Source: a virus
Taxonomy: Duplodnaviria; Caudoviricetes
Virus record (IMG/VR): IMGVR_UViG_3300021399_000113
Location: 74,607-138,606 of that record
Reading direction: 5' to 3' (one strand)
DNA length: 64,000 nt
In this document: piece after piece, positions 1 through 64,000 of the stretch
Numbering within the stretch: the stretch's first letter is position 1
Layout: every line of letters starts with the position of its first letter
Position numbers and translations under genes: made by a program
The notes under the pieces: model-generated
What the model was told of the DNA's origin: nothing
The model's input: the letters and a program-made list of their open reading frames with translations, nothing else
The model's database searches: none

Positions 1-2
1 GA

Positions 3-938
3 ACAGATAAACGTTTAGGTGATAACGTACATATTTTAGCATTTGGTGGTTCTCATGCTTATGGTACAAATGTGCCCACCAGTGATATTGATGTGCGTGG
101 AATAGCCTCAAATTCTATTGATGATGTTATTCTCAATAAAGGATTTGAAGAGATTACTGATAACACAACAGATACTGTTATTTATTCTGTTGAGAAGATG
201 TTTAGACTTCTTGCACAGTGTAACCCTAATACCATTGAAATCGTTGGTGTAAAGGACTACCTTAAAGTTGATGAAATCGGAAAGATGATTCTTGATAACA
301 AGAGTATCTTCCTTTCCAATGCTTGCACAAGAACATTTGGTGGATATGCTACACAGCAGTTATATCGTTTAAGACAGAAAACACTCAATGCGCTTGAAGA
401 AGATGAACTTGAGCGTCATATCGCTAAGGTTTTAAATGAGATGGATAAATACATCAAAGAGAACTTTGGCATCTCGGATTATAGGGTTTACTATGACACA
501 GAGCTTAAAATTGATATGCCAGCCGTTAAAGGATTTCCAATGGAAAAACTTTATGATTATCTTAATACTCTCAACTGTGTGGTTAGGGATTATCATAAGC
601 GCTCTGTCAGAAATGAAAAGGCTATTGCCCATAACAAGATTAACAAACATGCTATGCATCTTCTCAGACTGTTTATGATGGAAGAAGATTTACTGCTTAG
701 GGGTGAGGTAATCACCTATCGAGAGAAAGAGCATGACTTGCTTATGGCAATTAGAAATGGAGAGTTTTACGATACTGAAAGTGGACAGATGACAGCAGAA
801 TTCTTCAAATTGTTAGAGGATTATGAGAAGAGAGTTGAATATGCAAAAGAGCACTCAATTCTCCCTAACAAGCCTAACATGAAAGCCATTGATAAGTTAC
901 AGTTGGATATTTTCAATAAAAGGTTGGAGATGAGATGA
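3..938 (+). CDS. Nucleotidyltransferase (RlaP/PF10127-like), 5'-truncated by window edge
   Basis: Frame is open from position 3; GGSHAYGTN..SDIDVRG Pol-beta NTase signature; NPN.IE and KHAMHLLRL motifs. Confidence 0.85.
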   Translation, partial: TDKRLGDNVHILAFGGSHAYGTNVPTSDIDVRGIASNSIDDVILNKGFEEITDNTTDTVIYSVEKMFRLLAQCNPNTIEIVGVKDYLKVDEIGKMILDNKSIFLSNACTRTFGGYATQQLYRLRQKTLNALEEDELERHIAKVLNEMDKYIKENFGISDYRVYYDTELKIDMPAVKGFPMEKLYDYLNTLNCVVRDYHKRSVRNEKAIAHNKINKHAMHLLRLFMMEEDLLLRGEVITYREKEHDLLMAIRNGEFYDTESGQMTAEFFKLLEDYEKRVEYAKEHSILPNKPNMKAIDKLQLDIFNKRLEMR

Positions 939-2263
939 TAACAGAGATAACACCTATCAGCTTATTCTTTAATGTATTAGACCATATAGTTGGTACAAAC
1001 AATAAAAAGAATTACATACAGCAGTATGCTACCGAAGATATAAAATACGTTATGCAGTGGCTATACGATACCAGTATAGTCACTGGCATTTCTGACAGTA
1101 AGTATGACAAAGAGGTTGAAGAGGTTCAGCCTTATAAGACCTTAAAAGAATTGTTCTTATACCTTAGCAAGAGGCATACTGGGAGTGATTATGATATATC
1201 TGTGGTTAAATCCACAGCAAAGCAACTGTGTAAATGTGAGACTGATTTCAAATTCTTTAAATCATTATTAACTAAAAATGTAAAGGTTGGAATTGACAGT
1301 AAGTTAATAAATTCGGTATTTCCGAATTTAATTCCGACCTTTGATGTGATGTTGGCTGATAAATACCTTGATTTAGATGATAAGCAATTAAATAAAGTAT
1401 CTAATAATGGCACAAGGGAATTTGTACTACAAGAAAAGTTGGATGGATTTAGGTGCATTGCTATTAAAGAGGGTGAAAGCGTTAGACTTATTTCCAGACA
1501 AGGTAAGTTGTATGAGAATTTAGTTGATGTAGAATCTGCTATTATCAAGACATTTAAGGGATATGACTGTGTACTTGATGGAGAACTTCTAATATCTAAC
1601 AGAGAGAATATTCCAAGCAAAGAACAGTACAAAGCCACGTCAAAGTTGGTAACCCTTAAAGATGTGGAAATTAAAGGAATTACATATAACGTATTTGATT
1701 TATTACCAATTACTGATTGGCAGAATAAAGTTGGTAATAAACCTTACGATGATAGATACAGCACGTTATGTTCTTATATGGCTAAAAACACCAGCAATGC
1801 CATTAAAATCGTCCCTTGCTTATATCGTGGTAACAATCTCGATGAAGTATTAACAAGGCTTAAAATAGCCAAAGAAATGAACTGGGAAGGGTTAATGCTG
1901 AGGTGGGTAGACTCCCTTTATGAATTTAAACGTAGCAAAGAATTACTAAAAGTTAAGCCCTTTAATGAAATGGATTTAATCATTACTGGGTATGAAGAAG
2001 GAACTAATAAAAACAAAGGAAAACTTGGTGCATTTATATGTGAGGTAGAACACCCTAAATTTGGTCATATTGAAGCCAAAGTAGGTGGTGGATATTCTGA
2101 TGAAGAAAGAGAGAGATTCGCAGAAATCCGTAATGATTTAATTGGAAGAACTATTGAAGTGCAATACTTTGAGGTTACTGAAAATACTACAACACATATT
2201 AAGTCATTAAGATTTCCTGTATATAAATGTATAAAAGACATAGGAGTTGTACCAAACAACTAA
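935..2263 (+). CDS. lig: ATP-dependent DNA ligase
   Basis: QEKLDGFR (KxDG adenylation motif), LDGEL, EGLMLR, LLKVK, C-terminal OB domain with SLRFP. Confidence 0.95.
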   Translation: MITEITPISLFFNVLDHIVGTNNKKNYIQQYATEDIKYVMQWLYDTSIVTGISDSKYDKEVEEVQPYKTLKELFLYLSKRHTGSDYDISVVKSTAKQLCKCETDFKFFKSLLTKNVKVGIDSKLINSVFPNLIPTFDVMLADKYLDLDDKQLNKVSNNGTREFVLQEKLDGFRCIAIKEGESVRLISRQGKLYENLVDVESAIIKTFKGYDCVLDGELLISNRENIPSKEQYKATSKLVTLKDVEIKGITYNVFDLLPITDWQNKVGNKPYDDRYSTLCSYMAKNTSNAIKIVPCLYRGNNLDEVLTRLKIAKEMNWEGLMLRWVDSLYEFKRSKELLKVKPFNEMDLIITGYEEGTNKNKGKLGAFICEVEHPKFGHIEAKVGGGYSDEERERFAEIRNDLIGRTIEVQYFEVTENTTTHIKSLRFPVYKCIKDIGVVPNN

Positions 2264-2273
2264 GGAGCATAAA

Positions 2274-2807
2274 ATGATTTGGATTACGAGTGATTTACAT
2301 CTCTGTCATGACAGAGATTTTATTTATGGAAAGCGTGGTTACAAGAACGTTCAAGAGATGAACCACGATATTGTGAAAAAGTGGGACGCAAAAGTAAAGG
2401 CTGAGGATACTGTCTATGTGCTTGGTGATGTAATGCTGAATGATGATAATACTGGACTTGGTATATTATCATCATTAAAGGGTAAAATACATATCATCAT
2501 AGGTAACCATGATACAGATAACAGAATAACAATGTATAAGCGTTGTTATAATGTAGAAGATGTAGTGTATGCAGACAGAATTAACTACAATGGCTACACC
2601 TTCTTCTTAAGCCACTATCCCACATTAACTGACAATCATGATGTGTCAAGACCATTAGAAAAGTGTGTATTAAATCTTTTTGGTCATACACATTCCACAG
2701 ATAAGTTCTATGAGGGAAATTCTCATATGTACAATGTAGCATGGGATGCTCATCATGATTTGATTTCATTAGACACAATTATCGAAGACATTAAAAATGC
2801 GAGGTAA
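2274..2807 (+). CDS. Calcineurin-like metallophosphoesterase
   Basis: SDLH, LGD, GNHD, SHYP and GHTH motifs; start placed after AAGGAG. Confidence 0.9.
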   Translation: MIWITSDLHLCHDRDFIYGKRGYKNVQEMNHDIVKKWDAKVKAEDTVYVLGDVMLNDDNTGLGILSSLKGKIHIIIGNHDTDNRITMYKRCYNVEDVVYADRINYNGYTFFLSHYPTLTDNHDVSRPLEKCVLNLFGHTHSTDKFYEGNSHMYNVAWDAHHDLISLDTIIEDIKNAR

Positions 2808-2812
2808 CAATT

Positions 2813-4030
2813 TTGGAACTGTACAAGCAAGGTGAACATTATACTTTATATAATGGCAGTATGTTGGAACTTAATAATGTAATAGCGGATAACAGCATTG
2901 ATAGTATTGTCTGTGACCCACCTTATGAATTAGGGTTTATGGGAAAATCTTGGGACAGTTCTGGAATTGCCTTTAATCCAGATACTTGGAAAATTTGCTA
3001 TAATGCTCTGAAAAGCGGTGGGTACTTATTAGCATTTGGTGGAAGTAGAACATATCATAGGATTGCTTGCGCCATTGAGGATGCTGGATTTGAAATAAGA
3101 GACACTATTATGTGGATTTATGGTTCAGGGTTTCCAAAATCTATGAATATAGGGCTTGCTATTGATAAAAAGAATGGTGTAGAAAGTAAGATTAAAGCAC
3201 AGAATGAATGGGATGGCTGGGGGACAACGTTAAAACCAGCATTTGAACCTATAATAGTAGCAAGAAAGCCGTGTGAGGGCAGTACCACAGATAATGTTCT
3301 AAAATATGGTGTGGGTGGTATCAATATTGATGAGTGCAGAATCCCAACAACGGACTATTTATATAATCATGGTAATTCTAAAGGCACTATTAACAGTTTT
3401 TCTGTCGGTAATTTCAAGAAGGCAATTAAAGGAGAAAATGCAAGCACTGAACTTGGTAGATTTCCCGCTAACTTAATCCTCACATATGATGAGTCTGATT
3501 ATGATGAAGTGTGTGGTGGATTTCCTGTTGGTGGTAACGCTGTGTATGATAAGTATAATGGGGTTAAACCTTTTGAGGCTTATGATGACGAAGGCTCTGC
3601 ATCTCGATATTTCTACTGTGCTAAAGCAAGCAAGCGAGATAGAGATGAAGGGCTGGATAGCTTTCCAACACAAACAAAAGTCTTCAATGGAAAGTCTGAT
3701 ATGAGTTCAAAAGATATAAAGGACGTTGAGAAGCGGTTCACGACAGAGGGCAAGAACGTACATCCCACAGTCAAGCCAACTGACCTTATGGAGTACCTTG
3801 TGAGATTAGTGACACCTAAAGGTGGAACTGTTCTTGACCCGTTTAATGGGAGTGGTAGCACTGGCAAAGCCGTATTATATGAAAACCTTGACAGAGATAA
3901 AGATTATAAATATATTGGTATTGAGTTAGAGAGAGAGTACTGTGGAATCAGTGTGGCAAGGCTTGATTATGTCGAACAGCTATTAAAACAGCCCAAGCAA
4001 CTTTCTCTCTTTGATACATTGACAACTTAA
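2813..4030 (+). CDS. DNA amino-methyltransferase (N4-C/N6-A, beta-class motif order)
   Basis: DPPY near the N-terminus; HPTVKP and VLDPFNGSGSTG near the C-terminus. Confidence 0.9.
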   Translation: MELYKQGEHYTLYNGSMLELNNVIADNSIDSIVCDPPYELGFMGKSWDSSGIAFNPDTWKICYNALKSGGYLLAFGGSRTYHRIACAIEDAGFEIRDTIMWIYGSGFPKSMNIGLAIDKKNGVESKIKAQNEWDGWGTTLKPAFEPIIVARKPCEGSTTDNVLKYGVGGINIDECRIPTTDYLYNHGNSKGTINSFSVGNFKKAIKGENASTELGRFPANLILTYDESDYDEVCGGFPVGGNAVYDKYNGVKPFEAYDDEGSASRYFYCAKASKRDRDEGLDSFPTQTKVFNGKSDMSSKDIKDVEKRFTTEGKNVHPTVKPTDLMEYLVRLVTPKGGTVLDPFNGSGSTGKAVLYENLDRDKDYKYIGIELEREYCGISVARLDYVEQLLKQPKQLSLFDTLTT

Positions 4031-4047
4031 TCATTGTATGATATAAT
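4019..4047 (+). promoter_or_regulatory. sigmaA/70-type early promoter
   Basis: TTGACA-17nt-TATAAT with extended -10 TG. Confidence 0.85.
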
Positions 4048-4081
4048 ATATTCATAATCAAGATAACGAGGTGAATGAACA

Positions 4082-4522
4082 ATGAGAGATGCTATGATGC
4101 ATGAGTATGGTGTTAGAAAGCCTTACATTGAGAACTTAAATCTTTTCAAAACAGTCTTGCACAATAAGATTGCCAATAGTTTTTTAAAGGATTATGTAGA
4201 TATAAAGATTACCGATAAGGGAAATGTAATTGTAAATTTCAAACCTTTTACTATTGACCTATCAAAAGATGACTACTACGACAGCAGAAAACAGCAGATA
4301 AATGCTTGCAAGCTGGTATATGTCCTTAATGATATTGACTTTGAATGGCTGTTTGAAAATGCCATTCCGCAAGAAGATGAATTAAGAGATGATGAAATCA
4401 GTCAATTGTATGAGGAATTTGATGACTATCTTGACGAGGCATACAAGGTTGAGTTTGGTTATCAGAATAGTGTGGCTGACCAGATAATTAAAAATTTCTA
4501 TATATACTATGGGGATGAATAA
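4082..4522 (+). CDS. Hypothetical protein
   Basis: ORF with GAGG RBS downstream of a promoter. Confidence 0.7.
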   Translation: MRDAMMHEYGVRKPYIENLNLFKTVLHNKIANSFLKDYVDIKITDKGNVIVNFKPFTIDLSKDDYYDSRKQQINACKLVYVLNDIDFEWLFENAIPQEDELRDDEISQLYEEFDDYLDEAYKVEFGYQNSVADQIIKNFYIYYGDE

Positions 4523-4550
4523 AAGAGAACTTAGGTTCTCTTTTTTTTTT
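4521..4550 (+). terminator. Intrinsic terminator
   Basis: AAAAGAGAAC-TTAG-GTTCTCTTTT hairpin with long T-tract. Confidence 0.8.
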
Positions 4551-4554
4551 GCTA

Positions 4555-4583
4555 TTGACAAATTTATTGTTATGTGCTATTAT
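4555..4583 (+). promoter_or_regulatory. sigmaA/70-type early promoter
   Basis: TTGACA-17-TATTAT with TG extension. Confidence 0.75.
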
Positions 4584-4618
4584 ATTATCACAAAGAAAAT
4601 TTATTGGAGGTAAATATT

Positions 4619-5158
4619 ATGAACTCAACAGAAATTGACCAGCGAATTAGTGAGATTGAAAATTCTTTGAAAAGCCTTAATGGGCAAATAGAGAAATTGA
4701 AGAAAATCAAGGAAGAATTGAAGATGGAACAGGAACGTCTTGATGGTAAACCCTCGATGGGTGAGTTTTACTATTCTATTGATGAAACTGGTTGTATCAG
4801 TGAAAATGTCTGGGGATGTAATCATTGGAATGACAATGATAGATTTAATATAGGAAATGCATTTAAGACATTTGAAGACGCTGAATTTGAGCTTGAGCGT
4901 AGAAAGGTTTATGCACAACTCCGCAGACTGTCTGACACATCTATGGAGAAAGTTGGTAGCAGAAAGAGTCCAGATATTGAAAAGTATACGATTATTGCTA
5001 ATTTAGGCTATACTGGGGGTATAAAGGGCAAAATATACACTTACTTTAATAATACGGATATTGATACAGACATATTTTTTAGCACAGATGCAGACGCTGA
5101 GAGCGCCATTAAAACAATAGGGGAAGATAGACTTCTGAAATATTATTTTAGATTTTAG
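4619..5158 (+). CDS. Hypothetical phage protein (N-terminal coiled coil)
   Basis: ATG after GGAGG; IGNAFKTFEDAE motif typical of Firmicute phage hypotheticals. Confidence 0.7.
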   Translation: MNSTEIDQRISEIENSLKSLNGQIEKLKKIKEELKMEQERLDGKPSMGEFYYSIDETGCISENVWGCNHWNDNDRFNIGNAFKTFEDAEFELERRKVYAQLRRLSDTSMEKVGSRKSPDIEKYTIIANLGYTGGIKGKIYTYFNNTDIDTDIFFSTDADAESAIKTIGEDRLLKYYFRF

Positions 5159-5170
5159 GAGGTAAGTAAA

Positions 5171-5398
5171 ATGGAGATTATCGACAACTCAAATTACAAA
5201 CAGTTGGGTGAACTTGAAACTGGAAGTCTCTTTGAAATTGATGGAGCAATTTATCTTTTAACCGATAATTATGAAGATAAATTTGGTGGTGGAGATAAGT
5301 GGGAATGCATCTCCCTTTCTCATACCTGTGGTTCATCCTACTACTTTGACGATAAGACACTTGTTGTTCCTCGTACTGGTAAACTTATTCTTGTGTGA
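5171..5398 (+). CDS. Hypothetical protein
   Basis: AGGAGG RBS, 75 aa. Confidence 0.7.
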   Translation: MEIIDNSNYKQLGELETGSLFEIDGAIYLLTDNYEDKFGGGDKWECISLSHTCGSSYYFDDKTLVVPRTGKLILV

Positions 5399-5406
5399 GG
5401 TGGATA

Positions 5407-5581
5407 ATGGAAGAATTATTAAAAGAGGCTGATAACCTTTTGGAAATGTTTTGTGATGGATTTTCTGATATGCCTTGTGGGTGTGAGGGATGCCCAATGT
5501 TTACAGGAGAAGAAGAAGAGGGGGTGTGACCTTGCAACATTTCGTAAACAGCTTAAAGAGAAAGAGGTAAAAGGAGCATAA
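5407..5581 (+). pseudogene. Small Cys-containing ORF with apparent +1 frameshift in a G5 run (5520-5524)
   Basis: MEELLKE...CGCEGCPMF...EEEG continues as CDLATFRKQLKEKEVKGA* if one G is removed. Confidence 0.5.
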
Positions 5582-5584
5582 CAA

Positions 5585-6130
5585 ATGAGCAATATTATAA
5601 TTATGATAATTATTTTAATGATTATTAGAGTGAGTGTGATAATCATTCTTGATGCCGATGGAGACCACATTGCCGATGGAGACCACATTAGTGAATTTAC
5701 TAAAGGATATAACAACGGATATAAGAAAGGCAAATACGATGGATATATTGATGGGAAAGACATGGTTCTCCAGCTTATCGACCTTGGGCTGGACAAAAGA
5801 AAAGCGATTTTCAACACTGACAGCGTACAGGAAATTCTGAAGACTTTTGATGTGTTTACTATTAGAAATATGCTTGAAGCTAATAAAGAGTTAAGAGTTG
5901 GAGATATAGTAACGTTCACAAGTAGTAACACACTGTCTGGAAACGCGGTCACCAATAGTGGGGTAATTACAGCTATTGATGAAGGTGCTCACTATATAAC
6001 AACAAAGACTGGATATATTTATGTCGTTTATGCAAGCAAAATACTACGTGTAACGGGTCACTTAACGCAAACTGAGGAATTTTTACGTGCGTTAGATTCT
6101 GCTATTACACATAAGGAGGATGAAAAATGA
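5585..6130 (+). CDS. Hypothetical protein, paralog of 6127-6615
   Basis: Shared GY..GY..GK..L.L..LG...R...F.T.S...IL and VGD.V motifs. Confidence 0.65.
   Translation: MSNIIIMIIILMIIRVSVIIILDADGDHIADGDHISEFTKGYNNGYKKGKYDGYIDGKDMVLQLIDLGLDKRKAIFNTDSVQEILKTFDVFTIRNMLEANKELRVGDIVTFTSSNTLSGNAVTNSGVITAIDEGAHYITTKTGYIYVVYASKILRVTGHLTQTEEFLRALDSAITHKEDEK
5653..5688 (+). repeat. 18-bp tandem duplication (ADGDHI x2)
   Basis: TGCCGATGGAGACCACAT repeated twice. Confidence 0.9.
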
Positions 6131-6615
6131 GTATTGCTAAAGTAAATTTTCCACCATCTGAGGTTACATCAAAAGAGACACAGATATGGAATGATGGATA
6201 TTCTGCTGGGTATTCAGATTGTGAAAATGATGGCAAAGGGGTCATACTTGACCTCCTACATCTTGGAGCAGTAGGAAGGCAGAAAATGTTTCATACTGCT
6301 TCTATAATATCAATTCTGCATGACCTAACATTTGCTGAGATTTCAGAGGCAATTAAAAAGCGGGAAACCCCACCAGAAGTTGGAGATGTGGTGTGTCTTG
6401 TAGAGCATTATACAGCATTAAATGAAGACAAAGCAGTGCGTGGTGTAGTTGTTGGAATCGAAGGAAACCATGAAATCTATTACATTGTAGGTAATAATGG
6501 TAAAACTTACACACGAAATGTTGAAGATATAGCTCGCCTTAAGTGTTCCTTAAAATCGACAGTAGATGGATTTCTTTTTACTGTTGAACAAAACACAAGA
6601 AAAGAAGACATTTAG
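6127..6615 (+). CDS. Hypothetical protein, paralog of 5585-6130
   Basis: AAGGAGG RBS; motifs shared with the upstream ORF. Confidence 0.7.
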   Translation: MSIAKVNFPPSEVTSKETQIWNDGYSAGYSDCENDGKGVILDLLHLGAVGRQKMFHTASIISILHDLTFAEISEAIKKRETPPEVGDVVCLVEHYTALNEDKAVRGVVVGIEGNHEIYYIVGNNGKTYTRNVEDIARLKCSLKSTVDGFLFTVEQNTRKEDI

Positions 6616-6631
6616 TTAGATAGAATATATA

Positions 6632-6660
6632 TTGACAATTATTATTTTTCATGCTATACT
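6632..6660 (+). promoter_or_regulatory. sigmaA/70-type early promoter
   Basis: TTGACA-17-TATACT with TG extension. Confidence 0.8.
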
Positions 6661-6682
6661 ATCATCATCGGAGGTAGATAGC

Positions 6683-6897
6683 ATGAAAAATCTTAAGAAG
6701 ATAAGCAAGGTGAAAGCCAGAACACTTTTCAATAATGGGCAGTCTGTGTACATCAAAGCAAGCAAGTTATGGCTTGACTGTGCTGTTGAGATTTCACCAG
6801 ATGTGAAAACCATTTTGATTCAGCAGTAAACGCTTACGTCTATTATAACTGTAACTCAGAGTGTGGTAAGACTGTTGAATATTATGAGGTGGCTTAA
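6683..6897 (+). pseudogene. Small phage gene with apparent frameshift near 6806-6810
   Basis: MKNLKKISK... continues in another frame as NHFDSAVNAYVYYNCNSECGKTVEYYEVA*. Confidence 0.55.
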
Positions 6898-7098
6898 ATG
6901 ACAAAAGCACAGATTGAAAAGAAGTATGGTGTTCATATTGTGTGGAATCTCTGGAATGAAGAGTACGTGATTTATAGTGCTGATGGCTGTCGCTGGGATT
7001 GCGGATTCCGTACAATCAAGGAATGCGAAAAAGAATGCAAAGAATGGAAAGATGCACTCATAGCTATTAAAAATAAAGAAATTTCAAGAAAGAGGTAA
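6898..7098 (+). CDS. Hypothetical protein
   Basis: GAGGTG RBS, 66 aa. Confidence 0.65.
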   Translation: MTKAQIEKKYGVHIVWNLWNEEYVIYSADGCRWDCGFRTIKECEKECKEWKDALIAIKNKEISRKR

Positions 7099-7430
7099 TG
7101 AATATGAAAAATACAAAAACAATTAAGACACTTTTTACAGCAATGATTATCGTTCCTATTGTAATTCTTCTTCTCACTTCTTTACTCTGTTCAGCCCCTA
7201 TCTCACCTTGCCTTTGGATAATGGGTCAGATTGCAATTGGGGCTATCTGTATGGGTGCGTATAAGACAATAGACAGCTTTGCAGTTAATTCTGTCATTAC
7301 AATCCTTGCTGTACTGCTTTATGTCTACCTTCCTCCCATCTCTATCTTTTTCACAATATATTGGGTGCTTGATTTTATCCCCTTTGTATTGGGTGCTTAT
7401 GTAGGCAACAAGATATTGACAATTAAGTAA
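7098..7430 (+). CDS. Small multi-pass membrane protein
   Basis: About four hydrophobic segments. Confidence 0.7.
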   Translation: MNMKNTKTIKTLFTAMIIVPIVILLLTSLLCSAPISPCLWIMGQIAIGAICMGAYKTIDSFAVNSVITILAVLLYVYLPPISIFFTIYWVLDFIPFVLGAYVGNKILTIK

Positions 7431-7444
7431 TTTGGTGCTATAAT
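7416..7444 (+). promoter_or_regulatory. sigmaA/70-type early promoter
   Basis: TTGACA-17-TATAAT with TG extension. Confidence 0.85.
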
Positions 7445-7470
7445 GTTTTCAGTGAGAACAATTCGGAGGT

Positions 7471-7761
7471 ATGATTATGAAAAAGTATCTTGTTGAAGTA
7501 ACCAACACACCTACTCAGATAAATCATTATACGGACGCTTATGTTCAGAAGTGGATATATGGTAAGGCTGACCACTGCCTCACATCATGGGAATACATTC
7601 ATGTTGGGGATGTTAGCAAGATTAACACCAAGGAACTGCTGGAATATGGTTACAACTCTGAGACGCTTGCTAAGAGATGCTATTCCTACAAAAGCCGAAA
7701 CGACCAGACAAGCGAGTTCTGGACAAAATCAGCAAGAGTAATTGAAGTAGAGGTGGCATAG
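7471..7761 (+). CDS. Hypothetical protein
   Basis: GGAGG RBS downstream of promoter. Confidence 0.7.
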   Translation: MIMKKYLVEVTNTPTQINHYTDAYVQKWIYGKADHCLTSWEYIHVGDVSKINTKELLEYGYNSETLAKRCYSYKSRNDQTSEFWTKSARVIEVEVA

Positions 7762-7941
7762 ATGGACAACCAAATAAATGATATAAGAAGAGATGTAATT
7801 TGCAACTGTGACAACTTCAGATATTATTTAGATTATTTGTACGGAAACAGTTCTAACGAAGAGGTTCGACAGTGCATAGTAACCATTTGGAATCAATTCA
7901 AAGATTTCTTTGATTCGTATGTTAAAGAAATAGAAGACTAA
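7762..7941 (+). CDS. Hypothetical protein (59 aa, below ORF-track cutoff)
   Basis: MDNQINDIRR...KEIED*, GAGGTG RBS, fills the intergenic gap. Confidence 0.55.
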   Translation: MDNQINDIRRDVICNCDNFRYYLDYLYGNSSNEEVRQCIVTIWNQFKDFFDSYVKEIED

Positions 7942-7958
7942 AATATAAGGAGATTATT

Positions 7959-8165
7959 ATGAGCAGAAATGGTGGTAATACAGTAGTTAAGAAATACGGA
8001 TGTGGATTATCTACACTTTTAACAGTGGTATTTGTGGTACTTAAACTGTGCGGTGTAATTTCTTGGTCTTGGTTTTGGGTATTCTTCCCTCTTATTCTTG
8101 ATATTGGGCTGAGCATACTTATTGCTCTTATTGCCGTTATCGTTCTTGCCATTATTACGAGGTGA
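7959..8165 (+). CDS. Small membrane protein
   Basis: LTVVFVVLKLCGVISWSWFWVFFP motif common in phage membrane proteins. Confidence 0.75.
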   Translation: MSRNGGNTVVKKYGCGLSTLLTVVFVVLKLCGVISWSWFWVFFPLILDIGLSILIALIAVIVLAIITR

Positions 8166-8407
8166 GTATGGAGGCTTACAAACTTTTTCAGATACTTCAC
8201 AAAAGAACAGATTACTTTGGGTGGAATGGTCTCTATGATTTTGCACGTAGAACATTACTTCCAGAGGAATATGCTGAAAGGGAAAGGCAAGCACATCAGT
8301 CTTTACTGATGCTAAACACAGCGTTAGGATTTCTCTCAGCACACACTAATAGTGGTATGTCTTGGTTTAATCATGGAATAGGATTTGACGATGACGATTG
8401 GGATTGA
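8162..8407 (+). CDS. Hypothetical protein
   Basis: Coupled ORF. Confidence 0.55.
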   Translation: MSMEAYKLFQILHKRTDYFGWNGLYDFARRTLLPEEYAERERQAHQSLLMLNTALGFLSAHTNSGMSWFNHGIGFDDDDWD

Positions 8408-8660
8408 TTTTAGAAACGCTGACAAAAAGACAATAGATGAAGCCCTTGAAAAACTTATTAGAGGGGAAGTCGTAAGTATCACCCTTAATAATGCAGTTTC
8501 TGCATTATTAGCAGAGATGTATATTGTCAATAAGACCCTTAGCAGAGTGTGGGATTGGGATGACTGGCAAGGCACATTGATTTACAACGATACAGAGTTT
8601 GAAGTTCATGCTTACATGTGGACTGGAGACATCTATATCTTAAGAAAGACAGAGCAGTGA
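8385..8660 (+). CDS. Hypothetical protein
   Basis: Coupled ORF. Confidence 0.6.
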   Translation: MTMTIGIDFRNADKKTIDEALEKLIRGEVVSITLNNAVSALLAEMYIVNKTLSRVWDWDDWQGTLIYNDTEFEVHAYMWTGDIYILRKTEQ

Positions 8661-8851
8661 TGAAAAATTATAATTATGTAAAAATAAATGGAACTGTTAT
8701 AAAGCAGACTCAAAGCCAAGGCTGTGGGTTAAAACACTTCTTGTCCAATCTTTTTAAGCGACCAAAGGACAACATTTCTCAGTTCTCTTCTATCACTGTA
8801 AACAATAATGATGCTCATGTGGTGATTAAAAATGGTGATAAAGAAAAATAA
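8660..8851 (+). CDS. Hypothetical protein
   Basis: TGATG stop/start overlap. Confidence 0.55.
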   Translation: MKNYNYVKINGTVIKQTQSQGCGLKHFLSNLFKRPKDNISQFSSITVNNNDAHVVIKNGDKEK

Positions 8852-9068
8852 ATATGACAAGAGACCCTTCTTTAAGCGTATTTTTGGGTACTGTGATTGC
8901 CCTTGTCATAAAAGGCATTGGTTTGTATATCCAGTAACTGTACGAATGAACACATGTTATGAAAACGAACAAGCAAACTGGGTTACGTGCTGTAAAGAGT
9001 ATTACGATGATTGGGTTGCACCACTGATAGAAGAAATGTGGGCTGAGTATTGGGCAAGTAGGATTTAA
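8832..9068 (+). CDS. Hypothetical Cys-containing protein
   Basis: CDCPC...CC motifs. Confidence 0.6.
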   Translation: MVIKKNKYDKRPFFKRIFGYCDCPCHKRHWFVYPVTVRMNTCYENEQANWVTCCKEYYDDWVAPLIEEMWAEYWASRI

Positions 9069-9070
9069 CT

Positions 9071-9337
9071 ATGGGAAGATTGATGGAAGACCACCTTGAG
9101 TTATACCTTAAAGATAGATATGGATTAAAGGTGTCAATTGAAGAAACAACTACAAGAGAAGAAACTGACCAACTAATACAGTTAGAGGAAGATTTAAGGT
9201 CAGCAAAAACAGCAGTTTGGAAAGAGGATTATTGGGGCACAACTTGTTGTAGTAATTGCAATCAGACCAGCGAAAGACCAGAACCTTATTGTTGTAAGTG
9301 TGGAGCAAGGATGACTGATGTAATAAAGGAGAGATAA
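9071..9337 (+). CDS. Zn-ribbon protein
   Basis: CSNC...YCCKCGARM. Confidence 0.7.
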   Translation: MGRLMEDHLELYLKDRYGLKVSIEETTTREETDQLIQLEEDLRSAKTAVWKEDYWGTTCCSNCNQTSERPEPYCCKCGARMTDVIKER

Positions 9338-9339
9338 GG

Positions 9340-9717
9340 ATGAAGAAATCTATAGTAGCAGATTATGATAGAATGGCTGGATATTCATTGCCAGTATATA
9401 TCTTTATCTGTAAAAATATACAAAGGGCAAGATATTGGCACAATAAAACTTGTGAAAAGTTTAACTACAACTGGATGCAGTGGAAAAATAATGTAGGACT
9501 TATTCAGTTTGCGGATTGTGCCTATTACTTCATAAGTCAATATGGTGCACGAGAATATCTTCGTGATATGCGAAAGTATAACCCCACGATTTATACAGAA
9601 GAGTGTATCTACATCATTTTGGATGATATAGAAAGATTTAGAATAGATGAGCGTGACGATACCACTTACTATAATCTGTGGGTGACAGAGATGGTTGAAA
9701 GAGGGTGGGAAGTATGA
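9340..9717 (+). CDS. Hypothetical protein
   Basis: 125-aa ORF in operon. Confidence 0.6.
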   Translation: MKKSIVADYDRMAGYSLPVYIFICKNIQRARYWHNKTCEKFNYNWMQWKNNVGLIQFADCAYYFISQYGAREYLRDMRKYNPTIYTEECIYIILDDIERFRIDERDDTTYYNLWVTEMVERGWEV

Positions 9718-10196
9718 CACAAGAAGAGGTATTATCAAAAGTTAAAGGTTGTCTTGCAGAGTTATTTCCTGTTGACGAGCATGATGATGTAAATGAGGAT
9801 GTGGAGGAAATAATTAAATCAGTAGAGCCAAAGATAAGGAAGTTGGTGGCGAGGACAAAGACAGCGCATTGGATAGAAGCTGACAGAGGTAAGTTTGTAT
9901 GTAGTAACTGTTTTGAACGCTTCTCTATGTTTGCAGAAGACGGTTCAGTACGAAAATACCATATTTGTCCCGAATGTGGTGCAAGGATGATTTTTACACT
10001 ACAGAAAGAAACAGATAGTGCCAAACCTACGATAATTGATGAGAACGTTAAGGGTGAAATCAATAAGATTCTTGATAAGATTGAAAAGGAAGTTGTCTTG
10101 ACCGATGGTTGGTGGTTTGGAAGAGACCGCATGATAAAGGTAACCAATGTATTTCAGATTATTAACAAGTGTAGAGAAAAAGTTGGGGATAAGTGA
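9714..10196 (+). CDS. Zn-ribbon protein
   Basis: AHW...CSNC...CPECGARM. Confidence 0.7.
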   Translation: MTQEEVLSKVKGCLAELFPVDEHDDVNEDVEEIIKSVEPKIRKLVARTKTAHWIEADRGKFVCSNCFERFSMFAEDGSVRKYHICPECGARMIFTLQKETDSAKPTIIDENVKGEINKILDKIEKEVVLTDGWWFGRDRMIKVTNVFQIINKCREKVGDK

Positions 10197-10951
10197 TGAC
10201 AAGAGAAGAAGCAAAAGATTGGATTGATAAATTAATCAAAACAATGAAACAAGAAACAAGCGGAAAATTTCCCGAACCTCCATACAAAGATGAGGTATAC
10301 GAAGCCCTTAATATGTGTATAGAATTTCTCAAGACCAAGCCTTGTGAGGACATGGGTGAGGTGTCTGATGGTTATCATACTTTTAATCAATTATATCATC
10401 AGAGGGCAGTTTTATTTGCAACAATCGTAAATTTAAATAAAGATAAAGCATGGAAATCTTTTAAACATTCTGACGGAAAATATTGTTTTGACAGAAACGG
10501 TGAGTGGTTTATCGTAGGAGTAGATACACCGCAAGGAAGTTACACATATCATTATGATAAAAAATACTGGGATATGTTTGATTGCAAAGAACTGCAATGC
10601 GGTAAAGAATGGGACGGACATACAGAGGAAGATGTCACAAGACTTTTATCATTAGAGCAAGAGCCTTGTGAGGATTGTATAAGCCGACAGACGGCAATTG
10701 ATGCAATAATAAGCGTTGATAAGTATGACCTTATAGCTTCTCAAATCTTTTATAAACAAAAGCGTATAGAAAAGATAAAAAATCTCCCTTCCGTTTATCC
10801 GAAAGCAAAGACAGGAAAGTGGATATTAGTACACCCGTTACAAGACGATATTGAAGGGGGATATATGTGTTCGGAATGTGGGACAGGGTACTATGATAAC
10901 AGCCATTGGAACTATTGTCCCAACTGCGGAACAAGAATGAGTAGAGGATAA
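10193..10951 (+). CDS. WDGH-domain protein fused to a Zn-ribbon
   Basis: SDGYHTFNQLYHQR...WKS..HSDG...WDGHT; C-terminal CSEC...YCPNCG. Confidence 0.75.
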   Translation: MMTREEAKDWIDKLIKTMKQETSGKFPEPPYKDEVYEALNMCIEFLKTKPCEDMGEVSDGYHTFNQLYHQRAVLFATIVNLNKDKAWKSFKHSDGKYCFDRNGEWFIVGVDTPQGSYTYHYDKKYWDMFDCKELQCGKEWDGHTEEDVTRLLSLEQEPCEDCISRQTAIDAIISVDKYDLIASQIFYKQKRIEKIKNLPSVYPKAKTGKWILVHPLQDDIEGGYMCSECGTGYYDNSHWNYCPNCGTRMSRG

Positions 10952-10954
10952 AGA

Positions 10955-11230
10955 ATGACAAACGAAGAAATTATAGAACAGCTTGAGAATACTATTGGAC
11001 TTATCAAGCAAGATGGGAAAGATTGGTTGGACGATAGGGATATTCCAATTCTTGAAGCATGTATTAAGTCGCTAACAGCACTTGACAAGATAAGAGTCGA
11101 GATAGAGCAATTGCGAATACATAAGGCACAATTCCTTACAAGCGATAATAAGGTATGTATTGATAGTCAAGCGGTGCTTGAAATCATTGATAAGTACAGA
11201 GAGGAGCAGACAAATGCAGTTAGTGATTGA
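10955..11230 (+). CDS. Hypothetical protein
   Basis: MTNEE start typical of this gene class. Confidence 0.65.
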   Translation: MTNEEIIEQLENTIGLIKQDGKDWLDDRDIPILEACIKSLTALDKIRVEIEQLRIHKAQFLTSDNKVCIDSQAVLEIIDKYREEQTNAVSD

Positions 11231-11492
11231 TATAAAAGAGGCAACTTACGATGCGGTTTGCAAACGCAACATGTTACCACCTGATATTACGGATTTAATG
11301 GGAGCAACCAAGAACGGCGCATCACTTCCAAAAAGGCACGGAAGGTTGATTGATGCAGATGAATTGGAAGAATGTAAAGAAATAATGACTACTATCAGCG
11401 GTGAAAGCAAGTATGCTGTAAGAATGAATGATATTAGAAATATGTCAACAATCATACAAGCAGACAAGGCAGAAAGGGAGGAAAAGGAATGA
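11214..11492 (+). CDS. Hypothetical protein
   Basis: GAGGAG RBS; HGRLIDAD motif. Confidence 0.7.
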   Translation: MQLVIDIKEATYDAVCKRNMLPPDITDLMGATKNGASLPKRHGRLIDADELEECKEIMTTISGESKYAVRMNDIRNMSTIIQADKAEREEKE

Positions 11493-11671
11493 CAGTAGGA
11501 GAGCTAATTAACGAATTGCAGAAGTATCCAAAAGAAAGAAGAGTATTGCTGTATGCACATGGACGATGCTCAGTGAAAGAACAAGATGAAATTCTTGGAT
11601 GCTACGAAGAAGAAATTTATGACAAGGATGACAACGTAATCGAAGAAGTAGTGAGCTTATACGAGTATTAA
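11489..11671 (+). CDS. Hypothetical protein
   Basis: MTVGELINELQKYP motif. Confidence 0.7.
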   Translation: MTVGELINELQKYPKERRVLLYAHGRCSVKEQDEILGCYEEEIYDKDDNVIEEVVSLYEY

Positions 11672-11843
11672 AGAGTGGGATGAATAACAGAAAATGAGGG
11701 CAGTAGAAATGACAAATGAAGAGGAATTAACTGGTGACACTTGTGATGAACACATCAAGGAGGCTATACAAAGCCAGTTCAGAGGAATGTTGAACGCTTT
11801 TATAAAAGAATTTAAGCCTATGGGTGATAATGGGGGACAGTAA

Positions 11844-12209
11844 ATGGAAAACATCAGCAATGCAACCAATGGAGATATAATAAAACTATTATTTCCTAAA
11901 CTTGAATATGACCGTTCACTTCGACCTTTGGTGTGTGCCTTTATTCGTGAACTTATCACTTTTATGCAAAAGCCACCACGAATAAGTATGGAGCTTTCTT
12001 TGTGGAATGAACCATATAAGGGAGATATAGCAACATTAACTGAAAGGATAGCGGGTGCACTCACAAATGGCGATGTAATAACAGAGGCATTTTCTGAATA
12101 TACATTCCAAAATAGAAGTGATTTGCCTATGGCACACATGGTTGGTAGTACGATACCTTTGTTTGCTGTAGCAAAAGATTGGTGGAATGAACCCTATAGG
12201 GAGGATTAA
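11844..12209 (+). CDS. Hypothetical protein with internal duplication
   Basis: TNGD.I...F...WNEPY unit present twice. Confidence 0.7.
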   Translation: MENISNATNGDIIKLLFPKLEYDRSLRPLVCAFIRELITFMQKPPRISMELSLWNEPYKGDIATLTERIAGALTNGDVITEAFSEYTFQNRSDLPMAHMVGSTIPLFAVAKDWWNEPYRED

Positions 12210-12212
12210 GTA

Positions 12213-12410
12213 ATGATGAATAAAAAGGATTTAATCATTTGGCTTTACGAACAGAAAGATAACATAGATTATAAACTTCATGTAGAAGGTGCAGAGGGTG
12301 CTTATAGAGAACAGCTGTGGGCACAAGTTAACTTACTTGACACCATCATTGCCAAAGTAAAGAAGGAGTTAGCAGAAAGTATTCAGAGATTTTGTGAAAC
12401 AGATGATTGA
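12213..12410 (+). CDS. Hypothetical protein (probably extends to 12453 if the T4 run at 12390 is T3)
   Basis: Shifted frame gives FVKQMIDSITKELESLGVIG*, similar to the C-terminus of 13997-14251. Confidence 0.55.
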   Translation: MMNKKDLIIWLYEQKDNIDYKLHVEGAEGAYREQLWAQVNLLDTIIAKVKKELAESIQRFCETDD

Positions 12411-12448
12411 TTCCATTACAAAAGAACTTGAATCTCTTGGGGTAATTG

Positions 12449-12499
12449 GTTAACCTACTATAGCCTAATGTTAACGCTATGGTAGGTTAACATTTTTTT
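12449..12499 (+). terminator. Intrinsic terminator
   Basis: GTTAACCTACTATAGC...GCTATGGTAGGTTAAC stem followed by T7. Confidence 0.75.
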
Positions 12500-12515
12500 A
12501 TCATTAAATAAAGTA

Positions 12516-12544
12516 TTGACAGATTTAATTTTATATGATATAAT
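12516..12544 (+). promoter_or_regulatory. sigmaA/70-type early promoter
   Basis: TTGACA-17-TATAAT with TG extension. Confidence 0.85.
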
Positions 12545-12589
12545 CACCAATGTGAGAAACAGATTAGCACAATCAAGCGAGGTAGAAGG

Positions 12590-12847
12590 ATGAAATTGAG
12601 AATATACTTTCATATACTCGGAACAGAACCTTATCACAGAGAAGTATCGTCTGCAGAAGAGGCAAAAATTATGATTGATGCCATTGCAGACTTTGTGAAT
12701 ACAAAGGTTGATGAAGGAGTATTCCCCGACCATTGCAGTACCGCTGGGCTTGAAGAATACGATGAAGAAGAACACGATTGGGTAACTTGGTACGATGAAA
12801 ACGGATTAGATTTAAATGAACACTTTAACACAGAATGGAGAGAGTAA
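12590..12847 (+). CDS. Acidic hypothetical protein
   Basis: GLEEYDEEEHDWVTWYDENG C-terminus. Confidence 0.7.
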   Translation: MKLRIYFHILGTEPYHREVSSAEEAKIMIDAIADFVNTKVDEGVFPDHCSTAGLEEYDEEEHDWVTWYDENGLDLNEHFNTEWRE

Positions 12848-12849
12848 TC

Positions 12850-13041
12850 ATGGTTTGGATTGAGATAGTGTGTGATGGTTGTAGTCATTCTCCTTGTGGA
12901 GAATCTTATAGAAAAGGTTCATTGAAAAGAATCAAAGCAGAGGCAAAGGAGTATGGTTGGAAAACCATCAAGGGAAAAATATATTGTCCCAAATGTCAAA
13001 AAATTTTAAAAGCAATGGCAAAAGTGAGAAAGACGATGTAG
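12850..13041 (+). CDS. Zn-finger protein
   Basis: CDGC...GW...YCPKC. Confidence 0.7.
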   Translation: MVWIEIVCDGCSHSPCGESYRKGSLKRIKAEAKEYGWKTIKGKIYCPKCQKILKAMAKVRKTM

Positions 13042-13057
13042 AAAATGAGGAAGAAGA

Positions 13058-13243
13058 ATGATTTGTGAAAACTGTAAGAACAATACTGAATGTGACTATT
13101 ATTTCCGCAACATCGAACCTGTTCTGCATACAGAACAAGGTATGTTTGTGAATGACAGTTATCTATTTGCATTGTTTAAATGCTTGGACGGTTTTACTTG
13201 CAACTATTATGAACATCAATCAGAAAGTGGGGAAGAAAGATGA
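13058..13243 (+). CDS. Cys-containing hypothetical protein
   Basis: CENC...C...C. Confidence 0.6.
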   Translation: MICENCKNNTECDYYFRNIEPVLHTEQGMFVNDSYLFALFKCLDGFTCNYYEHQSESGEER

Positions 13244-13701
13244 TTAAAACAAGATTAACAGTAGATGTAAATGCAGAGGATTTTGACAAAGAGTTACAGA
13301 AATACCTACAGGAAAAAAAGGAGAAAATTAAGATGACTGAACAATTCTTAATTGATAATAATTACAAAATTCAAAATGCTAAAATCACTTCTGTAGATTT
13401 ATCTATGAAAGACCATGGCTGTCTTACTCTTAAACTTGTACTTGAAGGTAGCGGGTGGGGATGTGTTTTTGGAAATGTCTCTCTGGGCAATGGATTTCTT
13501 GGAGCAAAAACGTTCAAGGGCTGGGAGCACTGCGGTGATTATCTGATGATGCTTATGGACACTGTTGGGGTTGATACCTTTAATGATATGACGGGCAAAT
13601 ATGTTCGTGTAGCCTTTGATGATGAGGATAGAGCGAAAATAATCGGAAATCTAATTGAAGATAAGTGGTTTACAGCGAAGATGCTTGGAGATGAGGTGTA
13701 A
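13240..13701 (+). CDS. Hypothetical phage protein
   Basis: NAKITS...DHG.L....GWG..FG motif. Confidence 0.7.
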   Translation: MIKTRLTVDVNAEDFDKELQKYLQEKKEKIKMTEQFLIDNNYKIQNAKITSVDLSMKDHGCLTLKLVLEGSGWGCVFGNVSLGNGFLGAKTFKGWEHCGDYLMMLMDTVGVDTFNDMTGKYVRVAFDDEDRAKIIGNLIEDKWFTAKMLGDEV

Positions 13702-13704
13702 ATT

Positions 13705-14016
13705 ATGTTAATAAATGGTTCGGATGCGTATTTCTTTTCTCAGAATCAGCTGGGAACATTGTGGAAAAAGATTGATACTGAGGTTAACTCAGCAATATAC
13801 AGAGATGAACTGGCGGTGAAGATTTCTATCCCTAAAAAACTGTCGTTATCAGAAGAATATCGGTTAAAAGATATTCTTACCAAGAACCTTCACTATACCG
13901 TCCACATAGAACAGTCTGAAGTAACTGATATTTATATAACATGGAATGCATTTTTATTTGACGATTGGTGGGAAGATGTAAAGAAGAGGTATAAAGATGA
14001 CACTAAAGACAATTGA
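13705..14016 (+). CDS. Hypothetical protein
   Basis: GAGGTG RBS. Confidence 0.6.
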   Translation: MLINGSDAYFFSQNQLGTLWKKIDTEVNSAIYRDELAVKISIPKKLSLSEEYRLKDILTKNLHYTVHIEQSEVTDIYITWNAFLFDDWWEDVKKRYKDDTKDN

Positions 14017-14251
14017 GAAAATCAATGAGCTTGTTAGAGAGCGTAAGGGTTTAGAAGAATTCTTGTGCCTTGGAGAGCATAGCTTATGGGTGCAAATTAA
14101 ATACACAGTGAAAGATATAGACCTTTGCCACTACTTCGACAACACCATAGACTTATCAAAAAGTGGAAAACAGAGCCTCATTCAGTTTATTAAAACTCGT
14201 ATTGAAGAGATTGATAATGAACTAACAGAGTTAGGTGTGGAAGAGGGATAA
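13997..14251 (+). CDS. Hypothetical protein
   Basis: GAGGT RBS; ELTELGVE C-terminus. Confidence 0.65.
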   Translation: MTLKTIEKINELVRERKGLEEFLCLGEHSLWVQIKYTVKDIDLCHYFDNTIDLSKSGKQSLIQFIKTRIEEIDNELTELGVEEG

Positions 14252-14268
14252 AAGATAATAATAAACTA

Positions 14269-14297
14269 TTGACAAATTCTTTTTTCTATGCTATAAT
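14269..14297 (+). promoter_or_regulatory. sigmaA/70-type early promoter
   Basis: TTGACA-17-TATAAT with TG extension. Confidence 0.85.
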
Positions 14298-14344
14298 GCT
14301 CTTGTAAGGTTAAACAAATCAAACAAATTTTGGAGGTAATGATT

Positions 14345-15283
14345 ATGAGTGCCGAAGTCGAGAATATGTTTTACGTAGGAAGAGAAACCCCTTGGCATGG
14401 ACTTGGAATCAGTGTAGAGAGTGCCCCTATTTCAGAGGACGCTATCGTAATGGCAGGTCTTGACTGGGAAGTAACAAAGGAAAAGGTGTTCACCGAGGGT
14501 GGCAAATTAATCCCTAACTTCTATGCTACTACTCGTAGTACAGATGGTAACGTGTATGGAATGGTTACCAACAAGTACAAGGTAATTCAGAACAGAGAAG
14601 CATTTGGTTTCATGGACAACCTCATTGGTGAAGGTGTTAAGTATGAAACCGCTGGTAGCCTTTTTGAAGGCAAGAAGATTTGGTTGCTTGCAAAGATGCC
14701 CGAGAGACAGATTCTTGGTGACAAGTTTGAAACATACTGTGTGCTTACCAACTCCCATGATGGAAAGAATGCAGTACAGGTGGCTATGACCCCCGTGCGT
14801 GTGGTCTGCAACAACACACTCAATCTTGCACTTGGCAGAGCAAAGAGAATCTGGTCTACCAGACACTGTGGGTCAATTGAGGGTAAGCTTGCAGATGCAA
14901 AGGAAACCCTTGGATTCGCAGAGCAGTATATGAATGAACTCAACACTGAGGCTGAAAAGATGGCAACAACCACTCTTAATGCTGTTCAGTTGGGCAAGGT
15001 TGTTGCAAATGTATTCCCTATTGCTGAGGCAATGAGCAACAGACAGAAGACAAATGCAGAGGATGCACGTAACACCTTTATGAACTACTACAACAGAGAT
15101 GATGTTCAGCCTTTCAAGAACACTCTCTATGGTGCTATCCTTGCTATCACAGACTATGTTGACCACGCAACTCCTGCACGTGTTACCACTGACTACAATG
15201 CAAATCGCTTTAACAAGATTATCACAGGACATGCGCTTATGGATAACTTCGTTAAGGTTGCCAAGAGTGTAGCAGTAGCTTAA
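14345..15283 (+). CDS. DUF932 (phage/plasmid TIGR03299-like) protein
   Basis: MSAEVENMFYV..TPWHGLG, YKVIQNREAF, ETAGSL, NSHDG, TPVRVVCNNTL, RH.G. Confidence 0.9.
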   Translation: MSAEVENMFYVGRETPWHGLGISVESAPISEDAIVMAGLDWEVTKEKVFTEGGKLIPNFYATTRSTDGNVYGMVTNKYKVIQNREAFGFMDNLIGEGVKYETAGSLFEGKKIWLLAKMPERQILGDKFETYCVLTNSHDGKNAVQVAMTPVRVVCNNTLNLALGRAKRIWSTRHCGSIEGKLADAKETLGFAEQYMNELNTEAEKMATTTLNAVQLGKVVANVFPIAEAMSNRQKTNAEDARNTFMNYYNRDDVQPFKNTLYGAILAITDYVDHATPARVTTDYNANRFNKIITGHALMDNFVKVAKSVAVA

Positions 15284-15294
15284 TCAAAGGAAAA

Positions 15295-15321
15295 CACAGA
15301 GGGGACAAGTTTCCCCTCTGT
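15295..15321 (+). terminator. Hairpin after DUF932 gene
   Basis: CACAGAGGGGA-CAAGTT-TCCCCTCTGTG; no T-tract. Confidence 0.55.
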
Positions 15322-15343
15322 GAATATAGAAAGGACAACATAT

Positions 15344-15649
15344 ATGTTGAAAGACGTTTTTGGTATTCTTAAAAGGTTGCGCAAAGACAACACGGACGTT
15401 TCAGAAGAAGCTGTTAAGGAAGTTACAGAGGAAATTAGCGGTTTCGGAATTGGAATGATTCTCGTATTACTAATCATTTTACTTGGATTGATTGCAGTAG
15501 TATCATTGGGATATGGACTCATGATGTATGGGTTTATATGTCTGCTTGGAACAGTAACAAATGTATCGGTGACATTTCTGCCGTGCTTTATATCTGGGCT
15601 ACTGCTTACCATAGGTCAAGTGATTGTATCGTCCAAATCAAACGAGTAA
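15344..15649 (+). CDS. Membrane protein
   Basis: Long hydrophobic segments. Confidence 0.65.
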   Translation: MLKDVFGILKRLRKDNTDVSEEAVKEVTEEISGFGIGMILVLLIILLGLIAVVSLGYGLMMYGFICLLGTVTNVSVTFLPCFISGLLLTIGQVIVSSKSNE

Positions 15650-15663
15650 ATGCGGAGGCTAAT

Positions 15664-15822
15664 ATGTTCATCATTAAAATGTACAAGTACAAGGAACTAA
15701 TCAAAACACTCAAAGACAAATTTGATACTTATGAAGATGCGAAAAATTTCATCTATGAGTCAGAAGATATTCAAGACAAATTAGATGCTAATTATGAATT
15801 TAAAATTGCGGAGGAAAATTAA
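15664..15822 (+). CDS. Hypothetical protein
   Basis: GGAGG RBS before MFIIK. Confidence 0.6.
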   Translation: MFIIKMYKYKELIKTLKDKFDTYEDAKNFIYESEDIQDKLDANYEFKIAEEN

Positions 15823-15823
15823 C

Positions 15824-16315
15824 ATGCAGATTACTAATGAGATGAGAGAAGCGGTAAAGAACGCAGAAATCAAACTTCAGATTATTGAGGATATTGTAAA
15901 CTCACGAGGTTATGAGAACACAATCCTTGCCCACAAGAATGTGGTGGACTATAAGGATATTTCAAAGGTAGATGAAAATCTTGGTCTACTTCTTGAAAGC
16001 GAAGCACTTAAAGCACAGGCAGAAGAGGCTGGAAAACTTGAACCCACAGACATTGAGAAGGTACTTTTCAAAGAGCCTTACACAATTGTTTATTGGGCTG
16101 ATGGCACAAAGACAAAGGTTAAGTGCAGTGATGCTGATAAATACAGCAAGGATGCTGGACTTGCCTTCTGTATTGCAAAGAAGATTTGTGGTAGCAAGCG
16201 TAAGTTTGACGCACTTTTTGAGGCTATCACTGGAGAGCCAAAAGGCACTCTTGTACAGCCTACTGAGAAGTTTTACTGTTCAAACGGAACTTGTACAGTA
16301 GCAGAAGAAAAGTAA
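15824..16315 (+). CDS. Conserved phage hypothetical protein
   Basis: IEKVLF..PYTIVYWADGTKT.VKC...K..GLA.CIAKK motif. Confidence 0.75.
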   Translation: MQITNEMREAVKNAEIKLQIIEDIVNSRGYENTILAHKNVVDYKDISKVDENLGLLLESEALKAQAEEAGKLEPTDIEKVLFKEPYTIVYWADGTKTKVKCSDADKYSKDAGLAFCIAKKICGSKRKFDALFEAITGEPKGTLVQPTEKFYCSNGTCTVAEEK

Positions 16316-16316
16316 A

Positions 16317-16323
16317 TTGTATA
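16317..16323 (+). promoter_or_regulatory. Candidate late-promoter motif TTGTATA
   Basis: The same motif precedes most virion-gene units. Confidence 0.5.
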
Positions 16324-16334
16324 TCAATAGTGAG

Positions 16335-16374
16335 TACCGATACAACTTAATATTAAGTTGTATCGGTATTTTTC
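16335..16374 (+). terminator. Perfect 34-bp palindrome plus T-tract
   Basis: TACCGATACAACTTAAT|ATTAAGTTGTATCGGTA followed by TTTTT. Confidence 0.7.
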
Positions 16375-16419
16375 ACTGAAAATATCAATTTCACTAACTG
16401 AATGAAAGAGTGAGTAACG

Positions 16420-16965
16420 ATGAAATTTAGACTAAAAGAATCCAAGCCCTCCAACATTATAAAACTTGCTGGCTTAAATGGTAACGCTTACAGTACATCA
16501 AAATATTTATATAAACAGATTGTGAGGGAGAATACAAAGTATAATTACGAGGGAGTAACACTCTCTGAAGGGATTGATTATACATTTGACCCTAAGAATT
16601 TGGGTGGTACAATTGTATTCTCTACCGATGTAAACGCAGTTGAAGCCTCAAAAAATAAAATTATAAATTGGGTAAAGCAAAAAATTGCCACTCTCAATAA
16701 CAGACTTCATGCTGTAAATAGAATAGATAAAATTGCACAGAAGCATGACCTTGCTGGCTGGACAGTAGGCAAGGGATTATCTGTTAGGTATACAGCAAAA
16801 AATGGTAAGGTGTTCGGAGAAAATAGTATATCTGTGGATATTGTTGGTATTTCCACTGACACCCTTTTAGAGATTGCAACAGAATTATGTAATTTATTTA
16901 ACCAAGAGGCAGTTCTTGTTAAAGACTACACAACCAAAGATATTTATCTTGTAAATGGAAAATAA
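16420..16965 (+). CDS. Putative SAM-lyase-fold protein with MKFRLKE leader
   Basis: RY...GENS.SV...LLEIATELC..FNQEAVLV resembles the C-terminal SAM lyase pattern. Confidence 0.5.
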   Translation: MKFRLKESKPSNIIKLAGLNGNAYSTSKYLYKQIVRENTKYNYEGVTLSEGIDYTFDPKNLGGTIVFSTDVNAVEASKNKIINWVKQKIATLNNRLHAVNRIDKIAQKHDLAGWTVGKGLSVRYTAKNGKVFGENSISVDIVGISTDTLLEIATELCNLFNQEAVLVKDYTTKDIYLVNGK

Positions 16966-16974
16966 GGAGGACAT

Positions 16975-18339
16975 ATGAATAATCTAATGTTAGAAAATGC
17001 AAACAGATTAGACGAGATTTATAGCACCTATGGCAGACACTATATTCCTCTCACAGAGGCTAATCTTAATCGCATTATTAAGGGACATGATTCTACTGGG
17101 TATGGTGTGTTAAGTGCCTCACGTGCTAACCTCTCAAAAGAAGAAAACGATAAACGCACAAAAGAACTTAAATCAAAAATAAATTCTTTGGGCTACTCTC
17201 ACGTTCCTGTGCTGGGTGGGTATAGAGAAGAGGGAGAGCCTAAAGCAAGTCTGGAAAAGTCCCTTATTGTTTATCCTTATAATTTACGCACAAAGGAATA
17301 TGCAGACCTCAATAAGTTTAAGGATGACCTTGTTGAGTTGGGCAAACATTACAATCAAGACACAGTAATGATTAAAGAACCCGACAAGAACCCTACTTAT
17401 ATTCGCTGTGCAGATAGACAAGCCGATATGGAATTTGATGATGGCTACACTACAAATGATACAGAAGAACCATTCTTTACAGCGCTTAAAAAGTGGAGTG
17501 ATTCTTCTCTTAATCGTAAAAGCCATAATTGGGATAAGGGCAAGCCTCAGAGATTTACACTTAAATCAAATGCTGTTTTTGAGGCATATATTGACCAACA
17601 ACCTATGAGTATTACATCAGAAGTACCTCCAAGATATGCTCTTGGTGAACTTTTTAAGGTTGGATTTACTGGGGAACTGACTGACACATTAAATGAGTCC
17701 AATAATTTCAGAAGAGTTAAACAAGCATTGTGGGGTGACCCTACTGGAAAGATTAGAACCTTTGCTATATTAACTGGTGAAAATCCTCTGGCTTGGGGAA
17801 ATGCTACAGATGATGAAGTTCTCGACCGATACAAAAAATGGCTTAATAATCCAAAAGAATACAATGATAAGATTACTAAGGGACTAAAGGCAGAACTTGT
17901 ACAGAAGTCATTAGAGCAGAATAAAGATAAAGCTTTAAGATATGGTGGGTTTAACTATGCTAAGATTAAAGGAAAGTATGGAGACATCGAGCACTCATTG
18001 ATGATTTTCAATATATCAAAAGAGGATGCTGAACACTTAGCAAGAGCCTATGGGCAAGAGAGTTTCTTTTTTGGTAAGGTATATCCATCATACACACATG
18101 TGGCTTATTACAAAACAACAAATGCTTGTGCAACATATAAATTGATAGAAATATCTGATGTTACAACTAAAGAAGATGGGGATGATTTCTTTAGTAAGTA
18201 TGGTTTTAAGTACAAGATTAACATGAGGGAATTTGGTGATGATGTAATCCCAGTAAAGAATGAGAATGAATTTCAAGAGAGTCTTACTGCACCAATGTTT
18301 CAAAGTAGAGCATCACATCGTAGAGAAGCATACAGATAA
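16975..18339 (+). CDS. Tandem two-domain SAM-lyase-like protein (T3 gp0.3 SAMase/Svi3-3-like)
   Basis: Domain 1: VLSASRANL..EN..R...GGYRE...EKS...LG..YNQDTV. Domain 2: FAILTGENP...GKY...EHS...LARAYGQES. Each starts after an LxE site. Confidence 0.65.
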   Translation: MNNLMLENANRLDEIYSTYGRHYIPLTEANLNRIIKGHDSTGYGVLSASRANLSKEENDKRTKELKSKINSLGYSHVPVLGGYREEGEPKASLEKSLIVYPYNLRTKEYADLNKFKDDLVELGKHYNQDTVMIKEPDKNPTYIRCADRQADMEFDDGYTTNDTEEPFFTALKKWSDSSLNRKSHNWDKGKPQRFTLKSNAVFEAYIDQQPMSITSEVPPRYALGELFKVGFTGELTDTLNESNNFRRVKQALWGDPTGKIRTFAILTGENPLAWGNATDDEVLDRYKKWLNNPKEYNDKITKGLKAELVQKSLEQNKDKALRYGGFNYAKIKGKYGDIEHSLMIFNISKEDAEHLARAYGQESFFFGKVYPSYTHVAYYKTTNACATYKLIEISDVTTKEDGDDFFSKYGFKYKINMREFGDDVIPVKNENEFQESLTAPMFQSRASHRREAYR

Positions 18340-18359
18340 TCGCATAGGAGCATAATTTA

Positions 18360-18935
18360 ATGATTATTTTAACTGGAAAGACTGCTACTGGAAAAGATAC
18401 AATTAAAAGAGAGTTGCTGAAAATCCCAGCACTCTCTCCTATTGTTACATACACAACACGCAAAAAGAGAAATAATGAAAAAGATGGGGTGGACTACCAT
18501 TTTGTATCTATTGACAAATATATGTCAATGAGAGATAATGGTGAATTAATTGCTTGTAATTGCTTTACTAAATCTAATGAGGGTGACGTTTGGTATGGAG
18601 TTGCCAAAAAGGATTTGATTAATGCAGATACAGATAATAAGGTAATCATTTTGGATGCACATGGGGTAAAGGATTTTCAGAAGATTAAAGATGAGGTAGG
18701 ATTTTCTGATATATTCTTAATTGACACTGTTCCAGAAGAACAGTGGGAAAGACTTATTTCACGTGGAAATGACACAGTAGAAGAGTGTCAGCGCAGAGTG
18801 CTGGCTGATAATACTGATTTTGCAGATATTCAGTACAATCATTTAATTGTTAACAGAAATGTATCTGATATTAAACAGATTGCATACACAATTTATACTT
18901 ACTATTTAATTGATAAAGGGTTTACAATGAGGTAG
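18360..18935 (+). CDS. gmk: Guanylate kinase-like nucleotide kinase
   Basis: GKTATGKDT P-loop; YTTR..R.NE.DGVDYHFV; WYG. Confidence 0.85.
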   Translation: MIILTGKTATGKDTIKRELLKIPALSPIVTYTTRKKRNNEKDGVDYHFVSIDKYMSMRDNGELIACNCFTKSNEGDVWYGVAKKDLINADTDNKVIILDAHGVKDFQKIKDEVGFSDIFLIDTVPEEQWERLISRGNDTVEECQRRVLADNTDFADIQYNHLIVNRNVSDIKQIAYTIYTYYLIDKGFTMR

Positions 18936-18938
18936 ATA

Positions 18939-20180
18939 ATGACAGACAACAGATATTTTGGTGCAATTAAAGACCCTATTGATAATAGGGATTTTGTTGC
19001 ATCTACAGTAGCATCAAAACAAAAAATAGAAATCCCAGAAACATATATTGTACCGCATTTGGATGAAATTCCAGTGTACAATCAAGGGGGCACAGGGTCA
19101 TGTGTGGCACATGCTCTTGCTACAGCCCTCGCTTTAGGTTACGCTCAAAAAGGTATTCAGATTGATTTCAGCCGTGGATTTATCTATGGTAACAGAAGTG
19201 AAGATGATTATCAAGGGTCAGGAATGATTCCTCGTGAAGCGTTAAAGCATCTTAACCATGAAGGTGATGTACACTATTCTGATTTCATCTATAACTTTGA
19301 AGTGCCATTAATCTTCAAAAAGTTCCAAAAAGAAAAAGAACGCTTATTACCTATTGCAAAAGATTATGTAATTGCAAACTATTACAAAGTAACAACACAG
19401 ACTGAAATCAAAACTGCCTTAATGACTACAGGAGCTGTTGTTGTATATTGTCCTGTTTACGGAGATTTTACTGATGACTTAAAAGCTGAGTGGCGAAGTT
19501 CTTATGATTATGCACATGAGGTTTGTTTAGTCGGGTGGGATGAAACAGGTTGGATTATTCGTAACAGTTGGGGAGACTCTTGGGGTAATAAAGGTAATGG
19601 GCATGTTGATTACAAATATGCTTATTGGGAAGAATATAACTTAAGCCTCTTAGACTTCTGGGCAATCACTCCTATATTCGAAGAAGATACAACCATCGAA
19701 GATGAGGAAGATACTGACGCTAATGAAGACATTAAGGAAGATGAACCAATTGAAGATGAAGAACCAATTGAAGAGGATATTGTAATAGATGATGATTCTT
19801 CAGATGATGACCTTAAAGAAGATATTAAGGAAGATGATACTGACGTTGAGGAAGAAGACGTTGACGTAGAAGAACATCAAGACACAGAAGACATTATCGA
19901 AGATACTACAGAGGAAGACTTTAAAGAAGACGTTGATACAGATGTAGAGGAAACAGATAATACAGAAGACGTTGATATTGACACAGAAGTTGATGATAAT
20001 GTCGATGATACTGAGACAGATACTGACACCGATGTAGATGACAACACTGATGTAGAGGATGACAATAAAGATGAATTGTTAGTCAACGATAAGCGGTTTA
20101 TCTCATTTGTAGAGGCAATTAAAGCAATTATCAAACAAATTCTTGATAGAATAAGGAACATATTTAATGGAAATAAGTAA
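18939..20180 (+). CDS. Papain-like (C1A) cysteine peptidase with long acidic low-complexity tail
   Basis: NQG..GSCVAHA, HEVCLVGW, IRNSWG..WG..G; D/E/T-rich repeats. Confidence 0.9.
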   Translation: MTDNRYFGAIKDPIDNRDFVASTVASKQKIEIPETYIVPHLDEIPVYNQGGTGSCVAHALATALALGYAQKGIQIDFSRGFIYGNRSEDDYQGSGMIPREALKHLNHEGDVHYSDFIYNFEVPLIFKKFQKEKERLLPIAKDYVIANYYKVTTQTEIKTALMTTGAVVVYCPVYGDFTDDLKAEWRSSYDYAHEVCLVGWDETGWIIRNSWGDSWGNKGNGHVDYKYAYWEEYNLSLLDFWAITPIFEEDTTIEDEEDTDANEDIKEDEPIEDEEPIEEDIVIDDDSSDDDLKEDIKEDDTDVEEEDVDVEEHQDTEDIIEDTTEEDFKEDVDTDVEETDNTEDVDIDTEVDDNVDDTETDTDTDVDDNTDVEDDNKDELLVNDKRFISFVEAIKAIIKQILDRIRNIFNGNK

Positions 20181-20889
20181 TTTAAAAGTTTATGACATGG
20201 AAGAGTGTATCTCAGCAAGTGGCTATCCTATGAGGACAAAGGCTGAGATACTTCCCCTTAATGAGAAAGACATTTTAAGAGTTAAGAACCTCACAAAGGC
20301 AAGCAATGGCAATGGTGCACATGGACAGTTTCTTTCTGGAATATTAGTCGCTTTTGACCTTAAGTGTTCTAATAAGATGTGGGTTGAGATGGAACGATAT
20401 AAATTTGTGGTGTTTGATTCTTCTCAGTCTACAATGCACCGTATTTGTAAGTTCGACCTCAAATCGCAGTGTGTTGAAGAAGTGGATGATAGAATCATTG
20501 ATATAGTTAATGAGAAGATTGAGGCTTATAATCGAGATAATTCAATTGAGAATTACAGAAGAGTGCTTTATAATGTACCCGCAGGATTTCAATTAACTGC
20601 CAGACTGAATACAAATTATCGTGCTCTATTAAATATCTACGTTCAAAGATACAATCACAGATTGCAAGAGTGGCAAGATTTTTGTCAGTATATGTTAGAC
20701 AATCTCCCGATGTTCAAAGAGTTAGTTGAGCAGTATTACAGTCACGACAAAGAAGTAATCGCTAAATACTTACAATATTGTGCTGAGTTGACAGATGATA
20801 TAGACATATTCGATACGCATACACTTGATGATTATTACTACACGCACATTCTACCACAGCCACTATCGGATATAATAACAATAAAATAA
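20167..20889 (+). CDS. Divergent ThyX-fold (flavin-dependent thymidylate synthase-like) protein
   Basis: H..FL...WVEMERY...SSQSTMH...NYRAL.NIY.QR.NHRL.EW. Confidence 0.6.
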   Translation: MEISNLKVYDMEECISASGYPMRTKAEILPLNEKDILRVKNLTKASNGNGAHGQFLSGILVAFDLKCSNKMWVEMERYKFVVFDSSQSTMHRICKFDLKSQCVEEVDDRIIDIVNEKIEAYNRDNSIENYRRVLYNVPAGFQLTARLNTNYRALLNIYVQRYNHRLQEWQDFCQYMLDNLPMFKELVEQYYSHDKEVIAKYLQYCAELTDDIDIFDTHTLDDYYYTHILPQPLSDIITIK

Positions 20890-20893
20890 AGTA

Positions 20894-20922
20894 TTGACAT
20901 ATTCACCTTCAAGGAGTATAAT
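20894..20922 (+). promoter_or_regulatory. sigmaA/70-type early promoter
   Basis: TTGACA-17-TATAAT. Confidence 0.85.
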
Positions 20923-20951
20923 AGTATTATAATCTTTGGAGGTGATTTTTT

Positions 20952-21488
20952 ATGATAACAGTTTCAAGACTTACTGAAATGCTTTCTGAGGAAATCGTAA
21001 AGGCGAAGGTAAATGGGCTGGATTTAATTCCCATTCACCCCACAGTCAAACTCAAGAACAGTAAAACGTATTATGGGTTAAATTGCAAGAGCAGAGGCAA
21101 TAGTCAGATTTACATTTCAAAGTATTATCTGAACGCTCCAGAAGAAGAACTTCGCTCTGTAATATGTCATGAGGTTTGTCATTCAGTTAAGGGTAGCCGA
21201 GGACATGATGCGATATGGCGAAGAGCCGTTATGAAAATGCGTAGGAATTATTCTTATGCTTGTGCAGATTATCACCTTAATCCTCATCCTTATTCAACAG
21301 ACAGAAGTGAATGCGAGCATACAGAAATGGCAGAAATGGCAAGTGGTACAAGACGGATTAACTACGTTATGGTCTGCACTGGTTGTGGTTGTACAATAAA
21401 TCGCACACGCATGAGTGATTTCGTAAAGCATCCAGAGAATTACTACTGCCGAAAGTGTCATGGAAAATTTGAAAGAAAGGCATCGTGA
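20952..21488 (+). CDS. SprT-like zinc metalloprotease
   Basis: HEVCH...GH...W plus C-terminal CTGC...CRKC. Confidence 0.85.
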   Translation: MITVSRLTEMLSEEIVKAKVNGLDLIPIHPTVKLKNSKTYYGLNCKSRGNSQIYISKYYLNAPEEELRSVICHEVCHSVKGSRGHDAIWRRAVMKMRRNYSYACADYHLNPHPYSTDRSECEHTEMAEMASGTRRINYVMVCTGCGCTINRTRMSDFVKHPENYYCRKCHGKFERKAS

Positions 21489-21982
21489 TGAGCAAAAGAT
21501 TAAAAGGGGTAAGAAAGTTGAACAAGGTCGTCAACTCATTTGCTAAACAGTTTGGTGTTAAGTTCCATCTTGGAACTCAGTTTGAGATTTCTAACACAAC
21601 AAACGATGCTTGGTATGCCATAGTATTGAGTGATAACTACACAGAGTTTTATCGCTCATATGTTGAGGAAATCTCAAATGAAAACATTCCGATTTTTCTT
21701 ATGTCATTTCTACACGAAATTGGGCACTATGTCACAAAAGAATTCTTCACCGAAGATGAGATTGATGATGAGTGGCTAATGAAAGATGAGATTCAAGAGA
21801 AGTATGATGGAGAGGCTTGTAAAGAATATGCTTATGAATACTTCAGTCTTCCTATGGAACAAGAGGCTACGAATTGGGGAATAGCGTACTTTAAACTTCA
21901 TGCTAAAGAGTGCATGGAATTTTATAATAAATTTTTAACAGAGCTTTATCACTTTTTCAAAATTAATCATGTGGAGGGATAA
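21485..21982 (+). CDS. Zincin-like metallopeptidase domain protein
   Basis: LHEIGH...Y..LP.E..A..W. Confidence 0.7.
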   Translation: MMSKRLKGVRKLNKVVNSFAKQFGVKFHLGTQFEISNTTNDAWYAIVLSDNYTEFYRSYVEEISNENIPIFLMSFLHEIGHYVTKEFFTEDEIDDEWLMKDEIQEKYDGEACKEYAYEYFSLPMEQEATNWGIAYFKLHAKECMEFYNKFLTELYHFFKINHVEG

Positions 21983-21984
21983 TT

Positions 21985-22194
21985 ATGAAACATTTTGAGG
22001 AAACTTTTCCATCAATTATTAGTTTGCTTGGAGTCATTGCAGTGACAGTCGGTACACTTACTGGTAACATTTGGGTAGCAATAAGCGGTTTGATGATGTG
22101 TGTAGTTGGTACATCATCATCTACAAAAGTACACATTGACAAAAAGTTTGAGGAACTTTATAAAAAGCTGAATAAGGAGGATGACACACAGTGA
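21985..22194 (+). CDS. Small membrane protein
   Basis: Two hydrophobic segments, GGAGG RBS. Confidence 0.65.
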   Translation: MKHFEETFPSIISLLGVIAVTVGTLTGNIWVAISGLMMCVVGTSSSTKVHIDKKFEELYKKLNKEDDTQ

Positions 22195-22419
22195 AAGACA
22201 TTAAACTGTACAATCGACAACAAGTTTAAAGATTTATTCTTTGACAATAATGGCTATGATGCTCTCTATTCCCACAAGTACACCCTTCCTTATTTTAAGG
22301 ATAGTACAATGGAAGAATTTAAGTACAGCGAGTATGTTAAGTGGCTGTTAAACAGTTGCACGACTCATTGTCAGATGATTCTTACAAAAATGGACGATGA
22401 TTATGAGTGGTTAAATTAG
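22191..22419 (+). pseudogene. Small ORF with apparent +1 frameshift just after the GTG start
   Basis: AAGGAGG RBS; removing one A gives MKTLNCTIDNKFKDLFF...EWLN*. Confidence 0.45.
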
Positions 22420-22438
22420 ATAATAATTAAATAACCTA

Positions 22439-22467
22439 TTGACAAATTCCTTCACTTGTGATATACT
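22439..22467 (+). promoter_or_regulatory. sigmaA/70-type early promoter
   Basis: TTGACA-17-TATACT with TG extension. Confidence 0.8.
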
Positions 22468-22511
22468 GTTCTCAGTTGATAAACAGTATATCACTTTTGG
22501 AGGTATTTGGT

Positions 22512-23741
22512 ATGTGCATTATTCTCAATGAAGGACAGAAGAAAGCAGTTGAACTTGCAGTAAAGAAGGTTAAGGCTGGTGATGATGTTGTGATTGCTGG
22601 CTATGCTGGAACTGGTAAGTCCACCACAGTTTCCAAGATTATTGAGAAACTTACCAAAGAGTGTGGAATCTCCAATGTAGTATATGTAGCATTTGCAGGC
22701 AAAGCAGTAAAGGTTCTTCGTGAGAAAGGTAACGACAACGCAATCACTTGTCACAGACTGCTTTATAAGCCTGTTCTTCAAGAGGATGGCACTTACAAGT
22801 ATGAACTTGTTGACGATATTGATTATGACCTTATCGTTGCAGATGAGTGCTCAATGATTCCCTCTGATATGGTTAATCAGATGAGGTCTTTCGGAAAGCC
22901 TATCATTTGGCTTGGTGACCCTTTTCAGTTACCTCCTGTTGAAAATGAGAACAGCACAACATCTGCTGGAAACACTCTTCTTCAGAACCCCGATGTATTC
23001 CTCACAGAAATCATGAGACAGGCAAATGACTCTGAAATCATCAACGCTGGGCTGAAGCTTCGTAACCTTGAAAAACTTAACTATGGTATCGGCAGAGAAT
23101 TCTCTGTTATTCGCAAGGACAGACTTAACGACAGAACTCTTCTTTGGGCAGACGAGATTATCTGTGCTACTAACAGAAAGAGAACAGAAGTTAATAACTA
23201 CGTAAGAAGACTTAAGAAGTTTTCTGCTCTCCCTCAGATTGGTGACAAGGTAATCTGCCTCCACAACTATTACGAACACCTTACTAACAATGATGAAATG
23301 ATTCCCCTTACCAATGGAACTATCGGCATCATTGTTAAGATGGAAGAAGAGCTTTGGACAGCACCTAAGTCAATTGCTGATAAGTTAACTGTTACAGAAG
23401 TTCCTTGCTACAGAATTTCCATTAAGACTGATTTGGGATTTTATAATAACCTTCTTGTTGATAAGAACGAACTCATCAATGGTATGCCCACCATCACAGG
23501 CAAGGATTTATATCTCATCAAGAAGAAATATGCTGAGCTTGATAAGGCAAAGATTTCTCACAAGCCCTTCCCTCTTGATTTCAATTATGGCTATGCTATT
23601 ACTTGCCATAAGGCACAGGGTAGTGAATGGGACAACATCGTAGTCATGGAAGAGTGGTTTCCTAATGACCTTGAGACCCATTGCAGATGGCTTTACACAG
23701 CACTCACAAGAGCGAGTGAAAAAGTGGTGATTGTTAGATAA
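22512..23741 (+). CDS. SF1B helicase (Dda/RecD-like)
   Basis: GYAGTGKST, DECSM, GDPFQLPPV, LTEIMRQ, YAITCHKAQGSEW, YTALTRA. Confidence 0.93.
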   Translation: MCIILNEGQKKAVELAVKKVKAGDDVVIAGYAGTGKSTTVSKIIEKLTKECGISNVVYVAFAGKAVKVLREKGNDNAITCHRLLYKPVLQEDGTYKYELVDDIDYDLIVADECSMIPSDMVNQMRSFGKPIIWLGDPFQLPPVENENSTTSAGNTLLQNPDVFLTEIMRQANDSEIINAGLKLRNLEKLNYGIGREFSVIRKDRLNDRTLLWADEIICATNRKRTEVNNYVRRLKKFSALPQIGDKVICLHNYYEHLTNNDEMIPLTNGTIGIIVKMEEELWTAPKSIADKLTVTEVPCYRISIKTDLGFYNNLLVDKNELINGMPTITGKDLYLIKKKYAELDKAKISHKPFPLDFNYGYAITCHKAQGSEWDNIVVMEEWFPNDLETHCRWLYTALTRASEKVVIVR

Positions 23742-23757
23742 TCACCACTTTATTTTT
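23721..23757 (+). terminator. Intrinsic terminator
   Basis: AAAGTGGTGATT...AATCACCACTTT followed by T-tract. Confidence 0.7.
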
Positions 23758-23887
23758 AATATAGAAAATTAGAATGAAGATGTTTATATAAATTATATTA
23801 TTATGTGGGAGGACAAGTGCGCCTAAAAGTTGTCACACCTATTGTATCATATAAGAGAGAAACTATAATCAAATTGAGGTAAACATA

Positions 23888-24313
23888 ATGAAATATATTC
23901 TAAATGAAGATTGGGACGATTACTATGACGATTATGACGATAGTGATTGGGAAGATTATATTGATGATGTTATAGATGACGATTTTGATACATCAGAAAA
24001 TAAGAATTTATATCTAATTAAATACATAGACCCAGCGGTAATCATTGAAAATGCACTGAAGGATGAGTCTTTGTCTGATGAGGAACGTGCAGAAATGAAA
24101 GCAACGTGGGATAACGAGTCCTTACAGAACTTCGTAGAGACCTATGATGTAGCAGACTGGATTTTTGATGACGATGACATCAACAAAGAATACAAAGACT
24201 GGCTGAAAGATGAGTTCTACGATGAGATTGAGGCTGAGTGTCGAGAACGTGCAGAATCAGATGATGCTTGGGAATATGATAAGAAAGATTTGATTAGATG
24301 GATTAACAGCTAA
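23888..24313 (+). CDS. Highly acidic protein with MKYILNE leader (candidate DNA mimic/virion cargo)
   Basis: D/E/W/Y-rich; preceded by TTGTATC motif at 23842. Confidence 0.65.
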   Translation: MKYILNEDWDDYYDDYDDSDWEDYIDDVIDDDFDTSENKNLYLIKYIDPAVIIENALKDESLSDEERAEMKATWDNESLQNFVETYDVADWIFDDDDINKEYKDWLKDEFYDEIEAECRERAESDDAWEYDKKDLIRWINS

Positions 24314-24345
24314 AGTATTGACAGAAAGGAGCAGACTGTGTTATA

Positions 24346-24534
24346 ATGAATACTGAGAAACCATATATAGTTTTTTCATATGGTATGATGAGATATTTAC
24401 ATGACTTAGGATTTGATTTCTTTGCCACTAAAACAGACAAATTTAATCCAGCAAAAGTTATTTTTATCTACAACACAACAGATGAATTGAAGACTGCAAT
24501 AAATAATTATTGTAAAAATAGAAAGAACAACTAA
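24346..24534 (+). CDS. DUF5659-like small protein
   Basis: Y.VFS..M..YL...GF....DK.NP.K.IF.Y..T.EL..AI..Y. Confidence 0.65.
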   Translation: MNTEKPYIVFSYGMMRYLHDLGFDFFATKTDKFNPAKVIFIYNTTDELKTAINNYCKNRKNN

Positions 24535-24554
24535 TCAAGGAGCACAATTTAATT

Positions 24555-24863
24555 ATGTCAAAATTATCCGATTACTACATTATCCACGGCTGGATGCAGA
24601 ATAAAGAAGGTCTTGGATTAAAACGATTGGAATTATACCTTTATGCAATCATTTATGGATATAGTAAAGATGGAAACAATTCTATGTTTGCCAGCACAAC
24701 ATATCTTGCTGATATGCTAAACACAACACAGCCAAAGATTGTTGAGGCATTAAAGAAACTGACAGAGAAAAATTTAATAATTAAAGAAACTGTTACCAAT
24801 AATGGATTTGTATTAGGCTGTAAATACATCGTTAATTTTGATATGATAAACAATTTCATATAA
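24555..24863 (+). CDS. Winged-HTH protein resembling the N-terminus of phage replication initiators
   Basis: YYIIHGWM..LGL...EL.LYAIIYG.S......AS..YLA.......I..AL..L.EK.LI. Confidence 0.7.
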   Translation: MSKLSDYYIIHGWMQNKEGLGLKRLELYLYAIIYGYSKDGNNSMFASTTYLADMLNTTQPKIVEALKKLTEKNLIIKETVTNNGFVLGCKYIVNFDMINNFI

Positions 24864-24892
24864 CAATTTTCCTTGTCTTATGATGCAAATCT

Positions 24893-25028
24893 TACTACAC
24901 TTGTAGTACGCTATACCAATTTGGTATAGGGGTTATACCAAATTGGTATAGTATAATATAATATATATTATAGAAATACTAATATACCTACGGTATATTA
25001 GTATTGGGTTTTTTTTTTCAAAAAACCC
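24893..25028. repeat. Cluster of five abutting palindromes/inverted repeats (candidate origin or operator)
   Basis: TACTACA-CT-TGTAGTA; CTATACCAATTTGGTATA-GGGGT-TATACCAAATTGGTATAG; AT-only palindrome; AATACTAATATACC-TAC-GGTATATTAGTATT; GGGTTTTTT..AAAAAACCC. Confidence 0.75.
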
Positions 25029-25125
25029 TTCTCATAACTTTTATGGAAAATTGTATTTATAAAGAGAATAACTTTACATAATAAAAATAAATATATTACG
25101 GAATTTTCAGAAAGGAAACTTTACA

Positions 25126-25422
25126 ATGGCAAATAAAAAAGGAACTAAGAAAGCAGAAACAACTGTTACTGAAAAAGCAGAAATAAAAATAGATGAGCAA
25201 GTTTCGGTTGAGGAAGTGGCGGTAGCCAATGAACCCAAAGAGGAAACCAAAGTTGCTGAGGCTGAAACCAAAGAAATTTCGGTTGAAACCAAAGAAATTT
25301 CGGTTGAAACCAAAGTTGTGAAAGATGAGCCAAAGGTTGTTGTGACTCCAACAGTTGAGGTTAAGAAACCAGTATCACCAGTTCTTCCAGTTGGTGCTAA
25401 TTGGCTACATAGACATATGTAA
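25126..25422 (+). CDS. Low-complexity E/K/T/V protein with 21-bp ETKEISV tandem repeat
   Basis: AAAGGA RBS; GAAACCAAAGAAATTTCGGTT repeated. Confidence 0.7.
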   Translation: MANKKGTKKAETTVTEKAEIKIDEQVSVEEVAVANEPKEETKVAEAETKEISVETKEISVETKVVKDEPKVVVTPTVEVKKPVSPVLPVGANWLHRHM

Positions 25423-25549
25423 TTAAAACGTCATATTTTGCCCTTTTTAGAGCGTGGATATTTTAGGTGGAGAATTTCACTACTGAATACTGCCAAATCA
25501 AATTTAGGGGCAAATAATGCGTTATACGATGTGATAAAGGAGTTATTAG

Positions 25550-25876
25550 ATGTTATACGAATATAAAGGTACTGTTATGATAAACGGAAACTTTATTCAA
25601 TCTTCTACTGGATTAAGAGTAGAGGCTGAGAATAAGAAAGAGGCAGTATATCTTTTATCAAAGAGACTGAGAAGCGTTTACCATACAAATGCAAGTGTAC
25701 AAATCAATCTTAACCTTGACTTAATTCAAGAGGTTAAAACAGAAGAGCCTAAAAGAAGAGAAGTTAAACCTTTGATTGATTTAGAGGCTGTGTTAAAGAA
25801 AAAGAAGTCAAAGAAGAAGGAAACTGAAACTGAACAACCAGAAACTGTATCAGATGAGGTAAACAATGAAAATTGA
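25550..25876 (+). CDS. Hypothetical protein
   Basis: AAGGAG RBS. Confidence 0.65.
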   Translation: MLYEYKGTVMINGNFIQSSTGLRVEAENKKEAVYLLSKRLRSVYHTNASVQINLNLDLIQEVKTEEPKRREVKPLIDLEAVLKKKKSKKKETETEQPETVSDEVNNEN

Positions 25877-27266
25877 TATTGCTAATGAGCTGAAGAAAAG
25901 AGATTTAGAGGATTTTGAAAACGATAGAGGATTCCATGCATTAGAGAATTCTTATGTTATGCTGTCTGAATCTTTTGATAATAAGAAGAAACATAAGATA
26001 GAAAAGATGCTCTCTGAAAATGTATCTTCTGAAGTGTTATCAAGATATATAACAGAGAATGAAGATGTTAGTGCACCAGCAAAAACTGATGAAAGTCTGG
26101 ACGAGTTATTTAATAGAGTGGCGAAATTTGTTGAAGATTTTGACCCTTATGATTATGCTGATAATTATACTGATATAGACCACGATAAATTTATTGAGGC
26201 TGTATACAACGGAGAGTTGCAGTCTTATGTAGATGCTGTTAAACTTATTGTGGACGCATATAAAGAGGATGGTGCTACACAAGAATACGATATTGATTAT
26301 GATTATTCTAAAGATATTGCAGAAGGTGAGCAGTTGGTTAAAATACTTAGCTCTCTTAACAGAGAGGATTTGAAAGAGGCTACAACAGTAACTCATTACT
26401 CTAACAAAAGAAATCCTCACAAACACCTTGAAGTGCATAGTGATGGTCATGGTCATAGAAGTGTTAAGCAATATATTAAGCACACTGCTGATGATTTAAG
26501 AAAAGAGTTCCCAGAGAAAGAGCCATATAGTGAAGAGCCTATAATCAATACCACTGGTGATGGTGCATTACATAGAATGAAGAAACGTGATTTTACCGAA
26601 CTCACTAACGATTATAATGAAGATGGTGACGATGGAACTCGTGTTAAAGCTCCAACATGGAGAAGAAAAAGCAGGGTCACTGAAGATTTAGACCTTTATT
26701 CAAAAGCAGAAAATGCTGGACTTGCATTATTACATGTCGATGAAGCTTTTGAGGGCATGATGGACAACGCCGATGATGAGACTATTGATAATTTTAGCAG
26801 AGTAGTAAATTCGGTATCAAGAAAATTAAAAGCAAAGCAGAACGACATTGCTATTCTTATATCGAGGGATGACCTTGGGCTGACTGGTGGTACACCTCTT
26901 AGCAAACGGGGAGATTTACTTCTCTATGATACACCTATGGTATCTGAAAAGGTAAATGGTGATACATGGCTTTATTTCCCTAACGAAGAGATAGCATATA
27001 ATTGGTTATCTGAACAAGACACATTAAATGAATCCTTAGATGATAATGAAAATTATGCACGTTCTTACTATGACAGAAATTATAGAGGTCTTGAGGATGA
27101 TATAGAAACAGATGACGTTTCCACTCTTGATGATTGGATTTGGGAGAAAGTGCAGAATGGAAATTATGTAGAGGCAGTAAGAATGGGTGTTCATCACAGA
27201 TACTCACCAGATAAGGTAGAATATGGTGATGAAGTTTATGGTATAGAAGATTACGAGGTAGAGTAA
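25866..27266 (+). CDS. Modular polyprotein-like protein with multiple LxE-type sites
   Basis: LSES, ITEN, LKEA, VTED and LNES separate compositionally distinct segments; FDPYDYAD segment resembles polyvalent-protein domains. Confidence 0.65.
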   Translation: MKIDIANELKKRDLEDFENDRGFHALENSYVMLSESFDNKKKHKIEKMLSENVSSEVLSRYITENEDVSAPAKTDESLDELFNRVAKFVEDFDPYDYADNYTDIDHDKFIEAVYNGELQSYVDAVKLIVDAYKEDGATQEYDIDYDYSKDIAEGEQLVKILSSLNREDLKEATTVTHYSNKRNPHKHLEVHSDGHGHRSVKQYIKHTADDLRKEFPEKEPYSEEPIINTTGDGALHRMKKRDFTELTNDYNEDGDDGTRVKAPTWRRKSRVTEDLDLYSKAENAGLALLHVDEAFEGMMDNADDETIDNFSRVVNSVSRKLKAKQNDIAILISRDDLGLTGGTPLSKRGDLLLYDTPMVSEKVNGDTWLYFPNEEIAYNWLSEQDTLNESLDDNENYARSYYDRNYRGLEDDIETDDVSTLDDWIWEKVQNGNYVEAVRMGVHHRYSPDKVEYGDEVYGIEDYEVE

Positions 27267-27268
27267 AA

Positions 27269-27835
27269 ATGGATTACAAAGCATTTCAGAGGGCATTTGG
27301 TGATTATACCACCCCCGACTTCACAGATTTAGTTGAAGATATTTTTGACAGAATTGAGTGTGACGATAGAGACGATTTATCAGAGTGTGTAATACAAGCA
27401 ATAGACGAAGGTCTGATTTATTATGATGATGAGTGGACATTATTAAAGCATTACTGCACACCACAGGATGCGGATTGGAATACAGCACTTGAGCAGTTCA
27501 TTGATGAAATGATTTCTTATGCTTCTTCTGTTTATGAATTTGAAGAGGAGGAAGACGATGAACTTGAAGAAGGTTGTAACGGCAAGAAGACGAGCAAGGA
27601 TGAGTTAAAGGAAAGTGCCTTTGATGGTGTTGAATTCAAAGATGGAATGAAAGAAAAGGAAATCCGTTACGCATTAAGGGAACTTGCAAAGTCACAGGGA
27701 TTTTATGGTAGAGTCCTCCGTAGGTTAGATGAGTTGCAAGAGGAAGAACCCGAAGCATATGCTTCCGCTATAAAAAAACTTGAAGAACAGCAGTTTAAAG
27801 ATATTCTTGATTTAGTAATGTTCTTTGAAACTTGA
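27269..27835 (+). CDS. Two-module protein: Ocr-like acidic N-domain plus LAKSQGFYGR domain
   Basis: DRDDLSECVIQAIDEGLIYYDD versus T7 Ocr [27 protein letters not shown]/LKES linker. Confidence 0.55.
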   Translation: MDYKAFQRAFGDYTTPDFTDLVEDIFDRIECDDRDDLSECVIQAIDEGLIYYDDEWTLLKHYCTPQDADWNTALEQFIDEMISYASSVYEFEEEEDDELEEGCNGKKTSKDELKESAFDGVEFKDGMKEKEIRYALRELAKSQGFYGRVLRRLDELQEEEPEAYASAIKKLEEQQFKDILDLVMFFET

Positions 27836-27855
27836 TTATAGATTATTTGGTGATT

Positions 27856-28446
27856 ATGAAGAAGAATAAATTAACAGAAAAATATAGTTTATACGATGAA
27901 GATAAAACTGCATATGGTGAAAGTCGTTTAGTTGTTCAGAAGTGTAAAGAGTTTTTAAGAGAAATCAATTCTGATATATTGGACGGGTCAAATGCCGATT
28001 TGCCAAATAACGTTGTAGAAATCTTTAAGAGGTTTGGTGGGGGTTGCAGAATATCAGAATTGAGACCACAAAGTTTTCGTTATGAGGGGTGGTTACCCAA
28101 CCCCTCTAAAGCATTTAATAGCGATAGATGGACAATAGGCGGTACATTTATTCAGCAGTACCTTTATGGGGATGCTAATAGGCTTGCAGAAGATTTAACA
28201 ATATGGTATTACAGAAATCAGTTAAATGGAAAGAAGATTCCTAATACTCCCGCATTAAATCGTATTATGAATAATATATCTGATATTGATTGGACTTCCA
28301 ATGTACAGGAAGAAGGATTATCTGTTGGTAGTGTAACGAACAGTTTAGGTAGTTTTAATAAATCAAACACAATGATTCCAACACCCACGAGAAAGGGGTC
28401 TCCCCTACATAGGCAAGGTGGAAAAAGGCGCAGTGTTCAAAAATGA
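27856..28446 (+). CDS. Hypothetical protein with MKKNKLTE leader (likely extends to 28570)
   Basis: Removing one C from the run at 28402-28405 gives ...KGSPYIGKVEKG...FHRTN*. Confidence 0.6.
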   Translation: MKKNKLTEKYSLYDEDKTAYGESRLVVQKCKEFLREINSDILDGSNADLPNNVVEIFKRFGGGCRISELRPQSFRYEGWLPNPSKAFNSDRWTIGGTFIQQYLYGDANRLAEDLTIWYYRNQLNGKKIPNTPALNRIMNNISDIDWTSNVQEEGLSVGSVTNSLGSFNKSNTMIPTPTRKGSPLHRQGGKRRSVQK

Positions 28447-28639
28447 TAAGGGAGAAACGCTTACTATAACCTATGTTGATGATACTTGGGTAATATTTAA
28501 TAATAGAAAATTAACCCAAAAACAATTTAACACGATGGCACAACTTAGGCATTTCCATAGAACTAATTGAGATTGTTGTATATGCTAAGTGAGAGATTAA
28601 ATCTTGCTTAGCATATATATATGCTTGAAAGGTAATAAA

Positions 28640-29128
28640 ATGAAACATAGATTAAATGAAGGATGCACTTCAAAAAAGAAACACTTAAGGTCATTCAGAG
28701 AAGATTGGGATGACTTTGGTAATGAGTGGGAAGAGATAGATTCTAAACAGGTTCAAGATTCTGATGGATTTTGGACAGACTACACTTGGTATTCTAATGG
28801 AGAAAAGCATATCTTTATGTTTGGTGATAAAGAACTCTATGAGCCAGATGAAGATTATGCTGACTGGGAAACCGAGGACGAGGAAACCGCACAGATATGG
28901 TTCAATACCTATGAAGGGTTTACTGACGATGACGAGATAGAGGAAACCGAGGAAGAAGAAGTGATAGACGAAAATCTCAACGAATCAATTCTTGATAAAG
29001 GATTAAAGGCTAACGTTAATGGAGTTGAGTGTAACACAGTAGAGGCAGTCACCAAAGAGGTTATTAACTCTATAAAACAGTACAGATTCCATAATGGTGA
29101 TGATTCAATCAACATCACTGTTGGATAG
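28640..29128 (+). CDS. Acidic protein with MKHRLNE leader
   Basis: DSDGFWTDYTWY acidic domain flanked by FRED and LNES sites. Confidence 0.65.
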   Translation: MKHRLNEGCTSKKKHLRSFREDWDDFGNEWEEIDSKQVQDSDGFWTDYTWYSNGEKHIFMFGDKELYEPDEDYADWETEDEETAQIWFNTYEGFTDDDEIEETEEEEVIDENLNESILDKGLKANVNGVECNTVEAVTKEVINSIKQYRFHNGDDSINITVG

Positions 29129-29140
29129 GGGTTGGTATAA

Positions 29141-29827
29141 ATGAAATTTAGATTATTAGAATCTTATGAAGATACCGAAGAATTTATTGATAATGAGCTT
29201 CTTGATGAGGATATAAACGAAGAAGATGATTTAGATGAATATTTTTATAATCATTTAAAGGAAGACGACTTAGAAGAAGCTTTTAATGTAGGGGATAAGG
29301 TTAAGGTTAACAAGACTGGTCGTAAAGGTGTTGTGAGTAAGAAGCGAAAAACTCTGTATGATGTAAAATTAGATGCAGACAGAGTGCATAAACCAGAGCA
29401 AGATGTCTTTTATGACCATGAGTTATCACTTACTGAGGGGGCTAACATTGACACAGATATTACAGTGACTGCTGAAGAAGATTTAACAGGTCCTGTTACT
29501 GATAAAGATAATGGCATTTCTAATTTATTAATTGCTTTGATTAACGATGAGTGGAATGCTATTAGTCAGTATAATGATTTTATAGTCAATGCTAAAGCAC
29601 AAGGCTATACAGATACTGAGTCTATTATCAATGATATTATCACAGAAGAACATAAGCATATCGGTCAGCTACAGTCCATCCTTAAAACTATTTCTACAGC
29701 AACAGACGCTATTGATACTGGAATAGTTGAGGGTGAGCAACAAATGTTGGATGATGACACTGATGATGATGTGGCTGGATTAGACGTAATAGCAGACGCT
29801 ACTGCTAATTATTTTAAGGGTAGATAA
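29141..29827 (+). CDS. MKFRLLE-leader protein with KOW/SH3-like and ferritin-like domains
   Basis: FNVGDKVKV; LINDEWNAISQY...IITEEHKHIGQL (ExxH di-iron-type motif). Confidence 0.65.
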   Translation: MKFRLLESYEDTEEFIDNELLDEDINEEDDLDEYFYNHLKEDDLEEAFNVGDKVKVNKTGRKGVVSKKRKTLYDVKLDADRVHKPEQDVFYDHELSLTEGANIDTDITVTAEEDLTGPVTDKDNGISNLLIALINDEWNAISQYNDFIVNAKAQGYTDTESIINDIITEEHKHIGQLQSILKTISTATDAIDTGIVEGEQQMLDDDTDDDVAGLDVIADATANYFKGR

Positions 29828-30772
29828 ATGAAATTAAGTGTTGAAGTCTCTCTTAAATTTAGAGAGGCATTACAAAATGATAATTTTCCACTGATTAAAA
29901 AATCTTTATTGGCATTATATAGAGAGTTACCCCAATTATTATCAGAGGAACTTTTACAAGAAGATGAAGTAAATGTTGATACTAACATAATCAAAGAAAT
30001 GTCTGATAATGTATCTACCTATACTTCGTTGCTTGAGTGTAAGAACTCTTGGGATTATGTAGTAAAGAAATTTTTTGATTTGTGTGAAGCACAAGGGATT
30101 AGTATTCCTACGTCAGATACATCAGATAAGACTAAGGAGTTGGAAGAGAGTATGAAAGTCGTAAAGACAAAGAATTTGAATGAAGCCTTAGAAGATAATA
30201 TGGAGTTATGCAACAACATGGATGAGGGAACAGATAACCTTGTTGTTAACGTATCCCCTACATTTGCTAAGACTGTTAAAGACCACAAGAAATCCAGAAA
30301 AGAACTGGCTAAGATGTGGAAGGATTTATATAAGGACGCTAAAAAGAACGGATTTAAAGAACCATTGGAAGAAGAGAGACGTTCATTCTACGCTGATGCT
30401 TATAACGCTTTGCTAAAGGTATTTAAAGAGTGGAGAGCATACTTCACTGATTTTGATGATTTTATTGATAAATTCTCCAGCGTAGCAAAAGATGTTTACT
30501 TCTATGATGAAGATAATCATGATGATTTAACTGAGGCAGTTGATGAGGCAGACGCAACATCTGAGGAAGAGACAGAAGCCTTTCTTAAAAAGTATACAGA
30601 TGATTACACAAAAGCAAGCGGTGCAGTAAGAACTTACTACAGAACTGAGAAAGATAATGCTCGTAAGATTTTAAGACAGCATTATGGAAATGTAGAAGTT
30701 TCCGATGGTAGACAAGATGAAGATGATGAAATGAATTGGGTTCTTGCATTTAGCAGACCTAAAAAGGATTGA
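29828..30772 (+). CDS. Modular hypothetical protein with multiple LxE sites
   Basis: LEES, LNEA, LEEE, LTEA. Confidence 0.6.
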   Translation: MKLSVEVSLKFREALQNDNFPLIKKSLLALYRELPQLLSEELLQEDEVNVDTNIIKEMSDNVSTYTSLLECKNSWDYVVKKFFDLCEAQGISIPTSDTSDKTKELEESMKVVKTKNLNEALEDNMELCNNMDEGTDNLVVNVSPTFAKTVKDHKKSRKELAKMWKDLYKDAKKNGFKEPLEEERRSFYADAYNALLKVFKEWRAYFTDFDDFIDKFSSVAKDVYFYDEDNHDDLTEAVDEADATSEEETEAFLKKYTDDYTKASGAVRTYYRTEKDNARKILRQHYGNVEVSDGRQDEDDEMNWVLAFSRPKKD

Positions 30773-30797
30773 CATCATTCTTAAAATGTGATAAAAT
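30769..30797 (+). promoter_or_regulatory. sigmaA/70-type promoter
   Basis: TTGACA-17-TAAAAT with TG extension. Confidence 0.7.
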
Positions 30798-30827
30798 AGT
30801 AATAATAAATTAAGGAGATGTCAAACT

Positions 30828-31148
30828 ATGGCAAGAGTAAGAAAATCAGATTTATGGCAAGATGTTTATGACGCAGTTCTTAAGGGTAGAGAGTTTTCTG
30901 CAAATGATGTTGGTATTGATTATGATAACAATATTATTTGTTACTGTAAGGACGATAAGGCTCTTGAAAAAGCAAAGGCAGTTGCAGAAAAGTTTGGTCT
31001 TAAGACCAGCGCAGTAAAAGAGCGCATGATTACTGTGAAGTCAGAAAAGAAGACATCCGCTGATAAGAAAGATGATAAGAAGAAATCAGAGGATGAAAAT
31101 AAAATGTATAAAGTCATAACACTTTATCTTCCAAAATCTTCAGATTGA
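30828..31148 (+). CDS. Hypothetical protein
   Basis: AAGGAG RBS. Confidence 0.65.
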   Translation: MARVRKSDLWQDVYDAVLKGREFSANDVGIDYDNNIICYCKDDKALEKAKAVAEKFGLKTSAVKERMITVKSEKKTSADKKDDKKKSEDENKMYKVITLYLPKSSD

Positions 31149-31170
31149 ATTAAATAAATTAATTGTATAG

Positions 31171-31203
31171 ATAAGAGGATAAACAAATTTATCCTCTTAT
31201 TTT
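31171..31203 (+). terminator. Hairpin directly after TTGTATA motif
   Basis: ATAAGAGGATAAA-CAAA-TTTATCCTCTTAT-TTT. Confidence 0.65.
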
Positions 31204-31226
31204 GGTAATAAAGGAGTTATAATAAA

Positions 31227-32357
31227 ATGTCGATTGTATATAATAGAACTGTTTGGCAGAACTATGTATCGGCTCTTTCAGAAACACCCCTTAACAATAT
31301 AGAATTAGGTATTACTGAGGTTGTTAATGTACTTAATACGTTGGGAATTCAGCCATCACATATAGACTTTATTGAAAGTCTTATGCAAGGTGTGGGTAAT
31401 TCATCTACTCCAATGTACATTGCAAGTGATGGAACACCACAAGAAGTTGGGCAAATCAGCGTTGCACATGGTGGTACTGGTCTTAACACATTAGCATCTG
31501 GTAAGTTGCTTGTCGGTAATGGAACTAATGCAGTTAATTTTAGAGAGATTCAAAATGAAACTGGTGGGGCAGTTCCAATTACTGAGTCTGTGAAAATTCC
31601 AACTGCAAATACTATTAAAAGATGGAATGGTGCTCATGATTCAAATAACAATTCTAATCTTGAGTATGTTAAGTTGGGAAAACTTGGAGACGCTTGTATT
31701 AAGGCTGTATCGACACAAGGTGTTAACAATGATGGAGATAATCTTGTCACAGAGGCACAAGTTAAAGCGTTTGTTGAGGGTAAAGGATATATCACAGCGT
31801 ATGTCGATACAAAGAATACTGCTGGAGCATTAAATAAAAATTCAACAAAGTTATATCTTGTTGGAGCAGAATCACAAACAGCAAATCCACAGACATCTAC
31901 AAATTCCAAGAACTATGTGGGAACAGATGGTCATTTATATTCTAACGAGAAACAAGTTGTAAATGTATCAGATACACAAACAGTATCTAATAAAACATTT
32001 ACTAACAATACTTATGAAGGATATTCGTTAGGAGATGCTTGTGCTAAAGGTGTAGACAGTACTGATGGTGGAACTGCTGGCTCTAATGCTCTTATAACAT
32101 CTGGAGCAGTTAACTCATTAAAACAACAGACAATTACAAGCATTTCTTTTCCATCAGCGGGTGTTTGTAGAGTTGTTCAGAATGGTCAATCATCTGATTT
32201 ACCATTTTCTACATCAGCACAAGCTACATATATTGGTAGTACTGCCCCAAGTAATACACAGTTGGTGTGGATAGATAGTGCTAATGGGTACATACTTAAG
32301 GTTTATGATAGTACACAGCAACGCTGGATTACACCGAGAGCAGTATGGGGTAACTAA
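31227..32357 (+). CDS. Tail-fibre-like virion protein
   Basis: ISVAHGGTG..TL..GKLLVGNGT, repeated LGDAC.K.V, YIGSTAPSNT..VWID fibre motifs. Confidence 0.7.
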   Translation: MSIVYNRTVWQNYVSALSETPLNNIELGITEVVNVLNTLGIQPSHIDFIESLMQGVGNSSTPMYIASDGTPQEVGQISVAHGGTGLNTLASGKLLVGNGTNAVNFREIQNETGGAVPITESVKIPTANTIKRWNGAHDSNNNSNLEYVKLGKLGDACIKAVSTQGVNNDGDNLVTEAQVKAFVEGKGYITAYVDTKNTAGALNKNSTKLYLVGAESQTANPQTSTNSKNYVGTDGHLYSNEKQVVNVSDTQTVSNKTFTNNTYEGYSLGDACAKGVDSTDGGTAGSNALITSGAVNSLKQQTITSISFPSAGVCRVVQNGQSSDLPFSTSAQATYIGSTAPSNTQLVWIDSANGYILKVYDSTQQRWITPRAVWGN

Positions 32358-32360
32358 TAA

Positions 32361-33734
32361 ATGATTACAGCAGATGAATTAATTCAATTAAGAGAAAAAG
32401 TAAAAAATGAAATAGATAGACGATGTTCATTCAATGGATATGGTAGAAATCTGCTTAACCCTTCTCTGTATGAATGGGGAACAGAAGGACAGCCAGTTCA
32501 AGGTGGAATGGTCTATGGTTCACAAGGTAAGACTGTAGTTGATTCATTATTAACAATTGCAGATATAGGTAATTTACGAAATGTTCAGCCCAATGAGCCA
32601 ATCCCAGATTCTTTTGATAATGATACATTAAGTGGAATTGTAGATTTATTAGCAGAAGAAGGACAGCATGATGAAAACTCATCTTGTCGTGGAGCATGTA
32701 CAGGACTTTGTGTGGGTACATGTGCTGGTGATTGTACGAGTGGGTGCGTGAGTGACTGTACGGGGGGTTGTGGCTCAACGTGTACTGGTACTTGTGGTGG
32801 AGATTGTACAGGTGCTTGTAGTGGTGTATGTACATCTTGTTCATCTGAGTGTGTAGATTCATGTATAGATGGATGCACATCTACTTGTGGAAGTGAGTGC
32901 AGTGGACATTGCGGAAATAGCTGTACGGGAGGATGTGGTACTACTTGTACAGGAAATTGTGCATCTACTTGTAGTGCAAGTTGCAGTGGTGGCTGTTCCG
33001 CTTCATGTGGTGGCTGTAGTGGCTGTGATGGCTGTAGTGGCTGTGGCAGTGGCTGTGATAGAGGATGTAGCGGTTGCAGTGGTGGCTGTTATGGTTGCGG
33101 TGGCTGTGGCAGTAGCTGTGATGGCTGTAGTGGCGGTTGCTATGGGGCGACAGGGGACACAACGTGTGGTTCTTCTTGTTCAGCCGAGTGTGCGGGCTGC
33201 CAAGGAGGCTGTGCTGGCGACTGTGATGGCAGTTGCTATTGGTCTTGCGGTGGTTGCAGTGGTGGTTGCACAGGTAGGTGTACAGGCTGTAGCAGTTGCA
33301 GTGGTGGTTGTGATGGTTGCGGTGACTGTGATGGCAGTTGTAGCGGTTGCAGTAGCTGTAGTGGATGTAGTGGATGTAGCGGTAGCTGTGATGGGTGTTC
33401 ATCGGGATGTAAAACATCTTGTTCTGTAACTTGTGGTAGTAACTGCACATCTTGTAGCGCAGTTTGTGCTAATAACTGTGGAACAGATTGTGCTGGGTCA
33501 TGTTCTAATGTTTGTACACAATCTTGTGGTGGTGGTTGTCAAGGAACTTGTTCTAATGGCTGTGATAGCGGTTGTAATCTTTGTACAAGTGCTTGTACTA
33601 CCTCTTGTACAAGTTGTAATGCAACGTGTGAAAATTCTTGTATGACCACTTGTGAAAGTACTTGCTACTCCAATTGTACAAGCGGATGTTATGGTGGTGC
33701 AACAGGTACAGTGATTGGTCCTGTTATCGGCTGA
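32361..33734 (+). CDS. Very long CXXX/CXX-repeat Cys-rich protein (radical SAM target, TIGR04114-like repeats)
   Basis: About 108-aa non-repetitive N-domain followed by about 89 Cys spaced every 3-4 residues. Confidence 0.85.
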
Positions 33735-33759
33735 CAAAACACAGAATATGTTGTATAAT
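33731..33759 (+). promoter_or_regulatory. Promoter (sigmaA-like, overlapping TTGTATA motif) for the maturase genes
   Basis: CTGACA-17-TATAAT. Confidence 0.6.
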
Positions 33760-33818
33760 AGATACGTAGAAATAGAAACTGACAAATTAAATTTTTGATT
33801 TAAGGAGAAACACACATA

Positions 33819-34157
33819 ATGTTTACAAAAGTAATTATTATTGATAGTGAAGTAAGAGATTACATTGAGCGACTTGGACATGAGGTTGATGGAGCAAAAG
33901 AACTTATTGCTTACATGATTGATAGTGGAAGAGATATTAAAACAGATACTTTTAAGGAATATCATGATGAGTACGCCAAAGCCTTAGCCGCTTATAATAT
34001 TGCAAAAGAAGAGCTGGAAAATAAGTATATTCCAAAGGCACTGCTTGGCAGAAATGCAGGTACAGAATGGGAACTCAAGTTTGAAACAGCGGAACTTACC
34101 ATTACAAATAACGGTAAGACGATTACAGAGGAAGAGTTTAATTCATTTTTTAATTAA
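33819..34157 (+). CDS. CXXX-repeat modification system accessory protein (TIGR04116-like)
   Basis: Position between target and maturase; RDYIERL...WELKFET.ELTI pattern. Confidence 0.6.
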   Translation: MFTKVIIIDSEVRDYIERLGHEVDGAKELIAYMIDSGRDIKTDTFKEYHDEYAKALAAYNIAKEELENKYIPKALLGRNAGTEWELKFETAELTITNNGKTITEEEFNSFFN

Positions 34158-34172
34158 TATTTAATTTAACCT

Positions 34173-34212
34173 TCATTCCTAACTTGAATTAAATCGAGTT
34201 AGGAATGATTTT
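34173..34212 (+). terminator. Hairpin/attenuator upstream of the radical SAM gene
   Basis: TCATTCCTAACTTGA...TCGAGTTAGGAATGA-TTTT. Confidence 0.55.
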
Positions 34213-34224
34213 ACTGGAGATAGA

Positions 34225-36690
34225 ATGTCAAGGAACAGAAAGAAATTTGAACAATATCAAGATTTAATTGCAAGGTTATATCCCGAATTAACTAAACATA
34301 ATAGTAGTGATGACCAGTCTCACGGAGCAGAAAGAGTGCTGACAAGGACTGTCACTCTACAGGTGACTGACAAGTGCAATCTTGCTTGTAGTTATTGCTA
34401 CCAAATAAATAAGGGAGTAAGAAGAATGTCGCTTGAAACTGCAAAGAAGTTCATTGACCTGCTTCTTACAGGAGAAAAAGGTTTTAGCAATTATGTTGAC
34501 CCGTCATTCTCTCCTGCAATCGTTCTTGAATTTATCGGTGGTGAACCTTTTCTTGAAATAGAGTTAATTGACAAGGTTTGTGATTATTTCGTAGATAAAG
34601 CAATTGAATTAAGGCATCCTTGGGCAAAGAATTTTAGATTTAGTATCTGTTCGAATGGAGTTCTCTATAGAGACCCAAAGGTACAGAAGTTCTTAAACAA
34701 GTGGAAGAATAAATTATCATTCTCTATAACAATAGATGGTGACAAAGAATTACATGACACTTGCCGAGTATTCCCAGATGGGAGTCCTTCTTATGACATT
34801 GCCATAGAGGGTGCTAAGGATTGGATGGCAAAAGGAAATTATATGGGAAGTAAGATTACTATTGCTCCGCAAAATCTTCATTGTTTCAGTAGAGCACTTA
34901 AGCATATGATTTCTTTAGGGTATGATGAGATTAATTGTAACTGTGTTTATGAGGATGTATGGAAACCCGAACATGGGAAACAGTTATATGACCAATTAAA
35001 GGAAACAGCAGATTATCTTTTAGATAATAATTTAGAAAAAGATATATATGTATCTATTTTAGCAGAAGATAATTTTCATCCAAAGGATGTGAATGATTTA
35101 CAGACTTGGTGTTGGGGAAAAGGCACACCAATTTTAACCACGAAAGGATATAAACCAATAGAGGATATAGCGGTTGGTGATGAGGTATATACTCCGCAGG
35201 GGCATATTAAACCTGTCATTAATGTTATGAGTCATGTAGCTGATAATTGTGTGGAGATTAGCGGTTGTGGTATTCTGCCTATGATATGCACTAAAGACCA
35301 TAGATTGTGGGCTTCTCCGTTTGATTATCGGGGTTGGAAAAATACCCCTCATTATAAACCTTTTGGTGCTTACAGCATTGAAGAAATCATTGATACAAAA
35401 TATCCTACTCGAAGTAGAATTAAGACAGGTGTATTGCCTAATAATCGTACAGTTCATGTAGACCCTAATGTAGCTTACTTACTTGGTCGTACAATAGGTG
35501 ATGGTTGGGTAGCCGATGATATACCCGCTGTATGTTGTGGCAAAGATGAACTGTCCGAAGTGATAAAATGTTTCAATGATGCTAAAATTGCATATCGTAT
35601 TTCAGAGTCAAATACCACATATGATTTTTATGCAACAAAAAAACTTAATATGGGTAACGATAATTATGCTCTTTATAGTAAGTTATGTTTAGATATGGGG
35701 CACAAATCAGTAAATAAACACATTCCTTCCGAGTGCTTTAATTGGGATGATGAATCCCTTGAGGCATTATTACAAGGTTATGTGAGTGCAGATGGGCACA
35801 TTAGAGCAAATCGAAATATATATGTCATTAAAACTTCATCAAAAAGACTTGCAGAAGATGTTATGTTAGTGTGCCGTACACTTGGATATAACCCTATGTG
35901 TGATACCCCTCAACGGGTTAACGGGAAAACCGAAACAATTATGGGTCGGTTGACGCACAGAAATGGGGACGTATTTACGGTGCGTTGGAGTTTCGAAAAG
36001 CACAATGGTAAATTCTACTATGAGGATGAAGACGGGATGTTTACATCTAAACTTCGGGTTGTGTCAGCACCCACTCAAGCTGTGTATAACATAACAGTAG
36101 CCGATGACCATTCCTACATTGCGGGTTCACTTGCCTCTAAAAATTGTGGGGGACTTGGTGACATGCTTGCCTGTGACCCCGATGGTAAATTATTCCCTTG
36201 TATTAGATATATGGAAAGTTCATTAGGGAACACTGTCCCTCCTGTTATTATTGGAGATGTCGATAATGGTGTGTGCCAAAGACCGCACGAACAGAAGTTA
36301 CTCTGTGATATGTGTGCGGTCAATAGACGTACATATAATACAGATGAATGTTTCTATTGCCCTATTTATCAAGGGTGTGCAGAATGCTCCGCTTATAACT
36401 ATCAGTTAAGTGGTGGAGATTTCAACAAACGTGCAACGTGTATCTGCATTACACATAAAGCAAGATGCTTAGCAAATGCTTACTATTGGTCAAAATTTTA
36501 CGAAAAGAACGAACCTCAGAGCAAATTTAAGTTTTATATACCAGACGAGTGGGCATTACAAGTTATTGACAAAGATGAATTAGATATGATAAAATCATTA
36601 CCGAACATAGAGCTTTGTCAAACAACATGGCAAGAATTGAGGGACAAAGACTTAAATGGTGAAGATAAGCAAAAAGAAGAAGTTCAGTAA
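34225..36690 (+). CDS. Radical SAM/SPASM peptide maturase (CXXX-repeat target family, TIGR04115-like), intein-containing
   Basis: CNLACSYC, FIGGEPFL, SITIDG; SPASM CGG...DG.LFPC...CFYCP...GC..C...C. Confidence 0.92.
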   Translation: MSRNRKKFEQYQDLIARLYPELTKHNSSDDQSHGAERVLTRTVTLQVTDKCNLACSYCYQINKGVRRMSLETAKKFIDLLLTGEKGFSNYVDPSFSPAIVLEFIGGEPFLEIELIDKVCDYFVDKAIELRHPWAKNFRFSICSNGVLYRDPKVQKFLNKWKNKLSFSITIDGDKELHDTCRVFPDGSPSYDIAIEGAKDWMAKGNYMGSKITIAPQNLHCFSRALKHMISLGYDEINCNCVYEDVWKPEHGKQLYDQLKETADYLLDNNLEKDIYVSILAEDNFHPKDVNDLQTWCWGKGTPILTTKGYKPIEDIAVGDEVYTPQGHIKPVINVMSHVADNCVEISGCGILPMICTKDHRLWASPFDYRGWKNTPHYKPFGAYSIEEIIDTKYPTRSRIKTGVLPNNRTVHVDPNVAYLLGRTIGDGWVADDIPAVCCGKDELSEVIKCFNDAKIAYRISESNTTYDFYATKKLNMGNDNYALYSKLCLDMGHKSVNKHIPSECFNWDDESLEALLQGYVSADGHIRANRNIYVIKTSSKRLAEDVMLVCRTLGYNPMCDTPQRVNGKTETIMGRLTHRNGDVFTVRWSFEKHNGKFYYEDEDGMFTSKLRVVSAPTQAVYNITVADDHSYIAGSLASKNCGGLGDMLACDPDGKLFPCIRYMESSLGNTVPPVIIGDVDNGVCQRPHEQKLLCDMCAVNRRTYNTDECFYCPIYQGCAECSAYNYQLSGGDFNKRATCICITHKARCLANAYYWSKFYEKNEPQSKFKFYIPDEWALQVIDKDELDMIKSLPNIELCQTTWQELRDKDLNGEDKQKEEVQ
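35110..36144 (+). mobile_element. Intein (345 aa) with LAGLIDADG homing endonuclease in the radical SAM maturase
   Basis: Starts CWGKGTPILT; block B CTKDHRLW; YLLGRTIGDG and LLQGYVSADG; ends VYNITV.DDHSYIAG...SKN|C; splicing restores QTW-CGG. Confidence 0.88.
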
Positions 36691-36886
36691 TTTCATAGTA
36701 ATACTTGCAATAGTTTCTATTATAGCATATACTGCTGTGTGTTTAGCAATACTGCTTACTGGTGGAAGTTTAGAGGGGGTTGAATCCCTTACTGAAAATT
36801 GGTATAATTTCTGGACAACAGAAGTGTTTGCACTTGCTTGTATTAAAACGTTTAAAGTAATAAGAAAGAGTGACGATGATGAATAG
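36656..36886 (+). CDS. Small membrane protein (holin-like)
   Basis: KKKK followed by two TM segments. Confidence 0.55.
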   Translation: MVKISKKKKFSNFIVILAIVSIIAYTAVCLAILLTGGSLEGVESLTENWYNFWTTEVFALACIKTFKVIRKSDDDE

Positions 36887-37547
36887 TGAAGAGAAAGCGG
36901 TAGCATTGGCAAATTATCTTGGTATTGGTGTAGAGGATGTAGCACCAGAGAAATATGATGATAATGCCTTTGAAACTCCAGAGGGAGAGTATCTTGTATT
37001 AGATGAAGATGAGATTTTTGAATACGTTAAAACTGATGTAGAAAATCTCATTGACGATATAGGGCTTAGTGCATTTACGTCAGATTTTCAGTCTTGGATT
37101 TTTGACTATGCAGTATCAAATAACGATTGGTTTGATGAGGCAATGGATGAGTCCAATAGATTTTATGCAGAAGACATTATGGGTGAATCTGACAATAAAT
37201 ATGCCAGCAGATTTATTCAAGAGTGTGTAGAGCGTAATATCTTATCCGATGAGGATTTAGTTGAAACTGAGGATGGACTTGATTATCCAGAAGGAAAATC
37301 TAACGAAGATTATATTGAAGATTTTGTAGCATCTCTTAATGACGACTATGAAGATGGTATTACATGGTTTAGAGACAATTTTGGTGACGATGAATTTAGG
37401 AGAGCTGTAAATGAATATCTTAATGTTAATACAGATGCCATTGCTGAAAAGTTGATTGACCTTGATGGGGTAGGAAACTCACTTGCGAGCTATGATGGTA
37501 AAGAAATTGATTTAGGTGATGGACTGTATGCTTACAGAACGAATTAA
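36870..37547 (+). CDS. Highly acidic protein (candidate anti-restriction DNA mimic)
   Basis: D/E-rich; C-terminal DG.G..LASYDGKE..L...Y.YR.N. Confidence 0.6.
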   Translation: MTMMNSEEKAVALANYLGIGVEDVAPEKYDDNAFETPEGEYLVLDEDEIFEYVKTDVENLIDDIGLSAFTSDFQSWIFDYAVSNNDWFDEAMDESNRFYAEDIMGESDNKYASRFIQECVERNILSDEDLVETEDGLDYPEGKSNEDYIEDFVASLNDDYEDGITWFRDNFGDDEFRRAVNEYLNVNTDAIAEKLIDLDGVGNSLASYDGKEIDLGDGLYAYRTN

Positions 37548-37557
37548 GGAGTAGAGA

Positions 37558-37977
37558 ATGAGTGGATTAATGAATTTTATTGATTTGATTAGAGACCACT
37601 GGACAGAAATTCTTATGCTTGTAGCAGTAGTAGGTGGTTGTGCTTATTGGGTTTACGGATTTGTAACAACCAATAAAGGAAATCTTAAAGAAGCAACTAT
37701 TGAACTTGCAAAGAAACAGGTTAAGAACATTATGCTCAGACTTGTTTCTGATGCAGAGATGGAATGGGGCAGTGATACTGGAAAGATAAAGAGAAGCCAA
37801 GTAATTGACGCAGTATTTGATAGATACCCCATTCTCAGACAAGTAACAAATCAAGATGAATTACTTGAATGGTTAGATACTATTATTGACCAAGCCCTTG
37901 TTGAGATGAGGGAAATCCTCAAGGCACAAGAGGCTGTAGATGTCCTTGTTGAAGATAAAGAAGACGAGAATAACTAA
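37558..37977 (+). CDS. Holin-like protein (LL-H type)
   Basis: N-terminal TM; LV..AE...G..TG..K...V...I..A..EM. Confidence 0.55.
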   Translation: MSGLMNFIDLIRDHWTEILMLVAVVGGCAYWVYGFVTTNKGNLKEATIELAKKQVKNIMLRLVSDAEMEWGSDTGKIKRSQVIDAVFDRYPILRQVTNQDELLEWLDTIIDQALVEMREILKAQEAVDVLVEDKEDENN

Positions 37978-37983
37978 TCTTAC

Positions 37984-38046
37984 TGTCGGACTGGAGACGT
38001 TATAAACCCATTCGAGAGGTCTAAGTTAGAGACCATAAATACTAAC
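37984..38046 (+). ncRNA. Putative tandem H-type pseudoknots in 3' UTR
   Basis: GGTCT-aagttag-AGACC-ataaata-CTAAC (loop GTTAG pairs with CTAAC); weaker upstream TGTC..GACG-ttataaa-CCCA. Confidence 0.4.
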
Positions 38047-38048
38047 AC

Positions 38049-38076
38049 AAAAGGGCTATGCAATGTAGCCCTTTTT
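38049..38076 (+). terminator. Intrinsic terminator
   Basis: AAAAGGGCTA-TGCAATG-TAGCCCTTTTT. Confidence 0.8.
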
Positions 38077-38084
38077 ATTATCTA

Positions 38085-38113
38085 TTGACATTTTGTAATA
38101 ATTAGTGTATAAT
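38085..38113 (+). promoter_or_regulatory. sigmaA/70-type promoter
   Basis: TTGACA-17-TATAAT. Confidence 0.8.
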
Positions 38114-38146
38114 AAAATTGGAATAAGAATATTCATAGTGAGGTGA

Positions 38147-38740
38147 ATGAATATGAGATTTAAATTAGTAGAAAATTTTACATTAACTGAGGGCAGTGGG
38201 TTATCCCGTATCTGGCAATATACTCATAACAATCAAAATTTTGCTATAATCGGCACACAAGACAAAGACACCAAAAAGGATAGGACTAACGAGCTAACGT
38301 CCTTGCTTCGTGATATGATGGATAATCAAGTAAGAATGAAGAAGACTGTAGGCAAACCAATGATTACCTACAAAAAGTTAGAGGGGCATTATATTTATGA
38401 CGATGGAACGCAGGGGACTGAAAATTCTTTCTTGGTTAACAATATAACTAAAGACGAGGCATTAGAGTTAGGAAGGGCAGTAAATCAAGAAAGTATCTTA
38501 TGGAAAGACGATGACTTCTTTGGATATATTTATTGCTCAGATGGTCATCCAGATATGACGTTTTCGAGAGACAATAAGAATATGAGTTTCAATAAAGACG
38601 ATGTATATGCCTTTGGCTCAAGGCTTAAAAGCAAACATAATGAGGGGCAGGGGTTTACCTTTATTGCTGAACATTATGTGTATGATAACTCTAAGAAATC
38701 ACGTAAAAAAGAAGTGCTATTTAAGCTTCATGCAGAATAA
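38147..38740 (+). CDS. SAM-lyase-like protein with MRFKLVE..LTE leader
   Basis: LTE|GSGLSRI..FAII...EGHY...ENSFLV.NI....A..LG...NQESILW. Confidence 0.6.
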   Translation: MNMRFKLVENFTLTEGSGLSRIWQYTHNNQNFAIIGTQDKDTKKDRTNELTSLLRDMMDNQVRMKKTVGKPMITYKKLEGHYIYDDGTQGTENSFLVNNITKDEALELGRAVNQESILWKDDDFFGYIYCSDGHPDMTFSRDNKNMSFNKDDVYAFGSRLKSKHNEGQGFTFIAEHYVYDNSKKSRKKEVLFKLHAE

Positions 38741-38880
38741 TTGTAAATATTTAAGTGGGTATGTTTTTGCATGTCCACTTTATTTTATACCCTTTAAAAG
38801 AAAATTTTCAGTTTCTAATTAAAATATTGTATAGAAATATGGAGATTTTTATAACCGATTCTAAAAGGAGATAATAATAA

Positions 38881-39447
38881 ATGAATTCTGCATTACAACA
38901 GTTGTTCTCAATGGACATACGAATGGGAATCGTTTTTATTGTTGCCTGTGTATCAGTTGCTTATGAGGGGATAAAAATTATATCTTATTTTATAGATAAA
39001 TTTGGAATAACAACTAAGAGCAGACAAAATAAAGAAAACGACCACCAGTTATTGCAAAAATTAAAAGAATCTTCAGAACAGCAAATTGCTCAATTACAGC
39101 AACGAGATAGTGAATTTGAAATAACCTTATCAAGCATGAACGATACAGTATCAAGATTAGATACAGTGTTAACAAAGATTGATTCTGTTATGGAAAATCA
39201 AAATAATGCTACAATAGAAAATTTATATGACTGTGTAAATAGAAAATGTAAATATTATATGTATCAGTTAAAAGGAATTCCAAGTGATGAACTTGAATCA
39301 TTTATCAGATTGACTGATGCTTATACAAAGTGCGGTGGAAATCATGGACTGCAAACAAAAGTTGATTATTGTTTAAAGCATTTACCAGTGATAGAAATGA
39401 AACCTACATCAGTTGTTGCTAATAAGGAAGATGAAAAGAGTAAATAG
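38881..39447 (+). CDS. Membrane-anchored coiled-coil protein (holin-like)
   Basis: N-terminal TM; AY..CGGNH motif. Confidence 0.55.
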   Translation: MNSALQQLFSMDIRMGIVFIVACVSVAYEGIKIISYFIDKFGITTKSRQNKENDHQLLQKLKESSEQQIAQLQQRDSEFEITLSSMNDTVSRLDTVLTKIDSVMENQNNATIENLYDCVNRKCKYYMYQLKGIPSDELESFIRLTDAYTKCGGNHGLQTKVDYCLKHLPVIEMKPTSVVANKEDEKSK

Positions 39448-39459
39448 AGGATTTAAAAA

Positions 39460-40638
39460 ATGAGTGGAATGAATGATTTTAATTTAACCTCAATTGATGA
39501 GGTTATTAAAACTGTTAGACAGTATGGGACTTCAAGTTGGATTTGGGAAAATGGAGAGATTAGTAAAGATGCTTTAGTTTGTAATATTTTCCCCATTCTC
39601 GAAGATGCTAAACAGTTTGAAATCGAATTATCTGAAGAAGACTTCAGAGATATTGAAGAAGATTATGACACAGCAGACAACACTTATAATTATGGATGTA
39701 ATATCTCTAATGAGTTGGATTGGAGAGAAAAGAAAGGTGTTGGCTGTATTGTTAAAGTGCATCTTGGTGGTGATGTGCGTGGCAATTACACTGATTACTT
39801 TGCAGTAGAATCTATGGATGATATTTTTGGTCTTGACAGCACTTTTCAGCCAAAAGAAATTACGGACAGATATATTGCCGACTTAAATGCATTTTCTGAG
39901 TATTATGAAGTATATGATACTGTAACACAAGATAACATCGGTACATGTTATGAGATAGACAGAGAAGATGCTATCAAGTGGATTAAAGAGAATGCAGATG
40001 GAGATGAGACAGTGACTGAAGAACTTAAACTCAGAGAAGCTGTAGCTGATGAAAATACTCAGATTTGGGCTTCTGATGCAGAATACGATTATGTTGAATC
40101 TCTTGATAGAGACACACTTTTAAATGAGTTTGATTTTGTGTTTGAAGACCTTCCAGATGATAAAGATATAAATGAGTATTCGGATGATGAACTTAAAGAA
40201 AAAGTTCATGATTATGACTATGACTTAGACGTTGACCATGAGGATTTAGTTGAGGGTGTTATCCCAGAAATTGAAAAGCAGTGCTATGATAACATGATTT
40301 GGTTTGTAGGTAACTACCAGAGATGGGATGGTGGTCATAGTGTTGTTGGATATTTTGATGATGTAGAAAAGGGTGTGGAGAGCGTTTGCTATCCAAATTA
40401 TGATGCACGTACAGTGTTATATGAGGATAAAAATGGCAATGTTTGCTTCACAGAGTATTCACATGATGCACCTGTGGGTGGTACAGCAATGACACTTTAT
40501 TCATTTAAGGATAGGGACTCATTTGACAAAGCAGATGAAGAGGATGAGGATGGTGCTGTTTACTATGACAGTGAAGACCCAGAAACTGTTCATGGTTGGA
40601 TAGAAAAAGGTTACTTAACTCCTATTAAGTGGAACTAA
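39460..40638 (+). CDS. Acidic two-module protein
   Basis: HLGGDVRGNY motif; VTEE/LREA linker. Confidence 0.6.
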   Translation: MSGMNDFNLTSIDEVIKTVRQYGTSSWIWENGEISKDALVCNIFPILEDAKQFEIELSEEDFRDIEEDYDTADNTYNYGCNISNELDWREKKGVGCIVKVHLGGDVRGNYTDYFAVESMDDIFGLDSTFQPKEITDRYIADLNAFSEYYEVYDTVTQDNIGTCYEIDREDAIKWIKENADGDETVTEELKLREAVADENTQIWASDAEYDYVESLDRDTLLNEFDFVFEDLPDDKDINEYSDDELKEKVHDYDYDLDVDHEDLVEGVIPEIEKQCYDNMIWFVGNYQRWDGGHSVVGYFDDVEKGVESVCYPNYDARTVLYEDKNGNVCFTEYSHDAPVGGTAMTLYSFKDRDSFDKADEEDEDGAVYYDSEDPETVHGWIEKGYLTPIKWN

Positions 40639-40639
40639 G

Positions 40640-42121
40640 ATGAAATTTAAATTACAAGAAAGAATTTCACAAAACTTATATTACGTATCAGACGTTGAAT
40701 TAGTCGGTGGCAAGCCTTGGGTTATGTCAGAGGGAATACACATTGCCACCGACATCAATGTGTGTAGAGAGTTAGCAGATGCTAAAGGTTTTACTGACCC
40801 TCATTATTATGAAGTTAAAGTAAGACCAGATGTATTAGCAAACGCTTTATTTCTTGATTATGATTTAGGTGTATGGTCTGCTGGGAATATTGCAGAAGAA
40901 ATCATAAAGAAAACAAACAAAGAGAAGTACACAAGTGGTACTGACCCTAACCTCTACACAGATGATTCTCATTCTGGTGATACTATACCAACACAAAGAA
41001 TACACCTTAAAAGGGCGCTTGGTGATAGAGAGGTAAATCGTGCCAATGTCATTAAGAGCTATAAAGGTAAGACAATAAAGCAAGATGATGGCACGAGAAA
41101 AGCTGATGTAAATACTGCAAGAGGTTGGGGATATTTAAAAGACCTTTTAAATAAACTTGGGTATAAATGTATCTCATATACTAATTATGTAGAGGATGAA
41201 AAGGGTTCTCTTTGTTACTTATTATTTTCAGCAGATGATATAATCTCTTGTAGACCTAAGAATAATATAAACCCTTTAGGTGAGTCTATGATATTAAAAG
41301 AAAGAGAATATCTTGATAAAGATAGAGATATAATGGATTATGGTACTGGTAGGGCTGAGGGCACAAATGTGTTCACAGAACGTACTGGTGTCTCTTTCTA
41401 TGATAATTTATTTGATAAACCAGATTATATGAGAGACCATAAAAATCTTGTTGGCGAAATCAAGTATATGACACCTCTGGAATATTATAAAGAGTGTTCA
41501 AAGATATTTAGTAATGATAAACATTTCGTATCTATTGATGACTTAAAGAATCAACGTAGTCATGATTCAAGAATTATAAATGAATTAACAGATATAGTTA
41601 CTAAATATAAAACAAGACTGTTCATGCCTTATCTTAATTATGCAGAAAAACAGCAAGAAGGTTTACATAGGATGCTTGCTGTTGCAAATATATTTGGCTG
41701 GACAGAAGAAGAGTTCCCAGTGCTTATTATAAATTGGGCAGATGAAGATTTACATAATGAGCAAGTAAGACAGCGATATGAAATGCACTGTCAATGGGAA
41801 ATTGAAGAGGCAATAAAAGAAGCGTTTAATTATTATTACCCATATAACAATTGTGAGGAATATCTCAAAGAGCAAATTCAGTGGGAGTTACCAAGAAAGC
41901 AAAGTTATATGACAGATGAAGATTTAAAAAGGGCTGTTGATACTCTTAAAGTAGAAATAACTAATGATAAAGTAATTGTTACTGTTGATGGTGAGGAATA
42001 TCCTTATGATAGGTCATGGTTAAAGTTAGAAGACAATGATGATTTACCAGATGAAGATGTATTAACAGATAGTAATGTAGAAGATTTAATTGATATAGAC
42101 GATTTAGAACTGGAAGATTAA
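40640..42121 (+). CDS. MKFKLQE-leader protein: ADP-ribosyltransferase-like plus ParB/Srx-like domains
   Basis: GIH.AT...GY..I.Y.N..ED..GS..Y..F; LGES/LKER linker; QEGLHRM. Confidence 0.5.
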   Translation: MKFKLQERISQNLYYVSDVELVGGKPWVMSEGIHIATDINVCRELADAKGFTDPHYYEVKVRPDVLANALFLDYDLGVWSAGNIAEEIIKKTNKEKYTSGTDPNLYTDDSHSGDTIPTQRIHLKRALGDREVNRANVIKSYKGKTIKQDDGTRKADVNTARGWGYLKDLLNKLGYKCISYTNYVEDEKGSLCYLLFSADDIISCRPKNNINPLGESMILKEREYLDKDRDIMDYGTGRAEGTNVFTERTGVSFYDNLFDKPDYMRDHKNLVGEIKYMTPLEYYKECSKIFSNDKHFVSIDDLKNQRSHDSRIINELTDIVTKYKTRLFMPYLNYAEKQQEGLHRMLAVANIFGWTEEEFPVLIINWADEDLHNEQVRQRYEMHCQWEIEEAIKEAFNYYYPYNNCEEYLKEQIQWELPRKQSYMTDEDLKRAVDTLKVEITNDKVIVTVDGEEYPYDRSWLKLEDNDDLPDEDVLTDSNVEDLIDIDDLELED

Positions 42122-42124
42122 CTT

Positions 42125-42166
42125 ATGAAATTTACAAGAGTTTTAACTGAAGATTCTGATGAATAG
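42125..42166 (+). other. 13-aa leader-only mini-ORF MKFTRVLTEDSDE
   Basis: Same leader pattern, followed by a stop and a terminator. Confidence 0.45.
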
Positions 42167-42176
42167 ATATTGATAT

Positions 42177-42212
42177 AAATACTTGGGAACATACTCCCAA
42201 GTATTTTTTTTT
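42177..42212 (+). terminator. Intrinsic terminator
   Basis: AAATACTTGGGA-ACATAC-TCCCAAGTATTT plus T-tract. Confidence 0.8.
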
Positions 42213-42246
42213 AGTTATTGTATATTGTTGTGTGAGGGGTTCTATA

Positions 42247-42834
42247 ATGTTGTATAGAAGATTAAAATTAACAACAAGAGAGAAGACTAAAGTGATAAAT
42301 TATATTATGGAGAACTTTGTGACTTCTGATAAACCAGTGTCACACGCAAGTTTTATTTTGTCTAATGGGAAGTTTTTAGATATAGCAAACACAAAAGAAT
42401 TGACAGATGTAACAATTCCACCTTCACATAGTGCAGTGGACGTGGTATTAAGTAGGGTAGGTCTTATCCCACCAGAATTTATTGACATATGTGGGAATGC
42501 CAGCTTAACTATGAGGGAGTTAAACGCTGTAAGGATTAACGACAACGTAGACTACCCAGAGGGTAGCCCATACATTGAATTGCCACAATATGAATTGACA
42601 AATGCACAGTATTATGCTTTAGAAGATTATGTTAATTATCTTTATGATAAATTCCATAATACATATAAGATGTTGCAATTGGGTGGGATAGATTGTTTCC
42701 CAGATGATTACCCTATAAAATCAATAGACGCTAAAGATATTGTTAAGAAAGTAAAAAAGTTCTATAGTTGTTCAAAGATGTATGAGAGTGACAACTTTAA
42801 CCATTTTGGAGACTATTTAAACAGATATTACTAA
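42247..42834 (+). CDS. Hypothetical protein
   Basis: FIL.NG.F...H motif; upstream TTGTATA motif. Confidence 0.6.
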   Translation: MLYRRLKLTTREKTKVINYIMENFVTSDKPVSHASFILSNGKFLDIANTKELTDVTIPPSHSAVDVVLSRVGLIPPEFIDICGNASLTMRELNAVRINDNVDYPEGSPYIELPQYELTNAQYYALEDYVNYLYDKFHNTYKMLQLGGIDCFPDDYPIKSIDAKDIVKKVKKFYSCSKMYESDNFNHFGDYLNRYY

Positions 42835-42845
42835 GGAACAAGTGA

Positions 42846-45800
42846 ATGATAAATATAAATACTGAACAATTTAATAATTTATCGGCAGAAGAACAAAAAG
42901 AAGTCGTTAAGATATTAAACGAGTATGCAGAAAAAGGTGCTTCAGTAACATTCGATAATCTTTTATATGAGGATTATAAAGAAATACCAGTAGATATAGA
43001 AACCTTTATTACAGATGATAGATATTTAGGTAAGGCTTGGAAAGATACTGAGAACCATATAAAGTTGTACCCATTCTGGCTTGAACAACTTAAAAAGTTA
43101 TTTCCAACTAATCTTGATACCGCATACAACACTCTGCTTGAAAGCGGAGCAAGGGGAATTGGTAAAGCACAACCTTTATATTCTAAATTACTCACTCCAA
43201 ATGGCTTCATTACAATGAAAGATGTCACTGTTGGCAGTTTGGTTTATGGGGAAGATGGTAAGCCCCATAAGGTTACTCATATCTTTCCACAAGGGGAGAA
43301 AGATGTGTATGAGGTTAGGTTTAGTGATAACTCTACAACACGTTGCTGTAAAGAGCATTTATGGACAGTTATTCAAAAATATAACCATAATAGAGAAACC
43401 ACAATTACCCTTGAAGATATTATGAATAGAGGGCTTAGGACTAATCCAACTAAGCATGGATGGACTGCTTGTAGATTTGGAATTCCTATAACTGCCCCAG
43501 TTGAGTTTGAGCATAGGGATGTGTTTATATCTCCTTATACCCTTGGAGTACTTATTGGTGATGGTCATATTTGTGGTGGAAACACTTGCTTTACTTCAAT
43601 CGACTCAGAGATTGTTGATAGGGTGACCTCTGAAATACTTCCTAATGGATATGTTTTATCAAGGTATGAAGACTCTTATAGTATTGTAAATGCTGATAAA
43701 TCCCATAAAGGGAAGATAAATAATGACAATAAATATAAACAAGCTATTCATGATTTAAAACTTGATGTGAAGTCTTATGAGAAGTTTATACCAGAAGATT
43801 ATTTATTAACTGATGTAAACAGTCGTATTCAATTATTACAGGGGTTAATGGACACTGATGGCTATGTGACAAAGGGTGGCTATTTAGTTTATTATACTAC
43901 AAGTGAGAGACTAAGAGATGACTTTATTTTCTTAGTTCAATCGTTAGGTGGTACTGCTCCTTGCAGAATTAAAAAGGGTAAATATAAAAATACTAATGGA
44001 GAAGTTGTTGAGTGTAGGGACTGTTATGAAATAACTGTAAATTTACCTTCATCAATCTCACCTTGTTCATTAACCAGAAAACTTATTAGATTAAATAATA
44101 ATAAAAAAGAACCATTTAGAACTATACATGAAATTACCTATGTAGGAAAAGAAGAGTGTCAGTGCATATTGATAGATAGTGATAAGCACTTGTATCTAAC
44201 TGATAATCTTATAGTGACTCATAACTCTGAGGTCGCCTGTGGCTGTGCAATGGCATATCTTATGTATAGAGTAATGTGCCTTAAAAATCCTCTTGAGTTT
44301 TATCATCTAAAACCAACAGAAAAAATTGTGTTCGCATTTATGAATATTAAGAAAGAGTTGTCAAAAGAAATTGCCATAAGTAAATTTCAGAAAACAATTC
44401 AGTTATCTCCTTGGTTTATGGCAAGGGGCACTATGACACAATTTGAAAATGCACCCTATTGGAATCCTCCAAGTGACATTAGTATTGTTATTGGTTCACA
44501 GTCAGATGACGTTATTGGTCAGCCAATATTCTGTGCGTTTTTCGATGAAATATCCTTTGTGCGCAATCAAGATATAGATAAGCAGAAAAAGAAAGCACTT
44601 GATATGATTGACACTGCTCTTGGTGGTATGCGAACAAGATTTATTCACGAAGGTAAAAATCCTACCCTTTTGATTGTTGCATCATCAAAGAGAAGCGAAC
44701 AGTCTTTCATGGAATCATATATTAAGACTAAATCAGAGACTGAAGGTAACTCTACTCTTGTCGTAGATAAGCCAGTTTGGGAAGTAAAACCACAAGGTAC
44801 ATATAAGCCAATTACCTTTAAAGTCGGATTAGGTAATAAGTTCCTTGAGAGTGTTGTTATTCCAGATGGAGCAGATGTTTGGGAATATAAATCCAAGGGA
44901 TACACCATTATAGATGTTCCCATTGATTTTAAAGCAACGTTTATAGAAAATATAAATAGAGCTTTATGTGACTATGCTGGTATATCTTCTTTCTCAGCCA
45001 ATAAATATTTCTCTGGCGAAGTTGTTGCTGAGAATATATTAGATTTTATCCATAATGCAATGCCAGAACTTATTACAGTAGGCAATATGGATAAAGTACA
45101 ATATAAAGATTACTTTGATATGACCAAAATACCAAGTGAATATAAATATAAACCTTTGTATATACATTTGGATATGTCTGTATCTGGAGATACTACTGGT
45201 ATCTGTGGTACTTGGATTATAGGTAAGAAACCAACTACTGAAGGTGATGCTGGAAAAGATTTATTATTCAGACTTGCTTTTGGATTTGCGGTAAGAGCAC
45301 CAAAAGGACAGCAAATCTCATTTGAGAAGAACAGAAACTTTATCAGATGGTTAAGGGAGCAAGGTTTTAATATTGGAGAAATATCAGCCGATACATTCCA
45401 GTCCTATGATTTATTACAGATATTACAGAGTGAGGGATTTAATACCACCATTCTTTCAGTGGATAGAGTTGACCCAGAAAGTCACATCTGTAAACCATAT
45501 CAATTCTTACGCTCAACAGTGTATGAACATAGGTTACAGATGTTTAAATGTGATAGATTATTTGATGAGTTTGTAGAAGTTGAAAGAAATAACAGCACAG
45601 GTAAAATTGACCACCCTACTGGCGGTAGAAAGGACTTACTTGATGCTGTGTGTGGTTCAGTGTTTACTGCATCATCTCATGCAGAAGAGTACGCATATAA
45701 TTTCGGAGAAGATTTGGATTTAGCTATTCAAACTAATACAGCTAATCCAATGATAACTCAACAACAGATACAAATGAATTTGGATGATATTCTTAAATCA

Positions 45801-45914
45801 ATAAGACAAAGACAAGACGCAGTAAATAAACAAGTAGAAACAACAGTAGGCATAAATAGCCGCAATCTTGCCAATGACTTATACTTAACAAGTCAAGGTA
45901 TTGTTGCGATATAG
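42846..45914 (+). CDS. terL: Terminase large subunit (intein-containing)
   Basis: Walker A SGARGIGK|S, Walker B FFDE, RNase H-type HLDMS, DHP..G.KD..DA. Confidence 0.92.
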   Translation: MININTEQFNNLSAEEQKEVVKILNEYAEKGASVTFDNLLYEDYKEIPVDIETFITDDRYLGKAWKDTENHIKLYPFWLEQLKKLFPTNLDTAYNTLLESGARGIGKAQPLYSKLLTPNGFITMKDVTVGSLVYGEDGKPHKVTHIFPQGEKDVYEVRFSDNSTTRCCKEHLWTVIQKYNHNRETTITLEDIMNRGLRTNPTKHGWTACRFGIPITAPVEFEHRDVFISPYTLGVLIGDGHICGGNTCFTSIDSEIVDRVTSEILPNGYVLSRYEDSYSIVNADKSHKGKINNDNKYKQAIHDLKLDVKSYEKFIPEDYLLTDVNSRIQLLQGLMDTDGYVTKGGYLVYYTTSERLRDDFIFLVQSLGGTAPCRIKKGKYKNTNGEVVECRDCYEITVNLPSSISPCSLTRKLIRLNNNKKEPFRTIHEITYVGKEECQCILIDSDKHLYLTDNLIVTHNSEVACGCAMAYLMYRVMCLKNPLEFYHLKPTEKIVFAFMNIKKELSKEIAISKFQKTIQLSPWFMARGTMTQFENAPYWNPPSDISIVIGSQSDDVIGQPIFCAFFDEISFVRNQDIDKQKKKALDMIDTALGGMRTRFIHEGKNPTLLIVASSKRSEQSFMESYIKTKSETEGNSTLVVDKPVWEVKPQGTYKPITFKVGLGNKFLESVVIPDGADVWEYKSKGYTIIDVPIDFKATFIENINRALCDYAGISSFSANKYFSGEVVAENILDFIHNAMPELITVGNMDKVQYKDYFDMTKIPSEYKYKPLYIHLDMSVSGDTTGICGTWIIGKKPTTEGDAGKDLLFRLAFGFAVRAPKGQQISFEKNRNFIRWLREQGFNIGEISADTFQSYDLLQILQSEGFNTTILSVDRVDPESHICKPYQFLRSTVYEHRLQMFKCDRLFDEFVEVERNNSTGKIDHPTGGRKDLLDAVCGSVFTASSHAEEYAYNFGEDLDLAIQTNTANPMITQQQIQMNLDDILKSIRQRQDAVNKQVETTVGINSRNLANDLYLTSQGIVAI
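43167..44225 (+). mobile_element. Ala-start class-3 intein (353 aa) with LAGLIDADG endonuclease in the terminase Walker A
   Basis: AQPLYS start; EHLW (Trp, block B), CQCI (Cys, block F), VTHN|S (Thr, block G); LGVLIGDG and LLQGLMDTDG. Confidence 0.9.
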
Positions 45915-45922
45915 AGGTTAAA

Positions 45923-46978
45923 ATGATAACTGAAAAATATATAAAGTACAACATTAACTCAAAGGATAAAAGGACTACAGATTGTGTGGCAAGAGCAATC
46001 TCTACAGCTCTTGATAAAAATTATAATGATGTGCATAAGGCATTGTTAGCAATGCGTAAAGCTGAAAATAAATCATCTTATAAAATAGCCTCAGTATATG
46101 ACAAGGTTATAAATCAATTAGCTGGACAACCAATTGAAAATGTTGTTCTGTATACCCCAATAACAGTGGGGCAGTTCTGTGAGGATAATCCGAATGGGAC
46201 ATACATACTCCATTGTAAGAGTGATGGATTTACCACTGGACATTTGTGTGCTGTAATCAATGGGGACTTATATGATACTTGGAATTCTTCACATTGGATT
46301 GTGCAAGATTTCTATGAAGTTCCTTCTGAAAGAGATGTAGTAGATGTTTACACAGATGAACGTGAGGATAAGATTGATAATTTTGTCCAAACATTCAGTA
46401 AGACTTATTCAAAGCAGATAAGGGATGTTGTGCATACAGCACCAAACATAAAAGCTTGGTGGAGTGGTGCAAGATGTACTGACCCATATACAATTGAGGT
46501 TAGTATAGGATTGTATGATTTTCTTGCTACATCTACACAGCAGAAGCCAACATTACTTTTTAAATATCCTATAAAAATATCTTTAAGGGAAACAGATGTT
46601 GATACAGCACTTGATAATGGACTGCAAGAAGTGCTAAAAAGTCTTAAACGTAAATTGTATGAATATAACAGAAAGTCCTCTGTAGGGTCAAATCACAATT
46701 CAAATGTGGATGTAATTCCAGAGCACGATGATTATACCTATGGAAAGGTTAAATCACTTACTGAAGATGAGAAGCGTTTAATTTCGAGAATAGATGGAAA
46801 TGGTAGAGGTGGTTACTATCGAGTTTGGATATATACCTTGCCAGACGATGAATGGTATGAGAAGTTGTCGAATGGATTTCCAGTACGAAGAGATTTTGAA
46901 ATCTTTGGTGGTGTACCAGAACTGCATAAGTGGTTAAAGACCTATATTAAATCTAATGGTAAAGAAGTATTATGGTAA
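45923..46978 (+). CDS. Protein with N-terminal Cys-His-Asp peptidase-like domain
   Basis: DCVARAI...GH.CAV..G..YDTW.S. Confidence 0.55.
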   Translation: MITEKYIKYNINSKDKRTTDCVARAISTALDKNYNDVHKALLAMRKAENKSSYKIASVYDKVINQLAGQPIENVVLYTPITVGQFCEDNPNGTYILHCKSDGFTTGHLCAVINGDLYDTWNSSHWIVQDFYEVPSERDVVDVYTDEREDKIDNFVQTFSKTYSKQIRDVVHTAPNIKAWWSGARCTDPYTIEVSIGLYDFLATSTQQKPTLLFKYPIKISLRETDVDTALDNGLQEVLKSLKRKLYEYNRKSSVGSNHNSNVDVIPEHDDYTYGKVKSLTEDEKRLISRIDGNGRGGYYRVWIYTLPDDEWYEKLSNGFPVRRDFEIFGGVPELHKWLKTYIKSNGKEVLW

Positions 46979-46999
46979 TACATTAAGGAGAGTAATAAC

Positions 47000-48889
47000 T
47001 TGGAAGATAATAATGTATTTGAAATAGAAAAGGGCACATATAATAGAGAAACAGTTTCAGTTCCAAAGCCACAACCTAAAACTGGTATGGACACTGATGG
47101 AGCATTCTATGATAATATTATATCGGCTGGCTTAACAAACCAACTTGATACAAGTGAGATTGATAGATTCTCCACATTATCAGAACGTAGAAATCAAATC
47201 TATAAAATGTTTGATGCTATGGGAGAAGATTCAAGAGTGTCTGCTGTATTAGACACATATGCTGAGGATGCTACTGAGCCAAGTGATACTGGTAGAATCA
47301 TGTGGTGTGAATCAGATGATGCTGATGTGGCAAAACTCATTACGTTCTATCTTGATAGCATGAACGTAGATAAGAACTGTTTTAAGTGGGCACACGCACT
47401 CTGTAAATATGGTGATGTTTATTTAAGACTTTATAGAGAGTCAGATGAAGATGACCATTTATTTAACAAAGAGGATATTGACGCAAGAGAGTCAGTAAAC
47501 GAGAATAGGAAGTCAACTCTTACAGAGGCAATTAAGATAAGAGCCTATAAGAAAACGGATAACTATACTCATTATGTTGAGATGAAAGAAAACCCAGCAG
47601 AAATGTTTGAGCTGAGTAAGTTCGGTAAGACTTATGGATTTATCCAAGCAGATGTAGAGCGTGTTACAGACGACAACTCACCGATTATGTACCAAGAATA
47701 TTATAGATATAAGTTTAACCAAAAAGATATAAACATCTTTGAGGCAACTGAATGGGTGCATGGTATGTTGGAAGATAATTCTTCTCGTAACCCAGAAGAA
47801 GTTACAATCTTTTTATCTGACAATCTGGAAGACGAGAAGAAGTATACCTATAAAGTTAAGAGAGGTCAATCTTTACTGTATCACGCATTTAAGATTTGGA
47901 GAGAGCTAACACTACTTGAGAACTCTCTTATGCTTAATCGTGTTACCAAATCTTCAGTGTTAAGAGTAATCAGTTCAGAAGTTAAGGATATGCCAAAAGA
48001 GAATGTCATTCCTCACCTTCAGTCCATTAAGAACATGGTAGAGCAAAAGACAGCTCTTAATACAAATCAATCTATGTCTGAATATACAAATCCAGCACCA
48101 ATGGAGAATACCATTTATGTATCAACAAGAAATGGTGTAGGTGCATTAACTGCATCACAGATTGGTGGAGATGTTGATATAAAATCCATAGCGGACATTG
48201 AGTATTTCTTAAATGCTTTGTTTGGAACATTACGTGTACCTAAACAGTATTTTGGATATGTAGATGATAATGGTGGATTTAGTGGTGGTCAATCACTCTC
48301 TATTATTTCATCTCGTTATGCTAAGTTAGTAAAGCGTATTCAGAATGCACTTATACAAATGGTAACAGATGCAGTCAACCTCATGTTAATTGACGTAGGG
48401 TTAGACGCATATATTAATAAATACACATTAAAGATGCAAGCACCTACAACACAAGAAGAGATTGATAGACGTGATAACACATCTGGAAAGGTACAGCTTG
48501 TATCAGATATTATGAATATGTTATCTGATATAGAAAGCCCAGTTGTTAAATTAACAATTCTTAAAACTTTACTTGCAGATGTTGTAAATGAGCCAGAAGT
48601 AATTAGTCTTATTCAAGAAGAGATTGATAGACTTGAACAAGAGGGTGCAACCGAAGGTGAATCCGAAGAGGGTAATAATGACTTTGGTGGAGAATCTACT
48701 GGCTTAGGTGGTGGTGGATTTGATAGAAGCACACCAATGGATTTAAATGATGAAGCAACTGATTTTGGTGGAGACATAGAGGACAATGAAACCTCTGATA
48801 CAGAAGAGCCAGAAAAGGGTGCTGAAGAAACTGTATTACCATCACCAAGTGATTTAGGTGTTGACTTTACTAATGATAATGAACAGTAA
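47000..48889 (+). CDS. Portal protein (T4 gp20-like)
   Basis: KYGD, W..L.LLE.S....R, DIEYF...LF..L.VPK; position between terminase and protease. Confidence 0.85.
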   Translation: MEDNNVFEIEKGTYNRETVSVPKPQPKTGMDTDGAFYDNIISAGLTNQLDTSEIDRFSTLSERRNQIYKMFDAMGEDSRVSAVLDTYAEDATEPSDTGRIMWCESDDADVAKLITFYLDSMNVDKNCFKWAHALCKYGDVYLRLYRESDEDDHLFNKEDIDARESVNENRKSTLTEAIKIRAYKKTDNYTHYVEMKENPAEMFELSKFGKTYGFIQADVERVTDDNSPIMYQEYYRYKFNQKDINIFEATEWVHGMLEDNSSRNPEEVTIFLSDNLEDEKKYTYKVKRGQSLLYHAFKIWRELTLLENSLMLNRVTKSSVLRVISSEVKDMPKENVIPHLQSIKNMVEQKTALNTNQSMSEYTNPAPMENTIYVSTRNGVGALTASQIGGDVDIKSIADIEYFLNALFGTLRVPKQYFGYVDDNGGFSGGQSLSIISSRYAKLVKRIQNALIQMVTDAVNLMLIDVGLDAYINKYTLKMQAPTTQEEIDRRDNTSGKVQLVSDIMNMLSDIESPVVKLTILKTLLADVVNEPEVISLIQEEIDRLEQEGATEGESEEGNNDFGGESTGLGGGGFDRSTPMDLNDEATDFGGDIEDNETSDTEEPEKGAEETVLPSPSDLGVDFTNDNEQ

Positions 48890-48911
48890 TAACTGGAAAG
48901 GATAACTACAA

Positions 48912-49358
48912 ATGGTAACAAAAAACGATTGTATATTACTTTTGTCTACTATTGGAACAGATGAAGCAAAGGCAGAATTAACTAACCTTGTTAAAAATGG
49001 ACTGACAATTGATACATTAAAATGTATCAATAAAAACAGAGAGCTGTCCGTATCTGCTTTCTATGAAAAGATAAGGAATTCTTATAATAATAAGAAATCT
49101 AAATTGTATATAAATATAGTAAAAGGAAATCTGCAAGACGCTGATGATATATTAACCACATTAGCGTCCTTGCAGTTACAGATATTATTATTTGCAAAGA
49201 CAGTAGAGGATAGACAAATCTTTTTAAGACATGCAAGATTTGGAGATATATCTGCTGTATTAGGTCAGTATAGTAAAACTTATGACTTAATTCCTTGTCA
49301 GAAACTTCTTACATATATCAGAGCAGATTTAAAAGTGTTTGAGGAATGTAAGAAATAA
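48912..49358 (+). CDS. Hypothetical head-cluster protein
   Basis: ORF between portal and protease. Confidence 0.6.
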   Translation: MVTKNDCILLLSTIGTDEAKAELTNLVKNGLTIDTLKCINKNRELSVSAFYEKIRNSYNNKKSKLYINIVKGNLQDADDILTTLASLQLQILLFAKTVEDRQIFLRHARFGDISAVLGQYSKTYDLIPCQKLLTYIRADLKVFEECKK

Positions 49359-49453
49359 TACAAAAAGTTTGAATATTCGTAAAAATAAATTATAATAATT
49401 GTATTAAAATATTGTGAGAGAAAGATGATTTCTCTTTTTGGAAGGAGTAGAAG

Positions 49454-50998
49454 ATGCCTCAAGATACAGTAAATGATGGTTTATTACATTTTACTGACGA
49501 GAATGGAATAGAGAAAGCCATATTAGGTACATTAGAAGGTGCTTGTGCAGACTTCATTGCTCCCACTCGTAATGGCAGATTATATAATGATGAACTGTGG
49601 GGGGAAGTTTTTGAAAAGAACCCTATAGTGAATGAGTTATTTGAAAATGGTGGTATCGTTGGTGAATTAGACCACCCAGCAAATTATAATTCAGAGGGTG
49701 TCGAAGACAGAGATGAAAGCGACACTTCCAGAACGGCAATTCTGTTAAAGGAAAAGCCAGTAAAAAAAGATGGTAAATATTGGGCAAAGTTTTTAATTCT
49801 CAATACACCATTAGGTAAGATTGCGTATACATTAGCAAAGGCTGGATTTAAATTTGGTGTAAGTTCAAGAGGGTCTGGAGATGTTCTTACAGATGATAAT
49901 GGTAATGAATATGTCGACCCACTTACTTATGATTTTAAAGCATTTGACTTAGTATTGTTACCAGCAGTTAAGTCTGCAAGGTTAAGTCTTGTTACTGAGT
50001 CATTAGATACCAAAAAGAAATTTAATTATAAAGAAGAACTTACAGAGCAAATCAATTCTGCTGATGATGAGGGTAAAAAGTTAATAACAGAAACCCTTGA
50101 CCATTTAGGAATACGCTATCAATCAACCGATAAGGTTGTTAATATAGAGGATGAGCCTACTAAAGAAGAAGTTGTCAATGACAAGTCAGATTTAATTAAG
50201 CAACTCCAAGAAGCATTATTGAATAACCAAAAGTTAGAAAAAGAGATTACTAATCTTCAAGAAAAATTATCAGTTTGTTATACAAAGGAAAGTCGTAACG
50301 AAGAAGTAATTGAAAAGTATAAGACTTCAATTCAGAAGTTAACCGAGTCACTAAAAATTGCTAAAGTAGAATCCCTAAAAATTCCAAAGTTACAGACTGT
50401 AATTTCTGGTCTTAAGGAAGATATTAATACTAAGGATGCAAAGGTTGCAGAATTAACTGAAAAGTTAAGAGTAAGTGCAAAGAATAAAAAGGGATTAAAT
50501 GAATCTCTTGCTAAACAAGAGAATGATGTAAAAGAATTAACTAATAGAGTACATACCTTATCTGAATCCTTAAAGGAAACCAGAGTAAAGGCAAAACAAG
50601 ATGTTGAAACTCTTACTGAAAAGTTAGAAGACTTAAAGAAGGATTCCGCTATTAAGAAAAAGGAATACTCAGATAAGTTAAAACAGTCCAATGGACTTGT
50701 TGAGAAATATAAATCAATCGCAAAGACAGTTGTAAATGAGTATATTAGTTCTCAAGCGAAAATGATTGGAGTAGGCACTGCTGAAATAACCAATAAACTT
50801 CCTGCTAATTATTCATTAAATGATATAACTGCTGTTTGTGAAAGTTTAAGAGATACAAAGATAGCATTAAATAAATTACCATTTGATACAAGAAGAATGG
50901 CAAATGCAAAAATTGTTGCTAATCAACCAAAAGAGCCAATTCTTCCAACAAATGAAGATGATATAGTTGATGAATCTTTGTTATCATTTTTACGCTAA
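49454..50998 (+). CDS. Prohead protease (T4 gp21-like) fused to a coiled-coil scaffold
   Basis: NGRLY, GELDHP, TP.G, GVSSRGSG, FDLV..P; long coiled coil with many LxES sites. Confidence 0.9.
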   Translation: MPQDTVNDGLLHFTDENGIEKAILGTLEGACADFIAPTRNGRLYNDELWGEVFEKNPIVNELFENGGIVGELDHPANYNSEGVEDRDESDTSRTAILLKEKPVKKDGKYWAKFLILNTPLGKIAYTLAKAGFKFGVSSRGSGDVLTDDNGNEYVDPLTYDFKAFDLVLLPAVKSARLSLVTESLDTKKKFNYKEELTEQINSADDEGKKLITETLDHLGIRYQSTDKVVNIEDEPTKEEVVNDKSDLIKQLQEALLNNQKLEKEITNLQEKLSVCYTKESRNEEVIEKYKTSIQKLTESLKIAKVESLKIPKLQTVISGLKEDINTKDAKVAELTEKLRVSAKNKKGLNESLAKQENDVKELTNRVHTLSESLKETRVKAKQDVETLTEKLEDLKKDSAIKKKEYSDKLKQSNGLVEKYKSIAKTVVNEYISSQAKMIGVGTAEITNKLPANYSLNDITAVCESLRDTKIALNKLPFDTRRMANAKIVANQPKEPILPTNEDDIVDESLLSFLR

Positions 50999-51042
50999 TA
51001 AGTTGTATATATTGTTATAATAAATTAAGGAGTAAATAACAC

Positions 51043-51232
51043 ATGAATCTTTTAGAGAAATATAGCAACAGACTTAAAGTTGCTGAGTCTTTATATTCAA
51101 AGACACACAGTGGTGCTCCTATGGACACCAACCAGAAGCTTTGTGTTGCTACTTGCCTTGATAACGTTTCTCGTTATTTAACAGAAGCATTTAACTCAAG
51201 CGAGGGTACACAGAGAACAGATATGGGAGCGT
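51043..51232 (+). CDS. Major capsid protein (T4 gp23-like), exon 1
   Basis: AAGGAG RBS; YLTE|A processing site; joins in frame to exons 2 and 3 (477 aa spliced). Confidence 0.88.
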
Positions 51233-51280
51233 AAACTTATGCGCAATACTGTGGTGACACAGTAGTGTTTATTAAGATAC

Positions 51281-51370
51281 GTGCTTTATAGGACAAAGGA
51301 GTAGCTACCTCGTTAGTACCTACAATTACTAACTTACTATAAAGCATAAGATATTATATCTATGTAGGAG
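51281..51370 (+). ncRNA. Structured leader with anti-SD loop upstream of the intron-1 endonuclease
   Basis: Three-way junction; loop CCTACA is complementary to TGTAGG at the RBS. Confidence 0.6.
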
Positions 51371-51372
51371 AT

Positions 51373-52110
51373 ATGAATATGTATGGTTATGTTTATAAAA
51401 CGACTGACCTAAGAAATAATAAAATCTATATTGGTCAACATAAAAGTGAACAATATGATGATAAATATTATGGGTCGGGAATCATAATTACTTCTTTGAT
51501 AAAGAAATATGGTACACAGAATTTTAAGAATGAGATTTTGTGTGAATGTGCTTCTGCGGAAGAACTAAACGATAAAGAAATAGAATTCATTGCACAGTAT
51601 GATGCAAGAAATCCAGAAATCGGATATAACATTGCAACGGGTGGTGCATTTGGTGATTCTGGTTATCATTTAGGAATGCTTGGAAAAACTCAAACAGATA
51701 AGCAAAAGGCTTGTGCTTCAAAAGCTTGCTCTTACAAAAGGGATAAGAAATTTTGTGAAAGGATGGCACAGCAGACCACAGCCTTGTGGGAAGATGATAA
51801 GTACAGAGAGTTAATGTCCAAGAAACGCAAAGGTAAAATTCCTTGGAACAAAGGGATGACCATAGATGAAGAGACTAAAGAAAAGATTTCCAAGTCAGTA
51901 TCTAAAAGCCTTAAAGATAAATATGAGGCAATGACCGATGAAGAAAAGCTTGCACGTGGTAAAGCAATCTCTGCTGGAAAGAAAGGCAAGGTTGCAGTAA
52001 CTGATGGCAATAAAACTTACTTTGTTTCTTCTGATGAAGTGGATGATTACATACATAAAGGATATTACAAGATGTCCTTACAGAGATATAAGAAACTTAA
52101 TAAACAATAA
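51373..52110 (+). CDS. GIY-YIG homing endonuclease (intron 1)
   Basis: GYVY...KIYIGQH...YYGSG...E...GYN; NUMOD-like C-terminus. Confidence 0.92.
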   Translation: MNMYGYVYKTTDLRNNKIYIGQHKSEQYDDKYYGSGIIITSLIKKYGTQNFKNEILCECASAEELNDKEIEFIAQYDARNPEIGYNIATGGAFGDSGYHLGMLGKTQTDKQKACASKACSYKRDKKFCERMAQQTTALWEDDKYRELMSKKRKGKIPWNKGMTIDEETKEKISKSVSKSLKDKYEAMTDEEKLARGKAISAGKKGKVAVTDGNKTYFVSSDEVDDYIHKGYYKMSLQRYKKLNKQ

Positions 52111-52387
52111 ACAAGGTGAATTATTGGAAACTCTCTTAACATAGTACAGAGTGTTAAGAGACAATCAATAGCCAAGTTCATATATTTTATATGAAAAGGT
52201 TTAACGACTATCGAAAGCATAGTATGTGAGAAATACACATACGAAGAAGTGAGTAGAGTAGGAGATAGTATCTCCGAAGTGCCTTGCATCTTTATTGCGG
52301 TAGCAGTAATAAAGATGGTGATATAGTCTGAACACTATAGTGATATAGTGAGAATAATCGGAAACGGATTATTCATAACACACTTTG

Positions 52388-52424
52388 ATAAGAAATTCTG
52401 TATGACTCTTACAAACGTAGCCTT
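52388..52424 (+). CDS. Major capsid protein, 37-nt micro-exon 2
   Basis: Encodes (Y)KKFCMTLTNVA(L) in frame between the two introns. Confidence 0.85.
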
Positions 52425-52505
52425 TAACTAATCAGAGGCTGTGAGTAGTAATACTCATGGAAATTTAACAGTTACATATTAGTTACATTATAATCATAAG
52501 GTTAT

Positions 52506-52592
52506 AATGTGGGACAGGGAGTTGCAAGCCTTTTTGATTACCCTTAATAATCAAATTACCACATTTATGATATTAAATAAATTTTAAGGGAG
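52506..52592 (+). ncRNA. Structured leader with anti-SD loop upstream of the intron-2 endonuclease
   Basis: Same architecture as 51281-51370; loop CCCTTAA is complementary to TTAAGGG at the RBS. Confidence 0.6.
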
Positions 52593-52600
52593 TTTATTCA

Positions 52601-53359
52601 ATGTATGGTTATATTTATAAAACAACAAATTTAATAACCAATAAAATCTATGTTGGACAAAAGAAATCAAATAAGTTTCTTGGAACAAAATATTTAGGTA
52701 GTGGAACGCATTTAAAAGAATCTGTAAAACATCACGGCAAAGAGAATTTTACTGTTGAGTTTATAGATAGTGCAGAAACCGCTACTGAATTAAATGAAAA
52801 AGAAATTTATTGGATAGATAAATTAGACGCACGAAATCCTCAAGTCGGATATAACATCTCTCTTGGTGGTGATGGTAATACATCTGGTACATCTTGGAAT
52901 AAAGGTCTTACCAAAGAACAAGATGAAAGGTTGATTTGTTCAGAGCAGACCAGAATGAAACGAAGTAAATCGTTGAAAAGGTCTTATGCTGAAGGACAAC
53001 ACAAAGTCAACTTTACTGATGAGATTCGTGCTAAGATGAGTGCTAAAGCAAAGGCAAGACCTCATCTTCCAACTACCAATGGTAAGAAAGTAATAAATAA
53101 TGGAGAAACAAATAAAATGGTTTATCCACAAGAACTTGAAACTTACTTATCAAATGGTTGGGTAGTTGGTAAATTACCCAGTAATAAACCAGCGTGGAAT
53201 AAAGGGTTGACTAAAGACACAAATGAGAGTGTAAACAAATACTCAAAGGCAAGACAAAAGCTAATAGCAAGTGGTAATCGAGTTGGTTTTTGTAATGCTA
53301 AAGGGAATCATTTTTCTAAAGGTCAAAAGGTTAAAGAGTTTGTTGCTGAAAACTGTTAA
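52601..53359 (+). CDS. GIY-YIG homing endonuclease (intron 2)
   Basis: GYIY...KIYVGQ...YLGSG...E...GYN; WNKGLTK repeats. Confidence 0.92.
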   Translation: MYGYIYKTTNLITNKIYVGQKKSNKFLGTKYLGSGTHLKESVKHHGKENFTVEFIDSAETATELNEKEIYWIDKLDARNPQVGYNISLGGDGNTSGTSWNKGLTKEQDERLICSEQTRMKRSKSLKRSYAEGQHKVNFTDEIRAKMSAKAKARPHLPTTNGKKVINNGETNKMVYPQELETYLSNGWVVGKLPSNKPAWNKGLTKDTNESVNKYSKARQKLIASGNRVGFCNAKGNHFSKGQKVKEFVAENC

Positions 53360-53677
53360 AGAAAACGATGTGAAATCGGGGAAAACCTTATTATGGTTTA
53401 GCAATACATAGTAAGACAATCCCGTACCAAGATATGAGAAATCATATAAGGTGTAACGACTATCGAAAGCATAGCCATCAAGAAATATGGTGGTGAAGAA
53501 GCAAGTAGAGTAGAGCCAAGTGGTTGGTATCTATGCGATATTAACATAGAGTAAGCCCATTAAATCGAAGTGCATCGAGTCCAACAAACGTTAATAGGAT
53601 GTTGGATTGTGATATAGTCTAATCTATATAGTGATATATAGAGAATAATTGGACACGAATTATTCGTAATGATAATG

Positions 53678-54884
53678 ACCTAACCTTATTGCTAACGAAA
53701 TCGTACTTGTAAAACCTCTTCCAAGTATGACAGGCTACATCAGCTACATGAAGTATTCTTATGGTAGCACAAAGGGTGGCACTGAAGCTGGTACAGAGTT
53801 AAACAGCCCATTCAAACTTGGTTTAGTTGATAAGAACTATACTTCAAGGTTTGTTCCAGAGGCTAAGCCCGCTGTAGCAAGTGGTGGTGTTGTTGCTGGT
53901 ACTCTTACATGGACACCAGTTGTACCTAATTTCGTAGAATTCGTAATTGGTACTGACGTATATCGTGATGGTGGCGATGGTAAGATTTACAAGGGCAGAA
54001 CTGTTACTACAAAAGACACAACTGATAGTTGGGGTAATGTAACTCCTGCTGGTACAGTTGTTAATGCTGGTACAGAAGTTACTGGTTCTTCTATCAACTA
54101 TCAGACAGGTGCTTATACATTTACAGATGTTACATTAACAGAAGCTACAGCAGTTATGTGTAACTATGTATATGATAACGAAGTTGTTCCTCAGAACGAC
54201 CTTCCTACTATTGTTGGTAAGATGGATGGTATCGCTCTTGTCGCTAAGCCAAGACGTATTGCCATCTACTACAATCAGTTAGCACAATTTCAGGCTAAAA
54301 CGGATTATGGTTTCGACCTTGCTACTCAGTTAGCAGAACAGGCAGTTGGTACACTCTCTGCTGAAATTGATACTGAAATCACAGACTTACTTATTGATAA
54401 CGCTACACTTAAGCCTTCACTTACTTTCAATAAGACTGTTCCTATTGGTATCACAAAGCACGAGCACTATGCTGACTTCACTGAAATCCTTGAGTTAGCT
54501 AAGAAAGAAATCTATGATGTAACACGTAGATTCGTTCCTAACTACATGATTTGTGCAAGTGATATTCTTCCTATACTTGCTTTCATTCCAGAGTTCAAAC
54601 AGGCGTCTACTGGTCAGATAAACGGGCCATATTTCGCAGGTACTCTTGGAAGTCTGAAGGTATTTATTGTACCTCGTACAGATTTCGCTGGCAAGTTCGT
54701 AATTGGTGTAAATGGTAACGACTATATGACAGCGGCTGCCGTCTATGCACCTTACATGCCTATCATCCCAAGTGGTGAAGTAACTTACGCAGATGGTCTT
54801 ACATCTAAGGGTTGGGCTACTATGTACGACCTTAAGATACTTAACCCTCTGTTACTTATCAAGGGACAAATCGTTGCTGAATAA
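53678..54884 (+). CDS. Major capsid protein (T4 gp23-like), exon 3
   Basis: PNLIANEIVLVKP..SMTG; L.AEID.EI; YAPY.P gp23 signatures. Confidence 0.93.
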
Positions 54885-54887
54885 TTG

Positions 54888-54916
54888 TTGACAAATTAGA
54901 CAATTTATTGTATATT
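54888..54916 (+). promoter_or_regulatory. Promoter for the freestanding endonuclease (sigmaA-like, overlapping TTGTATA)
   Basis: TTGACA-17-TATATT. Confidence 0.6.
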
Positions 54917-54984
54917 AAATATGTGTGGGATTGTGGGGCTACACCCACACATTCTACACATATTTTTATATAAAAGGATTGTTT

Positions 54985-56289
54985 ATGGTCAAAGGACAAA
55001 TTGCATACAATAATGGCAATAGAATAATATTTTTGACTGAAGGCGAAGATATTCCAAAGGGATTTGTTCGTGGAGGATTACCTCGTATGTCTGCTGAAAG
55101 ATATAAACAGGCGGGTAGGAAATCCTCGCAGACACAAAAAGATGCTTGGAATAACTTATCACAGGAAGAAAAAGACATAAGACTTTCCTCTTTACATGAT
55201 AGAATGTTTACTGATGAAGTAAATGCTAAACGTGCTGAATCATGTAGACATACGATGTCATTAAAGAGTGAAGAAGAATTGTCTGCTATTTCTGAAAAGA
55301 AAAGCGAATCACTTAAAAGAACTTGGGCAACAAAAACCTCTATTGATAGAGAGAATAGAAGAATAAAGACAAAAGAGACTTGCATAGAGAAATATGGAGT
55401 AGAGTTTCCTTGTCAACTTCCTCAATGTGGATTATCTAATAGTGGTACACATACCAAACCAAATGAAACATTTGCTCGTTTATTAGATAAATATAATCTT
55501 GAGTATGAGCGTGAGTTCCCTTTAAGTAAATATAAATATGATTTTAAAGTTGGTAATATCTTATTTGAAATAAACCCCACGGCTACACATAATTCTACTT
55601 ATGGAATTTATTATAGGGATGGATTAGATAAAAAGTATCATTACAACAAAACCAAACTTGCTTTTGATAGTGGTTATCATTGTGTCAATGTTTGGGATTG
55701 GGATGATGCAGAACTTCTGATTAAAACCTTTTGTATTCCTAAAGAAAGGATTTATGCTCGGAAGTGTGATATTAAGGAAGTCACACAAACAGATGCTGTT
55801 ACATTTATAAATAACAATCATTTACAAGGATATGCTAAAGATAGTATTAGACTTGGATTGTATTATAATAATGAGTTAGTATCTATTATGACTTTTGATA
55901 AGCCTCGCTATAATCATAAATACGATTATGAACTTGTTAGATATTGTTCAAGTAAATCAATCATAGGTGGGGCAAATAAATTATTCAAACACTTCCTTGA
56001 TAGATACAAACCAACTTCTGTTATATCATATTGTGATAGAAGTAAATTTAATGGTAATGTGTATATTGAATTAGGATTTACTGCCGAGAAGATTTCTGTG
56101 GGAAAGCATTGGTATAATATAAACACTAAAAAGCATATCACAGATAATCTTTTAAGACAAAGAGGGTTTGACCAATTGTTTGATACCAACTATGGTAAAG
56201 GAACTTCTAATCGTGATTTAATGATACAGCATGGCTTTGTTGAAGTGTATGATGCGGGACAACAAAGATATGTTTATTATCACATATAA
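54985..56289 (+). CDS. Freestanding Hef-like homing endonuclease (PD-(D/E)xK plus GNAT-like C-domain)
   Basis: KYDF...FEIN...H...VWDW; YARKC...F...HLQG...YEL.RY...GGA.KL...SYCDR. Confidence 0.75.
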   Translation: MVKGQIAYNNGNRIIFLTEGEDIPKGFVRGGLPRMSAERYKQAGRKSSQTQKDAWNNLSQEEKDIRLSSLHDRMFTDEVNAKRAESCRHTMSLKSEEELSAISEKKSESLKRTWATKTSIDRENRRIKTKETCIEKYGVEFPCQLPQCGLSNSGTHTKPNETFARLLDKYNLEYEREFPLSKYKYDFKVGNILFEINPTATHNSTYGIYYRDGLDKKYHYNKTKLAFDSGYHCVNVWDWDDAELLIKTFCIPKERIYARKCDIKEVTQTDAVTFINNNHLQGYAKDSIRLGLYYNNELVSIMTFDKPRYNHKYDYELVRYCSSKSIIGGANKLFKHFLDRYKPTSVISYCDRSKFNGNVYIELGFTAEKISVGKHWYNINTKKHITDNLLRQRGFDQLFDTNYGKGTSNRDLMIQHGFVEVYDAGQQRYVYYHI

Positions 56290-56321
56290 GTATTAAATTG
56301 TTACATATAATTCCTCCGTTG

Positions 56322-56377
56322 AAAGAGTAGTCTATGGCTGATATAATTTATTCTATACTCGTAGACTACTCTTTTTA
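56322..56377 (+). terminator. Intrinsic terminator
   Basis: AAAGAGTAGTCTA...TAGACTACTCTTTTT. Confidence 0.65.
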
Positions 56378-56428
56378 TTATTGTATAAAGTAGTTGTAGA
56401 ACTAATTTTGTGAAAGGAAATAAAAATA

Positions 56429-56644
56429 ATGAGAATTACAGAAATCGCTAATGTACTTGATATTGCTCGTACTGAGGGTGAAAACTCTATCGTAATTAAA
56501 ATTGATGGTAAAGAAGTTGCTACTGCAACACAGGCTGTAAATGTTCCAAAGGTTACTGGTACAACAGCAAGTGATGCTATTACTGCAATCAATGCCCTCA
56601 TTGACGCTTTAGTTGACGCTGGTGTAATGGCATCAGAAGAGTAA
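56429..56644 (+). CDS. Small head-fibre/decoration-like protein
   Basis: AINALIDALVDAGVMA C-terminal motif. Confidence 0.6.
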   Translation: MRITEIANVLDIARTEGENSIVIKIDGKEVATATQAVNVPKVTGTTASDAITAINALIDALVDAGVMASEE

Positions 56645-56674
56645 TTTATTTAGAAATTATTAAGGTGGTTAACA

Positions 56675-57385
56675 ATGCAACTTGCCGATATAAGAGAAGA
56701 AATTAAACTTAAATTATTTGGCTATGTTCTTGAATCAGAAATAACTGATGAAACTATTGACGCTATTATCTTTAGTTGCATAAGGGAATTAAATAGATAT
56801 TATGATAATGTTATCTTAATGACTATTCCATTTACAAGATGCATAGATTTAACTGAATATAATGTGTCATCGGTTAAGGGTGTATATCGAGCAGAGGGCT
56901 TTGTAAGCACAAATGAAAAACAAGGTGGTGTTGTAGACCCTACACTAATGGCACAATACCAACTTCTTGGTAACGTTGGTAATATGGCTCGTTATAATGA
57001 TGCTATGTATGCTTATGCTTCATGGAATACTATGATGCAAATAAGAAATACATTATCCACTGATTTGGCTTTTAGATATGATAAGCAGTCAAATAAGTTG
57101 TATATCAATATAAGTGGTGGAGAGCCTACAACAATCACCATATCGTATATTCCTAAGTTAGTTAATCCAGAAGATATTACATCTGATTACTGGATTGATG
57201 TACTTGTACGATTATGTGTTGCGACCACAAAGATTACTTTGGGTAGAATAAGAACAAGATTTACTCAATCAAATGCTTTATGGACACAGGATGGTGAATT
57301 GATGATAAATGAAGGAACTCAAGAATTAAATGATTTAAGAACAACATTACAAGAGAACAATGATGTAAATTATATCATTGATTAA
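56675..57385 (+). CDS. Neck/head-tail adaptor protein (T4 gp13-like)
   Basis: I..KL......EITDE.I; W......A..K..LG.IR.RF...DGE....EG..E. Confidence 0.7.
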   Translation: MQLADIREEIKLKLFGYVLESEITDETIDAIIFSCIRELNRYYDNVILMTIPFTRCIDLTEYNVSSVKGVYRAEGFVSTNEKQGGVVDPTLMAQYQLLGNVGNMARYNDAMYAYASWNTMMQIRNTLSTDLAFRYDKQSNKLYINISGGEPTTITISYIPKLVNPEDITSDYWIDVLVRLCVATTKITLGRIRTRFTQSNALWTQDGELMINEGTQELNDLRTTLQENNDVNYIID

Positions 57386-57400
57386 CTAAAGGAGATAACA

Positions 57401-58747
57401 ATGTCAGATTTATTAAAAGATGCATTCAGAGAATTGGATTTTCTGACTGAAGACGTTTTTGATACATCATCTGATGGATTACAACAGTTACAAGATTTTA
57501 ATGATGAGGAAGAGGAATCTCCTATCACCATTATTGACATAGAGGCTGAAACAGAAGATGAACTCAAAGATTCTTATATTGGAAATGTAATTCTGGAATG
57601 TGCTGTATGCAAGACAAAGATTTACAAAGACCCTAAAGATGTGGTTGTTGATGAAGAAGAGGGTCTTGCTAATATGGACGAAGAGTGTCCTTATTGCTTT
57701 AACACATCTGGATATAAAGTAATTGGACAAGTAGCCCCTTACTCTGAGGTTGACGCTAAATCTACTGAAGAAGATACAGATGTTACTGTTGATGGTGACG
57801 AAGTAGAAGTAGAAGAAGAGGACAAGGAAAAGGTTGAGGAAGGATTACTTGACAGCCCAGTAGAAAAGATTTCTAAGGGAATTAAATCTGTTGCAAGCAA
57901 CCTCGGTCTTACTGATGAATTACAGACTGATGATGAAGATGAAGAAATCTTAACAGAGGATTTTGCTTCATTTGTTAATTGGTTAGGGGCACATAAAAAT
58001 CAACTTAATGCTGTAAAGAATTCTGCAAGCGGTATATTAAATATCGTGCACAAGGCATTAAAGGATGATAGTTTCAAGGACAATGAAAAGGTACAGAAAC
58101 TTATTGCTAAGTGGGATAAGGTAAAAGATTCTGCTCAGTTACTTGCTGATATTTTCAAGGTAGCAGATAGCAAGACAGTTACTGAATCATTTGATAATGT
58201 ATCTATTGATTTAGATGATGCTGAGATTTCTATTAAGTCTAAAACACCAGTAAATGATTTTGGTGGTGAACCCAAGGATGAAGTTATTAAACCAATATCC
58301 GATGAGTTAGAGGCTGAGATTTCAAACAATACAGAAGAAGATGAGGAAGATACTGAGGAAGTAGAAGAGCCTATTGAAGATTTCGATGAGGAAGAATTTG
58401 ATAGACTTGGAGAATCCTATCTTAAGAAAGTTTACGAAAACGTAAACTCATTTAAAACAACAAGTGTAAAAGAAAATCATAATAACCTCATTGTTGAAGG
58501 TATGATTAAATTTAAGTCTGGAAGTTCAAAGCCAACACGCTTTGTATTTACACCAGACACAATAACTTCTAAAGGTGCTGTGAGATTCTTAGGTGAAAAC
58601 CTTTCTATTGTTGATACAAGAACAAGAAAGACTAAACCATTTACCTTAACTGGTAAGTTAAATAAAGGTAAATTTATTGCAGAATCTTTAAATTATAATT
58701 ATGCAATTAAGGGTACTGACAATAAATATCACTATGTGAGAGGATAA
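57401..58747 (+). CDS. Acidic virion/core protein with Zn-ribbon and many LxE sites
   Basis: CAVC...CPYC; FLTED, ILTED, VTES, LGES. Confidence 0.6.
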   Translation: MSDLLKDAFRELDFLTEDVFDTSSDGLQQLQDFNDEEEESPITIIDIEAETEDELKDSYIGNVILECAVCKTKIYKDPKDVVVDEEEGLANMDEECPYCFNTSGYKVIGQVAPYSEVDAKSTEEDTDVTVDGDEVEVEEEDKEKVEEGLLDSPVEKISKGIKSVASNLGLTDELQTDDEDEEILTEDFASFVNWLGAHKNQLNAVKNSASGILNIVHKALKDDSFKDNEKVQKLIAKWDKVKDSAQLLADIFKVADSKTVTESFDNVSIDLDDAEISIKSKTPVNDFGGEPKDEVIKPISDELEAEISNNTEEDEEDTEEVEEPIEDFDEEEFDRLGESYLKKVYENVNSFKTTSVKENHNNLIVEGMIKFKSGSSKPTRFVFTPDTITSKGAVRFLGENLSIVDTRTRKTKPFTLTGKLNKGKFIAESLNYNYAIKGTDNKYHYVRG

Positions 58748-58752
58748 TATAG

Positions 58753-60345
58753 ATGCAGATTAAGAAATTAAATGAGGCTTTTACATCTATGTATAAAGCA
58801 GAGGATAACCTCACAGAAAACATTTTTGAAGCATTAGAAGCTATTAACGCTGATGAAGCTGATACTAAGGTGGCAGATACAGATTCTGAATCCCAAGCAC
58901 AGAAAGATGATAAGCTCACTGAAGAGCAACATCATAAAGAGACCGAAGAAGAGAAGAAAGATAACGATAATATTCGTTCAGCTCTTGCAAAGCGTCATAA
59001 GCGTGTTAATGCAAAACTCACTGATGAAGAAGAAACCGCAATGGACAAACATGGAGTTATAGATTCTGGTCATGGTTATGGTTCATATGTGGCTAAGGAT
59101 AATGTCAAATACCTTCCGCATGTCAAGGGTAACCATGATAAGATTAACTATGCACACAAGATTGCCACAGATAAGAGTGGGGAGCGTGGGTATGCTAAAT
59201 CCATCAATGATAACAGACGTTATACTAAACAAACTTTCCAAGATGCTGAAAGAGAGCTGGAAAATGAGTTTAATAAATACCCAGTAGAAAGGGCTAAGTA
59301 TTATACTGGTATTAGAAAAGGTGCACGTGACAATAAAGCTAAAGCTGAGGCAGAGTTTGATAATGCTGTACGTAGGGCTGTATCTAATCGTGACTTTTCT
59401 GTTAATCAAGCAAAAACAACCGAGGATAAAGCTACCAGAGAATTACGTGGTATCTTAAACAGAAGACGTGAAAGATTAGATAAGAAACGTGCAGAACGTG
59501 GAGAGCTTACTGAAGATAGACACCACAGGATAACTGATGATGAAAAGCGTGATAATGCCTTAATTCGTTCTGCTATGAGAAAACGTAAGGCTGAACAATC
59601 TAAAGAAGAGAAAGATGCTTTAGATAGAAACGGACTTTCAACTGACCGCAGAACTGGTTCTCTTTCCTATTATAAGGGTGGTAGAGAAAGAAGCGTTGGT
59701 GGTACAGACATGTATGATGACAAGGTAAATCTTGTTGACAAAGTAAGGACTGCCAAAAGTGCTGAAAGAGATTATGCAAGACATCTTATGGGTGATAAAA
59801 ACAGTAACTCATATACAAGAAAGTATAACCGTGATGCACTTGACAACTTCCAAGCAAGAGAGCGTAGAGTGCAGAACCAGAAATCTGAAGATAGAGCAAA
59901 CCTTGAATGGGCATTACATGATAGAAAGAGAGATACTGAACGTCTCAATGATGTAGATACTGATTTTGAGCGTGAAGTTAAGAACGCAGTAGAGCGTAGA
60001 GATAGGGCTAAGACTCGTTACAGCAAAGACATTGAGGCTGACAATCAAGACATAAGGGATATTCTTGGTAATAAGAAAGCAAAACTCAATGCTAAAAGAG
60101 GGGTAACTGAATCTAAGAAGGTAGATGAGAATAGACCCTCTGTATTTGAAGCGTATAAAAATGAGAGTGTAAAAAGGGCGCAAGCTCTTCATGAATCTAT
60201 TGCAAGAAGAAAGAGAGTTATTGAGTCTCTTAAAGAAAAGAGAGCAACAAAACATCTTACTGAAGCAGTAGCACCTAAGCACAGTAAGAAACCTCTTATT
60301 ACAGAGAGCGCTAAAATGCGTAGAAAACCCATCAAAAGAAAGTAA
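58753..60345 (+). CDS. Arg/Lys-rich protein with two tandem domain copies, each starting after LTE
   Basis: LTE|EQHHKETEEEKKDNDNIRSA versus LTE|DRHHRITDDEKRDNALIRSA. Confidence 0.65.
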   Translation: MQIKKLNEAFTSMYKAEDNLTENIFEALEAINADEADTKVADTDSESQAQKDDKLTEEQHHKETEEEKKDNDNIRSALAKRHKRVNAKLTDEEETAMDKHGVIDSGHGYGSYVAKDNVKYLPHVKGNHDKINYAHKIATDKSGERGYAKSINDNRRYTKQTFQDAERELENEFNKYPVERAKYYTGIRKGARDNKAKAEAEFDNAVRRAVSNRDFSVNQAKTTEDKATRELRGILNRRRERLDKKRAERGELTEDRHHRITDDEKRDNALIRSAMRKRKAEQSKEEKDALDRNGLSTDRRTGSLSYYKGGRERSVGGTDMYDDKVNLVDKVRTAKSAERDYARHLMGDKNSNSYTRKYNRDALDNFQARERRVQNQKSEDRANLEWALHDRKRDTERLNDVDTDFEREVKNAVERRDRAKTRYSKDIEADNQDIRDILGNKKAKLNAKRGVTESKKVDENRPSVFEAYKNESVKRAQALHESIARRKRVIESLKEKRATKHLTEAVAPKHSKKPLITESAKMRRKPIKRK

Positions 60346-60354
60346 TAAATAATA

Positions 60355-60855
60355 ATGGAACAGTACGGCATTTTATTAAATCAACATAATATAAAACTTA
60401 ATAGAATGTACTTCCAAGAAATGACAAGGCTTATTGGGGTACAAGTTATATATCGTGCCCCAAAAGCAAATTGTCATTGGACAACTTATGCAGAAATAGA
60501 AAGTAATTACCAAGCCCCAGAACTCTTAGGTGTTATTTATGAAGAACATCCTTCTCAGAATACATTAAAGAAGATAGGCTGGGTAAGTGAATTACAACCT
60601 AACTCTGTATTGATACATGTTCCTTATGATTTACATGATTTGCAGGCTGGTGCATTGTTTGTTCTTCCAAGTGGTATAGATACAGCCAAGGGAAGATTAT
60701 TCAAAGTAGTTACCATAAGTAACATTATGTTATATCCAGCATCCATACTTATAGAGTTAGTTCCAGAATATATTGATACAATGGATGTAACACAAGTGGA
60801 TGACTACAGAGAAACAAGTTTCAACCTATTAAGGGGTGAGGGGGATGATGAATGA
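60355..60855 (+). CDS. Putative head-closure/neck protein (gp14-like)
   Basis: F.E...L.G..V.Y motif and synteny. Confidence 0.5.
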   Translation: MEQYGILLNQHNIKLNRMYFQEMTRLIGVQVIYRAPKANCHWTTYAEIESNYQAPELLGVIYEEHPSQNTLKKIGWVSELQPNSVLIHVPYDLHDLQAGALFVLPSGIDTAKGRLFKVVTISNIMLYPASILIELVPEYIDTMDVTQVDDYRETSFNLLRGEGDDE

Positions 60856-61646
60856 GAGTATTACATGAGGCAGAAAAACATCCTATCACAGTAGACCCAA
60901 AGATAAAAGAGTTAAAAGGTGGTTTTGCATTTCCTAATAATTATGATGTATTAAGAGATGGAATTATAACACCTTATATACATAAGTATGGTGGAAAATA
61001 TACTGACCCTTTTATTAAATATCTACAGAGTTTACAATTCTCCTTAAAAGGTAAACTTCCTTATGTCAATTGGATAATGCAGAATGTATTAGCAAGTAAA
61101 TATTTGCCATCGTTCTTTTCTGCTAAGCCAGCACAAGACGAACAGTTATTTGATAATAACGATAGAGATTTTAAATACATAACAAATCTTATTTCTGTAT
61201 TATATGATAGGAATAAGGTTAAGGAATATGTAAGCGGTAACCCTACTCAATCAGAAATTAAAGACGTGTTTTATGATGGAGCTAATTTAAGGAAAGCAGG
61301 AATTAAATCAGAAGACCCTGACTCCATTTATCAAAAAGTAGAAGAGATTTCACAAAGTAAAGGTAGAACAAGTAATCTTTCTGATTTAGGTGAGCCTCAG
61401 TACAATGAGACTGTTGAAGATTGTGTTCAATACTTTATTGCTTTATGGAATGCTGAGATAGGTGAACCATTCAGTGATAGGAATGTAAAGGCAGTATTTA
61501 ACTCTTACAAGAATAATAAGCATGATAGAGTTCTTCAGCTTATGACAATCAATCTTAAGAAGTATGCTGAGATTAAACACATTAGTAAATTGGAAGACGC
61601 TCTTGACGCATTGATTAAAGACGTGAACTTTACATTAGCACAATGA
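60852..61646 (+). CDS. Hypothetical protein with MRVLHE leader
   Basis: ORF in the neck/tail operon. Confidence 0.6.
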   Translation: MRVLHEAEKHPITVDPKIKELKGGFAFPNNYDVLRDGIITPYIHKYGGKYTDPFIKYLQSLQFSLKGKLPYVNWIMQNVLASKYLPSFFSAKPAQDEQLFDNNDRDFKYITNLISVLYDRNKVKEYVSGNPTQSEIKDVFYDGANLRKAGIKSEDPDSIYQKVEEISQSKGRTSNLSDLGEPQYNETVEDCVQYFIALWNAEIGEPFSDRNVKAVFNSYKNNKHDRVLQLMTINLKKYAEIKHISKLEDALDALIKDVNFTLAQ

Positions 61647-62071
61647 ATAAATTAAGAATAGATAATAATCAAAAAATACCATATTCATTTGTTCAATATT
61701 TAAAATCAGAGTTATCTAAGATTATTAAAGTCAACATAGATGATAGTAAGATTAAACAGTTAGATATATATTTCAACGAATTGCTTAATGGTTATAATGC
61801 ATATTATACGACCAGACAAATCATTGAGATGGGGGCGAACAATTTAACTATTACCATTTTCCCACAATATTATCTTATTGGGATAAATGGTAATATGTTA
61901 CTTCCTCAGACAGACATCAAGTTATTAGATGCTTGTAAGCTAATCAATGATGGCAATGTGGAATTAAAAGGATTTCCAATATTTAATAATTGTATAAATT
62001 TTATATCAGATAATATAGATTACTTTTATTATAAGTGGAGTAAGCAGAATGTCAACCTATCTGTACGATGA
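61643..62071 (+). CDS. Hypothetical virion-associated protein
   Basis: LINDGN....G.P motif; synteny. Confidence 0.55.
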   Translation: MNKLRIDNNQKIPYSFVQYLKSELSKIIKVNIDDSKIKQLDIYFNELLNGYNAYYTTRQIIEMGANNLTITIFPQYYLIGINGNMLLPQTDIKLLDACKLINDGNVELKGFPIFNNCINFISDNIDYFYYKWSKQNVNLSVR

Positions 62072-62651
62072 GGCATTGTTAGAAAAATTAAATAACTGGA
62101 CTTCTGGACTTTCTGACATGCACATATATGGCACAGAGGAAACTCGTAGATTGTATGAGGTTGTTGCACAATCCACTGATGATGAACCCATAAGACTTCC
62201 TATGGTTTGTTTGAGAAGAAATAGCGGATTTGAGATATTAAGAACTGGTAAAGTTCCTATGGAATATATTGGTGTTACACTTGAGTCCGATACAGAGAAG
62301 TCAACAAAATTAAAGGCTATTCCAATAAACATTGAGTATCAATTAGATGTTTATTGTAAATTGTATAAAGAAGCAGATAGTTATTTAAGGGAGTTTATTT
62401 TCAACTTTATTAACTATCCAACGCTTAAAATAAAAATTCCGTATAACGATGCTAATTATATTCATAAGGCGAATATTAGAATTTCCGATAATGTAGAAGA
62501 TAATTCTGATATTCCTGAAAGATTGATTAAGGGGCAGTTTACAAGATTATCCCTCAGTCTGAATATAGATGACGCATATTTATGGGATGTTTCTAAGAAA
62601 CAAAATAAGTCTATATCTGATACGGATATAGAGATTGTAGAAGGAGTATAA
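62049..62651 (+). CDS. Tail completion/sheath stabiliser (gp15-like)
   Basis: LPM..L.R...IP.NI.YQLDVY; immediately upstream of the sheath gene. Confidence 0.6.
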   Translation: MSTYLYDEALLEKLNNWTSGLSDMHIYGTEETRRLYEVVAQSTDDEPIRLPMVCLRRNSGFEILRTGKVPMEYIGVTLESDTEKSTKLKAIPINIEYQLDVYCKLYKEADSYLREFIFNFINYPTLKIKIPYNDANYIHKANIRISDNVEDNSDIPERLIKGQFTRLSLSLNIDDAYLWDVSKKQNKSISDTDIEIVEGV

Positions 62652-62652
62652 A

Positions 62653-63978
62653 ATGCCAAGCATTAGAATTGGAGAGGTAGACAATACATTATCAGTTTCT
62701 GCTTTATCAGATACAGACGTTGTATATGTAGCTGGCTTTGTTACAATAGAAGATGGTAAGTATGATGCATCTACTATTGTAAATCCATATACACCAACTC
62801 TTTGTAAGACTATTGAGGAATTTGAAGCATTCTTTGGTACAGAGCCAGCAAAATTCCACACTATTCAGAATTACCAAGGATTTGCACAAAACGCAGTTCC
62901 TGTAGGTGTTCCTATGTTCGAACAAGGCGATGAAGACCTTTCATACATTTATGCTAAGGAGTTAATCGCTCGTGGTATCTCAGTAGTATATGAGAGAATT
63001 AATGCTCTCGATGCTTACCCATCGGTATCTGATATGTATGATGCTCTTGCTGGAACAGGACCTGTTGATGTATTCGAGAACTTAAAAGATAAAGGTGAAT
63101 ATACTGTTAAGTATTTAACTACTGGTGGTTATCCATCATTTGAGTATTATGGTGTATCTGAGGGTGGTAACATAATTGTTAATAAGATGTTATCTTGTGC
63201 AAGCGATAGAGGTGACTGTGTTGCTCTTATTGACCCTACTGATAATCCAGACAGAGTGTTAATCCCAAGTAACACAACTTCTGTTTACTACTCAGCAACA
63301 AATACAAACTCATCATATAAGATTGGTACGAATGGTAGCTATGGTGTAATTGCTAACCCTACATGGGTAAACGTTACTTGTGATATAAATGGTACATCAG
63401 AATCAATGCCACCTTCATATTGTTACTTAACAGCTCTTGCTAAATCTATTCAAGATGGTAACCCTAACTTCTTATCCATTGCTGGTGTAAGTCGTGGATT
63501 TATCCCTAACTTTATTTCATTACATACAAATAAAGTTCTTACAAATGCCATTGCAAATGGATATGAAACAGATACTGGAATTAGTATCAATGCTGTTACT
63601 AACATTAAGCCTTATGGTTACTGTTTCTGGGGTAATAGAACTCTGTTAAACAATGCCATTGCTGGTGATAAGACAGCGTTCTCTTTCCTTAATTTAAGAA
63701 ACCTTGTTTCTGATATTAAGAAAGTTGTTTATACGACAGCAAAGAGATACACATTTGAACAGAACACTGACGTATTGCAAGTTAACTTCCAAAACGCAGT
63801 AGAACCTACATTAAAGGCAATGAAGTCTGGTAATGGAATTAAGAATTATAGTTTCAAATTTAATAAGACTTCTGATAAAACGAAGTTATCTGTAACAATT
63901 AAGATTATTCCTATTTATGCAGTTGAAGATTTTGATATTTCAATTGTAATGGAAAATGAAGAAGTTACAGTAGCGTAA
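62653..63978 (+). CDS. Contractile tail sheath protein (gp18-like)
   Basis: MP.I.I.EVD; RGDC.A.ID; MPPS; IAG..RG; WGNRTL; LN.RNL; FEQN; I.P..A.E. Confidence 0.9.
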   Translation: MPSIRIGEVDNTLSVSALSDTDVVYVAGFVTIEDGKYDASTIVNPYTPTLCKTIEEFEAFFGTEPAKFHTIQNYQGFAQNAVPVGVPMFEQGDEDLSYIYAKELIARGISVVYERINALDAYPSVSDMYDALAGTGPVDVFENLKDKGEYTVKYLTTGGYPSFEYYGVSEGGNIIVNKMLSCASDRGDCVALIDPTDNPDRVLIPSNTTSVYYSATNTNSSYKIGTNGSYGVIANPTWVNVTCDINGTSESMPPSYCYLTALAKSIQDGNPNFLSIAGVSRGFIPNFISLHTNKVLTNAIANGYETDTGISINAVTNIKPYGYCFWGNRTLLNNAIAGDKTAFSFLNLRNLVSDIKKVVYTTAKRYTFEQNTDVLQVNFQNAVEPTLKAMKSGNGIKNYSFKFNKTSDKTKLSVTIKIIPIYAVEDFDISIVMENEEVTVA

Positions 63979-64000
63979 TATATAAAGGAGTGAAAGATAA

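Follow-up and report, generated by a model that had tools for sequence, protein, structure and literature searches.

This locus raises the question of why a phage genome should lack the words GATC and CCNGG, and why its proteins should contain no Pro-Gly dipeptide. The stretch analysed here (the window) is 64,000 nucleotides long, and the purged stretch covers the whole window (1..64000) and the whole 138,606-bp record around it. The phage is large: its genome spans at least 138 kb and encodes a portal of T4 type, a capsid of gp23 type and a tail sheath. The T4-type structural module and a tRNA cluster, together with a genome of more than 138 kb, point towards a virulent lifestyle. The phage is uncultured and its source is gut or rumen metagenomes.

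Word counts were compared with Markov models of orders 0-2, a maximal-order Markov model and synonymous-codon shuffles preserving every protein sequence. The initial annotation had noticed the absence of CCNGG and GATC, and both are indeed at zero in the window and in the whole record. Within the window, CCNGG, CCWGG and CCGG are each at 0 (Markov expectations range from 22 to 62), as are GATC (209-244) and CTAG (98-209), with a single GGCC (47-64) and a single CGCG (15-62); observed/expected ratios for CCNGG, CCGG, GATC and GGCC are thus not near 1. Across the record there are no GATC, CTAG or CCGG, and CCNGG stands at 0 against 141-149 (Markov orders 0-2), GCNGC at 7 against 136-166 and GGNCC at 9 against 68-148. 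The synonymous shuffles likewise predict 337+-14 GATC, 173+-11 CTAG, 59+-7 CCGG and 41+-6 CCWGG where none is observed, 75+-7 GGCC (observed 2), 53+-6 CGCG (observed 1), 94 GGNNCC (observed 0; 1 in the whole record) and 62 CGWCG (observed 0). Several 6-bp palindromes are also at or near zero in the record, among them GATATC (0/48 against shuffles), ATCGAT (0/38) and CTGCAG (1/22). In many genomes CTAG is scarce through causes unconnected with restriction, but it is not known to fall to 0 of ~173 elsewhere.

Four words (GATC, CTAG, CCGG and CCNGG) have been purged completely and about 20 further short words nearly so, and this underrepresentation of short, mostly palindromic words holds against composition-aware and codon-aware nulls alike. 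The purged set comprises GATC, CTAG, CCGG, CCWGG, GGCC, CGCG, GCWGC/GCNGC, GGWCC, GGNNCC, CGWCG, ACSGT, GATATC, ATCGAT, GCATGC, GAGCTC, GGTACC, CTGCAG, CTCGAG, CAGCTG and CCTGA. Its scope was only partly recognized at first: GATC and CCNGG were named, and CTAG, GGCC, CGCG, GCNGC with Ala-Ala, GGNCC with Gly-Pro, GGNNCC, many 6-mers and CCTGA were missed. Control palindromes match the shuffles (TGCA 595 vs 586, GTAC 377 vs 385, TTAA 1173 vs 1200), and AATT, TATA and ATAT have observed/expected ratios of 0.89-0.93, which shows that depletion is word-specific.

The purge reaches the proteins. With CCNGG missing on both strands, Pro-Gly cannot be encoded in any frame. There is no synonymous escape for CCN-GGN (Pro-Gly), GGN-CCN (Gly-Pro) or GCN-GCN (Ala-Ala), nor for Trp-Pro, as TGG-CCN always includes GGCC. 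The 42,124 called residues of the record hold no Pro-Gly, as had been proposed, against 61 expected from composition (0 vs 31.9 in the genes of the window); Ala-Ala occurs 4 times against 111, Gly-Pro 8 against 61 and Trp-Pro 0 against 13. About 230 expected dipeptides are absent from a proteome of some 42,000 residues. Aspartate ahead of a codon starting with C is seen 181 times against 399 expected and uses GAC in 181/181 cases, the codon choice first read by eye. Seven other amino acids ahead of C-starting codons show no comparable deficit, and Trp-Met is not depleted (8 vs 11.5 expected). For relatives that retain the sites, observed/expected ratios of the same dipeptides are about 0.5-1.4.

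Residues conserved among homologues (120-121 portal, 119 methylase, 149 sheath and 118 capsid sequences) have been replaced at the following positions:

48092..48100, plus strand: portal residues 365-367, Pro-Ala-Pro; Pro-Gly-Pro in 118/120 homologues (homologue alignment)
48008..48013, plus strand: portal residues 337-338, Ile-Pro; Gly-Pro in 95/121 sequences (homologue comparison)
3008..3022, plus strand: N6/N4 DNA methylase motif LKSGG; LKPGG in 92/119 homologues (homologue comparison)
62731..62736, plus strand: tail sheath residues 27-28, Ala-Gly; Pro-Gly in 139/149 homologues (homologue comparison)
54282..54287, plus strand: major capsid protein residues 186-187, Ala-Gln; Ala-Ala in 113/118 homologues
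54600..54605, plus strand: major capsid protein residues 292-293, Gln-Ala; Ala-Ala in 98/118 homologues

The portal change from Pro-Gly-Pro to Pro-Ala-Pro removes one CCNGG and one GGNCC and is shared only with the 97% and 78% identical relatives; at portal residues 337-338 the 78% relative retains Gly-Pro. In the capsid, Ala-Gln at residues 186-187 avoids GCNGC. The conserved Pro-Gly of the methylase is carried by 95/119 homologues, and LKSGG is a real substitution, as the initial annotation had supposed. Its two other examples did not hold, since TPKGG is normal for the methylase's subfamily and MPSI is merely the sheath N-terminus. The helicase Walker A motif GYAGTGKS was also considered as a substitution; in RecD2 the motif reads GGPGTGKS, yet GYAGTGKT is also found in the best PDB relative, which leaves the case ambiguous. 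Among seven structural orthologues with five outgroups, 4 of the 5 conserved columns with a forced dipeptide were lost, too few columns for a meaningful comparison (Fisher p = 0.16). Taken with the word counts, the idea that selection on DNA words has been strong enough to alter protein sequence is well supported.

A few sites have survived:

54624..54629, plus strand: GGGCC (a GGNCC and the window's sole GGCC) at capsid Gly300-Pro301; kept in 117/118 homologues
54732..54740, plus strand: two overlapping GCNGC at capsid Ala336-Ala-Ala338; Ala-Ala in 114/118 homologues
5944..5947, plus strand: the sole CGCG of the record

Of the leftover sites, 8/9 GGNCC are in-frame Gly-Pro and 4/7 GCNGC are in-frame Ala-Ala, and almost all GGNCC and GCNGC sites with a synonymous escape are gone. 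At capsid Gly300-Pro301, the conservation pattern indicates that protein constraint overrides the word purge; at Ala336-Ala338, Ala-Ala is gone in the 89% relative. Surviving sites may thus mark residues that the capsid cannot give up.

Fifteen related loci with portal identities from 97% to 32% have purged word sets that differ or are absent. The 97% and 78% relatives have the same purge, and it recurs in independent samples SRR25542883 and SRR13434680. Relative L004 is without GATC, CATG and ACGT and retains CCGG and CCWGG; relative L005 is without GATC, CCGG, GGCC and ACGT. L008 and seven more distant relatives show little or no purge. The purge is lineage-specific, its spectrum differing between related phages as would be expected if it followed hosts and not phylogeny, and this fits host restriction pressure.

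We therefore regard the locus as an extreme case of known restriction-site avoidance, in a lineage that has lost the targets of many host type II enzymes (probability roughly 0.85). Restriction enzymes are the best explanation for the selecting agent, an inference that extends to which enzymes would be involved. The purged words correspond to sites of the classic type II enzymes Sau3AI/MboI, BfaI, HpaII, HaeIII, FnuDII, EcoRII/BstNI, TseI/Fnu4HI, AvaII/Sau96I and NlaIV, and the purged 6-mers to those of EcoRV, ClaI, SphI, SacI, KpnI, PstI, XhoI and PvuII. Each unmodified site on incoming DNA would be a chance of cleavage, so that mutants without the site would survive better, and over time about 25 short words, mostly palindromes, could be lost in this way. 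Most sites would be removed via synonymous codon choice; where no synonymous escape exists, amino acids, even near-invariant ones, would be swapped, and a few sites would persist where the protein tolerates no change, as may be the case for capsid Gly300-Pro301. Against this reading, about 25 words would be an unusually broad set for a single host; it implies either that many strains or species were involved or that the history was long.

Sharp (1986) and Rocha (2001) are said to have described avoidance of short palindromes in phages. Restriction-site avoidance is known in non-temperate dsDNA phages (Rusinov et al. 2018, PMC6286503; review PMC8410138), where type II targets are depleted in a word-specific and host-lineage-specific manner, most strongly in the virulent ones, and reviews treat the loss of sites as a matter of synonymous codon choice. 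The present purge differs in being total for four words and in extending to conserved residues. The terms “amino acid”, “codon” and “dipeptide” never occur in PMC6286503, and no description of dipeptide loss through site avoidance was found in the literature searched, though one may exist elsewhere.

For Staphylococcus phage K (Kayvirus), loss of GATC in response to Sau3AI is the textbook example (O'Flaherty et al. 2004, cited in PMC6532042). Like the present phage, which is probably virulent too, it is a large virulent myovirus with several words totally lost, and its host is a low-GC Gram-positive bacterium; the two sequences are unrelated, with no DNA match. The first 100 kb of phage K hold no GATC, GGCC, CGCG or GGNCC and 3 GCNGC, and its proteome shows the same corollary, with Gly-Pro at 0/49, Ala-Ala at 3/56, Trp-Pro at 0/7 and Asp-Gln at 36/73. 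The dipeptide effect thus seems to be general, being found in both phages. Phage K retains CTAG (348), CCGG (54), CCNGG (58) and Pro-Gly (34/49), all of which the present phage purges, along with GGNNCC and many 6-mers beyond phage K's set. Judged by the portal, the closest phage in culture is Streptococcus phage vB_SagM-GXN1 (PQ819873; 31.7% identity). It resembles the present phage in its T4-type portal, gp23-type capsid, sheath and GC content of 35%, and its host belongs to the Bacillota. Unlike the present phage, it shows no avoidance of GATC (217/217 observed/expected) or CTAG (285/313); only GGCC (2/23) and CCGG (5/17) are low.

Loss of Pro-Gly could be ascribed to a single ScrFI/SsoII-type enzyme cutting CCNGG instead of separate pressures on CCGG and CCWGG. 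CCNGG is at 0 in 138.6 kb, and a single specificity would explain the complete loss of Pro-Gly most simply. The predicted counts are identical, however, as CCSGG always holds CCGG and zero CCNGG therefore equals zero CCGG plus zero CCWGG; the same logic applies to GGNCC, which is GGCC plus GGWCC. The two pressures are separable in relatives, since L005 has purged CCGG (1/24 observed/expected) and kept CCWGG (13/20) and L004 retains both, and we consider the single enzyme possible but doubtful.

Site loss evades methylation-sensitive and methylation-dependent enzymes alike, as for the DpnI/DpnII pair. The main driver might be type IV restriction (McrBC, DpnI, SauUSI and similar enzymes), with the target sites of host cytosine or adenine methylases (GATC, CCWGG, CCGG, GGCC, GCNGC) lost so that progeny DNA stays unmethylated and is not cut on entering the next host. 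Many purged words are indeed common methylase targets, and SauUSI targets S5mCNGS (PMC6532042). This scenario needs the same host methylases and hence the same R-M systems, so the data do not separate it from type II restriction, but 6-bp words of the EcoRV, ClaI, KpnI, SacI, SphI and PstI types suit ordinary R-M better and make it improbable as the main driver. Even less credible is avoidance of words cut by the phage's own host-DNA-degrading nucleases: the Pfam scan did find homing-type endonuclease domains in the record, as LAGLIDADG inteins, but homing enzymes have long targets, about 25 words would require many enzymes, and no restriction-enzyme family was matched among the 50 proteins scanned of ~205 ORFs. 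An origin without selection (mutation bias, codon usage, CpG depletion, shared ancestry or assembly artefact) could draw on the generally low counts of CpG-containing words (TCGA 62 vs 209 by base composition) and the rarity of CTAG in many genomes but is refuted, as composition and codon usage are already accounted for in the first-order and higher Markov models and the synonymous shuffles, whose predictions nonetheless run from tens of sites into the hundreds, GATC and CTAG contain A/T yet are also at zero, relatives differ and the independent samples agree.

Alongside the probable avoidance of host restriction sites, the record carries genes that may act against restriction:

2813..4030, plus strand: predicted beta-class N6/N4 DNA methyltransferase (Pfam PF01555, E 8e-32)
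16975..18339, plus strand: protein with a SAM-lyase domain (Pfam PF23780, E 4.9e-18)
16420-16965: ORF adjoining the SAM-lyase gene, with a weak match to the same family (E 3.9e-4)

PDB relatives of the methyltransferase are CcrM, DpnA and M.RsrI, and the SAM-lyase protein is a predicted anti-restriction factor directed at SAM-dependent systems. The anti-restriction cargo first proposed is thereby confirmed in part, through Pfam matches for the SAM lyase and the methylase. Together they may cover systems that are beyond the reach of site loss.

None of the searches for a host led to an identification. Portal relatives in GTDB genomes lie in bins of 1.4-2.0 Mb that carry the labels Bacilli, Acholeplasmatales, Clostridia or Firmicutes and come from rabbit, yak rumen and human gut; the assignment comes from binning and applies only to distant relatives. 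A 20-kb BLAST against 399 genomes of the class of those bins gave only short chance-level matches, and none of the three that were checked lies inside a CRISPR array. The cultured-phage collection held no DNA match and no capsid-region protein match, a search of IMG/VR by portal patterns found no close relative, and no endolysin homologue was found in the 138.6-kb record or among the Pfam-scanned proteins.

We think it rather probable that restriction pressure acts here as a proteome-wide constraint, in which words of the form XYN-Y'X'N forbid dipeptides and override near-invariant motifs, leaving a footprint readable from proteins. If so, protein sequences alone could reveal a phage's restriction environment and date host shifts. 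The locus would then serve as a clean natural experiment, one where DNA-word selection prevails over protein-level selection and has rewritten motifs that 80-98% of homologues conserve. The list of purged words would be a record of the restriction enzymes met, which could aid host assignment and the choice or engineering of restriction-evading phages. For annotation, it cautions that absence of an “invariant” motif in a phage protein may stem from DNA-level selection and not from loss of function.

Other causes are possible for those depleted words that do not fall among the classic type II palindromes. CCTGA/TCAGG is about 8-10-fold low, GGATG shows no depletion, and GAGGAG occurs 2 times against 55 expected, a deficit that might be explained if internal ribosome-binding sites are avoided.

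The initial annotation claimed that CCNGG and GATC are purged from this phage, which proved an understatement. CCNGG, CCGG and GATC are all 0 in the window, as is CTAG, a word absent from that annotation, and GGCC and CGCG occur once each. In the whole IMG/VR record (138,606 bp, with the window at 74,607-138,606; 83% complete according to CheckV, GC 35%, nearly all genes on the plus strand), CCNGG, CCGG, GATC and CTAG remain at 0, with GGCC 2, CGCG 1, GCNGC 7, GGNCC 9 and GGNNCC 1. Markov models of order 0-2 predict about 141-149 CCNGG, 136-141 GCNGC and 128-148 GGNCC in the record, and 209-244 GATC in the window only. Also at 0 in the record are CGWCG, GATATC (expected 44-64), ATCGAT, GCATGC, GAGCTC, GGTACC and CTCGAG, while CTGCAG (1), CAGCTG (2) and CCATGG (3) occur sporadically and ATTAAT occurs 47 times against 108-132 expected.

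Depletion was also assessed via a synonymous shuffle, in which codons were permuted over all positions with protein sequences and codon usage preserved. The expectations were 337 ± 14 GATC, 173 ± 11 CTAG, 59 ± 7 CCGG, 75 ± 7 GGCC, 53 ± 6 CGCG, 62 ± 8 CGWCG, 48 ± 6 GATATC and 94 ± 9 GGNNCC. Control palindromes behaved as expected in the shuffles (TGCA 595 vs 586, GTAC 377 vs 385, TTAA 1173 vs 1200). Against the shuffles, the non-palindromic CCTGA/TCAGG was 8-10-fold depleted whichever way round it lay (8 vs 59 and 9 vs 93; coding strand, whole record), unlike CCAG/CTGG, which is normal; no enzyme is known to match CCTGA/TCAGG, and a Type IIS, IIG or III system could recognise it. ACSGT, ACGCC/GGCGT and GAGGAG are likewise depleted. 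GAGGAG is scarce inside genes (2 vs 55 expected, coding strand, whole record), perhaps because internal Shine-Dalgarno-like sequences are avoided or because it is one more restriction target.

The purge extends into the proteins. In 205 ORFs from a crude gene call (42,124 residues), the dipeptides lost are exactly those that cannot be encoded free of purged words, and the reported absence of Pro-Gly holds throughout this set. In relatives that keep the words, observed/expected for the same four dipeptides is about 0.5-1.4.

Dipeptides forced to create a purged word (observed; expected; word)
Ala-Ala: 4; 111; GCN-GCN gives GCNGC
Pro-Gly: 0; 61; CCN-GGN gives CCNGG
Gly-Pro: 8; 61; GGN-CCN gives GGNCC
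Trp-Pro: 0; 13; TGG-CCN gives GGCC

Eight of the nine residual GGNCC are in-frame Gly-Pro and four of the seven residual GCNGC in-frame Ala-Ala; almost every silently removable copy of these two words is gone. GATC can be avoided synonymously, with GAC for GAT, yet it too has left a protein footprint. Asp precedes a C-starting codon 181 times against 399 expected (Asp-Gln 25/87, Asp-His 39/58, Asp-Pro 48/85, observed/expected), and its codon there is GAC in every case (n = 181), as had been noted for these three pairs. No comparable deficit was seen for Asn, His, Tyr, Phe, Cys, Ser or Glu.

Genes of the window (Pfam)
935-2263: ATP-dependent DNA ligase
2813-4030: beta-class N6/N4 DNA methylase
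16975-18339: SAM-lyase-domain protein
22458-23741: SF1 helicase
34225-36690: radical-SAM enzyme with intein
42846-45914: intein-bearing ORF, putative terminase; matches to intein domains only, taken to be a terminase from its location upstream of the portal
47000-48889: T4-type portal
49454-50998: prohead protease
53727-54884: gp23-type capsid protein, family identified in the 97% relative
62653-63978: tail sheath

Conserved motifs have been rewritten in several of these proteins. The portal N-P-G-P of 118/120 homologues (49-59% identity) is N-P-A-P in this phage and in its 97% and 78% portal relatives. A second portal Gly-Pro (95/121 sequences) is Ile-Pro here and in the 97% relative and is retained in the 78% relative. 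One methylase substitution named by the initial annotation is real, LKPGG in 92/119 homologues having become LKSGG, and the sheath has Ala-Gly where 139/149 homologues have Pro-Gly. In the capsid, Ala-Ala has become Ala-Gln at 186 (Ala-Ala in 113/118 homologues) and Gln-Ala at 292 (98/118). Capsid Gly300-Pro301 (117/118) is retained as a residual GGNCC/GGCC site at 54624, and Ala-Ala at 337 (114/118) as residual GCNGC sites at 54732-54735; the latter has since been lost in an 89% relative. Purging therefore looks to be still under way, halting where the protein cannot yield.

These observations point to restriction-site avoidance of the classic kind, pushed to the cost of amino acids, to which we give a probability of roughly 85%. 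The purged words are sites of well-known Type II enzymes. The phage's SAM lyase and methylase would handle SAM-dependent systems and at least one unpurged site. The 'ScrFI-like' host specificity proposed earlier cannot be affirmed: because every CCSGG contains CCGG, the absence of CCNGG is the same as the joint absence of CCGG and CCWGG, and these two words are purged separately in relatives; by the same logic GGNCC is GGCC plus GGWCC. Site loss may bring a further gain against methylation-dependent restriction, and self-avoidance of the phage's own nucleases is unlikely.

Relatives were compared as observed/expected counts over loci of about 22 kb that surround the portal. The purge is common to the 97% and 78% relatives, the latter (SRR13434680) also lacking AGCT (0 vs 16 expected in 5.6 kb), which is only about 2-fold low in our phage. 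Among the other loci, L004 is depleted in GATC (0/63), CATG (0/81) and ACGT (3/55) and keeps CCWGG (24/30) and CTAG (41/81); L005 lacks GATC, CCGG, GGCC and ACGT and keeps CCWGG and GCWGC; L006 lacks GATC and ACGT, with CATG very low (6/69); and L007 shows only mild GATC depletion. L008 (ena:ERZ27303200 k141_2104028, 235 kb) shows no avoidance, CTAG and GATC included, and counts are near normal in seven more distant relatives and a cultured Streptococcus phage. These differences rule out inheritance across the clade, a mutation bias or an artefact of assembly; the trait is lineage-specific, as host-specific restriction pressure predicts. The closest cultured phages (portal, 26-32% identity) infect Streptococcus, Bacillus and Listeria, and uncultured relatives number thousands in gut and rumen metagenomes. 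The L008 portal gene is readable only with TAG as Gln, and the portal match G002:C4:33820-35247 has six in-frame TAG codons; both relatives appear to decode TAG as an amino acid.

Restriction-site avoidance is textbook knowledge, treated as site loss or synonymous choice (PMC6286503, PMC8410138, PMC6532042), and no description of dipeptide loss through it was found in the literature searched. Dipeptide loss is not unique to our phage. Staphylococcus phage K (NC_005880, first 100 kb) similarly has 0 GGNCC with Gly-Pro 0/49, 3 GCNGC with Ala-Ala 3/56, and Trp-Pro 0 of 7 expected, because it lacks GGNCC, GCNGC and GGCC sites, as is known. Our phage is an extreme case of known site avoidance. What sets it apart is how wide the purge is, with four words eliminated and some twenty others almost eliminated, and how plainly conserved motifs have been rewritten.

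A SAM-dependent DNA methylase (2813-4030) and SAM-lyase domains (16420-18339) occur together in this phage. The two are presumably kept apart in time or place, because SAM destruction would deprive the phage's own methylase of SAM. The capsid ORF encodes 385 aa against 479 aa in many homologues (window 51000-54884), with ORFs at 51373-52110 and 52601-53359 immediately upstream; the gene is probably split by mobile introns. Four surviving 6-bp palindromes (2/2 CAGCTG, 1/1 CTGCAG, 1/3 CCATGG) lie within 1.5 kb at 12312-13747, with a chance of about 5e-7 for a fixed 1.5-kb span and about 4e-5 position-corrected. The small ORFs there had no match in Pfam, and the segment may be recently acquired and still unpurged.

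Follow-up and report, generated by a model that had tools for sequence, protein, structure and literature searches.

Diverse accessory proteins of this phage open with a portable N-terminal leader that ends in a recognition motif of the T4 gp21 type. The support is indirect and comes from the homology and catalytic residues of an encoded protease, the co-occurrence of leader and protease, the reuse of the capsid maturation site, the shuffling of domains among relatives and structure models in which the leader is disordered. Because the Leu-x-Glu end of the leader is the site of T4-type head proteases, the leader is probably a capsid-targeting tag; by analogy with T4, we put at roughly 60% the probability that it is a CTS-like capsid-targeting propeptide removed by the protease encoded at 49454. 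The leader would direct its carrier proteins into the core of the assembling prohead, where the gp21/S77-type protease would cleave it off behind the Glu. The same enzyme would likewise trim the capsid precursor at ...YLTE/AF and degrade its own scaffold tail. Physical packaging, leader cleavage and delivery to the next host are steps that we infer, and an anti-defence role of the cargo is purely conjectural. The initial annotation had proposed a protease-cleavable family of capsid-packaged late proteins; its portable leader with a gp21-type motif on diverse proteins is retained on this indirect support, whereas the polyprotein, late-only and several function labels are not.

The window, the whole stretch of 64,000 nucleotides that was analysed, is part of a 138.6-kb genome. 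Names with the prefix w give window positions and those with the prefix g give positions in the genome.

Table 1. Features of the window, in window coordinates
Feature	Position	Strand	Evidence and remarks
MKKYLVE/V loose-leader gene	7477..7761	+	94 aa; early-type promoter directly upstream; outside the range covered by the initial annotation
MKFRLKE/S leader gene, cut E/S predicted	16420..16965	+	181 aa; first gene after TTGTATA at 16317
Two-domain S-AdoMet-lyase-family gene, MNNLMLE/N start	16975..18339	+	PF23780; Glu at position 7, Met at P3
MKYILNE/D leader gene	23888..24313	+	141 aa; strongly acidic N-terminal part; operon after early-type promoter at 22439
MKKNKLTE/K leader gene	27856..28446	+	196 aa; SD weak
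MKHRLNE/G leader gene	28640..29128	+	162 aa; after TTGTATA motif at 28576
MKFRLLE/S leader gene	29141..29827	+	228 aa; EncFtn-like half-ferritin domain
MRFKLVE/N...LTE/G leader gene	38153..38740	+	195 aa; SAM-lyase-like fold
MKFKLQE/R leader gene	40640..42121	+	493 aa; last in operon after TTGTATA at 38827
13-codon stub, MKFTRVLTEDSDE then stop	42125..42166	+	Not a gene
T4 gp20-type portal	47000..48889	+	phrog_213 1.3e-28
Prohead protease (S77/gp21-like, ~aa 20-185) fused to coiled-coil scaffold tail	49454..50998	+	Profile matches
TTGTATA late-like promoter motif	51003..51009	+	Upstream of capsid gene; intergenic k-mer enrichment and genome map
Major capsid protein exon 1 (propeptide)	51043..51231	+	MNLLE/..VAE/..RYLTE/AF
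Major capsid protein last exon, gp23-like	53679..54884	+	phrog_138; tblastn with four relatives' capsid proteins
Acidic structural-module protein	57401..58747	+	448 aa
Basic structural-module protein, MQIKKLNE/AF start	58753..60345	+	530 aa; Lys/Arg-rich
MRVLHE/A protein, loose-motif case	60852..61646	+	264 aa; structural module
Further intergenic TTGTATA copies	starts 16317, 28576, 31163, 33751, 38827, 42218, 54908, 56381		Genome map

The leader at gene starts

The strict form of the leader, M[KR][FYH].[LIV].E, matched ten times in a six-frame search of the 138.6-kb genome, and nine of these matches lie 0–14 codons downstream of a stop codon, at ORFs 93–493 aa long. The expectation by chance is 0.04 when derived from the internal site frequency, and 2,000 shuffles of residues 2–9 gave a mean of 0.08 strict leaders and a maximum of 2, against the nine observed. 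The consensus reads M-K-F-[K/R]-L-x-E; the looser form, with the variants MKIKKLNE and M-x-L-x-E, opens ~15 genes in this genome, and additional leader genes are found in its early half, beyond the window. Six clade genomes together hold 23 strict leaders with the consensus L5-x-E7, and conservation ends after Glu7; in one leader class it extends beyond the Glu (LNE-DLF). Ten N-termini had initially been listed as leaders: nine stand at real ORF starts, and the tenth, at 42125, belongs to the stub, possibly a remnant.

Paralogy among the leader proteins was ruled out, as an all-vs-all BLAST confined homology to one small group and the proteins are mostly unrelated outside the leader. We also rejected the view that promoter, RBS and leader form one conserved cassette of DNA: the upstream DNA is unconserved and the leader codons vary synonymously. 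The leader is a protein-level signal. AT-richness was dismissed as its cause on the basis of the residue shuffles, a relative of 42% GC (G011) with six strict leaders, and AT-rich controls.

Several tagged proteins had been described as polyproteins with cleaved internal linkers. This is excluded, since each of the eight claimed domain boundaries is an ordinary gene junction with a stop codon (8/8), in most cases with an SD before the next ATG; w16975 is a separate gene, its start preceded by both. Nor are internal [LIV]xE sites enriched in leader proteins (2.05 versus 1.74 per 100, p=0.10). The description of the tagged ORFs as late is contradicted by seven leader genes, about half of the set (g27486, g28848, g59536, g60830, w7477, w23888 and w27856), which follow early-type promoters of the sigma-70 form TTGACA-N17-TATAAT. 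Clustering of leader genes is strong in one relative (G001) only and marginal in this genome.

An order-specific excess of N-terminal [LIV]xE was found in 6/6 clade genomes (z=3.0–6.1), compared with z=0.5 in T4 and ~0 in two AT-rich phages without this protease. Some 24 extra tagged genes would make an unusually large cargo set, given that T4 has no genome-wide excess. Part of the excess needs another cause, because enrichment of the loose motif extends to proteins that cannot be prohead cargo: the head-tail adaptor, replication proteins and, in 4/4 genomes compared, the tail sheath. This enrichment, together with the early-type promoters of half of the leader genes, speaks for a start-of-gene preference of the clade or its host, acting through translation initiation or N-terminal stability and unrelated to the capsid. 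Leader codons are also somewhat A/T-richer than the general 5' bias, with GAA used for the Glu in 22/23 cases, so a translational component is possible. We nevertheless consider it unlikely that such a preference accounts for the leader pattern: the residue order is fixed, the same signal appears in the 42% GC relative, conservation stops at the Glu, the pentapeptide of the capsid maturation site is reused at N-termini only, and the pattern accompanies one protease lineage and is missing in the AT-rich controls.

A scan of viral contigs by the leader DNA pattern alone returned five contigs, whose protease is 43–47% identical to that encoded here. Viral-contig scans seeded with w40640 or with the portal protein yielded no relatives, and 20 kb submitted to megablast had no match among cultured phages. 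The clade is uncultured, and the phage described here is a gut phage of ~139 kb with a T4-type head. Two complete phages without this protease have one strict-leader ORF each. The strict leader is absent from the more distant S77 phages GXN1, HSE3 and LIS04, which rules out that it is general to Firmicute T4-like phages.

The head module and its protease

The gp20-type portal has tblastn matches in 1285 phages, mostly T4-like. The protease encoded at 49454 matches phrog_207 (1.6e-29) and scores 26.3 bits against PF03420, whose cut-off is 27; a PDB sequence search with it gave no match. Aligned with T4 gp21, it keeps the catalytic residues, His74 (T4 His85) and the Ser of GVSSRG, as well as the NRNxRxY motif, and the Glu that closes the protease domain, Glu182, is invariant. 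The presence of the leader-type site in both head precursors, as initially annotated, was confirmed. The scaffold tail contains 18 [LIV]xE sites, a density of 5.5 per 100 aa where the genome as a whole has 1.7 (P=0.0006 by composition shuffle), with sites of the L-x-E/S-L type enriched, and exon 1 of the capsid gene encodes ...RYLTE/AF, which resembles FLTE65/A66 of T4 gp23. This exon aligns to the capsid N-termini of HSE3, LIS04, GXN1 and G017. An Rfam search of the window returned no family, so the inserts in the capsid gene are unconfirmed as group I introns.

The clade has 15 copies of the pentapeptide [LIV][NTS]EAF, of which six are the capsid propeptide site and nine lie between residues 1 and 13 of other proteins; none is internal. 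The N-terminal site of w58753, LNE/AF, matches the capsid maturation site in its five residues. Orthologs of w57401 in five relatives open with M..L[TNS]E/AF; w57401 itself reads LKD-AF, with Asp for the orthologs' Glu, and has FLTE/D at residues 14–17. These two proteins of the structural module, one acidic and one basic, with their capsid-type L-x-E/AF site, would also fit a leader that serves as a prohead-protease site or scaffold-binding tag on assembly, core or DNA-condensing internal proteins rather than on next-host effectors. The T4 core proteins gp67, gp68 and gp22 have the same N-terminal grammar as the leader proteins here, and the half-ferritin of w29141 could be an oligomerization or DNA-binding (Dps-like) module. 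We judge so restricted a role improbable: many tagged genes are accessory, differ in content among relatives and lie scattered outside the head module, and the tagged set includes SAM lyases, an enzyme family known for counter-defence.

Reading of the leader by another protease or sorting system, such as a host system or the papain-like C1 peptidase (18939–20180), would fit the location of this peptidase and a SprT-like metalloprotease in a TTGTATA operon that is opened by a leader gene and contains w16420 and w16975. It is nonetheless very unlikely, given that hydrophobic-x-Glu is a hallmark of gp21-type proteases, that the scaffold and the capsid propeptide are full of this motif, and that no hydrophobic segment of the signal-peptide type was found after the leader in the leader proteins.

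Comparison with T4 and giant phages

The system is probably a variant of the known capsid targeting of T4, new in its form. T4 places its CTS, a conserved sequence that gp21 removes, on anti-restriction proteins that have little else in common (PMC3012670, PMC5694885). Like the CTS of IPI-III and Alt, the leader is a short N-terminal peptide with a hydrophobic-x-Glu end on unrelated, fast-evolving proteins. The phage also shares with T4 the gp20-type portal, gp21-type protease and gp23-type capsid genes, a capsid propeptide site of the form [FY]LTE/A and a scaffold full of LxE. In contrast, the leader has 7 aa (MKF[KR]LxE) and the T4 CTS 10 aa (MKTYQEFIAE), and there is no sequence homology between them; the leader is thus an analogous variant and not T4's own. 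MKTYQEFIAE is present on two neighbouring ip genes of T4, ipII and ipIII, and was not found outside T4. The ~15 tagged genes here are scattered, half of them after early-type promoters, as opposed to ~4 in T4. Further differences are the fusion of protease and scaffold in one protein and the hosts, which are gut bacteria not in culture; packaging and cleavage are predicted here.

In the giant phages phiKZ, 201phi2-1 and SPN3US, many head-internal proteins are cut at x-x-Glu by a gp21-related prohead protease, and paralogs share conserved N-termini (PMC5694885). Their propeptides mostly exceed 100 residues and their motif is (S/A/G)-x-E, whereas the leader here spans 5–8 residues with Leu at P3.

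Should the leader act as the CTS does in T4, a simple sequence rule would predict head-internal proteins of uncultured gut phages. The predicted proteins would act before phage gene expression, where first-strike counter-defence is expected, and the repertoire of internal proteins would grow far beyond the few of T4. The 7-residue tag would also offer a compact means of loading foreign proteins into capsids. The broader proposal is that uncultured gut phages of a large clade share an N-terminal 'zip code' (M-K-F-K/R-L-x-E and variants), removed by a gp21-type protease, by which they load a large, fast-changing set of proteins into the capsid, including SAM lyases and a clade-wide half-ferritin that has the ferroxidase residues of EncFtn. 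We regard it as possible though doubtful.

Domains behind the leader and their shuffling

The label SAM-lyase-like is solid for w16975 only (65.8 bits against PF23780; gathering threshold 28). It is weak for w16420, whose S-AdoMet_lyase match of 20.8 bits is under the cut-off, and for w38153. The latter is, with g27486, a paralog of w16975; in its AF2 model the core has pLDDT >=90 and residues 1–5 have pLDDT <50, and the best fold matches are the phage SAM lyases 6zm9, 6znb, 8bb1 and 7ock, all weak. The likeness to T3 gp0.3 and Svi3-3 (PF23780) thus lies in the family score for w16975 and in the fold matches for w38153, with the activity predicted only. Many of the 36 homologs of w38153 open with MKFKLV. 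The second site of w38153, the LTE in front of GLSRIW, may belong to a strand of the fold and not mark a cleavage site. The context of a distant w38153 homolog in the contig L086 showed no leader cluster. The SAM lyases known so far are early cytoplasmic proteins and are not known to be packaged. The labels ART-like, ParB-like and Ocr-like have no Pfam or PHROG match in their support. A family search with the w23888 protein gave no match, and w40640 had no usable ESM Atlas match and no tblastn match in cultured phages.

The label ferritin-like was borne out for w29141, in which the leader is followed by a disordered acidic linker of ~110 aa and a half-ferritin domain (~aa 120–200) with conserved E, Y and ExxH. 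The residues E137, Y144, E170 and H173 are conserved in 97–99% of 150 sequences. In the AF2 model, the ferritin helices have pLDDT 96–98 and the leader is disordered; target-normalised TM-scores are 0.58–0.81 to 5n5e, 5da5, 7s8t and 7s5c, with non-significant Foldseek E-values, and the fold is matched most completely by EncFtn, EncB and EncC. Judged by sequence and model, the domain resembles the encapsulin-cargo ferritin EncFtn, which is a new observation. The ferroxidase residues of EncFtn are Glu32/Tyr39/Glu62/His65 (PMC5012862), and the w29141 domain is likewise a two-helix half-ferritin with E, Y(+7) and ExxH; the proposed container is in both cases an HK97-fold shell. The two differ in that the w29141 tag is N-terminal and presumably cleaved. 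No encapsulin localisation sequence was found at the C-terminus of w29141 (...ANYFKGR) or at those of its clade homologs, and no encapsulin shell gene lies beside w29141, which is adjoined by phage genes. Domains of the w29141 type are, furthermore, fused to large, variable N-terminal regions, and metal binding is only predicted.

The domain has 804 metagenomic relatives (cluster representatives) and is absent from 50,697 records of cultured phages (tblastn). Among the best 148 of the 804, diverse proteins which share the ferritin-like domain only, 104 (70%) have [LIV]xE between residues 1 and 10, compared with a shuffle mean of 37.7. The leader-tagged, EncFtn-like half-ferritin would concretely link the capsid cargo of phages to that of encapsulins; if the broader proposal is true, ferritins would be loaded into HK97-fold shells in viruses too, which bears on the origin of encapsulin cargo loading. 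With SAM-lyase-family proteins and this half-ferritin among the putative cargo, it is plausible that the proteins act after ejection in early counter-defence or protection.

When cargo domains split or fuse among relatives, the leader is kept on every polypeptide. A single 680-aa protein of the relative G004, starting MDLRE, corresponds to two separate genes here, w28640 (homologous to its residues 100–186) and w27856 (residues 486–611), both with their own leader. The C-terminal half of w40640 is a 275-aa protein in G004 that opens directly with MKVLE. The domains of w40640 and w29141 recur in relatives, mostly after different short leaders.

N-terminal leader and its lineage

The initial annotation held that many unrelated ORFs share a short leader, and the core of this proposal was borne out: the strict motif M[KR][FYH].[LIV].E lies far above chance at true ORF starts. 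Of ten matches across the six reading frames of the genome, nine begin ORFs of 93-493 aa, 0-14 codons past the upstream stop. From the internal per-site core frequency (1.8e-4), 0.04 strict N-termini are expected among ~200 genes; shuffling residues 2-9 of each N-terminus gave 0.08 on average and at most 2 (2000 trials). Looser forms (MKKNKLTE, MQIKKLNE, MRVLHE, MKTFKLSE, MRFQLLDE, MKKYLVE) bring the leader genes to ~15. The proposed leader ORF at 42125 is a 13-codon stub. This stub (MKFTRVLTE...) starts 3 nt past the 40640 stop; a T-run-bearing GC hairpin and a TTGTATA motif come next, in that order (42125-42225), and the stub may be the remnant of a lost leader gene.

Past the leader, the proteins are mostly non-homologous, a common domain being confined to g27486 (in the early half of the genome), w38153 (window genes carry the prefix w) and neighbouring w16975. 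Because the leader genes share no conserved upstream DNA and differ in their choice of synonymous leader codons (TTA, CTT, CTA or TTG for Leu; AAA or AAG for Lys), with K/R swaps in addition, the signal lies at the protein level. Leader codons are richer in A/T than the general 5' bias.

Two intergenic motif classes, a perfect sigma-70-like TTGACA-N17-TATAAT and (A)TTGTATA, the latter standing ahead of capsid, adaptor, terminase and tail-fibre genes, together look like an early/late promoter switch. Leader genes were thought to be all late; several sit behind early-type promoters (g27486, g28848, g59536, g60830, w7477, w23888, w27856), and others lie downstream of TTGTATA motifs (w16420, w28640, w29141, the w38881-w40640 operon, w58753, w60852). 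Some 30 near-perfect TATTGACAAAT-N17-TATAAT promoters are spread across the early two-thirds of the genome (window 4019, 4555, 6632, 7416, 14269 and 22439 among them). The TTGTATA operon begun by leader gene 16420 and the SAM-lyase-family gene 16975 also encodes a guanylate kinase (18360) and, in the region 18939-21488, a papain-family C1 peptidase (18939) and a SprT-like metalloprotease (20952).

Scanning 2.9 million viral contigs for the leader DNA pattern returned 48 loci, with 28 matches at ORF starts. Five of these contigs (G001, G002, G004, G011, G017) encode a 43-47% identical protease-scaffold protein; most contigs with no protease match are fragments, 12-29% complete. The complete phages G012 and G013, which lack a protease of this type and have one strict-leader ORF each, served as controls. 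When residues were shuffled within each N-terminus, [LIV]xE with its Glu at positions 4-9 stood out as an order-specific excess in the source genome G000 and in each of the five relatives, together the six clade genomes (z=6.1, 3.1, 3.1, 3.9, 4.8, 3.0); the same test gave z=0.5 for T4 and about 0 for the controls. Gene calls contain 9 strict leaders in G000, 5 in G001, 6 in G011 (GC 42%) and 1 each in G002, G004 and G017, and a start-independent scan added a second in G002. Strong clustering of leader genes is seen in G001 only. The strict leader is absent from the distant S77 phages GXN1, HSE3 and LIS04; it is a lineage-specific code.

The loose motif is also found on the tail sheath (4/4 genomes compared), the adaptor and several replication proteins; the clade-wide excess extends to proteins that could not be cargo of the prohead. 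Part of the ~24-gene excess therefore has another cause or reflects conserved structural N-termini. The sheath N-termini from the window, G001, G002 and G004 (MPSIRIGE, MPRIVINE, MNRIIISE, MSRIEIRE) all have I-x-E at residues 6-8.

Head module and candidate cleavage sites

The source genome is a single contig of 138,606 bp, the window being its right-hand 64 kb, and the + strand carries nearly all genes. Its closest cultured phages are remote (27-32% identity) and comprise Streptococcus phage GXN1, Bacillus phages HSE3 and SP-15, and Listeria phage LIS04, with no others. The predicted head module is T4-type.

Predicted head, tail and cargo features in window coordinates
Feature	Position	Remarks
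EncFtn-like half-ferritin domain	29498-29740	aa ~120-200 of ORF 29141; conserved E/Y/ExxH
Large terminase	42846-45914	1022 aa, intein-like insert; PHROG matches typical of intein insert
Portal, gp20-type	47000	
Protease, gp21/S77-type	49454	fused to coiled-coil tail
Capsid gene, gp23-like	51043 and 53679-54884	broken by homing-endonuclease inserts; exon 1 51043-51231, weak candidate mini-exon near 52366-52422, last exon 53679-54884
Homing endonuclease, HNH-type	54925-56289	free-standing, directly 3' of capsid gene; both types of promoter motif lie ahead of it
Tail sheath	62653	

The capsid-gene inserts hold two GIY-YIG endonuclease ORFs (51373, 52601), and Rfam found no group I intron in them at the gathering threshold; the gene is unbroken in G017. 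A terminase fragment of the relative L117 (417 aa) aligns solely to residues 446-764 of the large terminase. Among G001 (L054), G017 and L117 are protease genes with in-frame TAG (8 and 3) and one gene translatable only with TAG read as Gln; some clade members appear to read TAG as sense, the source genome using the standard code.

The 49454 protease is 26% identical to T4 gp21 and keeps NRNxRxY, GEL[ND]HP and GVSSRGxG, with His74 aligned to His85 of gp21. An invariant Glu closes its protease domain (...SLVTE/SLD, the slash marking a putative cleavage point). Repeated LxE sites had been noted in the scaffold, and the tail of 49454 indeed holds 18 [LIV]xE per 329 residues (composition-shuffle P=0.0006), the majority L-[TNSK]-E/S-L. 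The reported YLTE/A site of the capsid precursor is likewise present: exon 1 reads MNLLE/..VAE/..RYLTE/AFNSS, and its alignment to the HSE3, LIS04, GXN1 and G017 capsid propeptides shows a conserved [LM]-x-E. T4 sequences follow the same grammar (gp23 FLTE65/A66, gp24 MAKINE/LLRE/S, gp67 MEGLIE/A, gp68 MLLIPE/T), and gp22 has 7.4 sites per 100 aa.

The extended motif [LIV][NTS]EAF, the sequence of the capsid cleavage site, occurs 15 times in the proteins of the six clade genomes (~254,000 residues), against ~0.27 per proteome expected from composition. Every genome contributes its capsid propeptide site, six occurrences in all; the other nine fall among residues 1-13 of a protein (w58753, w57401 orthologs, G001_11707, G001_5992 and, in the G011 capsid propeptide, a second site), and none is internal. 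T4 and G013 yield two occurrences, both internal. In w57401 itself, Asp replaces the site Glu of its orthologs. The initial annotation had further described polyproteins with cleavable domain boundaries; each of the eight boundaries proved to be a normal junction between genes, complete with stop codon, and leader proteins show no enrichment of internal [LIV]xE (2.05 vs 1.74 per 100, p=0.10).

Leader portability and the T4 capsid targeting sequence

Two different parts of a 680-aa G004 protein (start MDLRE) match w27856 and w28640, which are separate genes in the source phage with a leader on each. The C-terminal half of w40640 corresponds to a 275-aa G004 protein beginning directly at MKVLE. 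In G001 and G004 the w29141 domain is found again, preceded by the short leaders MKKLVLNE and MKLNE; in G002 it comes after MKFKQIKD, with Asp at the Glu place. Homologs of w38153 from many metagenomes frequently start with MKFKLV or MKFRLI followed by a variable linker. In AF2 models of w38153 (residues 1-5, pLDDT below 50) and w29141 (residues 1-120, pLDDT 42-55), the leader lies outside the fold.

Among known systems, the T4 capsid targeting sequence (CTS) comes closest: a tag of 10 conserved residues, removed by gp21, is carried by anti-restriction internal proteins that are diverse in other respects (PMC3012670, PMC5694885). We verified this exact tag on two neighbouring T4 genes. The leader system resembles the CTS by every sequence-level criterion tested, but differs in leader sequence, number and scatter of tagged genes, promoter context and cargo. 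The leader is probably a protease-removed capsid-targeting propeptide, a reading to which we assign a probability of roughly 0.6.

Candidate cargo

A role of the tagged proteins as an injected anti-defence payload is less probable than the propeptide reading of the leader. The proposed SAM-lyase-like cargo stands in part: a score of 65.8 bits places w16975 firmly in the S-AdoMet-lyase family, the top fold matches of the w38153 model are phage SAM lyases but weak, and w16420 scores below threshold. Pfam and PHROG lend no support to the ART-like, ParB-like and Ocr-like labels, and the remaining candidates have no family assignment.

The ferritin-like assignment of 29141 was upheld. Its AF2 model features two long helices (pLDDT 96-98), and the most complete fold matches are EncFtn (the encapsulated ferritin of encapsulins), EncB and EncC (target TM 0.58-0.81; Foldseek E-values not significant). 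An exhaustive search with residues 100-228 only yielded 804 cluster representatives of 116-1451 aa, with the domain usually C-terminal. E137, Y144, E170 and H173, conserved in 97-99% of 150 sequences of the domain, correspond to the residues that make up the ferroxidase centre of EncFtn (Glu32/Tyr39/Glu62/His65; PMC5012862). Among the best 148 Met-starting members of the 804, 104 have [LIV]xE within the first 10 residues (shuffles: mean 37.7, maximum 55), and the leader types MKIKKLNE/S or A, MILNE/DLF, MKLIKE/S and MKF[KR]LVE recur. The domain is absent from cultured phages (50,697 records). A single ferritin-like gene is present in every one of the six clade genomes, and T4 and the two controls have none. 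A minimal 122-aa member lies 4.6 kb upstream of a terminase gene whose product is 51% identical to the terminase of the source phage.

Follow-up and report, generated by a model that had tools for sequence, protein, structure and literature searches.

Three diverged SAM-lyase-fold domains with a likely role in counter-defence in two neighbouring genes of a phage with a T4-like head

Background

Phages are known to use SAM lyases against defence systems that depend on S-adenosylmethionine (SAM), such as Type I restriction and BREX; a sister activity degrades SAM-AMP, the signal of type III CRISPR systems. Members of the SAM lyase family are homotrimers in which the active site is formed between the subunits, and they cleave SAM to methylthioadenosine and homoserine lactone. 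The PII-like fold is also found in plain ligand sensors.

Gly, Glu and Gln are the only residues that are strictly conserved in active SAMases: the Gly packs against the ribose, and Glu and Gln bind the substrate (Guo et al., PMC7877911). ORF6 of the T4-like cyanophage S-CREM2 is a virion-associated SAM hydrolase that was seen by mass spectrometry of CsCl-purified virions (PMC10665884). In T4, Alt and the internal proteins carry propeptides of 7 to 10 residues that direct these proteins to the head; gp21 cleaves the propeptides (PMC9026906).

Here we describe a locus of a large, uncultured phage with a T4-like head, known from a contig of 138.6 kb with an estimated completeness of 83% (IMG/VR record IMGVR_UViG_3300021399_000113). 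The window analysed is the stretch of 64,000 nucleotides from position 74,607 to 138,606 of this record; unless stated otherwise, coordinates refer to the window and features are on its plus strand. Three diverged members of the SAM-lyase superfamily, which has a PII-like ferredoxin fold, are encoded as domains of two neighbouring genes of this locus, and counter-defence is their likeliest function.

Results and discussion

Two genes encode three SAM-lyase-like domains

ORF 16420 (P0001, 16420..16965) encodes a protein of 181 amino acids with an N-terminal extension that is followed by a SAM-lyase-fold domain of the Svi3-3 type. ORF 16975 (P0002, 16975..18339) starts 10 nucleotides past the stop codon of ORF 16420, with an AGGAGG ribosome-binding site ahead, and encodes a protein of 454 amino acids with two SAM-lyase-fold modules in tandem, modules A and B. 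An earlier reading of the sequence alone (the sequence-only reading) had proposed three SAM-lyase-like domains, and these are indeed present by Pfam, hhalign, Foldseek and structure comparison: module A is of the T3 gp0.3 type, the C-terminal domain of ORF 16420 is of the Svi3-3 type and module B is a relative of the DUF3293 type. Plain BLASTP similarity among the three is weak. The G-x-Y, E-x-S and Q-E(D) residues are kept in all three domains, with the one exception of a Gly to Val replacement in ORF 16420; the common pattern of Tyr, Glu-x-Ser and Gln-Glu had been recognised correctly in the sequence-only reading, with all quoted motifs in their right positions. Homology, conserved ligand-binding residues and the number of paralogs are established, as is the fold of module A and ORF 16420, which module B probably shares. 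The idea that the three domains form an obligate heterotrimer was considered and rejected, as homologues of ORF 16420 occur alone in L003 and L004 and the near relative L026 has no module B.

The core of module A (residues 36-198; 17080..17568) is a T3-type SAM lyase. The module carries GVLSASRANLSKEENDKR at residues 44-61, GGYRE at 81-85, LEKS at 93-96 and NQDT at 127-130, and matches Pfam family PF23780 with 65.8 bits (E 4.9e-18), well over the cut-off of 28 bits. Its predicted structure has a PII-like ferredoxin fold that is closest to the solved SAM lyases, with Z 11.8 for the T3 SAM lyase 8bb1_E (rmsd 2.6, 131 of 147 residues) and Z 11.5 for 7ock_J. Because of the PF23780 score and the structural match to T3, the likeness of module A to SAM lyases is far above chance. 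A phmmer search with the entire ORF 16975 protein returned no match among PDB sequences; the module-A profile has one single match there, the T3 SAM lyase (E 0.18), and this aligns in the same way as the by-eye alignment with T3 gp0.3 made before, which was therefore right. G81-x-Y83, E94-x-S96 and Q128-D129 (here G81-G-Y83 and E94-K-S96) are invariant across the module-A family and match the T3 residues in the profile alignment, so that the conserved Gly, Tyr, Glu and Gln are all found, as G81, Y83, E94 and Q128.

The core domain of ORF 16420 (residues 45-181; 16552..16962) reaches 20.8-22.8 bits for PF23780, below the 28-bit threshold. Several of its homologues do reach PF23780, and one protein (P0092) is a fusion of a canonical SAM-lyase domain (37.8 bits) with an ORF-16420-type domain. 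With an AF2 model of ORF 16420 (pLDDT 78), the top Foldseek match is Svi3-3 (E 1.2e-5), and structural comparison with Svi3-3 gives Z 9.0 and 8.6 (6znb: Z 9.0, rmsd 3.3, 111 of 125 residues). A Z of 9.0 is about 2 units over that of unrelated ferredoxin-like chains and places the domain in the SAM-lyase fold; comparison with the T3 and Svi3-3 structures, the check proposed by the sequence-only reading, thus supports both module A and ORF 16420. Svi3-3 is also the best match of the ORF-16420 family profile among PDB sequences (E 0.17, not significant alone), and its residues Y58, E69-N-S71 and Q104-E105 align with Y124, E134-N-S136 and Q162-E163 of ORF 16420, which are part of the motifs SVRY (121-124), GENS (133-136) and NQEA (161-164). 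In hhalign, the ORF-16420 family has weak similarity to the two modules of ORF 16975 (64% probability for module A, 32% for module B). At E <= 0.001, 676 cluster representatives belong to this family, and tblastn with ORF 16420 found no match in GenBank phages.

Y124, E134 and S136 are invariant in ORF-16420 homologues, and the conserved Tyr, Glu and Gln are all present in ORF 16420. The Gly is not: at position 122, where at least 90% of the homologues have Gly, ORF 16420 has Val (V122-R-Y124; codon GTT, 16783..16785). The Gly at this position is strictly conserved and packs against the ribose, so with Val in its place this copy may be impaired. The replacement is one argument for the diverged domains being PII-like ligand binders (sponges or sensors), or proteins that, like the T3 SAMase, bind and block the host SAM synthetase, their catalysis being secondary or lost. 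Such a role would also be consistent with a further paralog at contig position 27486 in which F replaces the Tyr and K replaces the Glu of Q-E, with the T3 SAMase, the nearest structure to module A, having been solved together with MetK (7ock, 8bb1; PMC8406200), and with CutA and PII proteins ranking behind the SAM lyases among the structural matches. However, hundreds of diverged homologues have, without exception, the substrate-holding Glu and Gln and the Ser that follows the Glu, which is consistent with a retained active site, and a homologue with 90% identity to ORF 16420 (P0029) retains the Gly; we therefore consider a non-catalytic role very unlikely.

Module B (residues 236-454; 17680..18336) is of the DUF3293 type, with about 21-22 bits for DUF3293 (cut-off 25) and no match to PF23780. 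The module-B profile has chance matches only among PDB sequences, for example to geminin, and none is significant. Its relation to the SAM lyases is seen in hhalign, which aligns module B to module A with 95.6% probability (E 1.3e-8), and in the ESM Atlas, where module B adjoins SAM-lyase clusters with neighbours that carry PF11697 and PF23780; its Atlas structure has TM 0.56/0.52 to a cluster with 88% PF23780. The predicted order of strands and helices (beta-alpha-beta-beta-alpha-beta) fits the SAM-lyase fold, and the hhalign alignment with module A shows that the Tyr-to-Glu hairpin is 7 residues shorter in module B. Motifs are KGKYG (332-336), IEHS (338-341) and GQES (360-363), containing G333-K-Y335, E339-H-S341 and Q361-E-S363: the conserved Gly, Tyr, Glu and Gln are thus present as G333, Y335, E339 and Q361. 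Across 25 sequences, G, E, Q and S are invariant, and these columns include the same Gly, Glu and Gln that are strictly conserved in active SAMases. No match to module B was found by tblastn in GenBank phages, and a full-text literature search on DUF3293 found no paper.

Module B is part of a cassette of 670 nucleotides (17673..18342) that is absent in the near relative L026; the flanks of the cassette align to L026 at 88% and 83% identity. The L026 gene stops just past module A and encodes a protein of 237 amino acids with the C-terminus T-L-A-E. An L-N-E tripeptide (17689..17697) at the A-B junction resembles the leader end of a module B that stands alone in the relative L003: the L003 protein (8045-8713) begins with MRFKLSE-SNNYRRVK, and the junction of ORF 16975 reads TDTLNE-SNNFRRVK.

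Further paralogs and genomic context

The phage has five SAM-lyase-fold domains in total, two paralogs beyond those of the locus. The fourth (P0281, 38153..38740) begins with the leader M-R-F-K-L-V-E, and a perfect TTGACA-17-TATAAT promoter precedes it at 38085; it matches DUF3293 with 19.6 bits, the module-B profile with E 4.8e-10 and the module-A profile with E 1.3e-5. The fifth is located outside the window, at contig positions 27486-28277, and matches DUF3293 with 33 bits. The phage also encodes SAM-dependent enzymes of its own: an N6_N4 DNA methylase (95.9 bits) and a radical SAM enzyme. In keeping with counter-defence, the homologue P0026 is surrounded by Tad2-like, Sequestin and DNA methylase genes, and the S-CREM2 homologue has a DNA adenine methylase gene as its neighbour, with an EcoRI-type endonuclease gene further upstream. 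A blastn search with the locus found no match in GenBank phages; within the collections searched, the ORF-16420 and module-B families are seen from metagenomes alone.

A shared leader heptapeptide and LxE sites

ORF 16420 starts with the heptapeptide M-K-F-R-L-K-E (16420..16440), a candidate capsid-targeting propeptide with an LxE cleavage-type end. A search of the contig DNA for sequences that encode M-(K/R)-F-(K/R)-L-x-E identified six forward sites, all at ORF starts, none on the reverse strand and none with the control. Of the six tagged ORFs, three are lyase paralogs, among them ORF 16420, and three encode proteins without similarity to any lyase profile; for this reason, the leader cannot be regarded as a part of the lyase fold. 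It is also not a duplicated 5' segment of DNA, because the upstream DNA is different at all six sites. The leader of ORF 16420 thus has the features of a T4-type tag (a short propeptide with an (L/I)-x-E end that is common to unrelated proteins), while the N-terminus of ORF 16975, M-N-N-L-M-L-E, falls outside the tag pattern.

The sequence-only reading had further claimed that each domain follows an LxE site. The tripeptides do exist, LKE 5-7 and LSE 48-50 in ORF 16420 and LTE 26-28 and LNE 239-241 in ORF 16975, but their numbers are close to chance: counts of 3 (about 0.8 expected) and 6 (about 2.9 expected) are, alone, not clearly above it, and some of the LxE tripeptides fall within the helices or strands of folded domains. 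LTE 26-28 may be structural, as its segment is conserved out to the cyanophage homologue. Across the contig, [LI]xE ending at residues 6-9 is in excess (26 of 224 ORFs, 11.4 expected; P 9e-5).

The same reading had suggested that the domains are virion-delivered pro-enzymes, an idea that is plausible and has some backing from the gene content and from known phages. Proteins with a short N-terminal tag would enter the prohead, a gp21/S77-like protease would trim them after the Glu of L-x-E and thereby split modules A and B, and the products would be injected with the DNA and attack SAM before any phage gene is expressed. Besides the six tagged ORFs with their unconserved upstream DNA and the early [LI]xE excess, this would agree with the head genes of the phage: its capsid protein matches Gp23 above the cut-off (76.4 bits), and it has an S77-like protease, encoded by ORF 49454-50998, with a match to the head maturation protease family phrog_207 (E 1.6e-29), fused to a coiled coil that holds 12 of the 14 [LI]xE sites of the protein. 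There is a precedent in the propeptide targeting of T4 (PMC9026906), a module-A homologue, S-CREM2 ORF6, was detected in purified virions (PMC10665884), the junction LNE-SNNF resembles the end of the leader in the module-B protein of L003, and a small injected dose is compatible with the phage's own need for SAM. Several observations speak against it: ORF 16975 starts without a tag, internal LxE sites are near chance and LTE 26-28 is possibly structural, the tagged paralog at 38153 is located behind a perfect sigma-A promoter, which is of the early type, and the relatives sit in replication and counter-defence regions rather than in head modules. Moreover, the Peptidase_S77 match of the protease is, with 26.3 bits, just below the Pfam cut-off of 27, and the capsid protein has no [LI]xE ahead of residue 137. 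On balance, delivery in the virion is a possibility that we put forward tentatively.

An extended version, which we likewise hold to be possible but doubtful, would have the tag M-K/R-F-K/R-L-x-E load a mixed capsid cargo that includes several SAM-lyase-fold enzymes. The prohead protease would free these at L-x-E and split the tandem modules, SAM or a SAM-derived alarm would be destroyed briefly at entry of the injected DNA, and cassettes such as the 670-nt module B would be swapped between relatives ready-tagged.

A TTGTATA box and a hairpin upstream of the locus

A TTGTATA box (16317..16323), a candidate phage-specific promoter element, is located right behind the stop codon of the upstream gene and is conserved in the near relatives L025 and L026. 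The locus had been described as preceded by this motif rather than by a sigma-A promoter. The box is there and no sigma-A consensus promoter was found between 16376 and 16420, but a strong 16-bp hairpin with a U-run (16334..16374) intervenes between the box and the start codon of ORF 16420. The hairpin has an MFE of -35.1 kcal/mol (z -6.19; none of 200 shuffles folds equally well), and its outer 9 bp and the T-run are retained in L025 and L026; it looks like an intrinsic terminator or like the 5' stem-loop of a transcript initiated at the box.

On the plus strand of the contig, 10 of 35 TTGTATA copies are intergenic, on the minus strand none of 17, with intergenic DNA making up 7% of the contig: the box is a real, strand-specific signal that is enriched between genes. 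Its designation as a late motif is, however, unproven. Three of the intergenic copies are found in the contig's upstream half, where sigma-A promoters are plentiful, and at 33751 and 54908 TTGTATA overlaps the -10 of a sigma-A-like promoter with a -35 that is TTGACA or one mismatch off.

Proposed function

The likeliest role of the locus is counter-defence through cleavage of SAM or of a SAM-derived signal. Module A, at least, probably binds SAM at a subunit interface and would convert it to methylthioadenosine and homoserine lactone; the loss of SAM would starve defences that require it, for example BREX and Type I/III restriction. The diverged paralogs may use SAM too, or a SAM-derived substrate. 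For all of these domains, we infer catalysis, substrate, oligomeric state and targeted defence.

That a phage needs SAM and encodes SAM lyases is a paradox: given its methylase and its radical SAM enzyme, the phage itself would suffer from a long-lasting loss of SAM. If delivery in the virion is true, a brief destruction of SAM at genome entry would spare SAM for these two enzymes later. A signal-specific enzyme would equally leave SAM to them, and ORF 16420, module B or both could cleave a SAM-derived signal such as SAM-AMP rather than SAM and act against type III CRISPR like the candidate AcrIIIB4. SAM-AMP lyases have the same fold and share the two catalytic residues, Glu and Gln; one that comes from a phage and has an N-terminal extension acts on SAM-AMP and not on SAM (PMC12255297). 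The presence of several paralogs in one genome also suggests differing substrates. We regard this specificity as unlikely, as ORF 16420 is nearer to Svi3-3 (Z 9.0) than to the SAM-AMP lyase (Z 7.0) and T3 is far ahead for module A.

Whichever substrate is used in counter-defence, one phage can carry five SAM-lyase-fold domains that belong to three sequence subfamilies and include a tandem fusion of two; a literature search found no report of tandem SAM lyases or of such a multi-domain arrangement. Two large, uncharacterised metagenomic families, the ORF-16420 type and the DUF3293 type, are now tied to the SAM-lyase fold. The shared leader offers a testable route to ask whether metabolite-degrading counter-defence enzymes arrive pre-made in the virion, as is already hinted at by the proteome of one cyanophage, S-CREM2.

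Comparison with known systems

Module A and the T3 gp0.3 SAM lyase (7ock, 8bb1) are alike in their fold, over nearly the whole T3 chain, in their Pfam family and in the G-x-Y, E-K and Q-D residues. Unlike T3 gp0.3, module A has an N-terminal addition of 35 residues and a conserved C-terminal extension to residue 235, a second lyase-like module follows in the same protein, and its gene is not the first of the genome. Svi3-3 (6zm9, 6zmg, 6znb), the best structural match of ORF 16420, has the Tyr, Glu-x-Ser and Gln-Glu in the same register, but sequence identity is about 18% and ORF 16420 differs by an N-terminal extension of 44 residues that includes the leader, by the Val in place of Gly and by a sub-threshold Pfam score. 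The SAM-AMP lyase of C. botulinum and the phage candidate AcrIIIB4 (9gab, 9gad; PMC12255297) have the PII-like fold and the Glu and Gln in common with the domains described here, and the phage member has an N-terminal extension, as does ORF 16420; the match to ORF 16420 (Z 7.0) ranks under that of Svi3-3.

S-CREM2 ORF6 and module A have 30% sequence identity (E 6e-14) and share an N-terminal L-x-E-x-x-L-x-R segment; ORF6 scores 70 bits for PF23780. An L-E-E is located at residues 8-10 of ORF6, and S-CREM2 has a T4-like head, as has the present phage. ORF6 differs in having one single lyase domain and a long, basic tail of low complexity, with no partner of the ORF-16420 or module-B type, and its packaging was observed by mass spectrometry, whereas for the present phage we infer packaging. 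The internal proteins and Alt of T4 resemble the tagged proteins in that short N-terminal (L/I)-x-E propeptides, putative in the present phage, are found on unrelated proteins alongside a gp23-type capsid protein and a gp21-type protease, the latter a candidate in the present phage. The tag sequence is different from that of T4, and the putative cargo would consist of metabolite-degrading enzymes rather than of DNA-binding inhibitors or an ADP-ribosyltransferase.

Three SAM-lyase-like domains in two adjacent genes

The two genes are encoded in tandem on the + strand: ORF 16420 (16420-16965, 181 aa) is followed by ORF 16975 (16975-18339, 454 aa), which starts 10 nt past the stop codon of the former and is preceded by an AGGAGG site. 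The product of ORF 16975 has an N-terminal module A (about residues 20-235) and a C-terminal module B (residues 236-454). Three SAM-lyase-like domains had been proposed for this pair in a sequence-only reading, and all motifs quoted there were found at their places in the two proteins.

The clearest case is module A. The Pfam family S-AdoMet_lyase (PF23780) matches residues 45-147 of the ORF 16975 product (E 4.9e-18, 65.8 bits at a cut-off of 28), with a match to DUF3293 (PF11697) inside this stretch, at residues 52-131. The AF2 model of the protein has a mean pLDDT of 64, with 80-94 in the module-A core. Residues 36-198 of this model superpose on the T3 SAM lyase with a Z of 11.8 (rmsd 2.6, 131 of 147 residues); for Svi3-3 the Z is 7.3 and for generic ferredoxin folds it is below 6.5. 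Structure prediction, which the sequence-only reading had named as a check, returned the SAM lyase fold for this module. The T3 enzyme is also the only PDB sequence match of the module-A family profile (E 0.18), and this alignment reproduces the one that had been made by eye. Across 11 module-A homologues, G81-G-Y83, E94-K-S96 and Q128-D129 do not vary. Module A is probably an active SAM lyase of the T3 type.

ORF 16420 is more diverged: its residues 126-179 score only 20.8-22.8 bits against Pfam, under the threshold. Its AF2 model (pLDDT 78, pTM 0.75) has Svi3-3 as the best Foldseek match (E 1.2e-5), followed by T3 SAMase, SAM-AMP lyase and CutA. Svi3-3 also came first in VIA-align, with a Z of 9.0 (rmsd 3.3, 111 of 125 residues), against 7.0 for SAM-AMP lyase and up to 6.8 for unrelated ferredoxin-like chains. 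When the family profile is compared with PDB sequences, Svi3-3 is again the best match (E 0.17), and Y58, E69-N-S71 and Q104-E105 of Svi3-3 fall on Y124, E134-N-S136 and Q162-E163; all of 36 homologues keep Y124, E134 and S136, and nearly all keep Q162 and E163. Position 122 is glycine in at least 90% of the homologues, among them one with 90% identity, and valine here (codon GTT, 16783-16785), which could be a true variant or an assembly error. The equivalent Gly56 of Svi3-3 packs on the ribose and leaves no space in which a side chain could fit (Guo et al., PMC7877911), and because of this the ORF 16420 copy may be weakened. An exhaustive profile search with the ORF 16420 family found 676 cluster representatives, some fused with other domains; one protein (P0092) combines a canonical SAM-lyase domain with an ORF-16420-type domain.

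Module B matches only DUF3293 in Pfam, below threshold. A profile of 25 module-B sequences aligns with the module-A profile with 95.6% probability (E 1.3e-8), with the G-x-Y, E-x-S and Q-E/D motifs in register and the Tyr-to-Glu hairpin 7 residues shorter in module B. Eight invariant columns include G333, E339, Q361 and S363. In the ESM Atlas, its closest neighbours are clusters with PF11697 and PF23780, and the Atlas model of residues 240-444 has TM scores of 0.56/0.52 to an 88% PF23780 cluster; the predicted secondary structure is beta-alpha-beta-beta-alpha-beta plus a hairpin.

Further paralogs and a mobile module B

Profile searches of the whole contig identified two more paralogs of the SAM-lyase/DUF3293 type: P0281 (38153-38740), with a perfect TTGACA-17-TATAAT promoter at 38085, and a 263-aa protein outside the window (contig 27486-28277; DUF3293, 33 bits, above the cut-off). 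Among homologues, the modules occur as A alone, B alone, A-B, B-A, B-B and A-B-B. In the near relative L026, with flanking DNA 88% and 83% identical to the locus, the gene after the ORF 16420 homologue encodes 237 aa with module A only: comparison of 17673-18342 with L026 1789-1806 reveals a clean indel of 670 nt, on which the whole of module B is located. The L026 protein stops just past module A with T-L-A-E, at the point where the ORF 16975 product continues via T-L-N-E into module B.

More distant relatives have stand-alone ORF 16420 homologues, which rules out an obligate complex of the two proteins; an obligate heterotrimer of the three domains was considered and rejected on this ground and because L026 lacks module B.

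Genomic setting and upstream signals

The window covers positions 74607-138606 of a 138.6-kb IMG/VR contig with an estimated completeness of 83%. GC content is about 35%, and almost all genes are encoded on the + strand. The phage has portal and terminase genes, and its major capsid protein (53727-54884) is of the Gp23 type (PF07068, 76 bits). No DNA-level match to the locus was found among GenBank phages. The two lyase-type genes are followed directly (18360-20180) by genes for a guanylate kinase (67.7 bits to PF00625) and for a cysteine protease of the papain family (49.9 bits to PF00112), the latter with an Asp/Glu-rich C-terminal tail of about 190 residues; the near relatives L025 and L026 show the same order. 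Between the genes for the Peptidase_S77-like protein (see below) and the capsid protein are two genes of the GIY-YIG type, one with matches to SegE_GIY-YIG and NUMOD3 (51373-52110), the other judged by sequence likeness only (52601-53359).

Of the TTGTATA copies on the + strand of the contig, 10 of 35 are intergenic (7% of the sequence is intergenic), and on the - strand none of 17; the copy at 16317 belongs to a real signal. Perfect sigma-A consensus promoters (TTGACA-17-TATAAT) number more than 25 on the contig, nearly all upstream of window position 24.3 kb or so, and they mark window positions 1-24400 as an early, sharply bounded region that is read by the host polymerase. The promoter search of the contig found none within 16376-16420. 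The claim that the operon is preceded by TTGTATA and not by a sigma-A promoter therefore stands, but its assignment to a late class is unproven: three intergenic copies are in the upstream half of the contig, the boxes at 33751 and 54908 overlap the -10 of sigma-A-like promoters (with a -35 that equals TTGACA or differs from it at one position), and a hairpin separates box and gene.

This 16-bp hairpin with U-run (16334-16374; -35.1 kcal/mol, z -6.2) may terminate the upstream operon, which has its perfect promoter at 14269, or it may be the 5' end of a box-initiated transcript; near relatives retain box, outer stem and T-run. Hairpins 3-12 nt after the box are present at 16317, 28576, 31163 and 54908; those at 16317 and 31163 have a U-run, giving the order stop codon, box, terminator-like hairpin, ribosome-binding site.

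A shared leader and possible virion delivery

The sequence-only reading noted an LxE site ahead of each domain and regarded the proteins as virion-delivered pro-enzymes. LxE tripeptides by themselves prove little: ORF 16420 has 3 (0.8 expected) and ORF 16975 has 6 (2.9 expected), some within folded elements. A stronger signal is a common N-terminal heptapeptide, M-(K/R)-F-(K/R)-L-x-E, which opens six ORFs on the contig (DNA pattern: 6 forward, 0 reverse, 0 control). Three are of the lyase type (16420, 38153 and contig 27486) and three are unrelated to lyases (contig 60830, 177 aa; 29141, 228 aa, acidic and ferritin-like; 40640, 493 aa); DNA upstream of the six was searched for conservation and none was found. 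When the pattern is relaxed to an [LI]xE with its end at residues 6-9, 26 of 224 ORFs have it (11.4 expected, P 9e-5). Close relatives keep the tag, and the following 40 residues drift. In the more distant relative L003, a stand-alone module B begins MRFKLSE-SNNYRRVK, which matches the A/B junction TDTLNE-SNNFRRVK of ORF 16975.

Alt and the internal proteins of T4 have propeptides that are 7-10 residues long and end in (L/I)-x-E; these direct them to the prohead, where gp21 cuts the propeptides off (PMC9026906). Among GenBank phages, module A has its best match (tblastn E 3e-6) in the T4-like cyanophage S-CREM2. This match, ORF6, shares 30% identity with module A in a pairwise alignment (E 6e-14), scores 70 bits against PF23780 and has [LI]xE at residues 8-10. 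It was seen by mass spectrometry in CsCl-purified virions, and the authors of that study suggested that it is brought into the host together with the DNA (PMC10665884). Against packaging, the tagged paralog at 38153 has its perfect sigma-A promoter, relatives are situated among replication genes, and the capsid protein has no [LI]xE ahead of residue 137. A 514-aa protein, with a C-terminal coiled coil, matches Peptidase_S77 (T4 gp21 family) and phrog_207 in its N-terminal part, but the Peptidase_S77 match is marginal (26.3 bits, cut-off 27). Packaging of ORF 16420 is plausible but less likely than not; it is less likely still for ORF 16975, which begins M-N-N-L-M-L-E and has no tag.

Five lyase-like proteins of another phage group (P0010, P0012, P0020, P0017 and P0019) have a different, basic leader in common, M-N/D-E-L-E-K-R-A-K...K-K-Q...S-P-F-T followed by an A-F-N-H-type motif; this leader may represent another type of targeting segment.

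Likely function and relation to known SAM lyases

By fold, conserved ligand-binding residues and family, the proteins are of the SAM-lyase type, and the set as a whole probably acts against SAM-dependent defences. The genomic context of homologues fits counter-defence: P0026 is located among Tad2-like, Sequestin and DNA methylase genes, and the S-CREM2 homologue adjoins a DNA adenine methylase gene, with an EcoRI-type endonuclease gene further upstream. The metagenome contig of P0026 (L010, 1-11623) has a tandem lyase-like protein in a counter-defence island adjoining NrdD, with Sequestin, Tad2-like, ASCH/DUF3850 and several DNA methylase genes. The diverged copies may instead have SAM-AMP or another substrate, as SAM-AMP cleavage is an activity of the same fold and is known from an N-terminally extended phage protein (PMC12255297). 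The phage has its own need for SAM, because it encodes an N6_N4 DNA methylase (contig 51373-52206, 95.9 bits) and a radical SAM enzyme (34225-36690); it would pay a price for any lasting loss of SAM. Hint and LAGLIDADG domains in the radical SAM gene indicate a putative intein.

Single-domain phage SAM lyases, including one virion-associated case, were already known. New are the use of three SAM-lyase subfamilies in tandem and as multiple paralogs, the assignment of two large metagenomic families to the SAM-lyase fold, the module-B cassette, and the link of lyase-type proteins to a common cargo-type leader.

Follow-up and report, generated by a model that had tools for sequence, protein, structure and literature searches.

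We identified, on the plus strand of the 64,000-nucleotide stretch of DNA analysed here (the window), a unit of four co-oriented genes encoding a tail-fibre-like protein, a protein with a long ladder of cysteines, a small helper and a radical SAM/SPASM maturase (Table 1). Judged by its sequence, the unit is a phage variant of the catalogued CXXX-repeat radical-SAM system, and no paper on such a variant was found. We consider the chances slightly better than even that it constitutes, as a whole, a phage-type maturation system that makes a cross-linked, non-exported rod of the tail-fibre apparatus. The ORF check of the window confirmed the four-gene set (fibre, Cys-repeat protein, accessory gene and maturase) proposed in an earlier note on this DNA. 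It also agreed with the claim that a transporter and a leader peptidase are lacking, as no exporter, ABC transporter or peptidase turned up in those ORFs of the window around the unit that were searched. The interpretation offered in the note is supported in part. The DNA originates from an uncultured phage (a 138.6-kb record, 83% complete), in which the unit is situated between genes for acidic proteins without assigned function and packaging genes. The tail sheath gene lies about 29 kb downstream and, judging from the neighbouring ORFs, the unit is outside any recognisable tail module. The earlier placement of the unit next to a fibre is thus correct as to the fibre-like gene directly upstream, a linkage kept in relatives, but the unit does not belong to the main tail module here.

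Table 1. Features of the four-gene unit and its flanking signals (positions in the window).
Feature	Position	Strand	Basis
TTGTATA motif (31163-31169) followed by a hairpin with 13-bp stem and 4-nt loop	31163-31203	+	sequence, upstream of fibre-like gene
Fibre-like gene, 376 aa	31227-32357	+	weak PHROG match, homologues, C-terminal motif
Fibre C-terminal motif YIGSTAP..T.LVWID..NG..K.Y....W.....WG	32229-32354	+	alignments A1, A6
Ladder protein, 457 aa, 90 Cys	32361-33734	+	ORF, comparison with relatives
N-terminal domain of ladder protein, residues 1-108, without signal peptide	32361-32684	+	alignment A2
Cysteine ladder, residues 109-443, 89 Cys	32685-33689	+	Cys count, alignment with relatives
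Conserved post-ladder tail C-Y-G-G-A-T-G... and stop codon	33690-33734	+	motif in relatives
Sigma-70-like site CTGACA-17-TATAAT, containing TTGTATA at 33751	33731-33759	+	consensus match only
Helper, 112 aa	33819-34157	+	distant TIGR04116 relative
Hairpin with 15-bp stem and TTTT, just 5' of the maturase ribosome-binding site	34173-34208	+	sequence
Radical SAM/SPASM maturase, 821 aa including 345-aa intein	34225-36690	+	TIGR04115 profile
Maturase N-extein, residues 1-295, radical SAM motif CNLACSYC	34225-35109	+	TIGR04115 positions 1-255; alignment A7
Intein, residues 296-640, LAGLIDADG homing endonuclease	35110-36144	+	Pfam Hint_2, LAGLIDADG_3, Hom_end
Maturase C-extein, SPASM region from the conserved Cys of W-C-G-G	36145-36690	+	TIGR04115 positions 248-359; alignment A7

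The maturase matched the TIGR04115 profile with 437.2 bits (curated cut-off 350) in two stretches, covering model positions 1-255 and 248-359, and the match was interrupted by Hint and LAGLIDADG domains. Together with the 457-aa target, this score upholds the earlier assignment of the unit to the CXXX-repeat type of radical SAM/SPASM systems with a very large target. The next best families were PapB (166 bits; cut-off 340), CcpM, the SCIFF maturase and QhpD (91 bits). The CX3CX2C radical SAM motif corresponds to C51, C55 and C58, and the Cys columns of the SPASM region are conserved in the C-extein, the first of them being the residue directly after the intein (alignment A7). The intein begins with Cys and ends with Asn followed by a +1 Cys; it is absent from the maturases of three relatives (L006, L009 and L052), where the intein-less junction reads NW/CGGTG, and inteins at the same site were also detected in L005 and L156. 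No match to the TIGR04119 domain was obtained across the whole 138.6-kb record, 83% complete as it is, and the phage maturases stop about 300 residues before the end of the bacterial 727-aa enzyme. In Salmonella SPN3US-like phages we observed a maturase that is just 27% identical, and the small genes annotated upstream of it look like wrong-frame calls.

The helper gene is located directly upstream of the maturase gene. Its product gave no direct HMM match to TIGR04116 (cut-off 50 bits) even at E 10, and one of 15 phage helpers matched this model with E 0.058. Profile-profile alignment of the phage helpers with the bacterial TIGR04116 helpers by hhalign gave a probability of 89% (E 2e-6, 86 columns), and a jackhmmer search started from a bacterial TIGR04116 protein drew in the phage helpers and converged on both groups; a bacterial member of the family (L137:12579-12848) scored 69 bits. 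These comparisons indicate that the helper is probably a distant relative of TIGR04116, the CXXX repeat peptide modification system protein. The grouping with TIGR04114/04115/04116 suggested earlier is therefore valid with respect to TIGR04115, but TIGR04114 is the model of the target repeat and TIGR04116 that of the helper, and both stay below their cut-offs here. The predicted fold of the helper (pLDDT 93.7) consists of a strand, a long helical hairpin and two strands, and fold searches with the model returned only generic helical-hairpin matches (Z up to 6.8). Judged by this model, the helper appears to differ from the PqqD-like element used for recognition in the majority of RiPP systems, a winged helix with a three-stranded sheet.

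In the ladder protein we counted 90 Cys, one in the N-terminal domain and 89 between residues 109 and 443, which bears out the earlier figure of about 89 Cys in a 457-aa protein. Consecutive ladder cysteines are spaced by 4 (64 times), 3 (23 times) or 9 residues (once), the residues between them are nearly all G, S, T, D, A or N, and acidic residues amount to 17 Asp and 5 Glu per 89 Cys. The first rungs (13 residues) and the last rungs of the ladder are conserved and the middle is variable in length; in most relatives the ladder is closed by the motif C[FY]G.ATG. The best stretch of the protein scored 17 bits against the TIGR04114 repeat (cut-off 20), with five weaker stretches, but the model discriminates weakly because the bacterial peptides tested also remained below the cut-off (16.8 bits). 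We rejected the idea of a mirror-symmetric hairpin around the CYGATGDTT break, as the break is missing in the close relative L156, where the ladder is uninterrupted; a leftover from duplication of the ladder end is the more likely origin.

The N-terminal domain is 25-50% identical to those of 12 relatives (alignment A2). It contains Lys and Arg, of which the ladder is nearly devoid. The ladder family was reached via the maturase first and later via the profile of this domain, which retrieved 593 cluster representatives, nearly always with the domain at the N-terminus of the protein. The domain is predicted to form three main helices and a short low-confidence C-terminal helix (pLDDT 69), and a fold search with this model gave no PDB match. 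A word-based protein search with the domain and a scan of viral contigs with a degenerate pattern did not return any matches, and cultured-phage records yielded nothing for the ladder protein at either the DNA or the protein level. Neither a cultured phage with this protein nor a virion proteome covering a ladder-type protein was found.

The fibre-like gene ends with TAA TAA, which is followed at once by the ATG of the ladder gene, as read directly at the junction. Its product had a weak tail-fibre match in PHROG (E 1.2e-3) and none in Pfam; among its 208 homologues some, which are partial, bear PF03406 (phage tail fibre repeat) or PF13884. Several genes that share its C-terminal motif match PHROG tail-fibre families strongly. 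On the weak PHROG match, the partial homologues and the shared motif we tentatively classify the product as tail-fibre-like. Fusion of the fibre and ladder proteins by stop-codon read-through, conceivable because both ORFs share one frame in this phage, was discarded in view of the TAA TAA end and the differing frames in most relatives.

To follow the unit in relatives, we fetched 66 viral and 77 genomic loci and collapsed the helpers at 70% identity, which left 50 lineages, drawn from Clostridia genomes as well as viral contigs. Of these, 47/50 encoded a protein with 20 or more Cys, and 42/50 had a ladder protein with the N-terminal domain of about 108 aa. In 25/50 lineages the gene just upstream of the ladder gene ends in the fibre C-terminal motif, so the linkage to tail genes, whose absence from relatives would have refuted the earlier reading, is conserved. 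The upstream genes in relatives match PHROG tail-fibre, minor-tail and tail-protein families, the bacterial copies of the unit sit in regions resembling prophage tail and lysis modules, and in gut Clostridia many phages and prophages have the gene set next to tail-fibre genes. Isolates with the phage-type unit in what look like prophage tail regions include Anaerolentibacter hominis CSJ-1, Neglectibacter timonensis SN17, Eubacterium pyruvativorans i6, Desnuesiella massiliensis mt10 and Anaerobacterium chartisolvens DSM 27016. This recurrence beside tail-fibre genes is suggestive, though no proof, of a tail appendage that the phage staples enzymatically. In a clade of gut phages of about 60 kb the ladder is followed by alternative, swappable C-terminal domains; they gave nothing against PHROG and NCBIfam, and the one from L010 gave no lead in the ESM Atlas. 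The ladder protein P0191, located in a bona fide system, carries a C-terminal domain of 400 aa. In P0182 an inserted module gave PHROG matches, the best at E 3e-13, to families annotated as 'tail fiber', 'tail protein', 'host range and adsorption' and 'PblB-type receptor binding'. Such domain fusions speak for a role of the ladder protein in adsorption or in the tail. Docking of three copies of the fibre C-terminus (alignment A6) with three copies of the N-terminal domain (alignment A2) gave a score of 0.12 against a mark of 0.32.

The cellular CXXX system (TIGR04115/04119/04116, with targets TIGR04114/04117) is catalogued, but no experimental study of it was found in the literature searched. 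Its loci comprise a 727-aa maturase with the TIGR04119 domain, peptides of 70-95 aa, a true TIGR04116 helper and an ABC exporter. The phage unit resembles them in the core family of the maturase, in the distantly related helper, in targets whose cysteines recur at intervals of three or four positions amid small residues and in the adjacent, co-oriented arrangement of the genes. It differs in that the target has 457 aa and an N-terminal domain of about 108 aa, the helper is below the cut-off, the maturase is split by an intein and the context is that of a fibre gene, whereas TIGR04119 is missing from the whole record and an ABC exporter and a peptidase from the window ORFs searched. With such a target the unit falls outside the usual definition of a RiPP, i.e., a short leader-bearing precursor with a leader peptidase and/or exporter. 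QhpD is a radical SAM/SPASM enzyme that links Cys to side-chain carbons in a subunit kept within a larger assembly, and both QhpD and the SCIFF maturase make Cys thioethers. The QhpD family is in the match list of the phage maturase and its substrate QhpC is likewise not an exported peptide; however, QhpC is a small subunit of a periplasmic enzyme, quinohemoprotein amine dehydrogenase, with few links and no repeat ladder, and the biology is unrelated. PapB, the second-best family match and a ranthipeptide maturase, forms repeated thioethers from Cys to Asp or Glu in short C-x-x-x-acceptor motifs (PMC12373016). The score of the phage maturase is far under the PapB cut-off, Asp and Glu acceptors are scarce in the ladder, and PapA (freyrasin), a short peptide that bears a leader, receives six links, in contrast to the roughly 89 Cys of the ladder. 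PapB depends on Asp or Glu; a ladder this poor in acidic side chains may be modified at another acceptor and, with it, by another chemistry.

According to the reading that we favour, the intein would splice out to give a 476-aa radical SAM/SPASM enzyme, which would act with the helper on the 89-Cys ladder. The N-terminal domain and the invariant first rungs (15 residues) would probably serve as the recognition or start site. By analogy with PapB, the SCIFF maturases and QhpD, the modification would most likely consist of many short thioether rings from Cys sulfur to carbon. The product would stay in the cell without export and most likely form a stiff, protease-resistant, length-variable rod of the tail-fibre apparatus, working with or on the preceding fibre protein. 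There are strong grounds for taking the ladder as the substrate of the maturase, and moderate grounds both for thioether chemistry, by analogy, and for a location of the ladder in the virion or tail.

The ladder gene itself could be doubted, as a G/T-rich simple repeat might be open by chance in one frame. Several overlapping frames are indeed open across the repeat on both strands, and automatic gene callers chose the wrong strand in a close relative. However, hundreds of proteins have a non-repetitive, conserved N-terminal domain fused in frame with the ladder. We also compared the gene with that of L156, whose fibre is 79% identical and whose 650-aa ladder protein contains 141 Cys and shares the ladder ends. 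Every aligned Cys and the frame were kept, and the differences accumulated at third codon positions, both in the N-terminal domain (38 vs 15 and 10 at the other two positions) and in the last 112 codons (49 vs 26 and 20). The increase from 90 to 141 Cys took place in the middle of the ladder and in frame. The comparative data thus refute the non-gene reading, which retains hardly any probability. The ladder behaves as a shaft with conserved ends and an expandable middle. Gene callers often miss such ladder-type genes or place them on the wrong strand, a point for annotation practice, and the genes are consequently under-represented in protein databases.

Granted a real gene, the modified protein could nevertheless be absent from the particle, being either made late and released at lysis or intracellular, with the fibre-gene neighbourhood reflecting only shared late expression. 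It might then serve in counter-defence, act as a thiol or metal sponge, or be a large factor that resembles a bacteriocin or binds to biofilm or matrix. Such a role would fit the position of the unit outside a recognisable tail module in the window, the exported peptides of the cellular relatives and an N-terminal domain (model pLDDT 69) without structural match to known fibre parts. We nevertheless regard it as rather unlikely, as the protein lacks a signal peptide, the window ORFs searched include no exporter, the adjacency to a fibre-motif gene extends to small prophages with a compact tail module, and ladder proteins occur fused to adsorption-type modules and to swappable C-terminal domains. 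It is similarly improbable, in our estimation, that the ladder is a tail or virion component in which the enzyme does something other than thioether laddering, such as forming Calpha-linked sactionine bonds, oxidising Cys or Ser or preparing sites for metal or iron-sulfur binding, or in which the rod is held mainly by disulfides. Cysteine-rich beta-helices held by disulfides occur in insect antifreeze proteins. The scarcity of acidic acceptors, the lack of the TIGR04119 domain of the cellular enzymes in phage maturases and the finding of no published chemistry for TIGR04115 members in the literature searched all leave room for such chemistries. Against them, Cys thioethers are the product of all the closest characterised SPASM enzymes listed that have Cys-rich substrates (PMC12373016 for PapB).

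The broader proposal, to which we give not quite an even chance, is that phages infecting gut anaerobes assemble part of the apparatus for host recognition from a ribosomally made protein, stapled by a dedicated radical-SAM enzyme into a thioether ladder rod whose length is tuned by repeat expansion. The literature search for a phage CXXX-repeat unit, or for a radical SAM enzyme together with a tail fibre, gave nothing relevant. Known covalent modifications of virions are of other kinds, e.g., the isopeptide bonds of the HK97 capsid. If the proposal is true, it would represent the first RiPP-type radical modification of a structural protein of a virus, and the SPASM enzyme family TIGR04115 and its helper would gain their first assigned function. 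A ladder that is both cross-linked and carried on the tail would mean that the peptide chemistry of radical-SAM enzymes has been recruited for virion material. This might help to explain the protease resistance of gut-phage fibres, and a cross-linked protein rod of genetically encoded, programmable length would become available as a possible scaffold.

The promoter arrangement in the earlier note, with a late motif for the fibre and target genes and a separate promoter for the maturase genes, did not hold, because TTGTATA precedes both the fibre-like gene and the helper gene, and the two halves of the unit are therefore not distinguished by promoter type. This heptamer occurs 30 times in the window, compared with 21 ± 4 expected, and is a candidate promoter motif. 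The hairpin in front of the maturase gene may act as a partial terminator, lowering the expression of the enzyme relative to the helper and the target.

Comparison with related loci indicates that the four-gene unit (fibre-like protein, cysteine-ladder protein, helper and maturase) is genuine and well conserved, and represents a phage variant of a radical-SAM system that is catalogued but unstudied. The four ORFs are present as the earlier note had described them. The ladder protein contains 90 Cys, 89 of them within residues 109-443, where the Cys-to-Cys spacing is 4 in 64 cases, 3 in 23 and 9 in one; the intervening residues are almost exclusively G, S, T, D, A and N. The ladder is joined to a non-repetitive N-terminal domain (N-domain) of about 108 residues sharing 25-50% identity with 12 relatives, in which the 15-residue N-domain/ladder junction is almost invariant. 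L156, a close relative from a sequencing-run assembly whose fibre protein is 79% identical, carries all four genes; the two ladder genes differ mainly at third codon positions, and all aligned Cys are retained. Because of this third-position bias and Cys retention, and because the ladder is joined to a conserved N-domain, its reading frame is judged to be real. Automatic gene calling had assigned the ladder region of L156 (1759-2904) to genes on the wrong strand, which helps to explain why word-based protein searches gave no matches. The deposited Val/Ala/Leu-rich 'proteins' gp169 and gp170 of Salmonella phage SEGD1 (L153) likewise look like calls in the wrong frame or on the wrong strand of cysteine-ladder DNA. 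Owing to such calls, true ladder genes are missing from many protein databases.

Features of the window (all large ORFs on the + strand)
Feature	Position	Product	Remark
ORF	16975-18339		matches phrog_12788 (unknown function) and a 'SAM-dependent methyltransferase' PHROG
TTGTATA	31163		upstream of fibre gene; hairpin directly after
Fibre-like gene	31227-32357	376 aa	
Ladder gene	32361-33734	457 aa	
TTGTATA	33751		upstream of helper gene
Helper gene	33819-34157	112 aa	
Maturase gene	34225-36690	821 aa	intein at residues 296-640
Maturase N-terminal extension	34225-34340	residues 1-39	
Predicted membrane protein gene	36656-36886	76 aa	overlaps maturase gene end; matches phrog_33302 (unknown function)
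ORF	38147-38740		matches phrog_12788
Large terminase ORF	42846-45914	1022 aa	
Homing/HNH endonuclease gene	54925-56289	454 aa	directly 3' of major head protein gene

A scan with the maturase N-extein identified 66 loci from viral contigs and 77 from species-representative genomes, and removing redundancy by collapsing the helpers at 70% identity left 50 lineages. Of these, 47 encode a protein containing 20 or more Cys, and 42 encode an N-domain ladder protein. The association with tail genes proposed in the earlier note recurred in the relatives: in half of the lineages (25/50) the immediately upstream gene, encoding 68 to 974 aa, ends in the motif ...TAP..T.LLWIDT.NG..KYYNG..W....WG, as does the fibre-like protein of the window. 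Strong matches to PHROG tail-fibre, tail-collar or minor-tail families were obtained for several of these genes, and typical genes for tail and baseplate precede them. In loci lacking the motif, a fibre protein of another kind is encoded upstream (L005 and L045). In addition, the unit lies in apparent prophage tail and lysis regions in the two isolate genomes inspected. The fibre-like protein of the window has 208 partial homologues, a few of which carry a Pfam phage tail-fibre repeat or endosialidase-chaperone domain. The product is most likely a tail-associated cysteine-ladder protein matured by the unit.

Several features hint that the ladder forms a shaft that can bear a tip. When the window was compared with L156, conservation extended over the N-domain and over ~27 rungs at the start and ~28 at the end of the ladder, and the middle was longer in L156, in frame (141 Cys compared to 90). 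The ladder end is also conserved in distant relatives (C..SC.TTC.STCYS.C...C[FY]G.ATG). In an abundant clade of ~60-kb gut phages, a 62-Cys ladder and a short Gly-rich junction either end the protein or lead into a C-terminal domain, of which there are at least two unrelated kinds, a pattern typical of receptor-binding proteins. Among about 45 near-identical ~60-kb contigs (L009-L068) the length of the Gly-rich junction varies at locus position ~7100, and the frame either runs into a C-terminal domain (ending ...FKITGI or ...HFNIKA) or stops, the domain being a separate ORF. This variation could reflect cassette exchange and slippage-type phase variation, or assembly noise. A profile search with the N-domain recovered 593 representatives (50% clustering), of which 339 reached E 1e-10 or better, and the domain lay almost always at the N-terminus. 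A 183-kb phage contig (L157) carries, at 3582-9366, five consecutive ladder genes, two with the N-domain and three ladder-only, followed by one helper and one maturase; one of its N-domain proteins has a 400-aa C-terminal domain. In another family member, the insertion of a module was seen that has matches to the PHROG families 'host range and adsorption', 'tail protein', 'tail fiber' and 'PblB-type receptor binding' (E down to 3e-13) and, weakly and below the cut-off, to Pfam CBM_4_9. The ladder protein of the window ends shortly after the ladder, without the C-terminal domain or inserted module of these relatives.

The maturase matches TIGR04115, the CXXX-repeat maturase model, with 437 bits (cut-off 350), its next best family matches being PapB, CcpM, SCIFF maturase and QhpD. 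It is interrupted by an intein with a LAGLIDADG endonuclease, at a point that reads NW|CGGTG in intein-less homologues; L005 and L156 have inteins at the same site. The intein is followed directly by the conserved Cys with which the SPASM region opens, so that the active enzyme, predicted to be 476 aa, should require splicing. An N-terminal extension of ~35 residues (..EQYQD.IARLYPE..) is common to phage-type maturases and absent from cellular enzymes; the helper or the N-domain may dock there.

The genomic matches divided cleanly into two types. The phage type, found in Lachnospiraceae, Oscillospiraceae and other Clostridia, combines a large ladder protein with N-domain, a phage-type helper and a maturase of about 440-480 aa (intein aside), mostly 40-67% identical to that of the window, without a TIGR04119 domain; no exporter was seen. 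In contrast, the cellular type of bacterial genomes has 70-95-aa peptides as targets, a true TIGR04116 helper, an ABC exporter and a 727-aa maturase (38-45% identity) with a C-terminal TIGR04119 domain. TIGR04119 was not found in the phage record (138.6 kb, estimated 83% complete).

Family HMM searches gave no direct match for the helper. Its family adjoins every related maturase, jackhmmer seeded with a genuine TIGR04116 member from bacteria (69 bits) recruited the phage helpers, and a profile-profile comparison aligned phage and bacterial helpers over nearly the full length (probability 89%, E 2e-6). On these grounds the helper is placed as a distant TIGR04116 relative. Its confidently predicted fold (56 sequences, pLDDT 93.7) starts with a strand, continues with a long helical hairpin and ends in two more strands. 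It does not appear to resemble a PqqD-type recognition element, and a PDB search with the model returned generic helical hairpins and nothing beyond.

The invariable co-occurrence argues strongly that the ladder protein is the maturase substrate, and thioether chemistry may be expected by analogy with related enzymes. SCIFF maturases and QhpD form related Cys thioethers, those of QhpD inside a protein subunit. PapB removes a hydrogen adjacent to a carboxylate and links that position to the Cys sulfur (PMC12373016). The ladder is poor in acidic residues (17 Asp and 5 Glu against 89 Cys); should every rung carry a thioether, another residue would have to serve as acceptor. Literature searches found nothing on phage ladder proteins or TIGR04115 chemistry.

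The motif TTGTATA is mildly enriched in the window (30 copies versus 21 ± 4 expected). The earlier note had assigned the target to this late motif and the maturase genes to a separate promoter, a division that did not hold: the motif precedes both the fibre and helper genes, and its second copy sits within the sigma-70-like site taken as the different promoter. The helper-maturase intergenic region contains a long hairpin with a T-run, which, speculatively, might keep the enzyme less abundant than helper and target.

All large ORFs of the window, the final 64 kb of the record, lie on the + strand. DNA ligase, methyltransferase and Dda-like helicase genes are followed by acidic proteins of unknown function and the unit, and then by the large terminase, portal, protease, major head protein, homing endonuclease and, at the contig end, the tail sheath, by which the phage is assigned as a myovirus. 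The record lacks most of the phage's tail module, and the unit lies outside any recognisable tail module. Residues ~70-350 of the terminase also match DnaC-like and primase PHROGs, which suggests that an inserted element (intein or endonuclease) affects a second essential gene; counting the endonuclease gene and the two interrupted genes, the genome seems rich in selfish elements. The two phrog_12788 ORFs had been labelled SAM-lyase-like in the earlier note; if they are SAM lyases, they would degrade SAM in competition with the maturase, which depends on it.
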